Positions 1 to 64,000 of a DNA stretch of 64,000 nucleotides are shown here, piece after piece. This stretch comes from Paramoeba atlantica (Eukaryota; Protista; Discosea): assembly GCA_977017575.1 (NCBI GenBank), contig CDRNVI010000140.1, positions 186,001 through 250,000 on the forward strand. The letters are read 5' to 3'. The notes under the pieces were generated by a model. It was given only the letters and a program-made list of their open reading frames with translations. It searched no databases and was not told where the DNA came from. The first letter of the stretch is position 1. Each line of letters opens with the position of its first letter. Made by a program: the position numbers and the translations under genes.

Positions 1-284
1 CCGAATGAGAAAACCGAGATTTCCCCCAAAATTTTAAAGGATGCTTTTTTTTCGACTGCGCGAAAAATTGGAAGATTTTTTCTCCCGTTTTTTTTGATTG
101 CAAATTTTTCGCCAAGCGATGCGAGTTTTCTTTGCTCCGCCGAACTTTCATTCTAATTTCGCCAGCCACCAAAATTAAATTAATTTTGGAGGAATATTCT
201 CCTCTTTTTTTTTTGTTTTGAGGGCTTCTGTCTCTCAAAGAGTTGTTTAGAAGTTTTGAAAATGTTTGAGAACGAGAAAAAAGA

Positions 285-722
285 TCAATATTTCTTTGCT
301 GGTTTGACAATGGAAGTTTGGAGATGTTCTTCAAAATATTTGATGATCTTATTTTCCGTGCTTTTACTGACATCTCCCGTCGCTTGAAAATCCCAACGCC
401 ATTCGCAACCCCTTTCTTCCAAACGAAACTCTTTCACTGCCTCCTCTTCAACCACAGAATCTCCACAGTCAACCCAAATGAACAGATATTTTCCCTCCAG
501 TCCATTGAGAAGAGCCACCAATCTCTCAAATTTTTTTACTTCATCTTGAAACACCTCTTCCTCTTTGAAGTCAGCTACAGGTAAGTACAGAAGTCCGTCA
601 AAGAGGTCACCATCAGAGATCTTCTCTTCTGATTTGAAGAAGACTTCTGATGATCTTTGGTTCAAGGAATCGGGGATGTGAGGCCAACCTAAATTCACCA
701 AGACCTTTGGTTTGTCGTCCAT
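285..722 (-). CDS. Uncharacterised ~145-aa alpha/beta protein, KPAK-tail superfamily (subfamily B)
   Basis: Intronless ORF MDDKPKVLVNLGW...RLEERGCEWRWDF...IVKPAKKY*. Clear paralog of 2950-3405 and distant paralog of the 55.9-62.4 kb array (shared L.GLEG, RLEERGC.W and KPAK). Confidence 0.75.
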   Translation of the reverse strand: MDDKPKVLVNLGWPHIPDSLNQRSSEVFFKSEEKISDGDLFDGLLYLPVADFKEEEVFQDEVKKFERLVALLNGLEGKYLFIWVDCGDSVVEEEAVKEFRLEERGCEWRWDFQATGDVSKSTENKIIKYFEEHLQTSIVKPAKKY

Positions 723-951
723 CAACAAACAAAACAAAACAAAAAGGAGAATTGGCAAAACCAAAAACTGAAAAATGAGTTTCGGTTTAGAGCTCTTTTT
801 TAGCCTTTTGAAAATTTTGATTTTGTGGGAAACAAACAAACACTTTCATTCTTCACTTTCATTCTTCACACACTCACACCCACACCTTCTCTTCTTGTTC
901 ACACCCCAGTTAGTTGTGTGCAACACCACACACATACAAAAAAGAAAGAAG

Positions 952-2563
952 ATGGATGAAGAAGAAGAAACTCCAAACGAAGAAACAAAGAAACTATTTG
1001 ATAGTGTCGAGAAGGGAGCTGAAGAACTTGTCAGAGTTCTTCTCCTTGGAAAAGAAAACAAACAATTCAAACTTGATCTCAACTTTCAATTCAAAGACCA
1101 GGTCTTTTTTTTCAACAGTAGACATTTCTCTCTTGTTTCTTCTTTTCTTTTCTTTCTTTTTCGTTTTTTCTTTCTTTCTCTTTCTCTTGTTTTTTTTGCT
1201 TTTATTTTTTTTCCAACTTCTTTTTGTTCAGTATGGAGAGATCACCGCTCTTCACAAAGCTGCTTCCAAAGGATTTAAAGAAATTGTGAAGATTCTTATT
1301 GAACATGGATCCAATGTTGATCTTCAAGATAAAGTTTTGATTTTCTTTTTCTTTTATTTGAATTTCTCATTTTTATTTTTTTTCTTCTTTTTTAAAAAAC
1401 TCCTTTTTGTTCAGGGTGGCTGGACCGCTCTTCACTTAGCTGCTTCAAAAGGATTGAAAGAAATTGTGAAGATTCTTCTTGAACATGGATCCAATGTTAA
1501 TCTTCAAGCTAAAGTTTTGATTTCCTTTTTATTTTATTTTATTTTCTCATTTTTATTTATTTTTATTTATTTGTTGTTTAATTGTTGGTTCCTGATGTGT
1601 TGTGTGTGATAATTTGTTTTGTTTTGTTCTTTTTTCACAACTTTTTTTTGTTAAGGGTGGCCGGACCGCTCTTCACTTTGCTGCTCAGTGTGGTTTTGAA
1701 GAAGTTGTGAAGATTCTTATTAAACACGGATCCAATATCGATCTTCAAGATCAAGTTTTGATTTTATTTTATTTTCTGATTTTTATTTATTTGTGGTTAA
1801 TTGTTAGTTGTTCACGTTAGTTCTTGGTGTGTTGTGTGTGATAATTTATTTTATTTTATTCTTTTTTAACAACTTCTTTTGTTAAAGAAAGGCTGGACTG
1901 CTCTTCACATGGCTGCTCAGAAAGGATTTGAAGGAATTGCGAAGATTCTTATTGAGCATGGATCCAATGTTGATCTTCAAAATACAGTTTTGATTTTCTC
2001 ATTTTCATATTTTGTTTTCTCATTTTTTTAAATATGTTGTTATTAATTGTTGATTGTTCATGTTGGTTCTGATGGTTGTGTGGTATTTTGTTTTGTTTTA
2101 TTCTTTTAACAACTTCTTTTTGTTAAGTATGGAAGTACTGCTCTTCACAAAGCTGCTAAGAATGGTTCTAAAGAAATTGTGACGATTCTTATTGAACATG
2201 GAGCCAGTATTCATCTTCAAAATGAAGTTTTGATTTTTTTCTTTCTTATTGGGAGAATTGAGGAGAAGGATGGGGTTGGAGTGGTTCTTATACTTTCTTT
2301 TCTTTCTTTTTTTATTAGGCTGGTGAAACAGTCCTTGATGTTGCAAAAGATCAGAGCATTGTTGAATTTATCACCCAATTGAAGGTTTCATTTTTCTCTC
2401 CTTTTTTTTGAAAACATTTTTTCTCTTTTTCTTTCAATTTTCAATTTTCTTTTTCTTTTTTTTGTTGAATATTTAATTGAGTACGAATGATCTCATATTC
2501 TTTTTTCTTTTTGGTTTGCAGGGACGAACAATCAAACCAGCTCAAATAAAAAAAGAAAATTAA
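952..2563 (+). CDS. Ankyrin-repeat protein, 8 exons, tail GRTIKPAQIKKEN
   Basis: Exons 952-1101, 1232-1333, 1415-1513, 1656-1754, 1888-1986, 2128-2226, 2319-2384, 2522-2563. Five middle exons each encode one G.TALH.AA..G..EIVKILIEHG.NV.LQ ankyrin repeat. All introns GT-AG, phase 0. Confidence 0.9.
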
Positions 2564-2949
2564 AAAATTTTGAGAATTTGAGAATTTGAGAATAGAGTTG
2601 TTGTGGCGGAGGGGGAGAGAGGGAGGGAGGGAGAGAAGAAAGAGAACAATTTTTCAATATTTACCCCATTGAGAAAAGGAGTGACCAATTTCTCAAATTT
2701 TTTGATTTCTAGAAGTGATTGTTGTGCCTTCCTCTTGCAGAATTAATAAGCAGAAGGGATGCACAGGAGCCCATCAAAAAGCAGCCACTCTCAGAAATAT
2801 CCTCCTCTTGCTCTTTCTGGTGTTCAAAAGGAGAATCACTTTGGAAAAATTCCGAAGTATGTTTTGACCTTTATTTTGTTTTGTTCACTCCGAAAACTTC
2901 TTGCTTGATTATTTGAAGACCTCAGTCCAGACTTTTTTTTTGTTTTTGA

Positions 2950-3405
2950 TCAGCCTTTCTTCGCTGGTTTGACCACGCAATATTGGAGACGTTCTTCAAA
3001 ATATTCAACAATCTTCTTTTCCATACTTTCATTGGTTTCTCCTTTCTCTTGAAAACCCCAAAACCAGTCACAACCCCTTTCTACCAAACGGAATCCTTTC
3101 ACTGTCTCCTTTTCGAACATACGATCAGCATAATCAACCCCAAGAAACAAACATTTTCCCTCAAGTCCATTGAGGAGAGTGGCTAATTTCCCAAATATTT
3201 CGATTTCGTCTTGTAATACCACAGGTGGTTTCCCCTGACGAAGACAAAAGTCTTCCGCAGGTAAGTACAGGAGTCCATCGAAGTAGTCACTCTCAGATAT
3301 TTCTTCTTCTGGTTGGAAGATGATCTTTGAGGACCTACTGTTCAATTCTGTTGAAATGTGTACCCAACCCCGATTCACTAACACTTTTGGTTTCTCATCG
3401 TCCAT
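2950..3405 (-). CDS. Uncharacterised 151-aa protein, KPAK-tail superfamily (subfamily B)
   Basis: ORF MDDEKPKVLVNRGW...FRLVERGCDWFWGF...VVKPAKKG*, paralog of 285-722. Confidence 0.8.
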   Translation of the reverse strand: MDDEKPKVLVNRGWVHISTELNSRSSKIIFQPEEEISESDYFDGLLYLPAEDFCLRQGKPPVVLQDEIEIFGKLATLLNGLEGKCLFLGVDYADRMFEKETVKGFRLVERGCDWFWGFQEKGETNESMEKKIVEYFEERLQYCVVKPAKKG

Positions 3406-3562
3406 TCAAAAAAAAAAGATAATAATGAAGAGGCCAAAAAAACAAAATTGCAACACAACACCGAAAACAGAAAAGAAAGATTTTCTTTAGAGCCCTTTTT
3501 TTAGCCTTTTTGTTTTCTCTTTTTTTTTGCTTTTCACTTTTGGCCACACAAAAACAAAAAAA

Positions 3563-4045
3563 ATGGAAAGAGGAGAACCGCAGCATCAAAGAGCCGGTTC
3601 TGATCCTCATCCAAACCAACAAACACCACCAAAAAGGAGTGGTGGAATCTTTGTTTTGGTCATCTTTCTGGGGCTTATTTGTTTGGCTTTGGGATTTTGT
3701 TTGTTCATTCTGTGGTTGATTGGATGGCGAGTCCTTTTTTCTCTGTTTCTCGTTCTGACATTGATCTTCTGTCGAAAAATCATGCCGTCTCCTCTGATGC
3801 TCTTTAGTATTTTCTTTGTGATTTGGTTACAGTTGTACTTTTATTTCTCCGATTGGGAATTCACTTCTTTCTTCTGTGGGATAACTTTTGTTGGGGGAGC
3901 AATTATCAACTGGAAACTTCTCGTTGTGACTCTGGAAGTCCTTGAAATCATCGGTTTTGTCGGAGTGATTGCAACTGGAACACGGCTTTTAGCGATTTGC
4001 AGAATTGGTCCAAAGAAGATCGCACAACATGTTCAAGGGGGATAA
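3563..4045 (+). CDS. Hypothetical multi-pass membrane protein (~160 aa)
   Basis: ORF from MERGEPQHQ; polar N-terminus followed by 4-5 long hydrophobic segments; composition more mixed than the surrounding introns. Confidence 0.6.
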   Translation: MERGEPQHQRAGSDPHPNQQTPPKRSGGIFVLVIFLGLICLALGFCLFILWLIGWRVLFSLFLVLTLIFCRKIMPSPLMLFSIFFVIWLQLYFYFSDWEFTSFFCGITFVGGAIINWKLLVVTLEVLEIIGFVGVIATGTRLLAICRIGPKKIAQHVQGG

Positions 4046-4070
4046 CCGTTGACTCTCCTCTCTCCATCCG

Positions 4071-4552
4071 TCATCTTCTCTTGGTAAAAGAGGGTTGATG
4101 CAGGGGGATCTTTCCGAAGAAAGTGATAAAACTGAACATTTGTGAAAACAAAAGGACTTCTGGGGCGGGTTCTTGTCCTCTTCCATAGCGAGTTGAGATC
4201 AAACTTTTCACGATGCCCTGCTCATTGAGAACCTTTTGAAGATTTTCTTCCGTCAAATGAAACTCTTCTTTCAAAAGAAAGAGAAAGACGAGGATCAACT
4301 TATATTTAATTGGAAAAGACTCATTTCCTTCTTTTTGATGTCCTCATGAGAGATGTTGGTGCAGAAAAATAACAAATCAAAAAACGTGAACAGGATAAAA
4401 TCTCTGAGTGAGTTCGAGAAAATCAAAAATAAAACGAAAACAAAACAAAAAAAAATGTTCCCCCTCAAGGAATTGAACAGCCAAACTCGCGTCATTTTGT
4501 CTCCAGAGAGTGCAGCGAAATCCTCCGCCTTCCTTATTTGGTCAATGGCCAT
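4071..4552 (-). CDS. Hypothetical protein, exon structure unresolved
   Basis: Protein-like segments MAIDQIRKAEDFAALSGDKMTR... and ...HLTEENLQKVLNEQGIVKSLISTRYG... in adjacent ORFs; splice junctions not securely assigned. Confidence 0.3.
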
Positions 4553-4667
4553 TTGACCCTTTTTTTCTCGTTTTTCATGTGAGTCTTCTTGTCTATCTTG
4601 TTCTTTTTTGGGAGGAATCCTTCTCTTGTTGTTTTTGTTTTTTATTTCGCTTCAAACCCGTTCGAAA

Positions 4668-5055
4668 ATGTCAGGCAGAGGAAAAGGTGGGAAAGGGCTT
4701 GGAAAAGGGGGTGTCTATCGTCATCGGAAGGTTCTTCGTGATAATATCCAAGGGATTGGAAAGCCAATGATTAAAAGGCTCGCTCGTCGTGGTGGTGTCA
4801 AACAGCTTTCAGGTTTTGATTGATTTTTTCTTTCTCTTTTCAAGGCAAGAGTTGCGTTTTTTGAGTATTCGTTCAACCCAAGGTCTTATTTATGAAGAAA
4901 TTCGATCCGTTTTGAAACAATTCTTGGAAACAATCATCAGAGACGCTGTCGTGTATACTGAACACGCAAGAAGAAGGACAGTTCAACCTGTTGATATTAT
5001 TTGTGCTCTTCGAAGAAATAATCGAACTCTTTATGGTTTTGGAACTTACGTTTAA
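4668..5055 (+). CDS. H4: Divergent histone H4 with one intron
   Basis: [28 protein letters not shown]...[11 protein letters not shown], 70-nt intron 4813-4882, then [15 protein letters not shown]...[10 protein letters not shown]. Colinear with canonical H4. Confidence 0.95.
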
Positions 5056-5268
5056 GAGAAAAAATATCTGAGTTGAAAAAGGGAAGAAACCCCTTGCAGT
5101 TTATTCAAAAAGGGGAATAAAAAAGAAAGATTGAGAGGACAAATGAATGAATTTCAAAGAACAAATTCCATGTTGTCCAAAAACTCAAAAAAGAAAAGGA
5201 TGCAACATTTTTTGAAAGAAAAAAATTAGAGAGAGAAAAGGAGGAGGAGAGAAAAATTGCGCTGAGAC

Positions 5269-5397
5269 CTTCTGAAAATGAATCACTTTTTGTTCATGAG
5301 AGAAAGAAAAGAAGTTTTGAAATGGTTGCCAACGAAGACAACATGAAGAATCAATTGTTCTCTTGACAGAATTGTCCCACGTTACTTCAGCAGCCAT
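5269..5397 (-). pseudogene. Orphan copy of exon 1 of the SPRY gene at 49073-49951
   Basis: MAAEVTWDNSVKRTIDSSCCLRWQPF...FQK plus donor and part of intron 1, near-identical to 49823-49951. Similarity is lost at about 5200 and no exon 2 follows. Confidence 0.75.
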
Positions 5398-5451
5398 CAA
5401 CAAAACAAAAAAACAGAAAAAACAAAAAACAAAAAAAAGGTGAAAAAAAAG

Positions 5452-5536
5452 TCCGGTCAACCGGAATCGAACCAGTGACCTAGAGATGTCTACAACTTGC
5501 TACAGTCTCCCGCTCTACCAGCTGAGCTATGACCGG
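5452..5536 (-). tRNA. tRNA-Tyr: tRNA-Tyr(GTA) with 12-nt intron
   Basis: Cloverleaf: acceptor CCGGTCA/TGACCGG, anticodon arm GGAGA-CT-GTA-G[caagttgtagac]A-TCTCT, T-loop TTCGATT; intron 5488-5499; poly-T terminator downstream. Confidence 0.95.
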
Positions 5537-5632
5537 ATACTTAGAAAGATAACGATTACGAAAATTTATAAACTTGGAACAGGTGACAAGAATATTGATA
5601 CATTTGCGTTTTTTGTTCTGCAATCAGCCAAG

Positions 5633-8600
5633 ATGGACGTTTGTTTCTCTTTCTCTTTTTCTTTTTCTTGTTTTCTTTCATTTGAAATTCTTTGATCCCC
5701 TTTCCTTTGTTTCCTCTGTTTTTTTTTTCTCCTTTTTATCTTCCCAACCTTCTCTCCAACCCGTCTTTTCTCATCTCTTTCTCTCTCCTCTCTCCTCAAC
5801 AAAAACAAAAAAACAGGATCATCAACTAATAAGAAAGATTGAAAGAGATGATCATGAATTGGAGGAGGCCGATTTGCGTTTTAAAATGTTGGGCAATGAT
5901 GGATGTCAACGTATTGCAAAGGTTTCTTCTCTCTCTTTTCTCTCTCTTTTCTCTCTCTTTTCCCTCTCCTTTCTCTCCTTTCTCTCTTTCTCTTTCTATC
6001 TAAAGGTGGTGAATCTCTCTTTTGGTCTTATTATTCCCCGATGTCTCTCTTTCTCTCATTTCTCTCTCTTTTCTCTCTTCTCTCTCCCAAAGTGGTTCAA
6101 TCTACCAATTTTTTTTCTTTTCTCTTTTCTTTCTCTTTCTTTCTTCCACCACCCCTCCTTCTTTTTCTCCTTCTTTTTTCTCTTTCTTTTATTAAAAGAT
6201 CTAATTTGTTTGGAATTGGTGTAGGCACTTGAGACAAATACACATCTGAGGAGACTGGTTTTGACAAATAATGAAATTGGAAATCGTAATTTTTTTTTCT
6301 TTTTTTCTTTTTTTCTTTTTTTTTTTCATGATTTTTGTTGTTATTAATTAATCATGACTTTTTTAAAAGTAAGATTATCTTCTTTTTCTTAAATTCGTTT
6401 TTTTTTGTTCGATTTTGTTTCTTTATTATTTATTTATTCTTTCTTTCTTTCTCTTTCTTTCTTTCTTTCTCTTCTTTCCCCTACTCTTTTCTCTTCTTTG
6501 TAGATGGTTGCAAATATTTAGGAAAGGCACTCATAAAAAATTATGCTTTGAAATCACTTGATCTTTCTTTTAACCCCAATATTACTGATAAAGTCTCTTT
6601 TCTTTTCTTTCTTTCCCTTTTCCTTTCCTTCCCTTCCCTTTTTTTTCCTTTTCTTTCTTTTCCTTCTCTTTCTTTTCCTCCTCTCTTTCCTTTTCCTTCT
6701 TTTTAATCAATATTTTTCTTTGCAGGGAGCAACTTTTCTATTAAATGCTCTGGATAAAAATTTCACACTCACTCAACTTATTTTGTTATTTAACAAGCAA
6801 ATATCTTCTGTATGTTTTTTGTATTCTTTACTCTTTCCTCTTTCCTCTTTCTCTTCTCTTCTCTTCTCTTTCTCATTTATATCTTTTAATGCCACTCCTT
6901 CTACTACTAATCTTTTCAAATGAATAGGGAGTAACAAAACAAATCAAAACATGTTTAGATCGAAATCTAGATGCTCCACAACACACACGTTCAAAGAAAG
7001 GAGAAAAAGATCGAGATGAAAAAAAGAAGAAAGAGAAGAAGAAGGCCAGACACGCAACGACACATGGGGATTTGGGAAAGGCTGATGAGATGGTAATACT
7101 TTTTTAATAATCTTTTTTAATAATCTTATTTAAGAATCATTATTATTAATAATCTTATTTTTTTTTAAAAAAATACTTTTTTTTCATGAGTTTTTTAAAA
7201 TATCTAATTTTTTTAGAATAATCAGAAAATATAAATCAGAAAATATAAAGGGGCCACATAAAAATATCATAAAAATTAAAAGTAATAACAAAAATGATTA
7301 CAAGAATCGAATCGAATCTTCTTCTTTTTCTCAATTTTTTCTCTTTTCAGGCAGTAAAAATATTAACATCAAAACTCGAAAAAGCAGAAGAGAGAGAAAA
7401 AGAATATTTAAAGAAAATAGAAGAATTGGAAAAGAAATTGAAAAATCAAACGAGTTCTGAAACATCGAGCCCTCCTTTGGCTTCTTCTTCTCCTTCTTCT
7501 TCTTCTGCCTTTGGTTCTTTTTCGGAGATTGAGGTTTTTCTTTTTTGAATTTCTTTTGTCTTTTTCTTTTTTTTTTTGTGAAATGTTGAAACTTTTCTTT
7601 CTTTTATTTTGTTTTCTCATGGTTCACACAAAAAACAAATAGAAAAGAAAGAATAAAGAATTTAAAATCAACTTTAGCAATCTTCTCGTCACCGAAAAAT
7701 TAGCTGCAACAGGTTTTGTTTCTCTCTTCACGAAAAAGGATCATTCAGACACAATTTAAAGGATTAACAATCCAAATTAATTTTTTTTATTTAGATAAAA
7801 ATGAAATAAAATATTCATTACTATTCTTTTCTTTAATTCACAAAAAATAAAAATAATTTTTTTTTTTTTTAAAAAACAAAAATCATTTTTTCAAAAAAAG
7901 GAGGAAGTAACGCAGGAGTATATGCATGTTATGTAGATGGGTGGCAATGTGCAATGAAAGAATTGACAATACAAAGTGCTAGATTGGAGAAAAGTCAGAT
8001 TAATGGATTTGAATCTGAGATTGGTTTTTTTTTTTGTTTTTTCTCTTTTTTTTTTCTTTCTTGTCTCAATTTCTTTTTTTTTCTTTCTCTTCTTTGTTCT
8101 ATCTCTTTCTCTTTCTCTCTTTCCCTTTTTTTTTTTCGAAAAGGACTCTTGGAACAATTGCCGCATAACAATCATATCGTGAAATATCTCCATCATGAGC
8201 GAGCAAAAGATAAGATTCGTCTTTACATGACAAAATATAGCAGCACTTTGGTATCTCTTTTTATTATCTTTCTCTTTTTCTTTCTCATTCTCTTTCTCTT
8301 TTTCTTTTTCTTTTTCTTTCTCTTTCTCTTTCTCTTTCTCTTTTTCTTTCTCTGTCTTTCTTCTCATATTTTGGCAGGCAATTGAAATCAAAAAGAGAAG
8401 AGTGGACATTGAAGCTGGAGATGATGATCCTTTCTCCCCTCAAGAAATTATGTGTTTTATGTTAGATTTGACTGCTGGTCTTGGATTTTTACATGAGAGG
8501 AATATTATCCATCGAGATTTAAAGAGTGACAACGTTTTTGTCACTTTGAATGAGAGGAAAGAAATTATGACTTTGGCAATTGGTTTGTTGTTTTTAATTG

Positions 8601-9262
8601 AATTTATTTTTCTCTGTTTTCAAATATTCTTTTTTTTTAATATTCTTCTCTCCTTTCCAAATCACTTTCCTATTTTCTCTTTCTTTCCCCTTGTCTCTCT
8701 CTCCTCTCACACAGGTGATTTCGATATCGCAAAGTCTCTCAGTTCGGATGGCCCAGCGATGACCCTTGTTGGTACTCCTGCATATATGGCCCCTGAAGTT
8801 TTGGCTCAAGAAGGCGCTTATTCTCTTAAAGCTGATGGTTTCTTTTCTTTTCTTTTCTTCTTTTCTCTCTCTTCCTTCCTCTCTTTTCTAATCCTTTGGT
8901 TTTTGTTTTCTTTCATGATTTCTTTCAATTTTCAGTTTATTCACTTGGGATGGTATTGTATGAATTGTTGGCAATGAAGATTCCATATGCAGATGACCCA
9001 CCATTTCGCCTGACAACAAATATTTTACAAGGAATTTTGGTTTTATTTTCTTCCCTTAATTTTTTGGATTTTTTGATTCTTTCAAGGGGAAGGAGGGAAC
9101 AACAAATATTTATTCATGAAAAACAAACAGCCAACACTCCCTGCAATTGGAGAAGAATATTCCGCCATCGTGGAATTGTACAAAAAGTGTGTGGATCTTC
9201 ATCCCCAAAATCGCCCAACAGTCCCCCAAATCAAAGAAATTTTGACAAAAATTCAGACTTAA
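5633..9262 (+). CDS. LRR (RNI-like) + coiled coil + protein kinase, ~14 exons
   Basis: LRR exons (ALETNTHLRRLVL, ALKSLDLSFN, TLTQLILLFN), K/E coil, then kinase motifs ATGGSNAGVY, AMKE, HRDLKSDN, GDFD, GTPAYMAPE, DVYSLG, RPT; stop at 9260-9262. Confidence 0.88.
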
Positions 9263-9745
9263 TTCAAATTCTGAAAAGAAGGAATTTGTTCTTGTTGGTG
9301 CTTTGTCCATCTTTTGTTGTCCTTTTCTCACAGGGGCAAAAAATAGATTCTGTGGTGGGTTTCCATGAAAGAACTTTTTGTTTTTTTTTCAAAAATAAAC
9401 ATCCACCTTCATCAACTTCTCATGATTTTCCACAAGATGATGGAAAGAAATTTTCTTTCATTTTCTGGTATCCGAACTCAGGAGCTCAGGAACTCAGGCG
9501 TTTGAAACATTTGTTTTTCTTCTGCATTTATTTTTCTGAAATTTCTCTTTCGTTTTCGTTTCCCAAAAGAGAGGCCAACGTTCCTTGCTCCATCCCTTTC
9601 CTTTTGATCTTTCCAAGCCTTCTTGTCAAACACCAGGACCACCTTTCTTTCCAAATTGATGAGTTGAATTGAATTTCAGCAAAAATTCAATGAAAAATTA
9701 GTGTTTCGTTTTGGGAAGGAAAAGTTACCACCGTTGATCGCGTTT

Positions 9746-10267
9746 ATGGATGACGAGGAACAATTTGAACTGAGAATCTTGGTGAACTCCAATGAGCGTC
9801 GTTTTCACGACGCAGCCATTTTATCTCTGAACAGTCAAACAAAAAGAATTCTCTTTGTTGAAAGGAAAACAAGTTTGGGAGGTTCCTTTGAAGGACTTCT
9901 CTTCCTCAAGAATGACTGGAACTACAACAAGCAAGAGCAAGAGAAAGATTTGGATGAATTTGAGAGTTGTGTGGAAGATGTTGGTGGGCTCGAAAACAAA
10001 CTGGTTCTTCTTTGGGGTGATCTTCAATATGAAAAATCCCCGCTCGAAAAACGATTGAAAATGTTCAGCGGGTGTACATGGACTTGGATTTTCAACTATG
10101 AATTTCCAAAAGGAGGTCAAGGTTTTTTCTTTTTCTTGTCTTTTTCTTTTCTTTTGTGGTCGAAGGATTCCATGGTCTTCTGAAGAAGTTAAACAGAACA
10201 AAAAATAATCGATTTTTTTGAACAATCGATATCCTCTGATATTAAACCGGCGCGAAATCTGAGATGA
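9746..10267 (+). pseudogene. KPAK-tail superfamily (subfamily C), frameshifted copy
   Basis: Paralog of 10822-11304. The DIKPARNLR* tail lies in a different frame from the body, with an in-frame TAA at 10190 just upstream, consistent with indels relative to the paralog (or an assembly error). Confidence 0.6.
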
Positions 10268-10821
10268 GAGAGCTTTAGAGTTGACCAAACCCTGAAATTT
10301 CCTCTCTCTCTCTCTTGGAGGTGGACAGAAAAAATTCCTTCAAACAAATCTTTATAAAAATTGAAAACAATTCCGAACCACCCCGATTTTAGATGAAATG
10401 GAGCAACCTTTGTCGCAAACAGAGAAGATTTGAAGAGATAAGATTTTTGTGCAAAGAGATTTGAACATTTTGAAATTCATTCTCCATTTCCTTGTTGAAA
10501 TGAGACAAAGAGAGAAAAACCAAAGTTCAGGACCAGGAACTCAGAACCTCAGGAGCTCAGGAGCTCGGGCACCACCAAAGAACATTTGTCTTGTTTCCAC
10601 TCTCTTGAAACTGGCCGGAAGAAACCGGTTTCCTTTGTCTCTTTCCTTTATCTTTCGGAGTCTTCTATTTGCCAAACATCAACACCTTCTTTTTTCTTCC
10701 AATTCGATGAGTTGAATTTCAGAAAAAATTCAATGAAAAAAAGATTCAATGAAGCGTTTTCTTGGTCGTGTTTGGTTTGGGAAAGAAAGGTTTAACACCG
10801 CAGTTGGTTGACGATTTAATT

Positions 10822-11304
10822 ATGGATGATGAGGAACAATATGAACTGAGGATCTTGGTGAACTCCAATGATCGTCGTGTTGATGATTTGTTGATTTCAT
10901 CTCTGAACAGCAAAACAAAAAGAATTCTCTTTGTAGAAAGGGAAACAAGTTTGGGAGGTTCCTTTGATGGACTTCTCTTTCTCAAGAATGACTGGGTCTC
11001 CGATTATGGAGATTTCGATAAAAAAGAGCAAGAGAAAGATTTGAATGAATTTGGAAGTTGTGTGGAAGACGCTGGTGGGCTCGAAAACAAACTGGTTGTC
11101 CTCTGGGGCGAAAGTCAATATGAAAAATTCTTTTTCGAAAAACGATTGAAAAATGTGAGCGGGTGTGCATGGAGTTGGGTTTTCGACAGAGAAGTATTTC
11201 TTCGTTGGGGGAGAAAATCTCTTGAAACAGAAAAAAAGGTCATCGACTTTTTTGAACAATCGATCTCCTATGATATTAAACCTGCGAAATCTGAGAAAGA
11301 ATGA
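10822..11304 (+). CDS. Uncharacterised 160-aa protein, KPAK-tail superfamily (subfamily C)
   Basis: ORF MDDEEQYELRILVNSN...GGLENKLVVLW...SGCAWSW...DIKPAKSEKE*. Tandem duplicate of the 9.4-10.3 kb unit including upstream DNA. Confidence 0.8.
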   Translation: MDDEEQYELRILVNSNDRRVDDLLISSLNSKTKRILFVERETSLGGSFDGLLFLKNDWVSDYGDFDKKEQEKDLNEFGSCVEDAGGLENKLVVLWGESQYEKFFFEKRLKNVSGCAWSWVFDREVFLRWGRKSLETEKKVIDFFEQSISYDIKPAKSEKE

Positions 11305-11531
11305 GAAAGATTGCTTTCAAAATAAAACAATTCTGTTGAAATAAATTTTTTAAAGGAAAATCTGCACCTTTTCGAATAATGCCAAACAAGTTGATTTTAG
11401 ATTTAGGGGTTCAGAACCTTAGCAGCAAAGAGAAAAGATTCAAAAATTATTTATTTTTTCCTTCTTTGAATTTTAATATGATTCTCTATGTTACCCTCCT
11501 ACTCTCTCTCCAAGAACAACAGCAATTCTGT

Positions 11532-13329
11532 TTAATTTTCTTTCTTTACTCGAACTGGTTTTACCGTTCGTCCCTGCAACCAAATAATTATTATTCAACA
11601 AAAAAAAGAAAAAAAAATTGAAAATCAAAAAATGAAAGAAAAAAAAAGAGAATGTCAAAAAAAAAAAAAAACCTTTAATTGTATGATAAGTTCAACAATG
11701 TTCGGATCTTTTGTAACATCAAGCGCTGTTTTACCAGCCGAACACAAAAAAAAAAGAAAAGAAAGTTTCTTAAGATAAAAACTTTATCTTCGAAAACTTT
11801 ATCTTGAAGACTAACGTTGGATCCACGTTCAACAAGAATCTTCACTATTTCTTCAAAACCTTTCTCAGCAGCATAGTGAAGAGCGGTCCATCCATACTTT
11901 AACAAAAAGAAATTGTGAAAAAAACATAACAAAATAAATATCACACAACACAACCATTCACAATCAACACATGAAACAACAAACAATGAACCACAACAAC
12001 AAACAAAAAACGAGAAAAAAAAATCTAAAATGAGACAAGCCAACAAATCAAAAAAAAAATATGAAATCAAAAGAAAATCAAAACGTCATTTTGAAGATCA
12101 ACATTGGACCCACGTTCAACAAGAATCCTCACAACTTCTTCAAAACCTTTGGAAGCAGCTAAGTGAAGAGGAGTCCATCCACACTTTAACAAAAAGAAAT
12201 GGTTAAAAAAAGAACTCAGATAAAAACAAAAGAAAATAAAATAAAATAAAATGAAAATCAAACTTTATCTTGAAGATCAACATTGGATCCATGTTCAATC
12301 AGAACTTTCACAATTTCTCCAAACCCTTTGAAAGCAGCTTTGTGAAGGGGCATCCATCCATCCTGAACAAAAAGAAGTTGTTTTAAAAAAGAACAAAACA
12401 AAACAAATCAAAAAAAATGAAAATCAAAACATTGGTTTGAAGATGAACATCGGATCCATATTCAAGAAGAATCTTCACAATTTCTTCAAAACGGAAGTGA
12501 GCAGCTACGTGAAGAGCGGTCAAGCCATACTTAACAAAAAGAAGAAAATGAGAAAAACAAAGAAAAAAGGAAAATCAAAAAAAAAATGAAAATCAAAACA
12601 TTGGTTTGAAGATGAACATTGGATCCAGATTCAAGAAGAATCTTCACAATTTCTTCAAAATCTTTCTCAACAGCTTTGAGAAGAGCGTTCTCTCCAAACT
12701 TAACAAAAAGAAGTTGTCAAAAGAAACAAAAAAATATCGTCACAAACACATCAAGAATAACGTGAAACAACCAACAAATCAACAAATAAAAATGAGAAAA
12801 ACAAAATGAAAAAATGAAAATCAAAACTTTGTTTTGAAGATGAACATTGGCTCCATGTTCAATAAGAATTTTCACAACTTCTACAAAACCTTTCTCAGCA
12901 GCTTTGTGAAGAGCGGTCCATCCATTTTTTAACAAAAAGAAATTGTTAAAAAAAAAAGAACAAAAACAAAATAAATATCACAACACAACCATTCACAATC
13001 AACATGACCACAACACAAATAAACCCTCACAAAAGAAATTTTGTTAAAAAACAAAAAAAAAAACAAGAGAGAAAAGGAAGGAAGGAAGGGAAGAACAAAA
13101 AGAAAAAGAAAAGAGGGAAAAAGAGAGAGAAAATTTTTTTTTGAATTAATTTAATTCAAAAATGATTTTGAAAAAAAAAAACCTCGTCTTGGAATTGAAA
13201 GTTGAGATCGAGTTTGAATTGTTTGTTTTCTTTTCCAAGAAGAAGAGCTTTGACAAGTTCTTCATCTCCATTCTCAACACCTTCAAAAAGGTTCTCTGTT
13301 TCTTTGTTTGGAGTTTCTTCTTCTGCCAT
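11532..13329 (-). CDS. Ankyrin-repeat protein (paralog of 952-2563), 9 exons, tail GRTVKPVRVKKEN; two non-AG acceptors
   Basis: Exons 13183-13329, six 99-nt repeat exons (12828-12926, 12600-12698, 12431-12529, 12264-12362, 12085-12183, 11798-11896), 11673-11738, 11532-11573. Confidence 0.8.
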
Positions 13330-13914
13330 CTTCTTTCTTTTTTGTGACAAGGGAAGAGAAGAGAAGAGAAGAGAAGAGAAGAGCGAGAGGAGAGATAAAA
13401 ATGTTGGTTTTTTCTGTTGGGGTTTGAGGAAAGTGTGAAACTCTTTGAAAGTGGGAGGGGGAACAGACTTGCTCAAGCAAAGGAAGGAAAAGAGAAAGAA
13501 AGAAGAGAAAGAAAGAAGAGAAAGAGAAAGGAGAAAGACTCGTTTCAAATAAAACGAAAAGGAACAGTTCTGATGATGACGATTTACAAGATGAGGGGCA
13601 ATAAAACAGAGGAGCAATAAAACAAAACCGCCAAAGTTTGTAGGGAGTAGATTACGTCAGCAATCCTGCTTTTTTTGAAAGCCGTTGGCCAGAGAAAAAA
13701 GAGAAAAAAAGAAAAGAAAGAAAAGAAGAAAAGAAAGAAGAAAAAGAAGAAAAGAAAGAAGAAAAGAAGAAAAGAAAGAAGAAAAGAAGAAAAGAAAGAA
13801 GAAAAAGAAGGAATGCAAAAAAGGATCAGGCTCATTCTCCTTTCGAAAATTTTTTAACTTGGATACAGGTCACAAGATTTTTGATCCATTTTCTGTGTTT
13901 TGTTGTCTGCCAAG

Positions 13915-15347
13915 ATGGACGTTTGTTTCTCTTTCCTTCTTTTTCTTTTTCTTGTTTTTTTGTTTTCTTTCGTTTGCAATTCTTTGATCCCCTTTCCCTC
14001 TGTTTTTTTTGAGAGAACTATGTTTGCACCTATGGCGTTTACGTTTTGCACCTCCAAAAGTTTTTTTTTCTTCATTTTTTTTGCCACCAAAAAAAGTTTG
14101 CTTTGTTTGGTGGACACACCTCACGGAGAAGAGAGAAGACTTTTTTTTTTCTTTTCCTGAAAAGAGTTTGTTTTTTCTCTTCTTCGTGTTGTCAATGTTT
14201 TTAGCTTCTTTTTCAATTGACTGTTTGGGTTTTGAGGAAGGGGGTGAATCTTTTGAAAGGGAAAGCATAGAGGTGCAAATGAAAAACCCAAAACATTGAT
14301 AGGTGCAAACGTAAACGTGATAGGTGCAAACATAGTTCTCTCTTTTTTATTATCCTTTTTATCTTCCCAATCCTTCTCCTTCCTCGCTTCTCTTTCTCTC
14401 CTCTCAACAAAAAAACAACAGAATGATGAATTAATAAGAAAGATTGAAAGAGATGATCCTGAATTGGAGGAGGCTGATTTCCGTTTTAAACTGTTGGACA
14501 ATGATGGATGTCAACGTATCGCAAAGGTTTCCTCTCTCTCCCTTTTCTCTCTCTCTTTTCTCTCCCCAAAAGTGCTCTTTTTTAAAAGATCTGATTTGTT
14601 GGAATTGGTGTAGGCACTTGAGACAAATACACATCTGAGGAACTTGGTTTTGGCAAGTAATAAAATTGGAAATGGTATTTTTTTTTCTTTTTTTTTTCAT
14701 TATCTTTCTTTAATCAAAATTTAATTTTACTTTTTTGTTCAATTTATTCTTCGATTTATTTATTCTTTCTTTCTCTCTTCCTTTCTCTTCTTTCTCTTCT
14801 TTCCCTTCTCTTTTCTCTTCTTTGTAGATGGTTGCAAATATTTAGGAGAGGCACTCATAACAAATTATGCTTTGAAATCACTTGATCTTGCTTTTAACCC
14901 CAGTATTACCAATAAAGTCTCTTTTCTTTTCTTTCTTTCCCTTTTCCTTTCCTTCCCTTCCCTTCCCTTTTTTTATCTTTTAATCCCAATATTACCGATT
15001 AAATTTCTTTTCTTCCTCCTCTTTCTGCCCTCCTCTCTTTCCTTTTCCTTCTTTTTAATCAATATTTTCTTTGCAGGGAGCAACTTTTCTGTTAAATGCT
15101 CTGGATAAAAATTTCACACTCACTCAACTTGTTTTATTATTTAACAACCAAATAACTTCTGTATGTTTTTTTGTATCTTTCCTCTTTCCTCTTTTCTCTT
15201 TCTTCTCTTTCTCATTTATATCTTTTAATGCCACTCCTTCTACTACTAATCTTTTCAAATGAATAGAGAGTAACAAAACAAATCAAAACATGTTTAGATC
15301 GAAATCAAGATGCTTTCTCTCCAGATATTAAACCTGCCAAAAGATGA
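13915..15347 (+). CDS. LRR-only protein, paralog of the N-terminal half of the LRR-kinase, ending DIKPAKR
   Basis: Six exons with the same positions and phases as 5633-6990; last exon RVTKQIKTCLDRNQDAFSPDIKPAKR*. Confidence 0.85.
14011..14342. mobile_element. MITE-like element with ~42-bp imperfect TIRs in intron 1 of the LRR gene
   Basis: Left end gagagaactatgtttgcacctat..gtttacgttttgcacct is the reverse complement of right end aggtgcaaacgtaaacgtgataggtgcaaacatagttctctc. T-run flanks; the paralogous intron near 5715-5745 lacks it (empty site). Confidence 0.8.
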
Positions 15348-15587
15348 TCACCGATGGTTTTTCAACTTTTATAAACAGTCGGAAAATCCTTTTGTTTCAG
15401 AGTTTTCTGAGTTTCTTTCTTGTTTTGAAGCAAGGTAAATTTGAGAGAAATCTGAGTAGCTTTATAACGGTTGAATCTGAGTCGAAATCAACTTGAAATC
15501 AACAATCAACATCAACAAAAAGACCGACACCTTTGGTTTCAGTATTCCAGAGGCTTCCCTTCTCTCGCAATGATCTCACACCACCCC

Positions 15588-16392
15588 TTAGAACGATTGA
15601 ACTCCACGTTCCTTCAGCCACCTCTGGAAGTTTGGTTGTGCAGCAACATTGTCACAAATTGCCTTGATTTTTGGGTGTTTTGCAAGGAGCTTGTTGGTTC
15701 GTTCCTTGGAGGTAAAAGGCTCCACGAAAAGTTTGCTGGTCTTGTCATCTGTTTGGTGCGCCTCAAGAGTTTCAGCATAAGCGTTGTAGATCACAAGATC
15801 AGCCAAAGAAAGCTTGTTTCCAACAGCAAAACCAGGCTCACCAGTCAACTGATTTTCCAAGCGACCTGTCCACCAAGGCAGGAAACGTTCACCTCTCTTG
15901 GACATATCAGCTTGCCCATCAATATCAGTCGCTCCTTGATCAAACCACTTATCAACATTCTCTTGTGGAGCTGGTTGGTGAACTGCGGGAAAAAGATGGA
16001 TGATTAGGATGAATGAAGAAGAGGAAAATGAAAAAAAAAAAAAAAAAAAAGACACAAGGAAAGAGTTTGCCAAATTCGGTGATGACCTCCTTAATGGTCT
16101 CAACAACAGCGAGAATTTGAGCAGCTTCCAAGTTGTTCTTTCCCAAAAAGCCGAGTTCAGCAGCAAAATAGTACCAGATACCAATGGATTGACCAATTTC
16201 AACACCACCAATATTAGCAACAGGAAGTCGACCATTGTTCGCTGCCAAGTTGACATGTTTAGGAATTGGACCAAAAGGGTATCGACCATCCTCATAATCA
16301 GCTGGTGGGAACTTGCCAGACAATGCAAGCATCACTCGGGTAACTTCCATCAAACCGCGTCCACTCCAGTAGTTCAAGGTAATGTTGGACAT
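15588..16392 (-). CDS. Glutathione S-transferase, one intron
   Basis: N-terminal YWSGRGLMEVTR...GRLPV...GQSIGI (thioredoxin-like GST N domain) and C-terminal FAVGNKLSLADL...HPKIKAICDNVAAQP. Confidence 0.88.
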
Positions 16393-17106
16393 GATGAATT
16401 TCGATTGAAACAATGGAAAAAAGTGAAGACAATTTTTGAAAAGGAAGAGGGAAGGAAGAGAAACAAAACAAAAACACCAGATTGTTCATAAAGGAATGTT
16501 TTTTATTCGTAGTACAAAATAGTTTCTTGGAATTTGGAGACAATGGCGATTTTTCTTCGAAATTGTTGCATCCCAAAAAGTCGAAAATTTTTACATCAAA
16601 TCAAACTATGAAATCAACAACAAGGTTCAAATTTCTCTTTTCAAATTTTCCATTTCGTGACAGTTCTTGACAGGATGGACGATAATGATTCTCAGCAAAT
16701 GATTGAGAAATGGCTCGTTTGAAGGCTCAAGTTTCCCTTCTTCAGAAACAAAGAGAAAAAGAAAACTCATGATAAAATTAAGAGCTCCCATGGAAAAAGT
16801 GAAGACAATTTTTGAAAAGGAAGAGGAAAGGAAGAGAATAGCAGCTCCCACACACTTTGATATCAAAATGCTGCCCTTGAATCCCACTCTCCTCTCTTCT
16901 AGAACCTTTTCCCTCAAATCTTTACCCTTGGCAATGGAATAAAAATTTTAAGAGAAAAAGTTTCCCTTCTCCAGAAGCTTGATAGAAAACAGAAACAAAG
17001 AGAAAAAGAGAAAACTCATGATAAAATTAAGAGTTCTAAATATTTTTTAAGAGCCCCAAATATTTTTTTGCTTTTTTTCGTTGTGTGGGGGTTTTGCTCT
17101 CTCTGG

Positions 17107-19083
17107 ATGAGCTTTCTTTCTTTCCTTTTTTTCTTGTTCTTCTTTCTCTCTTGTTCTCGATCTGATGATTTATGCTTTGAGTATACTCTTCAAAATGAAT
17201 GTACATCTGTTTTGGGGACTGTTTTAGTGGATCAAGAAGAACAACAAGACTTCTTTCTTGAGAATGTTTCGTTGACTGTTTCGAATGTTCGAATGTTTGG
17301 ATCTGATTGTCGGAGACAATTTTTGTCTTATTATTGTCAATTGATGTTTGGTGGTTTTGTTTGCGAATCTTCATCATCTGAAGAACAACTTTGTTTGGAA
17401 GAACAATATTGTTTTCAGGTTTCAGAGTCTTGTTCTGATGATTTTCTCCTGAATTGTTCTTCATCATCATCTTCACCAGCACCAACACCATCACCATTGA
17501 CATCATCTTGCCAAGAAGAAGTGATGACACAAATTGAAAAAGTTGTTCAACTCCCAATTGAAGTTCAAACTTGTTTAAACAATGCGAAAGAAGACATTGA
17601 GTGTTGTATCAAACCTTATGTTTTTGATGAGAATAATGAATGTGTTGTTGAGTGTCCTCAATATCTTTATGGTCAAGATTTGGAATATTGGATTGGCACC
17701 TCCGCCTTTGTTTTCTTTTGGATTTCTTTTCTTGTTTATATCATTGCCATAATTCCCTTTTACATGACTGAGAATTTCAGGTTATTTGATTTCTTTTTGT
17801 TGTTGTTGTTGTTTTGGATCCAATGAGAAAGAAAAAAGAATCAGATTGAAGAAAGAGAATGTTCATTTATTTGAAAAATTGTGATGAAAAAAATGGGAAA
17901 AAATAGATACCCATACAATGTTCTTTTTATCTTTTATGCCTTTTTTCTTCTTGCTTTCACACCTTATTTTTGGGGGATATTTGGAGGTACACAATTTTTA
18001 TTCTTTTTCTTGAAAAGGGGTTGGGATCTCTTTCTTTTCTTTTTCTTTGGTCTTAATTGGTTTTTTTAAAAGGAGGACCTGCGAAATTTGTATGTGGAAG
18101 TGAAACAAACTTTTGGAAAGCAATAGATCATTTCGGAAAGTCAACTCGATCCATCATCCAATATTCTTCGTGGGTTCTCTTCTCTACTTCTTCTGCTTGT
18201 TTATGGTCCCTTTTTGCATTCAATTTCCTCTGTAGTTCATTACGGTAAAAAATTGTCCTTTTTTCTTTTCTTTTTTATCCTCTTCAAAAAAAAATGATAT
18301 TTTTATTATTGATCACCTATTTTGTTTATTCTTGATTCATTTATTTCTTTTTCTCACTTAACAGCCCCTTTACTTCATACTTTGACAAGTTTATTGTACA
18401 ACCAGTCAATCCGACGCTTATTCGCTCTCTGATCTCTTTTTGTGTACTCTTTTCTGTTTCAATCTTTCTGGGATTTCTTCTCTTTGCTTTTTTGGGGAAT
18501 TATGATGCTTCAAAATTACTCTTTACTCCTTCGCCAGTGTATGCATTTCCAAATCCTATTGACAATATTTTTTTTGCTTTTCAATATCCATTCATTCTCT
18601 TTGGTGCAATTGGGACTCTCTTTTTTTTTATTGGAATTGGCTTCTTCCTAAGACGAGGGAGACAAATTTTATATTTTCAATGGTAAAAGAGACTCTTTTT
18701 GTTTTTGATCCAGATTTTTATTCTTTCTTTTTCTCATTTCAATTCTAAAAAGGAGGGCATTTTTCGCTGGGTGCTTTTGGTTGACAACATCATCAATTTT
18801 TTTGTTGGCGCTTCTTCTTCCTGGGCCTTCAGCTTCTAGTATTGTTGATTATTCAAAATGTGTTGCTTCTCACCCACAAATCAGCCCAACGTCATGTACA
18901 CAGAAACATGATTCACCAGATTTCTTTCTTTATGAAGACTTTCTGGTTGTGTCTTTGTTTATGTTGTTGCTTTTGGTTGCTTTTATGACAAATGAGCAAA
19001 TGGTTGGTTGGTGGAAAGATCTGATCTCCAAAAAGTGTTTTTCGAGGTATGAACAAATACCTGATCAGTACTCTCTGAATTGA
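17107..19083 (+). CDS. Frizzled/Smoothened-like receptor (signal peptide, Cys-rich ectodomain, ~7 TM)
   Basis: Hydrophobic leader, Cys-rich region (C..QFLSYYC, VVECP), multiple TM exons (RYPYNVLF, FVCGS..., VGWWKDL); about 5 exons. Family assignment is from motif resemblance only. Confidence 0.65.
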
Positions 19084-19391
19084 TCTTTTCTTTGAAAACG
19101 AAATATTGTTGAATTTTGGAGAAAACAACAAATAATTATTTTCTCCATTCAAACAAATTGGTTGTAAGATAAAACAAATGGAAATTACCCCTATTTTAGA
19201 TTTAGCATTAAACTTGAGCCAGGTTATTTTTTTTTGGATTTAAGATTCTTTAACTGCTGATTTTGAAAAAAAAAAAATGAGAAGATTTTATCATAAAATC
19301 ACCAAAAAAATCAAAAAAAAAAAAAAAAATCAAAAAAAAAATCAAAAAAAAAAATCAAAAAAAAAATAATTTAAACAATTCTTCAATTATT

Positions 19392-21224
19392 TCAATTTCG
19401 AATCAAAACAATCGGCAAGTTCTCAGAAATCAAATGACCATCCGAAAGAACAACAACCAAATTCACTTCAAACTCAACTTTAAAAGTCTTATCAGAAACA
19501 GTTGGACAAGTAAACAGTCGTGGAAAAACCATAAAAATTGGAATCTTTGGTCCTCGAAGTACATCTCCATCTGCGATTTGGATATTTTGGATTTCCGTTG
19601 CTAAAAGAAAAAGAGAAAGAAAAATTAATGAAGGAGAAATTAAAAATTAAATCATTAAAAAAAAATGAAGCATCAAATTGTTACAATAATTTGATCTTAT
19701 TCTCGAAATTGAATACTCACTTCAAAAAGAATTCAATCGAACAAAAAAAAAAATTCTAACAAACGAAGAATAAAATGAGAATAAAAGAATAACAAAAAGA
19801 TAATAATAATAAGATGAAGGATGACAATAAACAAAGAAATCCTTTCGAAAACCCCTCAGTGCAACCACAAAGCGAAACAAACAAATGATAATAATAACAA
19901 TAATAATAACAATAATAATAAGAAGGAGAATAATAAATAATAAATAATAAATAATAAATAATAAATAATAAATAATAAATAATAATAATAAAAGAAAAAC
20001 CTTCTTTCGCAAATCCCTCAGCACAACCACAAGTCTCAACCCTCACCAATTGCAACTCAATCGATTTAATAATGGCAGTCGCTTCTACAACACAAATAAT
20101 AATAATAATAATCATAATAATAATAATCATAATAATAATAAGAATAATAAATAATAAATAATAAATAATAAATAATAAATAATAATAAAAAGAAAAATAA
20201 CAAAAGAAAAACCTTCTTTCGCAAATCCCTCAGCACAACCACAAGTCTCAACCCTGACCAATTGCAACTCAATCGATTTAATAATGGCAGTCGCTTCTTC
20301 AACACAAACTTCACCAGTCAATGGTTCAGAGATTAACATTTGTGCAGAATCGAGATGTCCATTGACTTTGAATTTTGGGATTTTGTCAATTGATGTTTTT
20401 CTTACGTTGCTTAAGGACTGGGGGGATTGGGTGGTTAGGTTTTTTGGAGAGGGAGAGAGAAGGGAAGAGAGAGAGAGGTGGAAGAGAGAAAAGGGAAAAG
20501 AGAGAGGATTTGAATATCTTTGCTCCTTTTTTTTTTTTCGGAATAAAGAAAGAAGAGAGAAAGAGAGAAAGAAGAAAAAGAAGAAAAAGAAAGAGAGAAA
20601 AAAGACAAAAGAAAAGAAAAGAGAAAAAAGGAAGACCCAAAAGAGAGAGAGAGAGAGAAAGGAGAGAGAAAGGAGAGAGAGAAAAAGAAAAAAAGAAAAA
20701 AAAAACCTCAGGAGTAATAGTAAATTCAATACGATTTTTCTTTGGAGGAGTAGGAGTAGTACACTCAACAACAAACTCCATCTTCTTTTGTAAATTTTTG
20801 GCCAAAAAAGTTCTCAATAAATCACATGTCAAACTGTATTGGATGTTTACGAATACGCCGTGGTATGTTTCGAATATTTTTGTTTGTGTTCCTGTTTGGT
20901 TTTTTTTTTTTTTTGTGAGAGGGGGGAAGAGAATGGGTTTGGGAAAAGAGAGATGAGAGAAGGGAAGAAGAGAAGAAAAAAAGAGGGAAAAAAGAAAGAG
21001 AGAAAAAGAGAGAAAAAGAGAGAAAAAGAGAGAAAAGAAAAAGAAAGAGAGAAAAAAGAAAAGAAAAAGAAAACCAGAAGGATTCAAAACAAATTCAAAA
21101 GGCAATTCAGTAATCCCTTTTGGAATTTTACCAGATTTGACAACTTCAAAAGTATTCTTGATCACATCAATTGGTTTTAAAGAATTGTAGAAAGCTTCAA
21201 ACATTCCCACACTGTTTTTTTATT

Positions 21225-21276
<52 letters not shown>

Positions 21277-22977
21277 TTATTATTATTAATTATTATTATC
21301 TTAATCATTCTGATTATTTCTTATTCTTTTCGATTTTGGTTTTTGGTTTTTTGGTTTTTGGTTTTTGGATCAAGGTAGAGAATGTAGAAAGAGAAATAAA
21401 AAGAGAAGAGAGAAAGAAAGAGAGGAAAGAGAAAGAGAAAGAAAGATAAAAGAAAAAGACGGAACGTAGAAAAGAGAAAGAGAGAAAGAAAGAGAAAGAG
21501 AAGAGGAGAGAAAGAAAAGGAGAGCTCTTTGAACTCGATTGAAGAGTACGGTAATAGTAATACCATTTTGACAGAAAAGGTTTGATTGAAGAGTAAGCTC
21601 GAAAGAATCAAGAGAAAGAAAGAGAGACAGAGAGACAGAGAGACAGAGAGACAGAGAGAAGAGAGAAGAGAGAAGAGAGAAGGAGAGAAAGAGAAAGAAA
21701 AAAAGAAAAAGCCCTCTTGGAACTCAATTGAAGAGTGAACTCAAAGAATAGAGGAGAAAGAGAGAACACAGAGAACAGAGAGAGAAAGAGAGAAAACAAA
21801 GAGAAAGAGATAAAGAAGAAAAGACCTCTTTGAACTCAATTGAAGAGAAACACCAGTAACAGTAATAGTAATACCAGATGACAGAAAAGGTTTGATTGAA
21901 GAGCGAACTCAAAGAATAGAGTAGAAAGAAAGAGAAGAGAGAAAGAGAGAGAGAGAGCAGAGAGAAAGAGAGAAAAGAGAAAAGAAAAAACCTCTTAGAA
22001 CTCAACTGAAGAGTAACAACACCAGAAACAGTAATAGTAATACCATTATGACAGAAAAGGTTTGATTGAAGAGTGAACTCAAAGAATAGAGTAGAAAGAA
22101 AGAGAAGAGAGAAAGAGATAAAAAGAAAGAGAGAAAAGAGAAAGAGAGAAAGAGAGAAAAGAGAAAGAAAAAACCTCTTAGAACTCATTTGAAGAGTAAC
22201 AACACCAGAAACAGTAATAGTAATACCATTATGACTAAAAGGTAGAGAAAGAGAAAGAGAGAAAGAGAAAAGAAAAAAGAAAAAACCTCTTAGAACTCAA
22301 TTGAAGAGTAACAACACCAGAAACAGTAATAGTAATACCATTACGACAGAAAAGGTTTGATTGTGGAGTCAATTCTAAAGAACAGAGAAAGAAAGAGAGA
22401 AAGAGAAAGAGAGAAAGAAAAGAAAAAACCTCTTAGAACTCAATTGAAGAGTAACAACACCAGAAACAGTAATAGTAATACCATTATGACTAAAAGGTAG
22501 AGAAAGAGAAAGAGAGAAAGAGAAAAGAAAAAAGAAAAAACCTCTTAGAACTTAATTGAAGAGTAACAACACCAGAAACAGTAATAGTAATACCATTATG
22601 ACTAAAAGAGCTGTCTGAATCGAGAACAACTACCCCAGATACCACATCCTATTTTTTTTTTTTTTTGTTTTTTTCTTTTTTGTTAATTTTGTTGAAACCA
22701 AAAAACTCTCTTTCTTTTTTTCATGATTTTATCTTCTTTTTTGTTCTTTTTGTTCTTTTTGTTCTTTTTGTTCTTCTTCCTTCTTGCTCTTGGATTCTTT
22801 TGTAATCTTGATTGAATCTCAATTCTGTGCACAAGATTTTTCATTTAAACTTCACACTCGTCCTGTTTGCTGACCCTTGACAATCCTTCTCTCTTCAATT
22901 AAAAAAAATAAAAACAAAACTCCAGGATTAAAGACACGATCAGCTTTCTTGAGACGAAGATCCAAACCAATCCCCAT
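19392..22977 (-). CDS. VPS26C: Vacuolar protein sorting 26C (DSCR3), retriever subunit
   Basis: Exons give MGIGLDLRLKKADRVFNPG, VTLQLSSKSVGMFEAFYNSLKP, FETYHGVFVNIQY, ELQLVRVETCGCAEGF, TEIQNIQIADGDV...MVFPRLFTCP, all hallmark DSCR3 motifs. Confidence 0.93.
19830..20310 (-). repeat. Tandem duplication (1 full + 1 partial extra copy) of the VPS26C exon end EATAIIKSIELQLVRVETCGCAEGFAKE, separated by (AAT)n tracts
   Basis: Copies at ~20212-20300 (real exon), ~20000-20090 and ~19840-19880 (degenerate CGCTEGFSKG). Confidence 0.85.
21520..22620 (-). repeat. Array of ~8 copies of the 3' part of VPS26C exon 2 plus donor site
   Basis: Motif ctcttagaactcaattgaagagtaacaacaccagaaacagtaatagtaataccatt (plus strand) recurs at ~22541, 22429, 22287, 22175, 21991, 21825, 21712 and 21523 with progressive decay. 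Confidence 0.9.
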
Positions 22978-23219
22978 TTTCTCCTTTTCTTTCTCTCCTC
23001 TCGAACAAAACCGAGAAAATCCGAGAACTTTCTGAACAACAACCACAATTACCCAAATATGGACACCATGAAACAATAAATTACTAAAAATGGAGAAATG
23101 ATGTGACAACGCCGTTTTTTTTTCGAGTTCAAAAAAAGATTTTTGGGTCTTTTGAGTGTGAGAAAATCTCTCCACGTCACTTTTCCGCAAGTCTTTCTTT
23201 TTTTGTTTCGTTTTGTGCC

Positions 23220-24498
23220 ATGGAAGGCGAGTACTCCTACAAGGTTGTCCTTTTTTCACCTTTTTCTGGTGTTCTTTTTCGTTCAATTGAATGGTTTTAA
23301 TAGAGGAAACAAATGTCCGACCAATGTGAACCATCGTACGGTGATTTTTCGGTTTTTCTTCATGAAAACAAACCTTTTTGAGTGTTCTTTTTGGACTAAC
23401 GGTCAGATGATTTTTCAGACGACGTTCCGGCAAAAAAGCCTCGAGAAAACGAATCTTGTCATAGATGTGGTGGCTATGGCCATATAAGTGCTCGTTGTAC
23501 GTCCCCAAAGGTATTTCAAAACAAAAGAAACCGTCCACATTTTCCTTTTTCTCAACCATTCAACTTTTCAGGGATCGAATGACATGTGTCATAACTGTGG
23601 AGGTTATGGACATATCATTGCCATGTGTCCTTCTGCAAAGGGTGCCAAATTAGCATGTCATGTTTGTTCAGGAAAAGGCCATCAGGTTCTTCTTCCATCT
23701 TTTTTTTTTGTGAGATGAAAATCAATGAGAAAGCAGAGAGGAGAAAAGGATTTTTGGCTGATGTTCCTTTTTTAGGCTCGAACTTGTCCTAATTCTGGTC
23801 ATCAACAAATCGAAGTTTGTTATATTTGTCAGGTCTGCTCTTCTTCTTTTCTCTCTCTCTCTTCTTTTGAGAGACTCTGCTGTTCTGTTTTTCTGATGTT
23901 TTTTTCAGGTGCCTGGGCACTTTGCACGAAACTGCCCCACTCAGATGCAACAGATTGGACTTCCTGGAATGGGGATGGGTGGAATGGGAATGGGTGGCAT
24001 GGGTTTGCCTTTTGATTTCTCTTATTGCCATTCATTTTTGAAACTAAAATCTGATTCCCTCTGACTTAATTTGTTGGACAGGTCGAGGACAGTTGGGATT
24101 TCAGCCACCTTTTTCTGGGGGTGGTCCCCCTTATGGTTCTTCTGGGCGTGGTGGTGGTGGTGATTCTTTCTTTCCTTTTTCATTTTCATTCTCTTTCTTT
24201 CTCTACCTCCTCTATTGTTTACAATTCTCTTTGGGGATTTGATTTCTGATATTTGGAAATTTTCCAGGTGGTTGTTATCGGTGTGGACAAACCGGACACA
24301 TTTCTCGATCCTGTCCTCAAAATCCTGTTCGAGCTGGTTTGTGTTTTCTGTTCTTTTATATTCTCTCTTTTTGTTTTTATACTCAAAAGTACTTTGTTTC
24401 TTTTCTCACATTTTTTTTGTGCAGGGTGTTATCGATGTGGACAACCTGGTCATATTGCTCGTGATTGTTCTCAAAGTAACTCTGATGGTGGTAATTAA
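23220..24498 (+). CDS. CNBP/Gis2-like CCHC zinc-knuckle nucleic-acid-binding protein (6 knuckles, Gly-rich linker)
   Basis: Spliced C-x2-C-x4-H-x4-C motifs: CHRCGGYGHISARC, CHNCGGYGHIIAMC, CHVCSGKGHQARTC, CYICQVPGHFARNC, CYRCGQTGHISRSC, CYRCGQPGHIARDC. Confidence 0.88.
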
Positions 24499-24520
24499 GT
24501 TAAAGGTTTTCATTTTTTTC

Positions 24521-25950
24521 TTACTTTATTGGAGAAGAGATTTGGTTGAGGAATGCTGTGTTTTTGTTGAAGGGAGGAGAAACTTCTATTCTTGTTTTGT
24601 TTTCTTCTATCTTGTGATCTTTGGTCCTAATGATTGAATGAATGATGTAGTGTTTGTTGCTTGTGACGATCGTAAATTGTGATTGTGACGGGGTAGATAC
24701 GAACGTTAAGATTGTGTTGTCAAGTGGAACATTAAGTTTCACTTTTGATTTTGAGATCGATGAGCTAGTTGGGGTTTTTTGTTGTGTTGGTCGGGTTGTT
24801 GGTTTGTAGAGTAAATAATTCTCCTAACTTTTAACCTTTTTGTTTTTCTTTTATCTTTTATGTTCAGAATATCACATCTTTTCATATTCGAGCGAATTCC
24901 AACCTGATTCTGCCCAAAACCACATCTTTTGAGACTTCTGAGGAAATTTTCCTTATTAGGATCCCGTGTTTTTTAATCCAGACACTGCGTGGGGAAACAA
25001 TATCCATTCTCATTTTCCTCATTTTTGGGTTTGGTTATTGTTGGTTGACACTCGTTTTAATCAGTGGAGACCTCCACAGATCCTTTTCCGTCAATTTCAC
25101 TCAGAGAATTTTGGGTCTGTTACACATTGGATGTTCTCTTGTGTTGTCATTTGCGAGTTTGGAGAGAGAGGGGTTGTTGATGAGTTGGTTTCGAAAAGAA
25201 GGTTCTTGGGAAAGAAGAGACTCTCTTCTGGTGCTTCTATGGGAATCTCCATTGAGTTTAGATTGTTCTTGTTCCTTATTTTTTTTCGACCAATACAGAA
25301 AGAAATTGATTCAAAGTGGAGTTGCAGTGTTTATTGAGTCTGCGGTTTTTTTGCGAGAGTTTTGAGTTTTTTGAACGGACCTCCATTTACCATTCATTGG
25401 AAGTCCTTTTCTTTCTTCTCTTGTTTCTCTTGTTTCTCTTGTTTCGCTTTCTCTCTTGATTTTATAGTCAGTTGGGTTTTTTTTTGGTGTTGTGTGGTGT
25501 GTGAGGAGGTTCTTTGTTTGTTTGTTGTTCAGGAGTTGGGGGGGAATTGGTTGGTTGTGTTTCTCTGTCGTTGTTTGACTCTAATTTTGTACTGGGAATT
25601 GTTGGCTTGTTTTTCTTTGTTGTTGATTTTTTTGAACTTTTTTTTTTCTTTTTTGTTGGAAGATATGGGGTTTGGGATTGTTTTAGGGATTGGAGTTTGT
25701 TTGGAGGTTGGTTTGTTGTCTTGAACATTCTTAGGACTTTGGATATTGACTGAGATGATATCATCAAGTATCTTATCCAATGATTTTTTGTCTTTTTTTT
25801 TTGTGGAAGTCTTTCTTTTCTTTTTTGAGATTGGGGTTCGATAATGGATGTTTGGGATGGTTTTGGGGGATTGGAGTTGGGAGGTGGAGGTGGTTGTTGT
25901 GTTGGTAGTGGCGTATTGCGTGACAACTGTCTTTTCTCTATTAAAATAAA
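24521..25950 (-). CDS. Hypothetical multi-exon protein, structure unresolved
   Basis: Several protein-like P/Q/N/K-rich ORF segments on the minus strand between the CNBP-like and CHD genes; no family recognised. Confidence 0.3.
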
Positions 25951-26162
25951 ATGTCTTTCTTTTTTAAGTGGTTGTTTTGTTTTGGGAGGTTTTTTTTTTT
26001 GGAGTTTTTTTTTTTTTGGAGTTTTTTTTTTGGAGTTTTTTTTTTGTTTGAGGTGTTTTGTTTTTTTGTTTTTTGTTTTCTCTTTCTTTTTCTTTTTCTT
26101 TTTCTTTTTTTGTTCTTTTGAATCGAAGGAGAAAAAGAAACGAGAGAAAAGAGAGAGAGACA

Positions 26163-38976
<12,814 letters not shown>

Positions 38977-39511
38977 GAATTTTGATGAGGAAAATGAGAA
39001 AGATGAAAAGAAGAGAGAATGAGATAGAAGAATAAGAAATGAACAAATGACAAAAAACAAACTAAACATGTTTTGAAAAAAGGAAAGAGAAATAAAAAAA
39101 AATCTTTTTTCAAATACAAAAAACAGAAAAAGAAAAAAACCAAAAAAAAAACCTACTCCCATCTCATCTCACGAAAATGTGGGATGAAGACAAGCATATT
39201 GCTTTCTTCTTTCCTTTTTTCTTTTCCTTTGTTTTTTCTGAATAAATTAGAATTTCAAAAAAAAAAAAGAAAAAAAAAACCAAAAATCGGTCAAACAAAA
39301 CTTTTCCCCCACCAACCCAAAAAACGTAAAATCGCTGATACTCCGTTTTTGAATTTGAAGGATTTTTGACATTTACTTTTTTTCGTTTTTGGACCCGACC
39401 GTGTTTGTCCAAAAAAACTGTGTGTTGGGCAAGGTTGCGGAAGGGGAAAACGATTCTATTTCTTTCTGTTGATTTCCATCCCAAAAAAGATAGAATTTTT
39501 GGAGAAAATTG

Positions 39512-42055
39512 ATGGAGAAAAGAGGGAAAGAGAGAGGCGGAAGTTGCCCTCTTTGTTACGAATCATTCGACAACAAAGGCGATAAAGTCCCAATGGTTCT
39601 GCACTGTGGTCACTCTCTTTGTCTTTCTTGTTCGAGTTTTCTTCTTCTTTCTTCTTCTTCTGAAGATAATTGGACTGTTGATTGCCCTCTTTGTTTGTGT
39701 CTTTCAGTTGGTTTGTCAAAAAATTATGCTTTGTTGGAAGTGATTGATTGTTTTGGGGAGAGAGAGAGGAGAAGGGGAGAGAGGAGAGAGGGGAGAGAGA
39801 GAGGAAAGAGAGAAGAAGCTGAGAGAAAATATTTGGAAAAGAAGAGAGAAGAACATATGGTCAAGATGGAAAAAGAGAGAAAGAGAAGAGGATTGAAACA
39901 GAGAAGAAAGGGAACAGAGAAACTGATTTTGATCTGCGAATTGTGCGTCAAAGAGAGAGGGACCGTCAATTGTTTGGATTGTTTGGAGAGTTGTTGTGTT
40001 CAATGTCAAGGTTGTTCTTCTTCTTTACATTCTTTTTCGGGATTATCTTCTCATCGAGTTGTATCTCTCACTGGCCCCAAAGATTTTGAGACAAAAAAGA
40101 AAAAGAAAGGAGTAAGAGGGGGGGAAGGGGAGAAACTCGAAAAAAAAAATCAGAAAAAAGAAAGGGAGAAAGAAGAAAAAAAGAAAAAGAAAAAGAAATC
40201 TCTTTTGGATGACACTCGAGGTTATTTACTTTTCATAACTCCTCACTACTTTGTAATATTTTCTGAAACAATTATTATTCTTTCCAGACCCAGAAAGTTT
40301 ACTCCTCTCCAAATTTTCCTCCGAAAGTTTTGATTCTTTTTCTTCTTTTGAAGTTGTCCCTTCTCCAAACTCTCCTCTTCCTAATTCTCCTCTGTCTGCA
40401 CCTTCTTCTTCCGGAGCTTCTCCTCTCCCTTCCTCTTCCACTCCCTCCCTCCCACTACTCCCTCTTCCTTCTCCTTCTTCTCCTTCTCCTTCCACTCCCA
40501 CTCCCACTTCTCCCACTTCTCCCACTTCTCCCTCTTCTACTTTCCCACCTCCAACCCCAAAAATCCCATTTTCTGATCACGCTTATCAAATTGTACGGGA
40601 TTTGAATCTTGGAAAATTGAGCTCTGCTTTTCTGAGATCAAGGCAATTTGCTTTTCAAGGTTTTTTTGTTACCTTTTTGAAACGAGCTGTGAAAAGACTC
40701 TTTTTTATAATGGAAAATAGATGGAGATTCAGCATCTTTGCACGCGCTTTGTTTCTTTGATGGATTTGGAACACACATCTCCAAAGAAGAGGCAGAAAGA
40801 TGGGCCTCCCTAGCAGCAGAAAAGGCTCATACAAAATCTCTTTCTTCTTTCTCTTCTGCTTTATCATCAACACCATCGTCATCATCATCTTCTTCTCCAT
40901 CTCCTCTCTCTTCCCCTCTCTCAGCCTCCTCTTGTCTTCTCTTTACCCAGATCGCTCCGAAAACAGAGAAAACAACTTCACCGTTTGGAGAAGGGATTAA
41001 AAAATTCATACAGAAACAATATCATGAAGCTCTTCCTCTTCTTATTCCTTATGCTGATCTTGGAATTAGTGTCGCGGAGAGGTGTGTTGGATCTTGTTAT
41101 GTTGATTTGGGGAATCCTGGCCAAGTCTGTTTTCTTGCTTCCTCAATTTTCAAGAAACGTAGAAAAAATAGTTTTGAACATTTTCTCTGTAGGCATTGGA
41201 ATATACAAAAAGAGCAGCAGGACAAGGGTATGCTCCTGCACAAAACAATCTTGCTTCTTTTTTGTTTGAGGGGATTGGGACATCGAAAGATATATCTCTT
41301 GCAATGTATTACTTTCAACTTTCTGCAGAACGAGGTTTTTCTTCTAATTCGTTTTTTGAAATTTTTCTATTTCCCCAAAAAGTCTCAATTCCTGATTTTC
41401 TTTTGATTGAATCCTTCTTAAGGTTACGCTTTAGCCTATAATAATTTGGGGAGGAGATACCTTACAGGAAGAGGCGTTCAAACATCCCATAAAAAAGCTG
41501 TTGAGTATTTTACAATGGCAGCACATCAAAATTACGCAGAAGGACAAGTAATTACTTTTCTCCTTTGGATTTTGGCCTTTTGTTACCTGATTTTGAATTC
41601 TTTTTTTGAAAGCATTGTCTCGCCGATCGATATTTCTTTGGACAAGGAGTAATCCAAGATTTTGAAAAAGCTGTTGAATACTATGAATTGGCAGCTGAAC
41701 AGGGATTGCCAAAGTCAATTTGCTCTTTGGGTTATTGTTATGCAAATGGGTTTGGTGTTGAGATAAATGACAAAATCGCATTGCAGTATTATCGAGCTGC
41801 TGCAAGGTACATTTTCAAAATTGAATGCTTGAAATTTCTTTTTTAATTTTTGAAAATTGAAACCAATAATTATTTCAAAAAAACAGAAAAGGAAATGCAA
41901 CAGCGATGACCAATCTCGCAGCGCGTTACGAAGAAGGAAATGGAGTTGCCCAAAACATTCTAACTGCTCATAAATATTACACCGTTGCTGCGAAACACGG
42001 TTCTCAGAAAGCAAGAGAAGGGCTTAAGCGACTTCACCCATTTCTTGTCACTTGA
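39512..42055 (+). CDS. RING finger + B-box + Pro/Ser linker + Sel1-like repeat protein
   Basis: CPLC...CGHSLCLSC...CPLC (RING), CELC...CLDC...C..C...LH...H (B-box), then Sel1 repeats (AQNNLASFLFEGIG, YNNLGRRYLTGRG, ELAAEQGLPKSICSLGYCYANGFG). Confidence 0.82.
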
Positions 42056-42121
42056 GATTGGAATTTTGACCAATTCCCATTTCTCTCGCATGCAAAAGAG
42101 CGATCAAAAAAAAAAGAAAAT

Positions 42122-42194
42122 GGCACTGGCTAGGAATCGAACCTAGGTCATAGGATGGAAAGTCCCGTATTCTCCCTGGCTGAACTACCAGCGC
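42122..42194 (-). tRNA. Atypical tRNA-like gene, anticodon TTC (Glu by position) with C37; paralog of the neighbouring tRNA
   Basis: GCGCTGG TA GTTC AGCCAGGGA GAAT A CGGGA CTTTCCA TCCTA TGAC CTAGG TTCGATT CCTAG CCAGTGC C; A and B boxes and poly-T terminator present; anticodon stem imperfect. Confidence 0.6.
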
Positions 42195-42247
42195 AACAAC
42201 CAAAAAGTCGAGCTTCCGCAAGGACAAAAAGAATGAAGGAAAAAATT

Positions 42248-42320
42248 GGCGCTGGCTCGGATTTGAACCAAGGTCTTCGGATTATGAGTCCGATGTTCTT
42301 CCAGACTGAACTATCAGCGC
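42248..42320 (-). tRNA. tRNA-Met: tRNA-Met(CAT)-like, with A7:C66 mismatch and C73
   Basis: GCGCTGA TA GTTC AGTCTGGAA GAAC A TCGGA CTCATAA TCCGA AGAC CTTGG TTCAAAT CCGAG CCAGCGC C; perfect anticodon stem; T6 terminator. Confidence 0.75.
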
Positions 42321-42493
42321 AATACAAACAAAAAGATGAGCCATTTGCCAAAGAAGGAAAAAGAATAACAAAACAAAGTTTTTGGCACTAAGGGGTTTGA
42401 ATTCCAGTATTCTATCGTGAGGAGTTTTTTGTCTCTGTGTGTTTGGGAAAAACTTTTCAAAGTGTTCTTAAATAACAGAATTGTGTTCAAAAT

Positions 42494-43429
42494 TCAAAAT
42501 GGCAATTCTTCTCCACCCCAAACAAGGTGTGAGTAATTGGAGTGAGTTAATGATTTGTTGTGAAATGCAAGTCGTCTCTTGGAGCGATCCTTCTTTTCTT
42601 GCAAGAGAGAATCGACTTTTTCATGCAACAATGCAACCAAAAAGTTGTACATTTTAATTTCATCTTTCAATTCAGAGGTGAGAAATTCTGTTGCCTTCTC
42701 TGAGAGATAAAAATCCTTTGGGCTGGTGGGATATTCTTCATTATCATGTTCCATCATCAACCTTTTTTTTGCTTTGTTACATTTCTTTTTGTTGAAGTGA
42801 AAATATTGACAAAAGTTGACGAAATCTTCGACCATGTTTGTTTGGCGAATCGGGAAAACATGCGTTTTGACGAAATGTTCATCAAATTTGTGGAGATACC
42901 ATCGATGGTCCAGTTGCCAGTGTTTTGTTGCGACCAGAGAAGATTGTGCAAGTTGGAGACAATCTTCACCAATTGAGTTATTGGTTTGAAGACCAGTGGT
43001 TAAATTGTTCCGAACTTCCAAAAAATCATTTAAAAAGGGATAACAAGAGAAGAGTTTCCCTTCAGTTGTATTGGCACAGTGATCGTGGACGGTACATCTG
43101 TACTTCCTCCATCTCCAAATCGAAAGAGTTCGAGCAACAGGTTCTCGTATTGTCATCAAAACGGGTCGGCCTTTCACGTCTTCCATTGATGGTGCACAAA
43201 GATGAAAATCTGTTTCAAAACGAAAGACCCTCGACAGAGCTTCGACCATCGAAGTTCCTCCTGTCTTTCCAACATGAATGACAAGAAACTCTGGTCTTGC
43301 GGAGTGGCTGCTGTGAGGTTGTCTTTTGCACAGATCAGAAAAATCTCCTGAATTCATTTGATGGAAGAAACCGAATGAAAAGAGAGTCATCAAGGTCACC
43401 AAAACCAGAACGACTCTCAACCTCCTCAT
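42494..43429 (-). CDS. Golgi-type sulfotransferase (type II membrane)
   Basis: N-terminal TM anchor; 5'-PSB motif HVGKTGGTS and 3'-PB motif REPVARTLS; intronless. Confidence 0.85.
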   Translation of the reverse strand: MRRLRVVLVLVTLMTLFSFGFFHQMNSGDFSDLCKRQPHSSHSARPEFLVIHVGKTGGTSMVEALSRVFRFETDFHLCAPSMEDVKGRPVLMTIREPVARTLSIWRWRKYRCTVHDHCANTTEGKLFSCYPFLNDFLEVRNNLTTGLQTNNSIGEDCLQLAQSSLVATKHWQLDHRWYLHKFDEHFVKTHVFPIRQTNMVEDFVNFCQYFHFNKKKCNKAKKRLMMEHDNEEYPTSPKDFYLSEKATEFLTSELKDEIKMYNFLVALLHEKVDSLLQEKKDRSKRRLAFHNKSLTHSNYSHLVWGGEELPF

Positions 43430-43587
43430 CCCTCCTCAACAAACGAACCAACAAACGAACGAAAAAAAAAGAAAAATGCCAAACAAAAGAATGCTAAAAA
43501 ATTTTAGTGCTGAAAAGGAAAATTTCGTTTTTTTTTCAAAGAAAAAACATTTTCTTGTTTCCCTCATTTTCTCTTCCAACCAACTCA

Positions 43588-44933
43588 ATGGCAGATGATG
43601 ATAGCGATGGATTGAGAGAGAAAGGGACTGTATGTGTGACTGGAGCAACTGGGTTCATTGCCTCTCACATTATCCATCTCCTCCTCTCGAACGGATACAA
43701 TGTCAATGGAACGGTCAGAAACAAGAACAAATGCGAAGGACTTGTAGAAGAATATATGAAGAAGTTGCCAAAGGGTTGTCACTCGAGACTTCAATTGTTT
43801 GAAGCAGATCTAATGCAAGATGGTTCGTTTGATGAATCTGTTCAAGGGTGTGTTGGAATTGTTCATGCCGCTGCAGGTTTTTCTCCTTTTTCCAACAATT
43901 TACAACATACAAAACAAACAAAACAAACAAAACCCAAAAACCACTCCCTCCTCCCCACTCACCCCAACAAACAACAATAGCTGTCAAACTCACCGCAGAC
44001 GATCCAATGAACGAAATCATCAAGCCATCCAAAATCGGAATTACAAATGTCTTCAACTCAGCTTTAAAAGCAACATCAACACTCAAATCTTTCATCTTCA
44101 CCTCTTCTATTGCTGCCATTATCAACCAACAAGAAGGCGAAAAAATTTTCTCAGAAAAAGATTGGAATCGCCACTCAACACCTTCTAAAGACCCTTATAG
44201 TTACGCAAAAACTCAAGCAGAACAAACTGCACTGGAGTTGATGCAACAACACCCCTCTTCTTTCTCTTTCTACTCTCTCAACCCTTCGATGGTTCTGGGC
44301 CCAGTTCATCTCCTCTCTCGTCCTATTACTTCTTCTGCTGGGGTTCCTGTTCGAATGCTTTCTGGGGAGATGCCAATGGCTCCACAATTGAGTTTTGGAT
44401 GTGTTGATGTGAGAGATTTGGCGGTGGCTCATTTGATTTTGCTTGAAAAAGGAATAGATGAGCAAAGGGAAAGAGAAAAAGGAAGAGGAATAGAAGAGAA
44501 GCAAGACGATAGAGAAGGGAGGGATGACAAGAAAGAAAATGTGACGAAAGAAAAAGAAAAAGAGATGAAGGGGGAGGAGAAAGAGTATCCAATCGATGGA
44601 CATGCTCATCGCTATCTCATCTCCAACGAGGCTTTCTCGATGCTTCAATTGGCTGAGTCCCTCAGACGTGGTTTGGGAGGAAAGAAATGTCCTTACCCTC
44701 TCCCAACTTCCACTTTACCAAACTTATTTATGTACTTGGCTGTTCCTTTCACCAAAGAATTGAGTTTTTCTTTCTTGTGGGAGAATCTTGGGAAGACACA
44801 TCGGCTTGATAATTCAAAGTCAAAAAGTGTGGGGGTGAGTTATCGCCCTTTGGATGAAACGATGTATGATATGGCTCTATCATATATTGAGGCTGGTGTG
44901 ATTCCAGATAAAAGAGAGAGTATTGAAGAATAA
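43588..44933 (+). CDS. NAD-dependent epimerase/dehydratase, DFR/aldehyde-reductase-like extended SDR
   Basis: VTGATGFIA Rossmann motif, HAA, FTSS, catalytic YSYAK, VDVRD; one intron 43877-43980; E/K-rich insertion. Confidence 0.9.
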
Positions 44934-45872
44934 CCTCTCTTTCAGAGAAAGAAAATGCAAAGACGATTCCTCTTTTGATGATGGGATTCGACAAAAAAGA
45001 AAAGAGGAAAACCTGAAAAAGAAAAGGATTACAACTATTTTTAGAACAAAGAAAAACACCAAAAAACATCATAAAATAAAAAATCATTTTTAAAAAAGGA
45101 AGATGAGAGAGAGAAGGCCTTCGAAAGAACCGAGGAAAAATGACCAAAAACTATTTGGAAATTACCATGACAAGAAAAAGGATTCTTCCTGAAAAGGCCG
45201 GTGACAAAAGGTTCTAAATTTTGCTTCGTGTTCAAGAGAGGAGCTGGTTCTGAGGAAAAGCGAAACGAACAAGGTTGGAGAAGAAGGGTTGCGTTTTGGA
45301 CCCGATTGTTGTGTGCCTTTTATTTTTCCCCCTATCTTCTTTCCTGGTGGGAAATCAGGATGGCCTGGTTTGTTGTGTTGAACCAATTCTGTTCTCTCCC
45401 ATATTGCAATACTCCAGTCGGTTTGTCCAAACAAAATGACTGGAAGATTGCAAACGCCTCACATATACAGCCATAAAACTGATTGTGAGGTTTTTCGAAC
45501 CTCTTGAATCTTGCCTAACAAGACTCAACCAATGCTCAAGAATAACTTGACCAAACTTTCCAAGACAAATCTTACTTTTCGAGCATGAACAGAACAAGAG
45601 ATGATTAAATCAGAAAACTGCTTAATGTTCAGGGGCAAAGGCTTTGATTCGAGCTCGCAATGCTGAATTTATCTTTTTCTGTTTCCCAGAAGTTTTTTTC
45701 CCTCCCCAAGAACCAAACCACAAAAACAAGAAACCAAACGCAAAACAAAAAAGAAGAATGATGCTAAAAAATGCTAAAAAAAATGCTAAAAATTTTGGTG
45801 CTGAAAAGGAAAATTTCATTTTTTGCAAGGAAAGAAAACATTTTCAGTTTTGTTTTTTCTGTTTCCAATGCC

Positions 45873-46955
45873 ATGCAAACAACTTTCCTCTTTGTGTTGG
45901 CAGTTCTCCTCGCTGTATTTTTTGAGTTTTCGACATCTCCTTGTCTGAGACGGCCTCCTCTGGGTGATGCCTCCGAGCTCTCTCTTATTCACGTTGGCAA
46001 AACTGGTGGGGCCACGTTACTGAAGGCTCTTCACGGGATATTCGAGATTAAGAAAGACTTTCATCTTTGTCGGCCATCTCTCGAAGATGTGAAAGATCGA
46101 CCTGTGATGGTAACAATCCGAGAACCAATTGCTCGAACTCTATCAATTTGGAGATGGGGAAAATTCAAGTGTTCAAATCGCACAGATTGCTTTGGTTCTC
46201 CTCACGAACTCTTTGAGTGTTTCCCCTTTCTTAATGACTATTTGGAAGCCAGAGGAAATTTGTCAAACAACAACAGAGCGAGTTTAAGCGATTCTTGCCT
46301 CCGGTTTGCAGATTCTCCTGAAGTACCATCAACCCATTGGCAATTCGATCATCGTTGGCACCTTGAAAAGTTCGATGAAGACTTTCTCAAAGAAGTTTTT
46401 CCTGTTCGTCAGTCCAACTTGGTAGATGATTTTGTTTCGTTTTGTTTGTATTTCAACTTCGAAAGAGAGAAGTGCTTCAACACGAAAAAGAGGCTGACTG
46501 TCATCCACACAAATACAAAGTCTCACACAGAACCAAAGGATTACTATCTTTCGAGTGAAGCAAGAGAGTTCTTGGAGTCTGAGTTGAAAGAAGAAATTGA
46601 AATGTACAATCATCTTGTAAATATCACAAACGGAAAAATTGAAACAGTTCTTCCTCAACTCAAAGATTTTGAAGAAATGATCAGTCATGGGAAAATAGCA
46701 AAACTCTTCAGAGAAGGAACGAGAGAAGAGAGACGGAATAAGAGAAGAGAGGAAAAAAGAAGAGAGAAAATCCGAATGCAAATGCAAAAAGAGAGGGAAG
46801 AGAGACAAGAAGAAAGAAGAAGAAAAGTGGAAGAGGAAAGATTGAAGAGAGAGATTGAAAGAGAGAGAAAAGAGAAAGAGAGAATGAGAAAGAAATTTTA
46901 CATCCTTCTTTTTGTCTTCTTGGTTTTTGTTACACTGACTTTCTGTTTGTGGTAA
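45873..46955 (+). CDS. Sulfotransferase with signal peptide, coiled coil and C-terminal TM anchor
   Basis: HVGKTGGAT and REPIARTLS motifs; E/K/R coil; ends FYILLFVFLVFVTLTFCLW*. Confidence 0.85.
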   Translation: MQTTFLFVLAVLLAVFFEFSTSPCLRRPPLGDASELSLIHVGKTGGATLLKALHGIFEIKKDFHLCRPSLEDVKDRPVMVTIREPIARTLSIWRWGKFKCSNRTDCFGSPHELFECFPFLNDYLEARGNLSNNNRASLSDSCLRFADSPEVPSTHWQFDHRWHLEKFDEDFLKEVFPVRQSNLVDDFVSFCLYFNFEREKCFNTKKRLTVIHTNTKSHTEPKDYYLSSEAREFLESELKEEIEMYNHLVNITNGKIETVLPQLKDFEEMISHGKIAKLFREGTREERRNKRREEKRREKIRMQMQKEREERQEERRRKVEEERLKREIERERKEKERMRKKFYILLFVFLVFVTLTFCLW

Positions 46956-47365
46956 CTCCTTTCCAGAATTGAAAGAGAACTTTTCTAAAGTTCTCCTGAC
47001 AAAACAAAACTCTCTTCGAAATGTGTTCTTTTTTTTTAACTTAAAACAAATCCAACACTTTCAATTCAATCCCCCTTCTGATGAGTCATTATTCAACCTC
47101 CATTATTGAAGGAAACAACAATTTTTGAATTTTCAAATTTTTAGCGCCTTTTTTTTAGCGGTGGGACCTTTTCCTTTTTGGATTTCCTCCTTGCCCAGCT
47201 TTTTGAGTTGGAAGTTTCTCATCGCGGTTTTTTTCGAGTCTTTTCTTGGATCTCTCCTTTTGCTTCAGTCCTCTCTTCTCAGTCTTCCTAGATCCTCAAC
47301 TTTCTTCCTCACTTTTTTCTTCACCCAATTTTCTCATTCCTCTGCGATCTGTTCCTTCTTCCTTC

Positions 47366-47447
47366 CTCGCTATCCATTCGCCCTCTTCCTCAAACGCTAT
47401 CCATTCGCCCTCTTCCTCAAACGCTATCCATTCGCGCTCTTCCTCGC
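47366..47447. repeat. 27-bp tandem repeat x3
   Basis: cgctatccattcgccctcttcctcaaa repeated three times, the last copy imperfect. Confidence 0.9.
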
Positions 47448-47565
47448 CTTTGCCAAACAATTCAAATTTTTAGCGTCTTTTATTTAGAGGCACTCGAAAA
47501 TTCCAAACTTTTTCCTTTCAATTCGGAACCCTCCCACTTATTTTTCTTCCACTGTTTGCTCTCTC

Positions 47566-48792
47566 ATGCAAAGTGTTGTAGGATTTGGAATAATCCTCGC
47601 TGTATTTTTCGATTTTTCTTGCGCATCTCCTTGTCTGAGACGGCCTCCTCGCAATGATACATCGGAGTTCTCTCTTATTCACGTTGGCAAAACTGGTGGG
47701 ACCACACTGATGGCTGTTCTTCCCAAGAAATTCGACATTCAAAGCGATTTCCACCTTTGCCAACCATCTCTCGAAGATGTGAAAGATCGACCTGTGATGG
47801 TAACAATCCGAGAACCAATTGCTCGAACTCTGTCAATTTGGAGATGGGGAAAATTCAAGTGTTCAAATCGCCCAGCTTGCTTTGGTGCTCCTCGAGAACT
47901 CTTTGAGTGTTTCCCCTTTCTTAATGACTATTTGGAAGCCAGAGGAAATTTGTCAAACAACAACAGAACGGGTTTAAGTGATTCTTGCCTCCAGTTTGCA
48001 GATTCTCCTGAAGTACCATCGCTCCATTGGAAATTCGATCATCGTTGGCACCTTGAAAAGTTCGATGAAGACTTTCTCAAAGAAGTTTTTCCTGTTCGTC
48101 AATCCAACTTGGTGGAGGATTTTGTTGCGTTTTGTTTGTATTTCAACTTCGAAAGAGAGAAGTGTTTCAACATGCAAGAGAAGCTGAGTTTGACACACAC
48201 AAATACAAAGTATCACACAGAACTAAAGGATTACTATCTTTCGAGTGAAGCAAGAGAGTTCTTGGAGTCTGAGTTGAAAGAGGAAATTGAAATGTACAAT
48301 CATCTTGCAAATATCACAAATGACAAAGTTCAAACGGTTTTTCAACGAGAAAAGAAAAGGAGAGATGAGACGGAGAGAAGAAAAGAAATCGAAAGGGAAA
48401 GACACAAAAAAACCATGAAAGAAAAGAAAAAAATTGAGATAAAAAAGAAAGAAGAGGACAAAAAGAGAAAAATGAATGAGAAAAAAGGAAAGGGGAAAAT
48501 AGAAGAGAGGAGAAAAGAAGAAGAGAAAAATAGAAACGAAGAGAAAGAAAAGTTGATAAAGGAAGAGAAAAACATGGAAAAAAAAGATGAAAAGAGAAAA
48601 GAGATTGAGGAAGAAGAGAAAAAAAGAATTGAAGAGAAAAAAATGTTGTTCAAGGAAGAGGAAAAGAGGAAAAAGAGAATTGAAGAAGAGAAGAAAAAGA
48701 TAAAAGAAAGAATCAAGAAAGAAGAGCAAGAGAGAAAAGAGAAGGAAGAGAGAGACAAGGAACAAGAAGAAGAATCAAAGAAGAAAGAGTAA
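47566..48792 (+). CDS. Sulfotransferase paralog; the TM tail lies beyond an in-frame TAA
   Basis: Near-identical catalytic domain to 45873-46955 with a longer coil; the same frame continues after TAA 48790-48792 to ...GFLFFFVFVICLNLSFCLWRK* at 48906. Confidence 0.82.
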   Translation: MQSVVGFGIILAVFFDFSCASPCLRRPPRNDTSEFSLIHVGKTGGTTLMAVLPKKFDIQSDFHLCQPSLEDVKDRPVMVTIREPIARTLSIWRWGKFKCSNRPACFGAPRELFECFPFLNDYLEARGNLSNNNRTGLSDSCLQFADSPEVPSLHWKFDHRWHLEKFDEDFLKEVFPVRQSNLVEDFVAFCLYFNFEREKCFNMQEKLSLTHTNTKYHTELKDYYLSSEAREFLESELKEEIEMYNHLANITNDKVQTVFQREKKRRDETERRKEIERERHKKTMKEKKKIEIKKKEEDKKRKMNEKKGKGKIEERRKEEEKNRNEEKEKLIKEEKNMEKKDEKRKEIEEEEKKRIEEKKMLFKEEEKRKKRIEEEKKKIKERIKKEEQERKEKEERDKEQEEESKKKE

Positions 48793-49072
48793 GAATGCAA
48801 GAAAAAGAAAAAAAAGATGGAGAGAAGAATTGAGAGAGCGGGATTTCTTTTCTTTTTTGTATTCGTCATTTGTTTAAATCTGTCTTTTTGTTTGTGGCGA
48901 AAATAAGGATCTGAAAAACTTTCCAAAAATAATAACTTAATGAGTCATCCCCAAAAATTAACTTTCTTCCTCTCTCTCTCTCTCTCTCCTTTGTAATATC
49001 CTTGCCCACCAACAAACAACTCCCTTTTTGATTTTGTTCTTTGGATTTTCATTCTTCTTCCTCTTTCAATTT

Positions 49073-49951
49073 TCATCTTTTGGCAGGTTTAACATTTACA
49101 ACATCATCTCTTTTCATAATTGCCTTGTGTCCACTTGAAGCAAAACTAACTGCTGGATACAATGGTTGTGAAATATCTTCTTTTGTTAATTTAAACGCAA
49201 CTCCTCGATCAACTCCATTATCACAAAACCGAATTTCTCTGAGTTGTTGTTGGAACAAAATTCAGAAAATGAAACTTGAAAAACAAAAACTAAATTCCAA
49301 ACCTTTCATTTGCAGAATATTCCATTTGCACAATGAAGAAATTTTTCTCGTTTGAAACTTCAAAAAAGATGTCAACACAAATAACCCCCCACAGTTTCAG
49401 AACAAAAACAAGAAAGTTTAAAAACAAAAAACAAGAAAGAAAACCTTCTTCCCAGATAGGACTGTAGGGAACCAACTTTTTGGAATGGTTCAATTTTCCT
49501 TCCACACTCCAACCCCATGATTTTTTTGTTGATCCTAAAAGGACAGGATAGCCGTTCCCTTTCCTTTTCATTTGAGAAAAGAGAGGGATAAGAGAAATTA
49601 GAAAAATGAAAAAGAGAACCGTGGAGAGGTTGATCAGAAATGCCAATTAGATAAGCTCTTCGAAAAATTGGTTGGCCATTAATGCGAACCCCAAATTCAA
49701 TTCGGAAATTTGAGGAAAAATCAAGTGGTTCTTCCCCAATTGCAACTTTTGTATCAGACTTTCAACATTTGAAAGAAAAAAATTAGAGAGAGAAAAGGAG
49801 GAGAGAAAAATTGCGCTAAAACCTTCTGAAAGTGAATCACTTTTTGTTCATGAGAGAAAGAAAAGAAGTTTTCAAATGGTTGCCAACGAAGACAACATGA
49901 AGAATCAATTGTTCTCTTGACAGAATTGTCCCACGTTACTTCATCAGCCAT
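49073..49951 (-). CDS. SPRY/B30.2-domain protein ending VKPAKR
   Basis: Exons give AIGEEPL, YLIGIS, LLGSTKKSWGW, IRFCDNGVDRGVAF, LYPAVSF (typical SPRY strands); ~5 exons. Confidence 0.78.
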
Positions 49952-50006
49952 CAACAAAACAAAAAAACAGAAAAAACAAAAAACAGAAAAAAGGTGAAAA
50001 AAAAAG

Positions 50007-50091
50007 TCCGGTCAACCGGAATCGAACCAGTGACCTAGAGATGTCTACAACTTGCTACAGTCTCCCGCTCTACCAGCTGAGCTATGACCGG
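50007..50091 (-). tRNA. tRNA-Tyr: tRNA-Tyr(GTA) with 12-nt intron
   Basis: Identical by eye to 5452-5536. Confidence 0.95.
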
Positions 50092-50176
50092 ATACTTGAA
50101 AAAATGACAAAAACGAATGTTGAAAAAGAATGATTTGGTGTATTTGAGTTTTGTTTGTTTTCTGTTTTTCTCTTTG

Positions 50177-51086
50177 ATGGGTGTTGGCCAATCGCGATCA
50201 AAAGAGGAAGAATGGGTGAATGGACTCTGCAAAATCGTGGTGGTGGGTTCCTTGAATGTGGGTTCTCGATTTTCTTTGAAGAAATTTCTCTTTTTTCGTA
50301 TTTTTTGACTGAAAACCAGGAAAGACAAGTCTCGTCTTCCGAGAAAAGGAGGGCTCGTGGACTGATGAACCGCCCTTTCTCTCCTCTGGTAAGAAGTGAA
50401 CCACCAAAGAGAAAAACAAGAAACAAATTCTCAAACTGAGTTCTTTATTTTCTAGAACTCTACGAAAACAAAGAGAAAGAATATTCAATTCAAGATACAG
50501 AAGGTGGTGGTGAAAGCCCTTTGGCCCGGTATTTTTCTTTGTTTCTTTTTACCTTTCCTTGTTCTTTCTTTTAAATTCGAACACTAGATTTCGAATTTTA
50601 AATTACCCCAACACAAATTGTTTTTTACTTTGCTTTTCTGTGGATTCTTCTCCGTCTTTAGACGCCATTATCTCAAAATGGTATCCTGAGGTTCTTTTTT
50701 TGAACACCAATTTTGATTTTCAAAAAGTCTGTGCACCGAGCAAAACTCTCTTTAAAGGTGAAAAAGTATGGACCACAGAACCCAAAAGCGAGAAAAATCG
50801 TTGTTGGACTAAAAAGTGACCTCCGAAAAGACAAGAGACACATCGAGGATCTTGGTTTTTTGAGAAGAAAAGAAAGAAGATCAAACAAATTCCAAACTAA
50901 TTCTTTGTCTATGTTTTTTTAGAAAAAAGAGGAGAGCGCCTTATCACACTTGAAGAAGGACAGAAAGTTGCCGATAGACTTTCTGTCCCTTACATGGAAT
51001 GCTCTGCTTTAACTGGGGAAGGAGTAGCAAATATATTTTTTGCTGCAAAAAATCAGCTTTTTGGTCCAAAACATGCTTCTTCTTAA
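50177..51086 (+). CDS. Atypical Rho-family small GTPase, N-terminal MGxxxS, no CAAX
   Basis: Spliced: MGVGQS...KIVVVGSLNVGKT...IQDTEGGG...YPNTNCFLLCFSVD...KWYPE...IVVGLKSDLRKD...YMECSALTGEGV...KHASS*. Confidence 0.82.
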
Positions 51087-51430
51087 ATTATGACAAAAAA
51101 ATCAGACAAAATAGAGATAGAGAAAACAAAATAATTTTATTCTCAATTTCGAAATTTGGTCTCCCAAACAACCCAAAACTCCAAATGAGAATAAAAAAAG
51201 ACATTAATTTACAAAAGGCAAGCCTCTCTCTCTTCTAGTTGGACTGGACTTGCATTTTCGCACCAAGATTGACAAGATCGGATCAATCTTGAAAAGATGA
51301 CCCCGTTGCCAAAAAATAAGAAATCACCAAGGACTCAAAAATGGTTTTGTCACTTTTGAGGACAGTTTGTTGCCACACTCCCATTCCTTCTTGAATACCC
51401 AAGCTAAAAATAAATGAGAATGAAAAAAAA

Positions 51431-52340
51431 AGAACCTTGCCAATTGTGTGAAGAGAAGATATTAGCTCGCGCCTTGTCAATGACTTTTATCCTTGTTTCA
51501 GAACAATTGTCATCTTGAACTCCGAGAATTCGATTCAAAAAACAGTTCAGGACAGAAAAGAAAGGACTTACATTGAAGAATTACCTTTTCAACCTTTTTC
51601 CTCGAAACTCGAAACTCTTTGGGTCGCGAAAACGAAAGATAACAGAGAGAAAGAACAAAAATCTGAGGGAAATGGGAGAGACCTCAGGAGAAGAATCAAA
51701 AGGAACCTATTATTCAATCTGGAGGAAAAAAGAAAAAGCAAACATGATAAAACTGAAATTGAATGAAAGTCGAGAGAAAAGACGGATCCAGGAAAACAGG
51801 AAAAGGAAACGTTGACTTGAAAAATGGAAAATCAAAGGGGAACAAAGCTTCTCTTTTTGGGAAGACAAACACAGAAAAACAGGAAAAGAAACGAAAACAC
51901 CTCAAAAAAACCAAAATAAAACCTTGCCGATTGTGTGAAGAGAAGATATTGGCGCCTTGTCAACGACTTTTATCCTTGTTTCAGAACAATCGTCATCTTG
52001 AACTCCGAATTCAAAAAAACAGTTCAGGACAGAAAAAAGAGGACTTACATTGAAGAATTACCTTTTCAACCTTTTTCCTTGAGACTCGAAACTCTTTGGG
52101 TCGCAAAAACGAAAGATAACAGAGAGAAAGAACAAAAATCTGAGGAAAATGGGATTATTATTCAATCCGGGGGAAAAAAAAAAGAAAAAGCAAACATGAT
52201 GAAGGTCGAGAGAAAAGATGGAACCAGGAAAACAGGAAAAGGAAACGTCGACTTGAAAAATGGAAAATCAAAGGGGAACAAAGCTTCTCTTTTTGGGAAA
52301 ACAAACACAGAAAAACAGAAAAAGAAACGGAAACATCAAG
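51431..52340. repeat. Two tandem copies of a ~420-490-bp unit of unknown nature
   Basis: Copies begin aaccttgcc.attgtgtgaagagaagatatt at ~51432 and ~51919; long identical blocks with indels; no consistent ORF between copies. Confidence 0.85.
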
Positions 52341-52641
52341 ATAAAAAACCTTGGGTTCAAAAGTCTAAAAATCAGATTTAGAAAATGGTGAAAAAAAAAA
52401 GAAAATAGCTGAAAATTCAAAAAAGACCTGCTACCCAAAAATTTCCTTTTTCTTTTCTCCTCTCTCGCGTTTGGTTTGCGTTGTTGTTGTTGTTGGGTTT
52501 CGTTTTGTCAAAGAAAATAATTTGATTTTATTTTTCGAGAACAAAAAAGTAAAAAAAAAACTCGATTAGCAATATGTTCCCTCCTCCTCCCCTCCTCCTC
52601 CTCCTCATTCTACTCAACCTCGACTCAAAAAAAATAATAAT

Positions 52642-54375
52642 TTAGGCGTACAGAGCGAATTCAGTGATGTTCAAAAGATTCTCACCAATAACTCCAGGAG
52701 TATCGGGATCGAGGTCCATATACAAATCGACAAAGTTTGTATTTGGAGCGTTGATGCATACAGACATGATGACATACGCACAAAAAGCAGAACACGGGAT
52801 GGAGAAAATCCATCCCAGACAAATGTAGGCGAGCATCTTCCAGTTGACAGCCTTCACATTCCCACTACACAGACCAACAGCAACTGTCGCTCCAGTGATA
52901 CAATGGGTGGTACTAACCGGCAACGACACCCCAGTAGCAGTGAGAATAGCAATAATCGATCCCATCTCCGCAGAAAATCCTCTCGAAGGAGAAAGCTTGG
53001 TCATGTTGGATCCTAAGTTGGCCATGATTCTCCAACTCAGAAGAAAAAGGCCAATGACGATCCCACCACCACCATAAGCGAGAATCCAAGTATCAACCTC
53101 GACCTCACCAGAGCTGGTACCGGTGTTCCAAATGGCGTACACAGTTGCCAAAGGAGCAACAGCATTCGCCACATCATTCGCTCCGTGGGCAAAGGAAGCA
53201 GTCGCACAAGAAAACAATTGAAGCCACTTGAAGAGATTCTCAGTTTTGGGATCGTAGTCTTTCACGTGAGAGTGGAGTTCTCTTTGTTCTTCATTTTTTG
53301 CCCCCTCGTAGTCTTGGTTGATCCCGTAGAGCACTGTCTTGTTGAGAAGTGCCATGGTTTTTCCTCCGCAAGTTGATTTTGTAACATCTTCTTCTGAATC
53401 AGTGTTCTCCGCATCATCATCAACAACAACAACCTCATCACCCCCCATCTCGTTCACCTCGTTCATCTCTTTCATCTCTTTTTCTCCCTCTTCTTCCAGT
53501 TTCTTCGCGTCCTTCTTTTCGTAGTATCGAACAATCGGGAGGAAAACAGCAACACTCAAGAAAGCCACGAAAAAAGAGGGTGGAAGAATGATGGCCATTT
53601 GAATACCAGGGTCTTTCTCATCCAAATTCAAACGAGGGCTTCCTTTGTAGACAAAGAAACACATAATCATGATTGTGGTGCAGAAAGCGTAGATGGGAGT
53701 CGCGATGGTGGCTTTTCGATAAGAATTCTGTCGTTCCAAAATACACAAACGAGTGACGGTGAAGATGAGGGCAGCCAAAACACCAGAGATAACTGGGCTC
53801 ATGACAAAGCCAAAGACGATTCGAGCAACACCGCTGTCGAAACCCCAATTAACTCCGTCTGCACCGTATACTGCAATTCCCATTCCAATCACACCACCCA
53901 CGATCGAGTGAGTTGTAGACACAGGCATTTTTATCGCCGTTGCAAAGGTATCCCACGTTCCACTACTCAAACAAGCGACGAACATTCCGAACATCAAGAG
54001 GTCCTGTCTGTTCGCGAAGAGATCCACGTCCACAATGTCTTTTCGAATCGTCGAAGAAACGTTGTTCCCCAAAGCAACCGCACCAAGAAACTCCGTAACA
54101 GAAGCAATCATCACCACACTTCTCATGGATAACAACCCACTTGCGATGGCCGAAGCGAATGAGTTTGCGACGTCGTTCGCACCAATGGCGAAAGCGGAAA
54201 GAAAAGCTGCTATCATGGTGAGAGCAAAAATCCACGTGAGCTGGTCTGCCTGTAAATCACAAAATACCAGGTCTGAGATAATTGGAATTGATTCCACATC
54301 GATAGTCCATGGCGAGGGAGAAGGGAAAAAGACATCTGAACCGCCAAACGGAGAAGGAGAAGGTAATGAGGCCAT
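52642..54375 (-). CDS. Inorganic phosphate transporter, PiT/SLC20/Pho89 family
   Basis: 577-aa intronless ORF with both PiT signatures (GANDVANS, HGANDVANA), PVSTTH twice, and many TM segments. Confidence 0.95.
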   Translation of the reverse strand: MASLPSPSPFGGSDVFFPSPSPWTIDVESIPIISDLVFCDLQADQLTWIFALTMIAAFLSAFAIGANDVANSFASAIASGLLSMRSVVMIASVTEFLGAVALGNNVSSTIRKDIVDVDLFANRQDLLMFGMFVACLSSGTWDTFATAIKMPVSTTHSIVGGVIGMGIAVYGADGVNWGFDSGVARIVFGFVMSPVISGVLAALIFTVTRLCILERQNSYRKATIATPIYAFCTTIMIMCFFVYKGSPRLNLDEKDPGIQMAIILPPSFFVAFLSVAVFLPIVRYYEKKDAKKLEEEGEKEMKEMNEVNEMGGDEVVVVDDDAENTDSEEDVTKSTCGGKTMALLNKTVLYGINQDYEGAKNEEQRELHSHVKDYDPKTENLFKWLQLFSCATASFAHGANDVANAVAPLATVYAIWNTGTSSGEVEVDTWILAYGGGGIVIGLFLLSWRIMANLGSNMTKLSPSRGFSAEMGSIIAILTATGVSLPVSTTHCITGATVAVGLCSGNVKAVNWKMLAYICLGWIFSIPCSAFCAYVIMSVCINAPNTNFVDLYMDLDPDTPGVIGENLLNITEFALYA

Positions 54376-54416
54376 TTGGAAATCAGTTTCTTTGAAATAA
54401 AGAATCTTCGCCCGTC

Positions 54417-54460
54417 GTCACAACGCGGGGAATCCTTGTCACGACGCGGATTGTCACGGA
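54417..54460. promoter_or_regulatory. Candidate cis-element repeat GTCAC[A/G]ACGCGG upstream of the phosphate transporter
   Basis: gtcacaacgcgg 54417, gtcacgacgcgg 54438 (21-bp spacing) and partial gtcacgg 54453; GC-rich in an AT-rich background. Confidence 0.35.
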
Positions 54461-55418
54461 ATTGCCGACAATTCCACAACTTCGAGGAAAAGTGGTCACA
54501 GAATGAAAAAAAGGGGAAGAGCCCAGTTTCCTTTGCTTGATGTTCCAAAGAATTCGTTTCAAGGAGTAAGAAAATTTCGAAGGTTTATTTTGTTTTTTTT
54601 CGATTAGAATCTCAAAATTATCTTTTTATCAAATAGGAAAAAGAAAAATGACACCGCAAGGCGCAATTTGTGCAATTTTGTCCCAATTCGAATTGCTTAA
54701 ATACCCCACTCCTTTCAACGGGCAGAATTTCATTATTGGAAGAAGGAAATGAAATTCATTCGAACAGTCTTTTCATATTCACCTTTTTGGTTTCTCAGAG
54801 GTTCAAATTTATTTCTTGTGACTCGCTGAAAAAAAATAGAAAATAAAATATTTTAAAATTACACAATCTCCATCTCCCTCAAAGACCCAAAAAGCCACTT
54901 GAAAAAAAAAAATTAAGAAAACGAGCCATAAATCTTGTGGGAGAAAGACAATGCAAAGAAAGTTTTCTTGATTGATGGGTGTGGGGGGATTGGGTTGAAA
55001 AAAGAGAGAGACAGAATAAGAGAGAGGGAGGGGACAATTTTGCACGCCTCTCAAACGAAACGAAAGAAGAAGGAAAAAGAAGCGGAGTTTTCCACAAACA
55101 CACGTAGTCTCCCGTATTTGGAAAGAATCAAACTTCGTTTTTTGTCGCTTTGGAAAACGTCAAAAGCTCCCTTTTCTCTTCGCACCTCTCTCCCCTCTCT
55201 CCCTTTCTCTTCAAACCCTCTCTCTCCATTCTCTCTCTTCTCCCTCTCTCCGACGCAGAGAGCCCTCTTTCTGTTTTCTCTATCTTTTTTTTGGAAAAGA
55301 AAAATCCAATTTGAATGTCAACTAAATTTTTGTTTTGAAAACTTTCGAATCTGAACTGCTGTGCCAAGAGAAAGAAGAGAAGAAAAATTTTTGTGGGACA
55401 GACCTGAATTCTTGAAAA

Positions 55419-55604
55419 CTAATTTTCACTTTTCGTTGGTTTGAGATTCGTTTTGAATTCTCATCAAAGAATTTATGGAACGAACCGGCAACTTTTTCAT
55501 CTTTTTTCCGACTCTGGATCACTTTCATCGACAAATCTGCAGAACCAACAACGGAAAGAAAAAAAGAAAAAAACGGGGACAGGCAGCAAAGTTGTTTCAA
55601 TCAT
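55419..55604 (-). pseudogene. 3' relic of an array gene (frameshifted KPAK tail)
   Basis: DEKVAGSFHKFFDENS followed by out-of-frame TNLKPTKSEN*; paralog of 56517-56741. Confidence 0.5.
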
Positions 55605-55871
55605 CGAACCAAAAACCTTTTTCTCTTCAAAAGTCAAAAAGACTAAAAACCTTTTAATTCATTTCTTGGAACAATCAAAGAGAAAAATTGGAAAGAACTT
55701 TTCGAGGAGCAAGAAAAGGAGAGAGAGAGAGAGAACGTTTTGTTTTACATCCACCATTCTGTTCCTCAGAAAAGAAGGGAAAGGGAAACCAAAGGTTTTT
55801 TCGAGTTAATATTTTTGAGTGTGCCAGAGCTCTCTTCTCACAGATTCTCACAGATTATTTTTCTCCATCTT

Positions 55872-56324
55872 CTATTTTTCTCTTTTTGCTGGTTTGAGAA
55901 CAATAGTTTGTGTATTCTCTTCAAAGAATCGATCCATCTTCGGAATAACCTTCTCATTGCCCCCAGCCCCAAACCCCCAAACACATCCTCTTTCTTCCAA
56001 TCTCAACCTTTTCACCATTTCTTCTTTCAACTCTCCATCTCTTTCCTCAACCCAAACATACAGAACCACCCCTTCAATCCCACCAAGACGAGAGACATCT
56101 TTCTCGAAAAGATCAATTGCTTCTTCAAAATACTGTTCTTCTTCAGAAAGGGTTTCTGGTGGGTAGAAAAGAATCCCTTGGCAATATTTAAAATCAGAAT
56201 CCAGATCCGAAAAGACTAAACTCAATTCTTTTTTTTTGTTTTCTTCGTTCAACCATGAAACAATATCCTTGTCACCAATCACCAAAATTTTTGGTTTTGA
56301 TTCACTTTCATCAATATCTGCCAT
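55872..56324 (-). CDS. KPAK-tail array gene D1 (150 aa)
   Basis: MADIDESESKPKILVIG...VSRLGGIEGVVLY...RLEERGCVW...VLKPAKREK*. Confidence 0.85.
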   Translation of the reverse strand: MADIDESESKPKILVIGDKDIVSWLNEENKKKELSLVFSDLDSDFKYCQGILFYPPETLSEEEQYFEEAIDLFEKDVSRLGGIEGVVLYVWVEERDGELKEEMVKRLRLEERGCVWGFGAGGNEKVIPKMDRFFEENTQTIVLKPAKREK

Positions 56325-56516
56325 CGTCTTTTTTCGTCCTCCCACCCCACAAGAAAGAAGAGAAAACAAGAAAAAGAATGAAGGGTTGAGTCTCAGTCTG
56401 GTTTTCCAGGACAATAAGGAATGTAGAAACCCTAATAAACAAGAAAAGGAGAGAAGAACAGAGAAAAACAACAGAAGAGAAAAGGAGAAAAAAAAGGTTC
56501 TCAGGAAAAAACGCAT

Positions 56517-56741
56517 TCACTTTTTCTCAAGGTTTTTTTTTGTCTCGTTCTTTTCCAAACTTTGGAAGAGTTCTTGATCTTCTATTTTTTTTCTCTTTTT
56601 TGCTGGTTTGAGATTTGTTTGTGAATTGTCATCAAAGAATTTATGGAACGAACCCGCAACTTTTTCATCTTTTTTCCAACTCTGGATCACGGAAAGAAAA
56701 AAAGAAAAAAGGGGGACAAGCAGCAAAGTTGTTTCAATCAT
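56517..56741 (-). pseudogene. 3' relic or possible 74-aa microprotein carrying the array KPAK tail
   Basis: MIETTLLLVPLFSFFLSVIQSWKKDEKVAGSFHKFFDDNSQTNLKPAKKRKK...; only the last helix and tail match the array genes. Confidence 0.4.
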
Positions 56742-56937
56742 CAAATTAAAAATCTTTTTCTCTTCAAAAGTCAAAAAACGAAAAGCTTTTAATTCATTTC
56801 TTCGAACAATCAAAGAGAAAAAATGGAAAGAACTTTTAGAGGAGCAAGAAAAGGAGAGAGAAGTGTTTTCGAGTTCATATTTTTGTGTGGGCGGCTCTCT
56901 TCTATGAGAATTCTTGAAGATTATTTTTCTCCATCTT

Positions 56938-57390
56938 CTATTTTTCTCTTTTTGCTGGTTTGAGAACAACAGTTTGTATATTCTTTTTAAAGAATTGATC
57001 CATCTTCGGAATAATCTTCTCATTGCCCCCAGCCCCAAACCCCCAAACACATCCTTTTTCTTTTAATCTCAAACTTTTCACCATTTTTTTTTTCAATTCT
57101 TCATCACTTTCCTCAACCCAAACATACAGAACCACCCCTTCAATCCCACCAAGACGAGAGACATCCTTCTCGAAAAGATCAATTGCTTCTTCAAAATGTC
57201 CTTCTTCAGAAAGGGTGTCTGATGGGAAGAAAAGAATCCCTTGGCAATCTTTGAAATCAGAATCCAGATCCGAAAAGACAAAACTCAATCCATTTAGTTT
57301 TTTTTTTTTGTTGAACCATGAAACAAGACCCTCGTCACCACCAATCACCAAAATTTTTGGTTTTGATTCACTTTCGTCAATATCCGCCAT
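56938..57390 (-). CDS. KPAK-tail array gene D2 (150 aa)
   Basis: Intact paralog ending VLKPAKREK*. Confidence 0.85.
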   Translation of the reverse strand: MADIDESESKPKILVIGGDEGLVSWFNKKKKLNGLSFVFSDLDSDFKDCQGILFFPSDTLSEEGHFEEAIDLFEKDVSRLGGIEGVVLYVWVEESDEELKKKMVKSLRLKEKGCVWGFGAGGNEKIIPKMDQFFKKNIQTVVLKPAKREK

Positions 57391-57639
57391 CGTCTTTCTT
57401 CCTCCTCCCCCACAAGAAAGAGAAAACAGAAGGGAGGGTTGGATGTTCGTCCTCCAAGACAACAAGGAATTACGAAAGAAGGAGATTAAAAAGCAAAGAA
57501 GAGAAAGAGAAAGAGAGAAAGAGAGAAAGAGAAGGAAACGAAAAAAAGGTTTTTCTGTTTGGGGGAAAAACGCAATATTTTTTCAGTTTTTTCAGTTTTT
57601 TCAGTTTTGTCTCCCTCTTTCCAAACTTTGGAAGAGATC

Positions 57640-58057
57640 TCAATCTTCTCTTTTTTCTCTTTTTGCTGGTTTGACAATCACTTGTAAATTCTCTTTAAAG
57701 AATTGATCCATCTTCGGAATAATCTTATCATTGCCCCCAGCCCCAAACTTCCAAACACATCCTCTTTCTTCCAATCTCAACCTTTTCACCATTTCAAACA
57801 TACAGAACCACCCCTTCAATCCCACCAAAACGAGAGACAGCTTTCTCGAAAAGATCAATTGCTTCTTCAAAATGTCCTCCATAAAAAAGGAAGGATGGTG
57901 GGGAGAAAAGAATCCCTTGGCAATCTTTGAAATCAGAATCCAGATCCGAAAAGACAAAACTCAATTCTTTTTGTCTGTTCAACCTTCCAACAATCCACGT
58001 ATCACCACCAATCACCAAAATTTTTGGTTTTGATTCACTTTCATCAATCTCCGCCAT
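57640..58057 (-). pseudogene. KPAK-tail array gene D3, frameshifting internal deletion
   Basis: Split over ORFs 57794-58120 and 57640-57957; the segment between VVLYV and MVKRLRL is deleted. Confidence 0.75.
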
Positions 58058-58293
58058 CGTCTTTCTTCGTCCCACAAGGAGAGAACACAAAAGAAAAAGA
58101 ATCAAGGGTTGGTTTTCCAAGACAACAAGGAATTAAGAAACCCCAAAAAAAACAATAGAAGGTTAGAAAAGCAACCAAAAGAAGAGAAAGAAAGAGAGAA
58201 AAAGGAGGAAAAACGAAAAAAAAGTTTTTTCTGTTGTTTGGGGAAAAAGCTTCTTTTTCAGTTTTTCAAGTTTTTCTTCTGTTTTGTCTCACT

Positions 58294-58731
58294 CTATTTT
58301 TCTCCTTTTGCTGGTTTGAGATTCGTTTGCAAAGTCTCATTAAAGAATTTATCCATTCTTGGAGCAATTTCTTGAATGAACCCAGCTCCAAACTCCCAAA
58401 CACACCCTCTTTCTTCCAATCTCAACCTTTTCACCATTTCCTCTTTCCGCTTCTGATCACGTTTACCAACCCAAATATACAGAACCACCCCTTCAATCCC
58501 ACCAAGACGAGAGACATCTTCCTCGAAAAGATCAATTGCTTTTTCAAAATCTCCATAAGAAAGGAGGGATGGTGGGGAGAAAAGAATCCCTTGGCAATCT
58601 TTGAAATCAGAAGACGAATTCGAAAAGACAAAACTCAATTCTTTTTGTTTGTTCAACAATCCAACAAGCTGTGGGGCATCACAAATCACCAAAATTTTTG
58701 GTTTTGATTCACTTTCATCAATATCCGCCAT
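58294..58731 (-). CDS. KPAK-tail array gene D4 (145 aa)
   Basis: Intact paralog ending LKPAKGEK*. Confidence 0.85.
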   Translation of the reverse strand: MADIDESESKPKILVICDAPQLVGLLNKQKELSFVFSNSSSDFKDCQGILFSPPSLLSYGDFEKAIDLFEEDVSRLGGIEGVVLYIWVGKRDQKRKEEMVKRLRLEERGCVWEFGAGFIQEIAPRMDKFFNETLQTNLKPAKGEK

Positions 58732-58920
58732 CGTCTTTCTTCCTCCTCTCCCCCCGACGAGAAAGAAGAGAAAAAGAAGGGAGGGTTGAGTGTTAGTCCT
58801 CCAAGACAGCAGCAAGGAATGAAGAAACCCCAAAAAGAAGGATAGCGGAATAGCAGAGAAAAGTCCTCCAAGACAACAAGGAATTATGAAGAAGGAGAGA
58901 AGAGAAAGAGAGAAAGAGAG

Positions 58921-58951
<31 letters not shown>

Positions 58952-59036
58952 AAGAGAGAAGGAAACGAAAAAAAGATTTTTCTGTTTGGGAAAAACACAA
59001 TATTTTTTCAGTTTTTTTCCAAACTTTGAAAGGATC

Positions 59037-59483
59037 TCAATCTTCTCTTTTTTCTCTTTTTGCTGGTTTGAGATTCGTTTGCAAAGTCTCATTAAAGAAT
59101 TTATCCATCATTGGAGCAATTTCTTGAAGAAGCCCAGCTCCAAACCCCCAAACACACCCTCTTTCTTCCAATCTCAACCTTTTCACCATTTCCTCTTCCC
59201 ACTTCTGATCAGTTTTAGCAACCCAAATATACAGAACCACCCCTTCAATCCCACCAAGACGAGAGACATCTTCCTCGAAAAGATCAATCGCTCCTTCAAA
59301 ATGTCCATAAGAAAGGACGTTTTGTGGGTAGAAAAGAATCCCTTGGCAATCTTTGAAATCAGAATCCAGATCCGAAAAGACAAAACTCAATTCTTTTTGT
59401 CTGTTCAACCTTCCAACAATCCGCTTATCACCACCAATCACCAAAATTTTTGGTTTTGATTCACTTTCATCAATATCCGCCAT
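59037..59483 (-). CDS. KPAK-tail array gene D5 (148 aa)
   Basis: Intact paralog ending LKPAKREKRED*. Confidence 0.85.
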   Translation of the reverse strand: MADIDESESKPKILVIGGDKRIVGRLNRQKELSFVFSDLDSDFKDCQGILFYPQNVLSYGHFEGAIDLFEEDVSRLGGIEGVVLYIWVAKTDQKWEEEMVKRLRLEERGCVWGFGAGLLQEIAPMMDKFFNETLQTNLKPAKREKRED

Positions 59484-59721
59484 TGTCTTTCTTCGTCCTC
59501 TGCCCCCCCCCGACGAGAAAGAAGAGAAAAAGAAGGGAGGGTTGAATGTTAGTCCTCCAAGACTACAAGGAATTTATGAAAGAAGGAGAGAAGAGAAAGA
59601 GAGAAAGAGAAGGAAAAACGAAAAAAGGTTTTTTTGGGGGAAAAACACAATATTTTTCAGTTTTTTCAGTTTTTTCAGTTTTTCAGTTTTGTCTCCCTCT
59701 TTCCAATCTTTGGAAGAGATC

Positions 59722-60159
59722 TCAATCTTCTCTTTTTTCTCTTTTTGCTGGTTTGACAATCGCTTGGAAATTTTCTTGAAAGAATTGATCCATCTCCGGG
59801 ATAATCTCAGACCCAGCCCCAAACTCCCAAACACATCCTCTTTCTTCCAATCTCAACCTTTTCACCATTTCCTCTTTCAAACATGCATCACCTCGAGTAA
59901 CCCAAATATACAGAACCACCCCTTCAATCCCACCAAGACGAGAGACATCTTCCTCGAAAAGATCAATCGCTTCTTCCAAATGTCCTTCTCTATAAAGGTA
60001 CGATGGTGGGCAGTAAAGAATCCCTTGGCAATCTTTGAAATCAGAAGGCGAATTCGAAAAGACAAAACTCAATTCCTTTTTGTTCAACCATTCAACTACC
60101 AAGGTAAAACCAAACACCAAAATTTTTGGTTTTGATTTACTTTCATCAATGTCCACCAT
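59722..60159 (-). CDS. KPAK-tail array gene D6 (145 aa)
   Basis: Intact paralog ending VKPAKREKRED*. Confidence 0.85.
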   Translation of the reverse strand: MVDIDESKSKPKILVFGFTLVVEWLNKKELSFVFSNSPSDFKDCQGILYCPPSYLYREGHLEEAIDLFEEDVSRLGGIEGVVLYIWVTRGDACLKEEMVKRLRLEERGCVWEFGAGSEIIPEMDQFFQENFQAIVKPAKREKRED

Positions 60160-60374
60160 CGTCTTTTTTCGTCCTCCAAGAAAGGAGAGAAAACAAAAGA
60201 AAAAGAACCAAGGGATGGAATTTCCAAGACAACAAGGAATTAAGAAAACAAAAGAACAGAGAAAAGCAACAACCGAAGAAGAAAGAGAGAAAGAGAGAAG
60301 GAAAAACGAAAAAAAGTTTTTTCTGTTTGGGGGAAAAACGCAATATTTTTCAGTTTTTTCTGATTTGTCTCCCT

Positions 60375-60818
60375 CTATTTTTCTCTTTTTGCTGGTTTGA
60401 GATTTGTTTGTGAATTGTCATTAAAGAATTTATCCATTATTGGAGCAATTTGTTCATCAGACCCAGCTCCAAACCCCCAAACACATCCTCTTTCTTCCAA
60501 TCTCAACCTTTTCACCGTTTCCTCTTCGAATCCCCCATCCCTTTCATCAACCCAAACAAACAGAACCACCCCTTCAATCCCACCAAGACAAGAGACATCT
60601 TCCTCGAAAAGATCAATTGCTTCTTCAAAATAATATTCTTCTACAGAAAAGGATTCTTTTGGGTAGAAAAGAATCCCTTGGCAATCTTTGAAATCAGAAT
60701 CCAGATCTGAATAGACAAAACTCAATCCCTTTTGTTTGTTCAACCATGGAACAATGTACTCCTCACCACCAATCAACAAAATTTTTGGTTTTGATTCACT
60801 TTCATCGACGTCTGCCAT
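60375..60818 (-). CDS. KPAK-tail array gene D7 (147 aa)
   Basis: Intact paralog ending LKPAKREK*. Confidence 0.85.
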   Translation of the reverse strand: MADVDESESKPKILLIGGEEYIVPWLNKQKGLSFVYSDLDSDFKDCQGILFYPKESFSVEEYYFEEAIDLFEEDVSCLGGIEGVVLFVWVDERDGGFEEETVKRLRLEERGCVWGFGAGSDEQIAPIMDKFFNDNSQTNLKPAKREK

Positions 60819-61088
60819 CGTCTTTCTTCGTCCTCCAAGAAAGAAGGGGCTGAGTGTGAGTCCTCCAAGATAACAAGGAATTACAAGGGAGGGGTTTGAG
60901 TGTTAGTCTTCCAAGACAGCAGCAAGGAATGAAGAAACCCCAAAAAAGAAGAAGGAGAGAAGAACAGATAAAAGTAACAACAACAGAAGAAGAGAAAGAA
61001 AGAGAGAAAGAGAAGGAAAAACGAAAAAAAGTTTTTTCTGCTGTTTGGTGAAAAAACCTTCTTTTTCAGTTTTCTGTTTTGTCTCGCT

Positions 61089-61523
61089 CTATTTTTCTCT
61101 TTTTGCTGGTTTGAGATTTGTTTGTGAATTGTCATTAAAGAATTTATCCATTCTTGGAGCAAACTGTTCGTCAGACCCAGCTCCAAACCCCCAAACACAT
61201 CCTCTTTCTTCCAATCTCAACCTTTTCACCATTTCCACTTCGAATCCCCAATCACTTTCATCAACCCAAATATACAGAACCACCCCTTCAATCCCACCAA
61301 GACGAGAGACATCTTTCTCGAAAAGATCACTTGTTTTTTCAAGAGAACATCCTTCAGAAAAGGTTTGTGGTGGGTAGAAAAGAATCCTTTGGCAATCTTT
61401 GAAATCAGAAGACGAATTCGAATACACAAAACTCAATCCATCTTGTTTGTTCAACCAGCTCTGAATGTACTTGTCACCGAGCACCAAAACTTTTGGTTTT
61501 GATTCACTTTCATCATCCGCCAT
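61089..61523 (-). CDS. KPAK-tail array gene D8 (144 aa)
   Basis: Intact paralog; upstream sequence shared only with D9. Confidence 0.85.
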   Translation of the reverse strand: MADDESESKPKVLVLGDKYIQSWLNKQDGLSFVYSNSSSDFKDCQRILFYPPQTFSEGCSLEKTSDLFEKDVSRLGGIEGVVLYIWVDESDWGFEVEMVKRLRLEERGCVWGFGAGSDEQFAPRMDKFFNDNSQTNLKPAKREK

Positions 61524-62000
61524 TTGTTGAAAAACCCCAACCTTCCAAAACCAAAAACTCTTTCTCTACCAAAAGAGAACCAAAAAACAAAACTATTTCT
61601 CCAACAAAAAAGAAATTCAAAAAATGGTTTTTGGCGGTTTAAATTATTGGGTAAGAGTTTTAGAGTGAGTGATACAGGATCACTGTACCACTCAAAAAGT
61701 ACAGAATAGGAAAAAAGGGAAAAACAGAAAAACATAGAGAAGCGAGGCTCCTGAGATCTACAAATTTCACCGATGAAAGCAGGTAGAGAGGAACAAAATC
61801 ACTTCGTACAGGAGAACCACAATGATAAGTATTTCTGTGAGAAGTGGCTTGTTCGGAGACAAGAAGAAATAAAGGGGGGGGTCGTGGGTGGGAGAAGAAG
61901 AATAAAGAGAAAGAAAGAGAGAGTTTGGCTTTTTTTTCTGCTGTTGGGGAAAACGCTTCTTATTCAGTTTTCTGTCAACTTTTTTCTGTTTTGTCTCACT

Positions 62001-62432
62001 CTATTTTTCTCTTTTTGCTGGTTTGAGATTTGTTTGTGAATTGTCATTAAAGAATTTATCCATTATTGGAGCAAACTGTTCGTCAGGCCCAGCCCCAAAC
62101 TCCCAAACACATCCTCTTTCTTTCAATCTCAACCTTTTCACCATTTCCTCTTTCAACTCTCCATCACTTTCATCAACCCAAACATACAGAACCACCCCTT
62201 CAATCCCACCAAGACGAGAGATATCTTCCTCGAAAAGATCAATTGCTTCTTCAAGAGAACCTCCTTCAGAAAAGGCTAGTGGTGGGTAGAAAAGAATCCC
62301 TTGACAATCTTTGAAATCAGAAGACGAATTCGAATACACAAAACTCAATCCATCTTGTTTGTTCAACCAGCTATGAATGTACTCGTCACCAAGCACCAAA
62401 ACTTTTGGTTTTGATTCACTTTCATCCGCCAT
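62001..62432 (-). CDS. KPAK-tail array gene D9 (143 aa)
   Basis: Intact paralog ending LKPAKREK*. Confidence 0.85.
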   Translation of the reverse strand: MADESESKPKVLVLGDEYIHSWLNKQDGLSFVYSNSSSDFKDCQGILFYPPLAFSEGGSLEEAIDLFEEDISRLGGIEGVVLYVWVDESDGELKEEMVKRLRLKERGCVWEFGAGPDEQFAPIMDKFFNDNSQTNLKPAKREK

Positions 62433-62660
62433 TTGTTGAAAAACCCCAACCTTCCAAAACCAAAAACTATTTCTCCACCAAAAGAAAAACTCAAAAATCA
62501 AATTTTCTCTCTTGCTAAAATTTGCGTGTAATTTTTGGCAGTGGAAAATTCATTTCTTGGAACAATTCAGAGAAAAATTAGTTCTAAAAGCAAGAAAAAA
62601 GGAGAGAGAGGAGAGAGAGAGAGAAAGGTTCTGTTTATTGTTACTCTCAAAATTTTTCTA

Positions 62661-63899
62661 TCATGTCAATTTAGAGAAAATGTTTGGGGAGAGAGAGAGG
62701 AGGAAGAAAAAATGATTTAATGTTCTTGTTCCAAGAGAATTTGAGGGGTTACACTTTTCAGTTCTTCTTTTCTCATTTCTCCTTGGATTGTCACCTGTGG
62801 AAAAACGAAGGAAGAGAGAGAGAGAGAAAGTTTGAATTCCAAGATAATTCAAAATAAACAAAGAAAAAGAAAAAGAAAAATAAACCTCAATTAAAGAATC
62901 AAGTCTCTCTTCTCTCTTCTCTTGTCCCTTCTTCTCTTCCTCCCAAACAACAAGAGGAACAGCATCTCGAATTTTGGGGTTGAGAGTTACACCACTCCCT
63001 CGAAATTTCTTTGGCATGATTAAAAGAGAGGGAGAAGAAGAGAGAGAGGGAGAAGAAGAAGAAGAAGAGAGGGAGGGAGAAGAGGACGATTGGGGAGGAG
63101 AATCAGAAACTTTTCTTTTCTTTCTGGGTTGTTCTGTGGAAGAGAGAGCTGCTGAAGAAGAAGAAGAAAGAGAAGAAGAAGAGAAATTTGGTAAATAATA
63201 CCGAATATTTCCACTCAAAATATCCCAATTATCAAAAGTCATTTTTTTCTTTTTTTCTCTCTCTCCATTTTTGTCTTCTTCTCTCTTTCCTTTCCCTCCA
63301 TCCCATTTCCTTTCTCGAAACACAAATCTTTCCTGGTCTGTCTCTTCTTCTTCTTTCTCTTCCTCCTCTTCTTTCTCTTTCTCTTTCTCTTTTTCACTCT
63401 CAACAATTCGACATTTAACACGCCATAATCCTCGAAAATGATATTCTTTTCCAATTTCTATTTCTTGACCAATCTCAATTCTCTCCAATTCTCCTTTTCC
63501 CATCTCTTCTCTTTCTTCCTCTCCCTTTTCTTGCTCTTTTTCTCCCTTTTCTTCTTTCCCTTTCTTTTCATTCTGAAAATATGGAGGATGAAAGAAAATG
63601 AGTTTTGTTCCAATTAAAAAAGATTGCATATCTTTTCTCAAAGCAACAAATGTTGAATCCCTTAATCTACAACAAATACAGTGAAAAAGTGAGCCAAAAG
63701 AAAGAGAAAGGAGAGAAAGAAGAAAAAAAACGAAGAAAAAAAGAAAAGAGAAAAAAACGAAGAAAAAAAAGAAAAGAAGAGAAAGAAGAAAAAGGAAAAG
63801 AAAAGAAAAAAAAACTTTTTGGTAGACGAATTTGATTGTAATCTCGGAATCAAAATAGTTCTGATGCTCTTTTCTCTGATTAATCCAACACCAAGACAT
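62661..63899 (-). CDS. Hypothetical multi-exon protein (probably partial)
   Basis: Beta-rich protein-like segments (IEIGKEYHFRGLWRVKCRIV, FDNWDILSGNIRYYLP) interleaved with low-complexity tracts and T-rich introns; the 5' end may lie outside the window. Confidence 0.45.
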   Translation of the reverse strand: MSWCWINQRKEHQNYFDSEITIKFVYQKVFFSFLFLFLLSLLFFFFFVFFSFLFFFVFFLLSLLSLSFGSLFHCICCRLRDSTFVALRKDMQSFLIGTKLIFFHPPYFQNEKKGKEEKGEKEQEKGEEEREEMGKGELERIEIGQEIEIGKEYHFRGLWRVKCRIVESEKEKEKEKEEEEEKEEEETDQERFVFRERKWDGGKGKREEDKNGEREKKKKMTFDNWDILSGNIRYYLPNFSSSSLSSSSSAALSSTEQPRKKRKVSDSPPQSSSSPSLSSSSSSPSLSSSPSLLIMPKKFRGSGVTLNPKIRDAVPLVVWEEEKKGQEKREERLDSLIEVYFSFSFSLFILNYLGIQTFSLSLFLRFSTGDNPRRNEKRRTEKCNPSNSLGTRTLNHFFFLLSLSPNIFSKLT

Positions 63900-64000
63900 C
63901 TTTTTTTAAAAACCAATTATTATTATAATAGAACAACAAATTATTATTATTATTACAATAAAATAACACGTCATTATCGAAATAAAATAACAAATTAATT

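What the first reader, a model, noticed from the sequence alone, without database searches (positions are those of the whole stretch)
285..62432. One C-terminal 'KPAK' tag shared by four unrelated protein families: candidate undescribed tagging/adaptor system
Seen: [ILV]-K-P-[AV]-[KRQ] lies within about 10 residues of the stop in about 17 genes plus 2 relics. These are ankyrin (IKPAQ 2531, VKPVR ~11560), LRR (IKPAKR 15330), SPRY (VKPAKR 49080), and the small alpha/beta family (VKPAKKY, VKPAKKG, IKPAKS, IKPAR, nine x [LV]KPAK). None of the conserved housekeeping genes (CHD1, VPS26C, GST, PiT, H4, CNBP-like, epimerase) has it. Known: ankyrin, LRR and SPRY are binding scaffolds, and a variable binding domain plus a short shared C-terminal motif is how SOCS-box and poxviral ANK-PRANC proteins dock onto a common E3 or effector. 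Inference: the tag routes a diverse repertoire of binders to one partner (ligase adaptor, degron, import or sorting receptor, or lysine-modification site), possibly in cell-autonomous immunity.
Basis: partly seen in the sequence, partly recalled or inferred. Interest (0 to 1): 0.9.

Follow-up and report, generated by a model that had tools for sequence, protein, structure and literature searches.

The report
Shared KPAK tail on unrelated proteins
In this amoeba well over a hundred genes from unrelated protein families end in the same short tail (hydrophobic residue, then K-P-A-K, then R or K, just before the stop); it looks like an undescribed address or docking label, but what reads it is unknown.

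Summary
In the window, [ILV]KP[AV][KRQ] occurs 18 times in six-frame translation. Seventeen hits lie within 6 residues of a stop, and the 18th is a frameshifted relic. Shuffles give 0.65. Genome-wide, in the AT-rich, intron-rich contigs, KPAK plus one residue plus a stop occurs 57 times, against 5-6 in an out-of-frame control. KPAK plus two residues plus a stop adds about 62 more.

The consensus is [ILVF]-K-P-A-K-[RK]-x(0-5)-stop. Pro and Ala are nearly invariant, and codons differ between families, so the constraint acts on the protein.

Carriers include:
- ankyrin, SPRY and PH proteins, and a 14-3-3-like protein;
- LRR proteins (recognised by eye only);
- Cys/His-rich mini-proteins;
- several unassigned families;
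- a lineage-restricted family of about 145 aa with a GTPase-like or flavodoxin-like fold and no P-loop. There K-P-A is invariant and lies in a disordered tail.

In intron-rich genes the tag usually sits on its own terminal mini-exon of about 10-17 codons. A recent LRR duplicate diverges from its kinase-ending sister 6 codons before the tag.

Function is inferred only. Most likely the tail is a docking peptide for one shared reader. I found no paper describing it. The scan had already noted two parts of it on this same window.

The parts
285..722 (-). Small alpha/beta family gene (145 aa) ending IVKPAKKY*; tag codons at 294-308.
   Evidence: An RNA-like contig of run X1 covers 271-719 with no mismatch.
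2522..2563 (+). Terminal mini-exon GRTIKPAQIKKEN* of ankyrin gene 1 (gene body about 950-2385, one ANK repeat per exon).
   Evidence: acceptor TTTGCAG just upstream. Pfam finds Ank in the upstream exons. The X1 loose end after position 2385 reads GKTIKPA, the spliced form in a close paralogue.
2950..3405 (-). Small alpha/beta family gene (151 aa) ending VVKPAKKG*.
10193..10267 (+). Relic fragment of a small-family 3' end, ...SSDIKPARNLR*.
   Evidence: only a 24-codon open frame, similar to the end of the gene at 10822-11304.
10822..11304 (+). Divergent small-family gene (160 aa) ending DIKPAKSEKE*.
11532..11573 (-). Terminal mini-exon GRTVKPVRVKKEN* of ankyrin gene 2 (gene body up to about 13400), a paralogue of ankyrin gene 1.
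   Evidence: Pfam finds Ank in exon 12070-12264.
14400..15347 (+). 3' part of an LRR-type gene ending ...QDAFSPDIKPAKR*; tag at 15327-15341. It is about 98% identical to the LRR part of the kinase gene at about 6175-6964 until 6 codons before the tag.
   Evidence: alignment A2. The LRR character was judged by eye only; Pfam found nothing on single exons.
49073..49761 (-). 3' exons of a SPRY-domain gene ending ...DDVVNVKPAKR*; tag at 49079-49093.
   Evidence: Pfam SPRY E = 2e-4 on 49076-49261, below the gathering score.
55872..62432 (-). Tandem array of the small family. Intact genes: 55872-56324, 56938-57390, 58294-58731, 59037-59483, 59722-60159, 60375-60818, 61089-61523 and 62001-62432. There is also a truncated copy at 57640-57960 and a frameshifted relic with its tag at 56598-56612. 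All carry [LV]KPAK[RGK]...
   Evidence: AlphaFold2 model pLDDT 82 with a disordered tail.

Best explanation
The tail [ILVF]-K-P-A-K-[RK]-x(0-5)-COOH is a lineage-specific short linear motif kept by selection on the protein. It lies in a flexible C-terminal tail and is added to genes as a module, often as a terminal mini-exon of 10-17 codons.

It has spread onto at least eight unrelated families, mostly small ligand- or protein-binding proteins, many of them in tandem arrays.

The most likely mechanism is that one trans-acting reader (a receptor, adaptor or enzyme) binds this peptide. Whatever each variable domain has bound is thereby coupled to one common downstream fate, such as degradation, transport or modification.

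Shown here: the motif, its enrichment just before stops, its protein-level conservation, its modular gene structure and its range of carrier families.

Inferred: that a single reader exists, and what follows from the reading.
For: - Position and chance: 18 matches in the window against 0.65 in shuffles, and 17 of the 18 within 6 residues of a stop. Genome-wide the in-frame stop-adjacent form is about 10-fold above the out-of-frame control.
- Specificity: among K-P-x-K-R-TGA sites in the AT-rich contigs, x is Ala in 34 of 39. Among K-x-A-K-R-TGA sites, x is Pro in 34; the main exception is one array in C153 with Ser or Ala. In 65 stop-adjacent instances, position -1 is I, L, V or F in 63 and position +1 is R or K in 61.
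- Protein-level constraint: in an alignment of 24 small-family members that are only 21-38% identical between subfamilies, the invariant columns are M1, G48, L50 and K-P-A. Every full-length relative found among 1.84 billion representatives keeps KPAK near its end, down to E = 3.5e-4. Codons differ between families, for example CCA/CCT/CCG for Pro and GCA/GCC/GCG/GCT for Ala.
- Unrelated carriers: Ank, PH at E = 8e-7, 14-3-3 at E = 3e-18 and SPRY at E = 2e-4, Cys/His-rich mini-proteins, and a small alpha/beta family with a GTPase-like fold.
- Accessibility: the tail has pLDDT below 50 in the model.
- Modularity: there is an acceptor site directly upstream of many tags. The spliced form is seen in RNA-like contigs. 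The LRR paralogues diverge 6 codons before the tag. A gene in C179 has 4-5 tandem terminal exons, each ending in the tag.
Against: - No reader has been identified, and there is no experimental or co-evolution evidence for binding.
- Many instances are recent tandem paralogues, so the number of independent acquisitions is far below the gene count; I estimate 10-15 families.
- Tag codons are biased towards AAA CCA GCA AAA compared with long ORFs in the window. This may reflect shared ancestry, but it leaves some room for an RNA-level constraint.
- Cross-species evidence is thin. All relatives but one come from another assembly of the same species (99.5% identical DNA). The exception is a single metagenome protein ending FKPAKH.
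- The LRR identity and the splice joining the 14-3-3 body to its tag exon are not confirmed by Pfam or RNA.
Confidence: 0.5

Rival explanations
1. Processing or modification site. The invariant part, up to K or K-R, is recognised by a protease or a lysine-modifying enzyme. The variable residues after it are a removable extension, as in ubiquitin-like precursors or CAAX proteins. The mature end or the modified lysine is the functional feature.
For: A conserved block is followed by a tail of variable length and sequence: 1, 2, 3, 4 or 6 residues, and 49-62 residues in some ankyrin paralogues. KPAK directly at the stop is rare (5 sites). R or K follows in 61 of 65 instances, giving a dibasic K-R. 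There are two invariant lysines.
Against: There is no Gly-Gly or any other known processing signature. The carriers look cytosolic, with acidic N-termini and no signal peptides, so secretory dibasic convertases are unlikely. No mass data exist.
Confidence: 0.17
2. Weak basic localisation signal, for nuclear import or binding to acidic membranes, that happens to share one sequence because of common descent.
For: The tail is basic. PAKR resembles the core of the c-Myc signal PAAKRVKLD (from my own knowledge). Array members end K-R-E-K, which fits the minimal K-[KR]-x-[KR] pattern.
Against: The commonest forms, KPAKR*, KPAKRG* and KPAKRS*, do not fit K-[KR]-x-[KR]. The non-basic Pro and Ala and the hydrophobic -1 residue are as conserved as the lysines, which a charge-driven signal would not need. 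The long ankyrin paralogues add a separate canonical KKRK after the tag, which suggests the tag itself is not their nuclear signal.
Confidence: 0.13
3. Historical accident. One terminal exon spread by exon shuffling and tandem duplication and is simply young, with no function of its own.
For: The tag has a mini-exon structure. There is a recent breakpoint next to the tag in the LRR gene. Terminal exons are tandemly duplicated in C179. Tagged genes cluster heavily in arrays.
Against: K-P-A is invariant across subfamilies that have diverged to 21-38% identity while the neighbouring residues changed. Flanking DNA and synonymous sites differ between families. Relics that have lost their frame are the copies that drift (IKPAR at 10241).
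Confidence: 0.1
4. Signal in the RNA or DNA, for example a translation-termination context or a 3'-end processing or localisation element, that merely translates as KPAK.
For: Codon choice at the tag is skewed: AAA 90%, CCA 81%, GCA 73% and no GCT, against 65%, 34%, 31% and 39% in long ORFs of the window. The motif always lies next to the stop codon.
Against: Independent families use CCT, CCG and CCC, and GCC, GCG and GCT. The distance to the stop varies. All three stop codons occur. The downstream sequence is not conserved. The skew is largely explained by many recent paralogues.
Confidence: 0.05

Closest known systems
SOCS-box proteins (ASB ankyrin, SPSB SPRY, Rab40 GTPase, SOCS SH2, WSB WD40) and poxviral ANK-PRANC proteins
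   Same: One common C-terminal element is attached to unrelated binding scaffolds. The scaffold types overlap strikingly: ankyrin, SPRY and a GTPase-like fold. The carriers are multigene families.
   Different: SOCS and PRANC are folded helical modules of about 40 aa that bind Elongin BC or Skp1. Here the shared element is 5-6 residues in a disordered tail, and no SOCS or F-box profile was hit on any piece scanned. A link to a ligase is pure inference.
C-terminal sorting peptides (PTS1 -SKL, KDEL/HDEL, KKXX)
   Same: A very short C-terminal peptide shared by unrelated proteins and read by one receptor, sometimes added by a small terminal exon.
   Different: The sequence is unlike any of them. 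The distance to the carboxyl end is not fixed. The carriers are binding modules rather than organelle enzymes or membrane proteins.
C-degrons of the DesCEND pathways (-GG, -RG, -R, -EE ends)
   Same: Short C-terminal determinants that can be placed on any protein. Some tagged genes do end in -R, -RG or -KG.
   Different: C-degrons are defined by the last one to three residues. Here the last residues vary ([24 protein letters not shown]) while the conserved block lies upstream.
Precursor tails of ubiquitin-like proteins and CAAX proteins
   Same: An invariant motif followed by a short extension of variable length and sequence.
   Different: There is no Gly-Gly or Cys. Nothing here shows cleavage.
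P-loop-less pseudoGTPases and Arf/Arl small GTPases (applies to the ~145-aa family only)
   Same: The predicted three-layer alpha/beta fold matches best to Arf, Arl and G-alpha domains (Foldseek E = 3.5e-4, TM 0.5-0.6; VIA Z about 10). As in Ras and Rho proteins, there is a flexible basic C-terminal tail.
   Different: There is no GxxxxGK[ST] P-loop and no Pfam hit. CheY and flavodoxin folds score almost as well (Z about 9), so assigning the family to GTPases is not secure.

Membership tests
PTS1 peroxisomal signal | The last three residues are [SAC][KRH][LM] at the extreme C-terminus. | tested here: not met
   The tails end in R, RG, RS, RD, RM, REK, KKY, KKG and SEKE.
KKXX / KXKXX ER-retrieval signal | Lys at position -3 and at -4 or -5, on the cytosolic tail of a membrane protein. 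| tested here: not met
   Only the two ankyrin tails (...KKEN*) fit the spacing. The general forms KPAKR* and KPAKRx* do not. No transmembrane segment is apparent in the carriers.
SOCS box / F-box-like PRANC | A helical module of about 40 residues with a BC box and Cul box (SOCS) or an F-box, detectable by profile. | tested here: not met
   The shared element is 5-6 residues, on mini-exons of 10-17 codons. Pfam scans of the tagged pieces gave no SOCS or F-box hit.
C-degron (DesCEND) | The determinant is defined by the identity of the last 1-3 residues together with the free carboxylate. | tested here: not met
   The conserved block lies 1-6 residues upstream of a variable end, and 49-62 residues upstream in some ankyrin paralogues.
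Classical monopartite nuclear localisation signal | A K-[KR]-x-[KR] core. | tested here: inconclusive
   It is met by KPAKREK-type tails in the array, but not by KPAKR*, KPAKRG* or KPAKRS*, which are the commonest forms genome-wide.
Small GTPase superfamily (for the ~145-aa carriers) | P-loop GxxxxGK[ST] and the other G motifs. | tested here: not met
   The alignment A1 has no P-loop after strand 1, and there is no Ras or Arf Pfam hit.
Small GTPase superfamily (for the ~145-aa carriers) | The Ras-like alpha/beta fold. | tested here: inconclusive
   The model has pLDDT 82. Arf and Arl are the top matches (Foldseek E = 3.5e-4, TM 0.5-0.6; VIA Z 9.6-10.2), but CheY-like receivers reach Z 9.
WH2 / beta-thymosin actin-binding motif | An amphipathic helix followed 4-7 residues later by L-[KR]-x-[VATIGS]. 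| tested here: inconclusive
   L-K-P-A fits the last element, and some carriers (the ankyrins and the small family) have a helix at a suitable spacing. The LRR, PH, 14-3-3-like and Cys/His carriers do not, and I or V often replaces L. This was judged by eye against a consensus I recalled from memory.

The most novel reading that the evidence does not exclude
The tail defines an undescribed adaptor system. A germline repertoire of diversified small binders (ankyrin, LRR, SPRY, PH, 14-3-3-like, pseudo-GTPase, zinc mini-proteins) is coupled through one 6-residue tail to a single effector, such as a ligase, protease or transport receptor. This would be a minimal counterpart of SOCS-box or F-box substrate receptors. 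It might be used for surveillance inside the cell or for dealing with the kinetoplastid endosymbiont that earlier notes report in this assembly.
Probability: 0.15. Interest if true: 0.9.

Novelty: new variant of a known kind. Interest (0 to 1): 0.62.

Why it matters
Short C-terminal labels that one receptor reads on many proteins, such as SKL, KDEL, CAAX and C-degrons, are among the most useful rules in cell biology, and new ones are rarely found from sequence alone.

This candidate has unusually clean statistics and more than 100 carriers. Its modular exon structure shows how such a label spreads through a genome. The carrier set mirrors that of the substrate receptors of ubiquitin ligases.

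Earlier notes of this scan suggest the organism is a Paramoeba-type amoeba with a kinetoplastid partner; I did not check this. If so, it belongs to a group that includes fish pathogens, and a lineage-specific system could matter for its biology.

The hypothesis can be tested directly with tail-peptide pull-downs and reporter fusions.

Tried and rejected
- **Mobile DNA carrying the tag.** Flanks of tags in different families are unrelated. The tag side of the LRR breakpoint has no other copy in the genome. Rejected.
- **Chance or composition.** Rejected by shuffles and by the reversed and out-of-frame controls.
- **Hits outside the amoeba-like contigs.**
  - The eight IKPAKR* matches in contig C87 (GC 0.49) lie after a 12-codon frame inside a repeated unit that looks like a mobile element, so I treat them as chance.
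  - The repeated AAACCGGCAAAATAG in contigs C1-C85 is a dispersed repeat.
- **Cross-species test.**
  - The homologue searches returned only another assembly of the same species. L022 is 99.5% identical to the window.
  - One metagenome protein was also found, but its DNA could not be fetched.
  - A search with the SPRY terminal exon found nothing.
- **Family of the ~145-aa proteins.** Pfam gave nothing and the ESM Atlas feature search gave nothing. Fold searches gave only a generic GTPase- or flavodoxin-like fold.
- **Exon-level Pfam.** Scans of the LRR gene and of the unassigned families in L005, L018, L016 and L020 gave nothing.
- **Literature.** I found no paper on a KPAK-type tail. IGF-1 ends ...PLKPAKSA, which I take as coincidence.
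- **Complex prediction.** Not run, because there is no candidate reader.


Full report
**1. The observation**

I translated the window in all six frames and searched for [ILV]KP[AV][KRQ]. There are 18 matches. Seventeen lie 1-6 codons before a stop. The 18th (56598) is a frameshifted relic of an array gene. No match lies inside a long open frame or in a non-genic frame.

Three hundred shuffles of the window in 500-base blocks give a mean of 0.65 matches, 0.25 of them near a stop. I count about 15 intact genes and 3 relics.

The neighbours PiT/PHO4, an epimerase and Vps26 were confirmed by Pfam and carry no tag.

**2. The organism and its gene structure**

The window is C140:186001-250000 of a 45.7-Mb assembly. 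Earlier notes of this scan describe the assembly as an amoeba together with a kinetoplastid related to Perkinsela. I did not test that identification.

The window is AT-rich (GC about 0.34). Its genes are broken into many short exons, for example one ankyrin repeat per exon.

**3. Genome-wide test**

The bare KPAK-coding 12-mer is not enriched: 565 matches against 549 for the reversed control. The stop-adjacent forms are.

| Pattern | Matches | Reversed control |
|---|---|---|
| KPAK + 1 codon + TRR | 73 | 27 |
| KPAK + 2 codons + TRR | 79 | 22 |
| KPAK + 3 codons + TRR | 26 | 42 |

- Of the one-codon matches, 57 lie in the AT-rich contigs numbered C139 and above. The same pattern shifted out of frame by one base has only 5-6 matches there.
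- About 62 of the two-codon matches are new stop-adjacent sites in those contigs.
- The three-codon matches are mostly the window's own array.
- KPAK directly before a stop is rare in those contigs (5 sites).

At least about 135 exact KPAK tails therefore exist, in more than 25 contigs. Many sit in tandem arrays (C148, C156, C188, C190).

**4. Definition of the motif**

- Among K-P-x-K-R-TGA sites in the AT-rich contigs, x is Ala in 34 of 39.
- Among K-x-A-K-R-TGA sites, x is Pro in 34. One array in C153 has Ser or Ala instead.
- In 227 kb of fetched amoeba-like DNA, 65 of 73 six-frame KPAK occurrences lie within 6 codons of a stop. Only about 20% of generic KxxK occurrences do.
- Position -1 is I, L, V or F in 63 of those 65, and position +1 is R or K in 61. 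The tail after KPAK is 1, 2, 3, 4 or 6 residues long.

This sample was chosen through the motif, so the unbiased test is the genome-wide counts in section 3.

The consensus is [ILVF]-K-P-A-K-[RK]-x(0-5)-stop.

**5. Protein or nucleic acid?**

Different families use different codons: CCA, CCT, CCG and CCC for Pro, and GCA, GCC, GCG and GCT for Ala. The flanking DNA is unrelated between families.

Pooled instances are biased towards AAA CCA GCA AAA. I attribute most of this bias to the many recent paralogues, and I list an RNA-level signal as a minor rival.

**6. Which proteins carry the tag**

- **Ankyrin.** Several subfamilies are confirmed by Pfam.
- **PH.** The tag follows directly after the C-terminal helix of a PH domain (E = 8e-7).
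- **SPRY.** E = 2e-4, below Pfam's gathering score.
- **14-3-3-like.** The body scores E = 3e-18. The tag lies on the next mini-exon and is in phase with two possible donor sites. This splice is not confirmed by RNA.
- **LRR.** Recognised by eye only.
- **Cys/His-rich mini-proteins.** Found in C164.
- **Unassigned families.** These are L004, L005 and L018; L015 and L016; L020; and L012 and L019.
- **A family of about 145 aa.** It supplies most of the copies and is described in section 7.

**7. The ~145-aa family**

The family has no Pfam match. It has only 29 relatives among 1.84 billion representative proteins. Those I traced come from another assembly of the same species, which is 99.5% identical to the window. 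One comes from a metagenome.

Across subfamilies that are 21-38% identical to the first sequence, the only invariant columns are M1, G48, L50 and K-P-A. Every full-length relative keeps KPAK at its end.

AlphaFold2 gives a confident five-strand alpha/beta fold (pLDDT 82) with a disordered tail. The best structural matches are Arf, Arl and G-alpha domains. There is no P-loop, and CheY-like folds score almost as well.

**8. Modularity**

- In most multi-exon carriers the tag lies on a terminal exon of about 10-17 codons, directly after a pyrimidine tract and AG.
- In run X1, whose contigs behave like RNA (they cover the gene at 285-722 exactly and leave the intergenic stretches empty), a contig ending at window position 2385 continues with letters that read GKTIKPA. 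This is the penultimate ankyrin exon spliced in phase 0 to the tag exon of a close paralogue.
- The LRR gene and the LRR part of the neighbouring kinase gene are about 98% identical until 6 codons before the tag, then unrelated. The tag side begins with TTCTCTCCAG, which looks like a captured acceptor. No other copy of it exists in the genome.
- A gene in C179 has 4-5 tandem copies of its terminal exon, each ending TSIKPAKR*.
- Some long ankyrin paralogues carry the motif 49-62 residues from the end, followed by a KKRK-containing extension. A sister gene stops right after the motif.

**9. Interpretation**

The data show a selected, protein-level, modular C-terminal peptide on unrelated and mostly ligand-binding proteins.

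- The variable distance to the carboxyl end argues against PTS1-, KDEL- or C-degron-type reading.
- The length argues against a SOCS or PRANC module.
- The conservation of Pro, Ala and the hydrophobic residue argues against a purely charge-based signal.

I therefore favour a docking peptide for one shared reader (confidence 0.5).

The rivals are:
- a processing or lysine-modification site, suggested by the invariant block followed by a variable extension;
- a weak localisation signal;
- a functionless shuffled exon;
- an RNA-level element.

None of these can be settled with sequence alone.

**10. Novelty**

Full-text searches for KPAK-type tails and for Paramoeba or Perkinsela genomics found no description of this motif.

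The scan's own notes on this window had already recorded the nine-copy array and the LRR kinase-or-tag swap. I confirmed the latter.

The kind of thing, a shared C-terminal label, is known. This label, its carrier set and its mini-exon mode of spread appear to be new.

Noticed in passing
window:6830-7050 compared with window:15180-15400: Two LRR paralogues are about 98% identical and then diverge abruptly. One continues into a kinase gene and the other ends in FSPDIKPAKR*. The tag side starts with an acceptor-like TTCTCTCCAG.
   Followed up: yes
G000:C179:32874-33577 (loci L030-L033): The terminal exon of one gene (...DLDLDWLKGRLDPLGTSIKPAKR*) is tandemly repeated 4-5 times at a spacing of 100-300 bases (three of the four gaps are 193 or 300). 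These may be alternative terminal exons.
   Followed up: partly
G000:C153:74761-86299: A tandem array of nine genes ends in K-S-A-K-R* or K-A-A-K-R*, a variant of the tag without proline. Not fetched.
   Followed up: no
L008:4534 and 7993, L019:5316: Long ankyrin proteins carry DGSIKPAKRE internally, followed by an acidic and basic extension of 49-62 residues that contains a KKRKIGDE nuclear-signal-like stretch. A sister gene stops right after the tag (DGTIKPAKRQ*).
   Followed up: partly
G000:C87:21593-54972 (L001, L002): Contig C87 has GC 0.49 and holds a repeated unit of 3.5-6 kb with long intron-free ORFs that look like a mobile element. Its IKPAKR* matches appear to be chance. This contig differs in composition from the window.
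   Followed up: partly
G000 contigs C1-C85, for example C75:67525-78822: A dispersed repeat contains AAACCGGCAAAATAGCTGA and accounts for most 'KPAK-stop' matches outside the AT-rich contigs.
   Followed up: no
L027-L029 (G000:C164:101536-104556 and 260114-263655): A family of small Cys/His-rich proteins (C-x-G-x-G-C-x3-H ... C-x2-C-G-x7-H-x2-H-x-C), each followed by a tag mini-exon. The domain was not identified.
   Followed up: partly
window:57640-57960 and window:56517-56612: Two decayed members of the array: one has lost its 5' half, and the other is a frameshifted 3' end that reads LKPAKKRKKIEDQ...
   Followed up: partly

Follow-up and report, generated by a model that had tools for sequence, protein, structure and literature searches.

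What kind of protein is encoded nine times over at positions 55872 to 62432 of this window (64,000 nucleotides of Paramoeba atlantica DNA), and why do its copies differ most in a few short loops? All nine tandem copies lie on the minus strand and start with an ATG at the higher of their two coordinates: A (55872–56324, 150 aa), B (56938–57390, 150 aa), C (57640–58057), D (58294–58731, 145 aa), E (59037–59483, 148 aa), F (59722–60159, 145 aa), G (60375–60818, 147 aa), H (61089–61523, 144 aa) and I (62001–62432, 143 aa). Eight out of the nine are intact single-exon ORFs of 143–150 aa, in agreement with the original prediction of a nine-copy array of ~145-aa proteins; the description "intronless" holds for the coding sequence and extends to the coding sequence only. 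The intact copies share 70–82% identity with copy E, which serves here as the numbering reference and was modelled with AlphaFold. Pseudogenes and relics had also been announced: copy C is frameshifted by a 32-nt deletion near 57795, and 3'-end relics of copies are found on the minus strand at 55419–55476 and 56586–56666, the latter with the codons of a C-terminal KPAK tag retained. An assembly artefact was ruled out by a second assembly, 99.4–99.9% identical, in which copy C is also broken and a 1-nt indel splits copy B. One contig of that assembly carries unrelated DNA upstream of copy F, and the nine-copy arrangement may be absent from some haplotypes.

The array is part of a family that numbers 53 members or more, seen only in assemblies of Paramoeba atlantica among the collections searched. 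Divergent members are present elsewhere in the window at 285–722 (minus strand, 145 aa, ~38% identity to copy E), 2950–3405 (minus strand, 151 aa), 9746–10267 (plus strand, interrupted near the 3' end by an intron or a disruption) and 10822–11304 (plus strand, 160 aa). Protein collections contained no relatives beyond one sample (9 out of 9 looked-up contigs were ERZ24900291), and JGI metagenome contigs contained none either. Pfam and PDB sequence searches, both single-sequence and profile, gave no matches, the ESM Atlas search with copy E gave no usable match, and BFVD returned weak, mixed matches only. The word-based search was limited by length; the profile search yielded no credible fusion, as a 1046-aa match was a repeat protein aligned at positions 39–83 only, and no description of such a family was found in the literature search. 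Secreted or membrane proteins were rejected as a candidate, with no signal, transmembrane or CaaX segment seen.

Both AlphaFold models (n=2, pLDDT 82 and 84) showed five strands alternating with five helices. The predicted models have the Ras-like G-domain fold, but beta2 is absent; they likewise have the (beta/alpha)5 doubly wound fold of receivers, and a G-domain minus beta2 has the topology of a receiver domain. The best match by VIA-align was Arf1, with Z 11.2 and rmsd 2.5 over 120 residues, and in the other search with Z 12.2 and rmsd 2.9 over 131, where the best 43 rows were all Arf/Arl. The best 50 Foldseek matches of model 1 were all G-domain entries, and p190RhoGAP pG1 was among the structural matches. 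TM scores by query were 0.59–0.62 for Arf, Arl and CENP-M, and 0.37–0.54 for most flavodoxins and receivers. Ranked by ESM features, the neighbours of one distant member were CENP-M (0.90), then Ras, Arf and Roc, and 10 out of 10 fell in one clan.

The motifs that define a working GTPase were searched for in the same proteins. None of the 53 members has the G1 P-loop (GxxxxGK[ST]). Switch I with its G2 Thr and the beta2 interswitch are missing, the starts of strands 1 and 2 being ~21 residues apart versus ~42 in an Arf of the comparison set (L013). The column equivalent to G3 WDxGG(Q) is hypervariable (E/D/N/S/K/T), and the G5 motif is absent. No member has an in-place NKxD: the Asp of the G4 position is retained in 36 of the 40 aligned members, and the N and K positions vary. 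Gly2 myristoylation and the amphipathic N-terminal helix are absent, the N-termini being short and acidic, with Ala or Val at position 2 in the array copies. An active GTPase was rejected on the loss of the P-loop, switch I, beta2 and the G3 and G5 motifs. By predicted fold and motif loss, the family would thus probably belong to the class i pseudoGTPases, an assignment that hinges on the fold.

At the sequence level the case for Arf descent is slim. Identity of the family to Arf is only 11–15%, and the Arf comparison relied on three full-length Arf loci whose translations were inspected. In an ordered-block test, devised after the Arf hypothesis had formed, a canonical Arf scored z 6.4, each of its eight blocks falling on the element predicted for it, two divergent viral-type Arfs scored z 2.3, and CheY scored z 1.9–2.7; the block scores were 3–12 for CheY versus 55 for canonical Arf. 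Profile comparison with hhalign gave P 0.022 for the three Arfs and P 0.04 for CheY (not significant), and was not significant for a single Arf, a single CheY or the window's own Rho-like gene taken exon by exon; a homology search with the Rho exon found nothing.

These results bear on whether the likeness to Arf is one of topology only, the variable binders being built on a receiver (CheY-like) or flavodoxin-like scaffold. Such domains share the strand order of the family, and their ligand site lies on the corresponding edge of the sheet. The best receivers reached Z 9.7 and 10.4, only ~1 below Arf when the search was wide and unbiased. Receivers were also what the Atlas shape search gave, at TM ~0.6, Foldseek mixed flavodoxins and receivers with Arf for model 2, and hhalign failed to tell Arf and CheY apart. 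We nevertheless consider this scaffold unlikely: Arf/Arl lead in both models with the higher Z and TM, the ESM neighbours belong to the CENP-M/Ras/Arf clan, the block scores disfavour CheY, and the receiver signatures are missing. Column counts showed no acidic pair after strand 1, strand 3 ends in F/L/Y followed by Y/L and P in place of a phospho-acceptor Asp, and there is no conserved Lys-Pro after strand 5. Arf-derived pseudoGTPases are most likely what these genes encode, with good though incomplete confidence in the Arf ancestry.

The sequence blocks and loop variants quoted in the original prediction agree with our alignment of the copies. Its four loops were recovered, and the total is five, the additional one lying after strand 2. 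In copy E (minus strand), the first segment (residues 17–24, 59412–59435) occupies the site of the deleted P-loop and the start of helix 1; the overlooked segment (residues 36–41, 59361–59378) corresponds to the G3/switch II remnant, with posterior 1.0 for L39 and D40; loop 2 (residues 52–62, 59298–59330) follows the strand matching Arf beta4; loop 3 (residues 89–95, 59199–59219) is at the G4 position and includes the retained Asp, D92; and loop 4 (residues 117–122, 59118–59135) is at the G5 position. Every variable segment comes after the C-end of a strand in both models, and the variable loops would accordingly sit on one face of an alpha/beta domain, as had been suggested; this would be the former nucleotide face. 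Their predicted placement on one face is deduced from the structural matches, whose topology is doubly wound and parallel. Loops at the opposite sheet edge are as exposed, yet among the least variable (tree dN 0.22 vs 1.91). The same loops vary in distant arrays, both in L006 (pN 0.161 vs 0.038, pS ~0.06) and in L102 (LRT 29, omega 5.3), and three subfamilies at 30–36% identity vary on the same face.

We found that this variation carries a signal of positive selection. The M7/M8 comparison gave an LRT of 100.6, with omega ~10 on 14% of sites, and gap-free site models gave 95.9 and 226.9. The signal persisted with synonymous-rate variation and multi-nucleotide changes allowed (LRT 26.5, p 2e-6, and 66.4, p 4e-15; omega 4–6) and with segment-specific trees (75.5 and 111.4). 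The positively selected sites were concentrated in the structure-defined C-edge loops (12 out of 15 and 13 out of 15; Fisher p 1.5e-6 and 3e-8), which supports the diversifying selection that had been proposed for them. Omega for the loops alone was 1.4–1.7; it does not exceed 1 significantly, since the dS estimate goes up in the loops as well, and pairwise pN/pS was near or below 1 in 3 of the 5 loops. Loop pN was 0.355 vs 0.089 elsewhere, and about twofold above the divergence of the upstream flanks (0.07–0.24). Loop hypermutation was rejected, given that strict fourfold sites are not raised in the loops (0.065 vs 0.110 elsewhere).

The core, described before as invariant, did not live up to that word: across 18 close copies, only 36 of the 103 columns outside the loops show no variation, and omega there is ~0.9 (0.9–1.1), a weak constraint. 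Recombination between copies was significant (p 0.001 and 0.004), and the core synonymous divergence of copies D and E (0.023) is well below that of their flanks (0.127). Together with the many pseudogenes and relics and the raised loop dS, these values would also suit a family that is redundant, in decay and without a part in recognition, in which gene conversion homogenises the core and unconstrained loops escape it; conversion tracts below segment length could still inflate the LRT. Decay is, in our judgement, an unlikely account of the family: the LRT remains significant under the controls for rate variation, multi-nucleotide changes and segment trees, loop pN is about twice the flank divergence, the equally exposed opposite-edge loops change little, distant subfamilies vary on the same face, and the motifs and tail are retained across members sharing just 19–33% identity. 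The array combines birth-and-death, pseudogenes and inter-copy exchange with positive selection concentrated on one surface, as deduced from topology, all of which characterise a germline recognition repertoire.

In Arf, the loops at this C-terminal edge cradle the nucleotide. The former pocket might have been retuned for small ligands, such as guanine-containing second messengers, RNA ends or metabolites, the proteins acting as sensors and not as protein binders. The variable loops ring the ancestral pocket, and the Asp at the guanine-reading G4 position persists within a hypervariable loop. D92 lies, however, in the first turn of helix 4 in the model and may merely cap that helix, the P-loop is deleted, and five loops with indels and fast, broad change suit protein antagonists better than a few chemicals, which makes such sensors rather improbable.

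All 53 full-length members end in a hydrophobic residue followed by KPAK (59058–59072 in copy E, minus strand), and K, P and A are invariant across the 40 aligned members. Unrelated ankyrin, LRR and SPRY-like genes share the tag, which also precedes the stop codon of unrelated genes at 2534, 15328 and 49079. The window contains 15 exact matches to it versus 0.11 expected, 2 of the 15 outside the family. The literature search on the tag found nothing relevant.

Our preferred explanation is descent from an Arf/Arl small GTPase, with loss of the myristoylated N-terminus, the P-loop, the G5 motif, switch I together with beta2, and the greater part of switch II. The remainder would be a five-stranded parallel G-domain, similar to that of CENP-M, which should neither bind GTP nor switch, and its five C-terminal-edge loops would now form a single variable binding surface. 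A germline repertoire that counts 53 variants or more may have arisen as copies duplicated in tandem, swapped loop segments and acquired in-frame indels under positive selection, with some copies decaying into pseudogenes. In the cytosol, every member would recognise its own foreign target, the most plausible being proteins of bacteria living inside the cell, of viruses or of other organisms that invade this phagotroph. The KPAK tail would hand the target to a common host partner, which may be shared with the ankyrin, LRR and SPRY-like proteins that carry this tail. We regard as the best reading an Arf-derived, germline-encoded repertoire of binders that work in the cytosol and dock through one common tag, with a little better than an even chance of being correct as a whole; an immune function is what we infer from it.

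The same fold and arms-race type of selection could come from decoys that mimic host Arf and soak up or trigger Arf-dependent bacterial effectors and toxins. Bacterial effectors do use host Arf, as in the case of MARTX MCF (PMC6731672), and SopF-Arf1 and cholera toxin-Arf6 complexes were among the structural matches. Small-GTPase partners typically bind switch I/II (PMC12490416), though, and here switch I and beta2 are deleted; a decoy should also converge on host Arf, and the members are both far from Arf in identity and mutually divergent. Decoys are therefore highly improbable.

Should the repertoire reading be right, the natural variable binders gain a new scaffold, the active-site face of an enzyme is seen to be reused as a recognition surface, and invader recognition in amoebae gains a testable entry. 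At 145 aa and with a single exon, the proteins lend themselves to expression, and their common tail is a direct bait for the downstream partner. A further, tentative possibility, which we rate as doubtful, is that a GTPase turned into an antibody-like scaffold with the dead nucleotide face as paratope, the tag linking these and the ankyrin, LRR and SPRY-like binders to one shared machine (degradation, autophagy or membrane targeting) in a modular cell-autonomous immunity of the amoeba.

Among known systems, Arf/Arl is the best structural match (Z 11–12); its strand-helix blocks line up with those of the family, as do the strand leading to G4 and the Asp there. The family differs in all the losses described above, from the P-loop, switch I, beta2, WDxGG, the NK of NKxD and G5 to Gly2 and the amphipathic N-terminal helix. 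A eukaryote-wide Arf survey excluded sequences with disrupted motifs (PMC8358228), and such a family would therefore be missed by it. CENP-M, in which switch I and beta2 are deleted, has the same five-stranded parallel G-domain with degenerate P-loop and G3 (PMC4080450); it is the top ESM-feature neighbour and reaches TM 0.61 to model 2. Unlike the family, it is a single-copy, conserved kinetochore scaffold and is called Rab-related, whereas here an Arf-like domain that has a KPAK tail and one hypervariable face comes in at least 53 copies. Orthology is unlikely, and was rejected as a candidate on the number of paralogues and on PF11111 (CENP-M), which no member matches at E up to 10. The pG1/pG2 domains of p190RhoGAP, the AAGAB psGD and dynein LIC are class i pseudoGTPase protein-interaction modules that also keep the G fold without the G motifs (PMC5593906, PMC12490416), but they are conserved, with fixed partners, and AAGAB binds via the surface opposite the pocket. 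In the literature, we found none of these class i pseudoGTPases, CENP-M included, described as an expanded, positively selected repertoire. Plant NLR/LRR genes, brown-algal ROCO LRRs (PMC11378527), TRIM and ankyrin arrays share with the family tandem birth-and-death, inter-copy exchange and a fixed scaffold that is under positive selection on one of its faces. Their variable part is a repeat or a propeller, and any GTPase domain they have is a conserved switch; in the family described here, by contrast, it is the G-domain itself that varies, with a five-residue tail in place of any signalling domain.

The window is eukaryotic in character, rich in AT and introns, and contains a single gene present as nine head-to-tail copies on the (-) strand (55872-62432), which confirms the nine-copy tandem array of the original prediction. 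Eight of the nine copies were intact single-exon ORFs of 143–150 aa, with 70–82% identity to copy E (59037-59483), and all the conserved blocks and loop variants previously quoted were present in our alignment. The pseudogenes and relics were recovered as well: copy C is frameshifted by a 32-nt deletion and is also disrupted in a second assembly from this sample, and two 3'-end relics (55419-55476 and 56586-56666) are explained by the duplication of a 300–480 bp block carrying a gene 3' end (55423-55900 and 56589-56966). The second assembly was 99.4–99.9% identical to the window, thus an assembly artefact was ruled out as the source of the array. In one contig of that assembly (L004 1-949, compared with window position 60376), copies G-I were missing upstream of copy F (59722-60159), their place being taken by unrelated DNA with a short relic of a 3' end, while another (L007 10380-10806) joined copy G to an allele of F whose loop 1 has Ala in place of Thr, which suggests that the haplotypes may differ structurally upstream of copy F. 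Copies A-G were preceded by a motif around CTTGTTGTCTTGGAGGAC before the ATG, in some cases repeated, with CTAAC and a pyrimidine tract after it; this motif, for which a 5'-UTR intron and a promoter element are the candidate readings, was absent from copies H (61089-61523) and I (62001-62432). The array is flanked by an intronless PHO4 phosphate transporter gene (52642-54375 (-); Pfam E 1.5e-115) and, at 51430-52340, the window holds a tandemly duplicated unit of ~480 bp with putative lysine-rich ORFs.

Four more distant members of the family were found at the start of the window, and protein searches returned 28–36 relatives. Every contig looked up for these relatives came from a single ENA sample, and the contigs carried additional tandem arrays with pseudogenes (L006 5-5417; L103 6001-8241; L001 8609-18262; L002 6488-13647), together with an array of ~155-aa members adjoining a RING/B-box/NHL gene (L102 339-8471). 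All the sequences gathered amounted to at least 53 distinct full-length members, some pairs being only 19–33% identical. The protein searches found no relatives in other samples and no members fused to another domain, and no relatives were found in JGI metagenome contigs.

Pfam and PDB sequence searches gave no match for the family. The AlphaFold models of copy E (model 1) and of a 26%-identical member (model 2) agreed (pLDDT 82 and 84), each having five strands that alternate with five main helices. G-domain entries made up all of the top 50 Foldseek matches of model 1, and in VIA-align Arf came first for model 1 (Z 11.2, rmsd 2.5 over 120 residues) and for model 2 (Z 12.2, rmsd 2.9 over 131 residues), where the top 43 rows were Arf/Arl. 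An unbiased wide structure search scored G-domains at Z 10.6 and 11.4 versus 9.7 and 10.4 for receivers, a small gap since a G-domain without beta2 has the receiver topology; the receiver catalytic residues were absent from the family members. Language-model features of the distant member gave independent support, placing it next to CENP-M (0.90), Ras, Arf and Roc, which belong to one clan. In an ordered-block test of post hoc design, a canonical Arf scored 55 (z 6.4), with 8 out of 8 structural blocks of the family on the corresponding elements, versus z 2.3 for two divergent Arfs and 1.9–2.7 for CheY; hhalign gave no significant score. We consider descent from the Arf clan probable. None of the members had a P-loop or an in-place NKxD, and of the G motifs only the G4 Asp position was retained, in 36 of 40 aligned members. 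Following the definition of PMC5593906, the family is a predicted class i pseudoGTPase. The window also contains a divergent, intron-containing Rho-like GTPase gene (50176-51086 (+)) with an MGxxxS start, a retained P-loop-like motif, DTEG at G3 and no CaaX, and an intact Arf GTPase gene was found in a giant-virus metagenome-assembled contig (L010 2585-3112 (-)).

In the Arf register, the four hypervariable loops of the original prediction correspond to G1, the loop after beta4, G4 and G5. All four were confirmed, and a fifth that had been missed (residues 36–41) corresponds to the G3/switch II remnant. In the AlphaFold models every variable segment follows the C-terminal end of a strand, as had been proposed; in a parallel doubly wound sheet the segments would therefore all lie along the same edge, which was once the nucleotide face. 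The one-face claim is thus consistent with the topology of the predicted fold, from which, rather than from coordinates, the placement is derived.

The codon code used for the selection analysis reproduced the IQ-TREE M0 likelihood. The eight intact copies had an M0 omega of 1.23, and M8 was favoured over M7 (LRT 100.6), with omega ~10 on 14% of sites; the LRT was 95.9 after dropping gapped columns and 226.9 for 18 close copies. With loops defined from the model and not from variability, 12 of 15 (p 1.5e-6) and 13 of 15 (p 3e-8) selected sites lay inside them, and the opposite-edge loops were quiet (tree dN 0.22 vs 1.91). Loop-only omega (1.4–1.7) was not significant because the estimated dS was also raised in the loops. 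In models with synonymous-rate variation and multi-nucleotide changes the LRT fell to 26.5 (p 2e-6) and 66.4 (p 4e-15) at omega 4–6, divergence at strict fourfold sites was no higher in loops than elsewhere, and loop pN (0.355) exceeded upstream flank divergence (0.07–0.24, a figure underestimated by local alignment). Recombination between copies was detected (p 0.001 and 0.004), with variants of the loops common to separate parts of the gene tree; with segment-specific trees the LRT was still 75.5 and 111.4. Relaxed evolution plus conversion is a possible reading of the variation. The distant arrays L006 and L102 (LRT 29) had the same pattern on the same face. The diversifying selection anticipated from the sequence therefore withstood the gap, rate-variation/multi-hit and segment-tree controls. 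The supposedly invariant core proved less fixed, with omega ~0.9, about half of its sites near 0.2 and a few additional selected sites on helices; omega was 0.43–0.61 in the window's other pairs of young paralogues. We conclude that the family is real, under selection and lineage-restricted.

A C-terminal hydrophobic-K-P-A-K/R tail, present in 53 out of 53 members, is conserved more strongly than any other feature of these proteins. Three other genes of the window, named from sequence reading, carry the tail before the stop: an ankyrin-repeat gene (951-2563 (+); IKPAQ at 2534), an LRR gene (14420-15347 (+); DIKPAKR at 15328) and a SPRY-like gene (49076-49330 (-); tail at 49079). Unrelated small genes with the same hydrophobic-KPA[KQ] tail were found on two other contigs (L003 8260 (-); L005 3378-3821 (+)). 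In its first exons the short LRR gene is a duplicate of an LRR-kinase gene without the tail (5817-9260 (+)). The two part at the last exon they share, after which the LRR gene ends in the tail; the tail was thus either acquired at a newly formed C-terminus or lost through fusion.

The tailed ankyrin gene and a second one in opposite orientation (11700-13330 (-)) have one repeat per exon and near-identical introns. Elsewhere in the window we found a histone H4-like gene, divergent and with a single intron (4669-5056 (+)), a tRNA-like sequence present twice, 44 kb apart, with ~250 bp of common flank (5454-5538 and 50008-50092), and three intronless sulfotransferase-like paralogues (42494-43429 (-), 45873-46955 (+), 47566-48792 (+)), two of them with long charged C-terminal extensions and the close pair with omega 0.61.

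The family proteins lack a signal peptide and a transmembrane segment as well as a myristoylation Gly and a CaaX, and so should be cytosolic. The family is most likely an Arf-derived pseudoGTPase repertoire, in which a fixed scaffold would carry one diversifying face plus a common tail. Each protein could act as an adaptor, the variable face capturing a target and the shared invariant tail docking to common machinery, and sustained diversification across subfamilies would point to foreign and changing targets. We give this full model, a binder repertoire with a docking tail, roughly even chances. Arf decoys are a less likely reading, since these proteins have lost the switch region, the part recognised by partners. 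Small-ligand sensing is a possible alternative. Known class i pseudoGTPases serve as protein-interaction modules (PMC12490416). The architecture of the predicted fold, five parallel strands without switch I and beta2, is the same as that of CENP-M, a five-stranded parallel pseudoGTPase that has lost both elements (PMC4080450).
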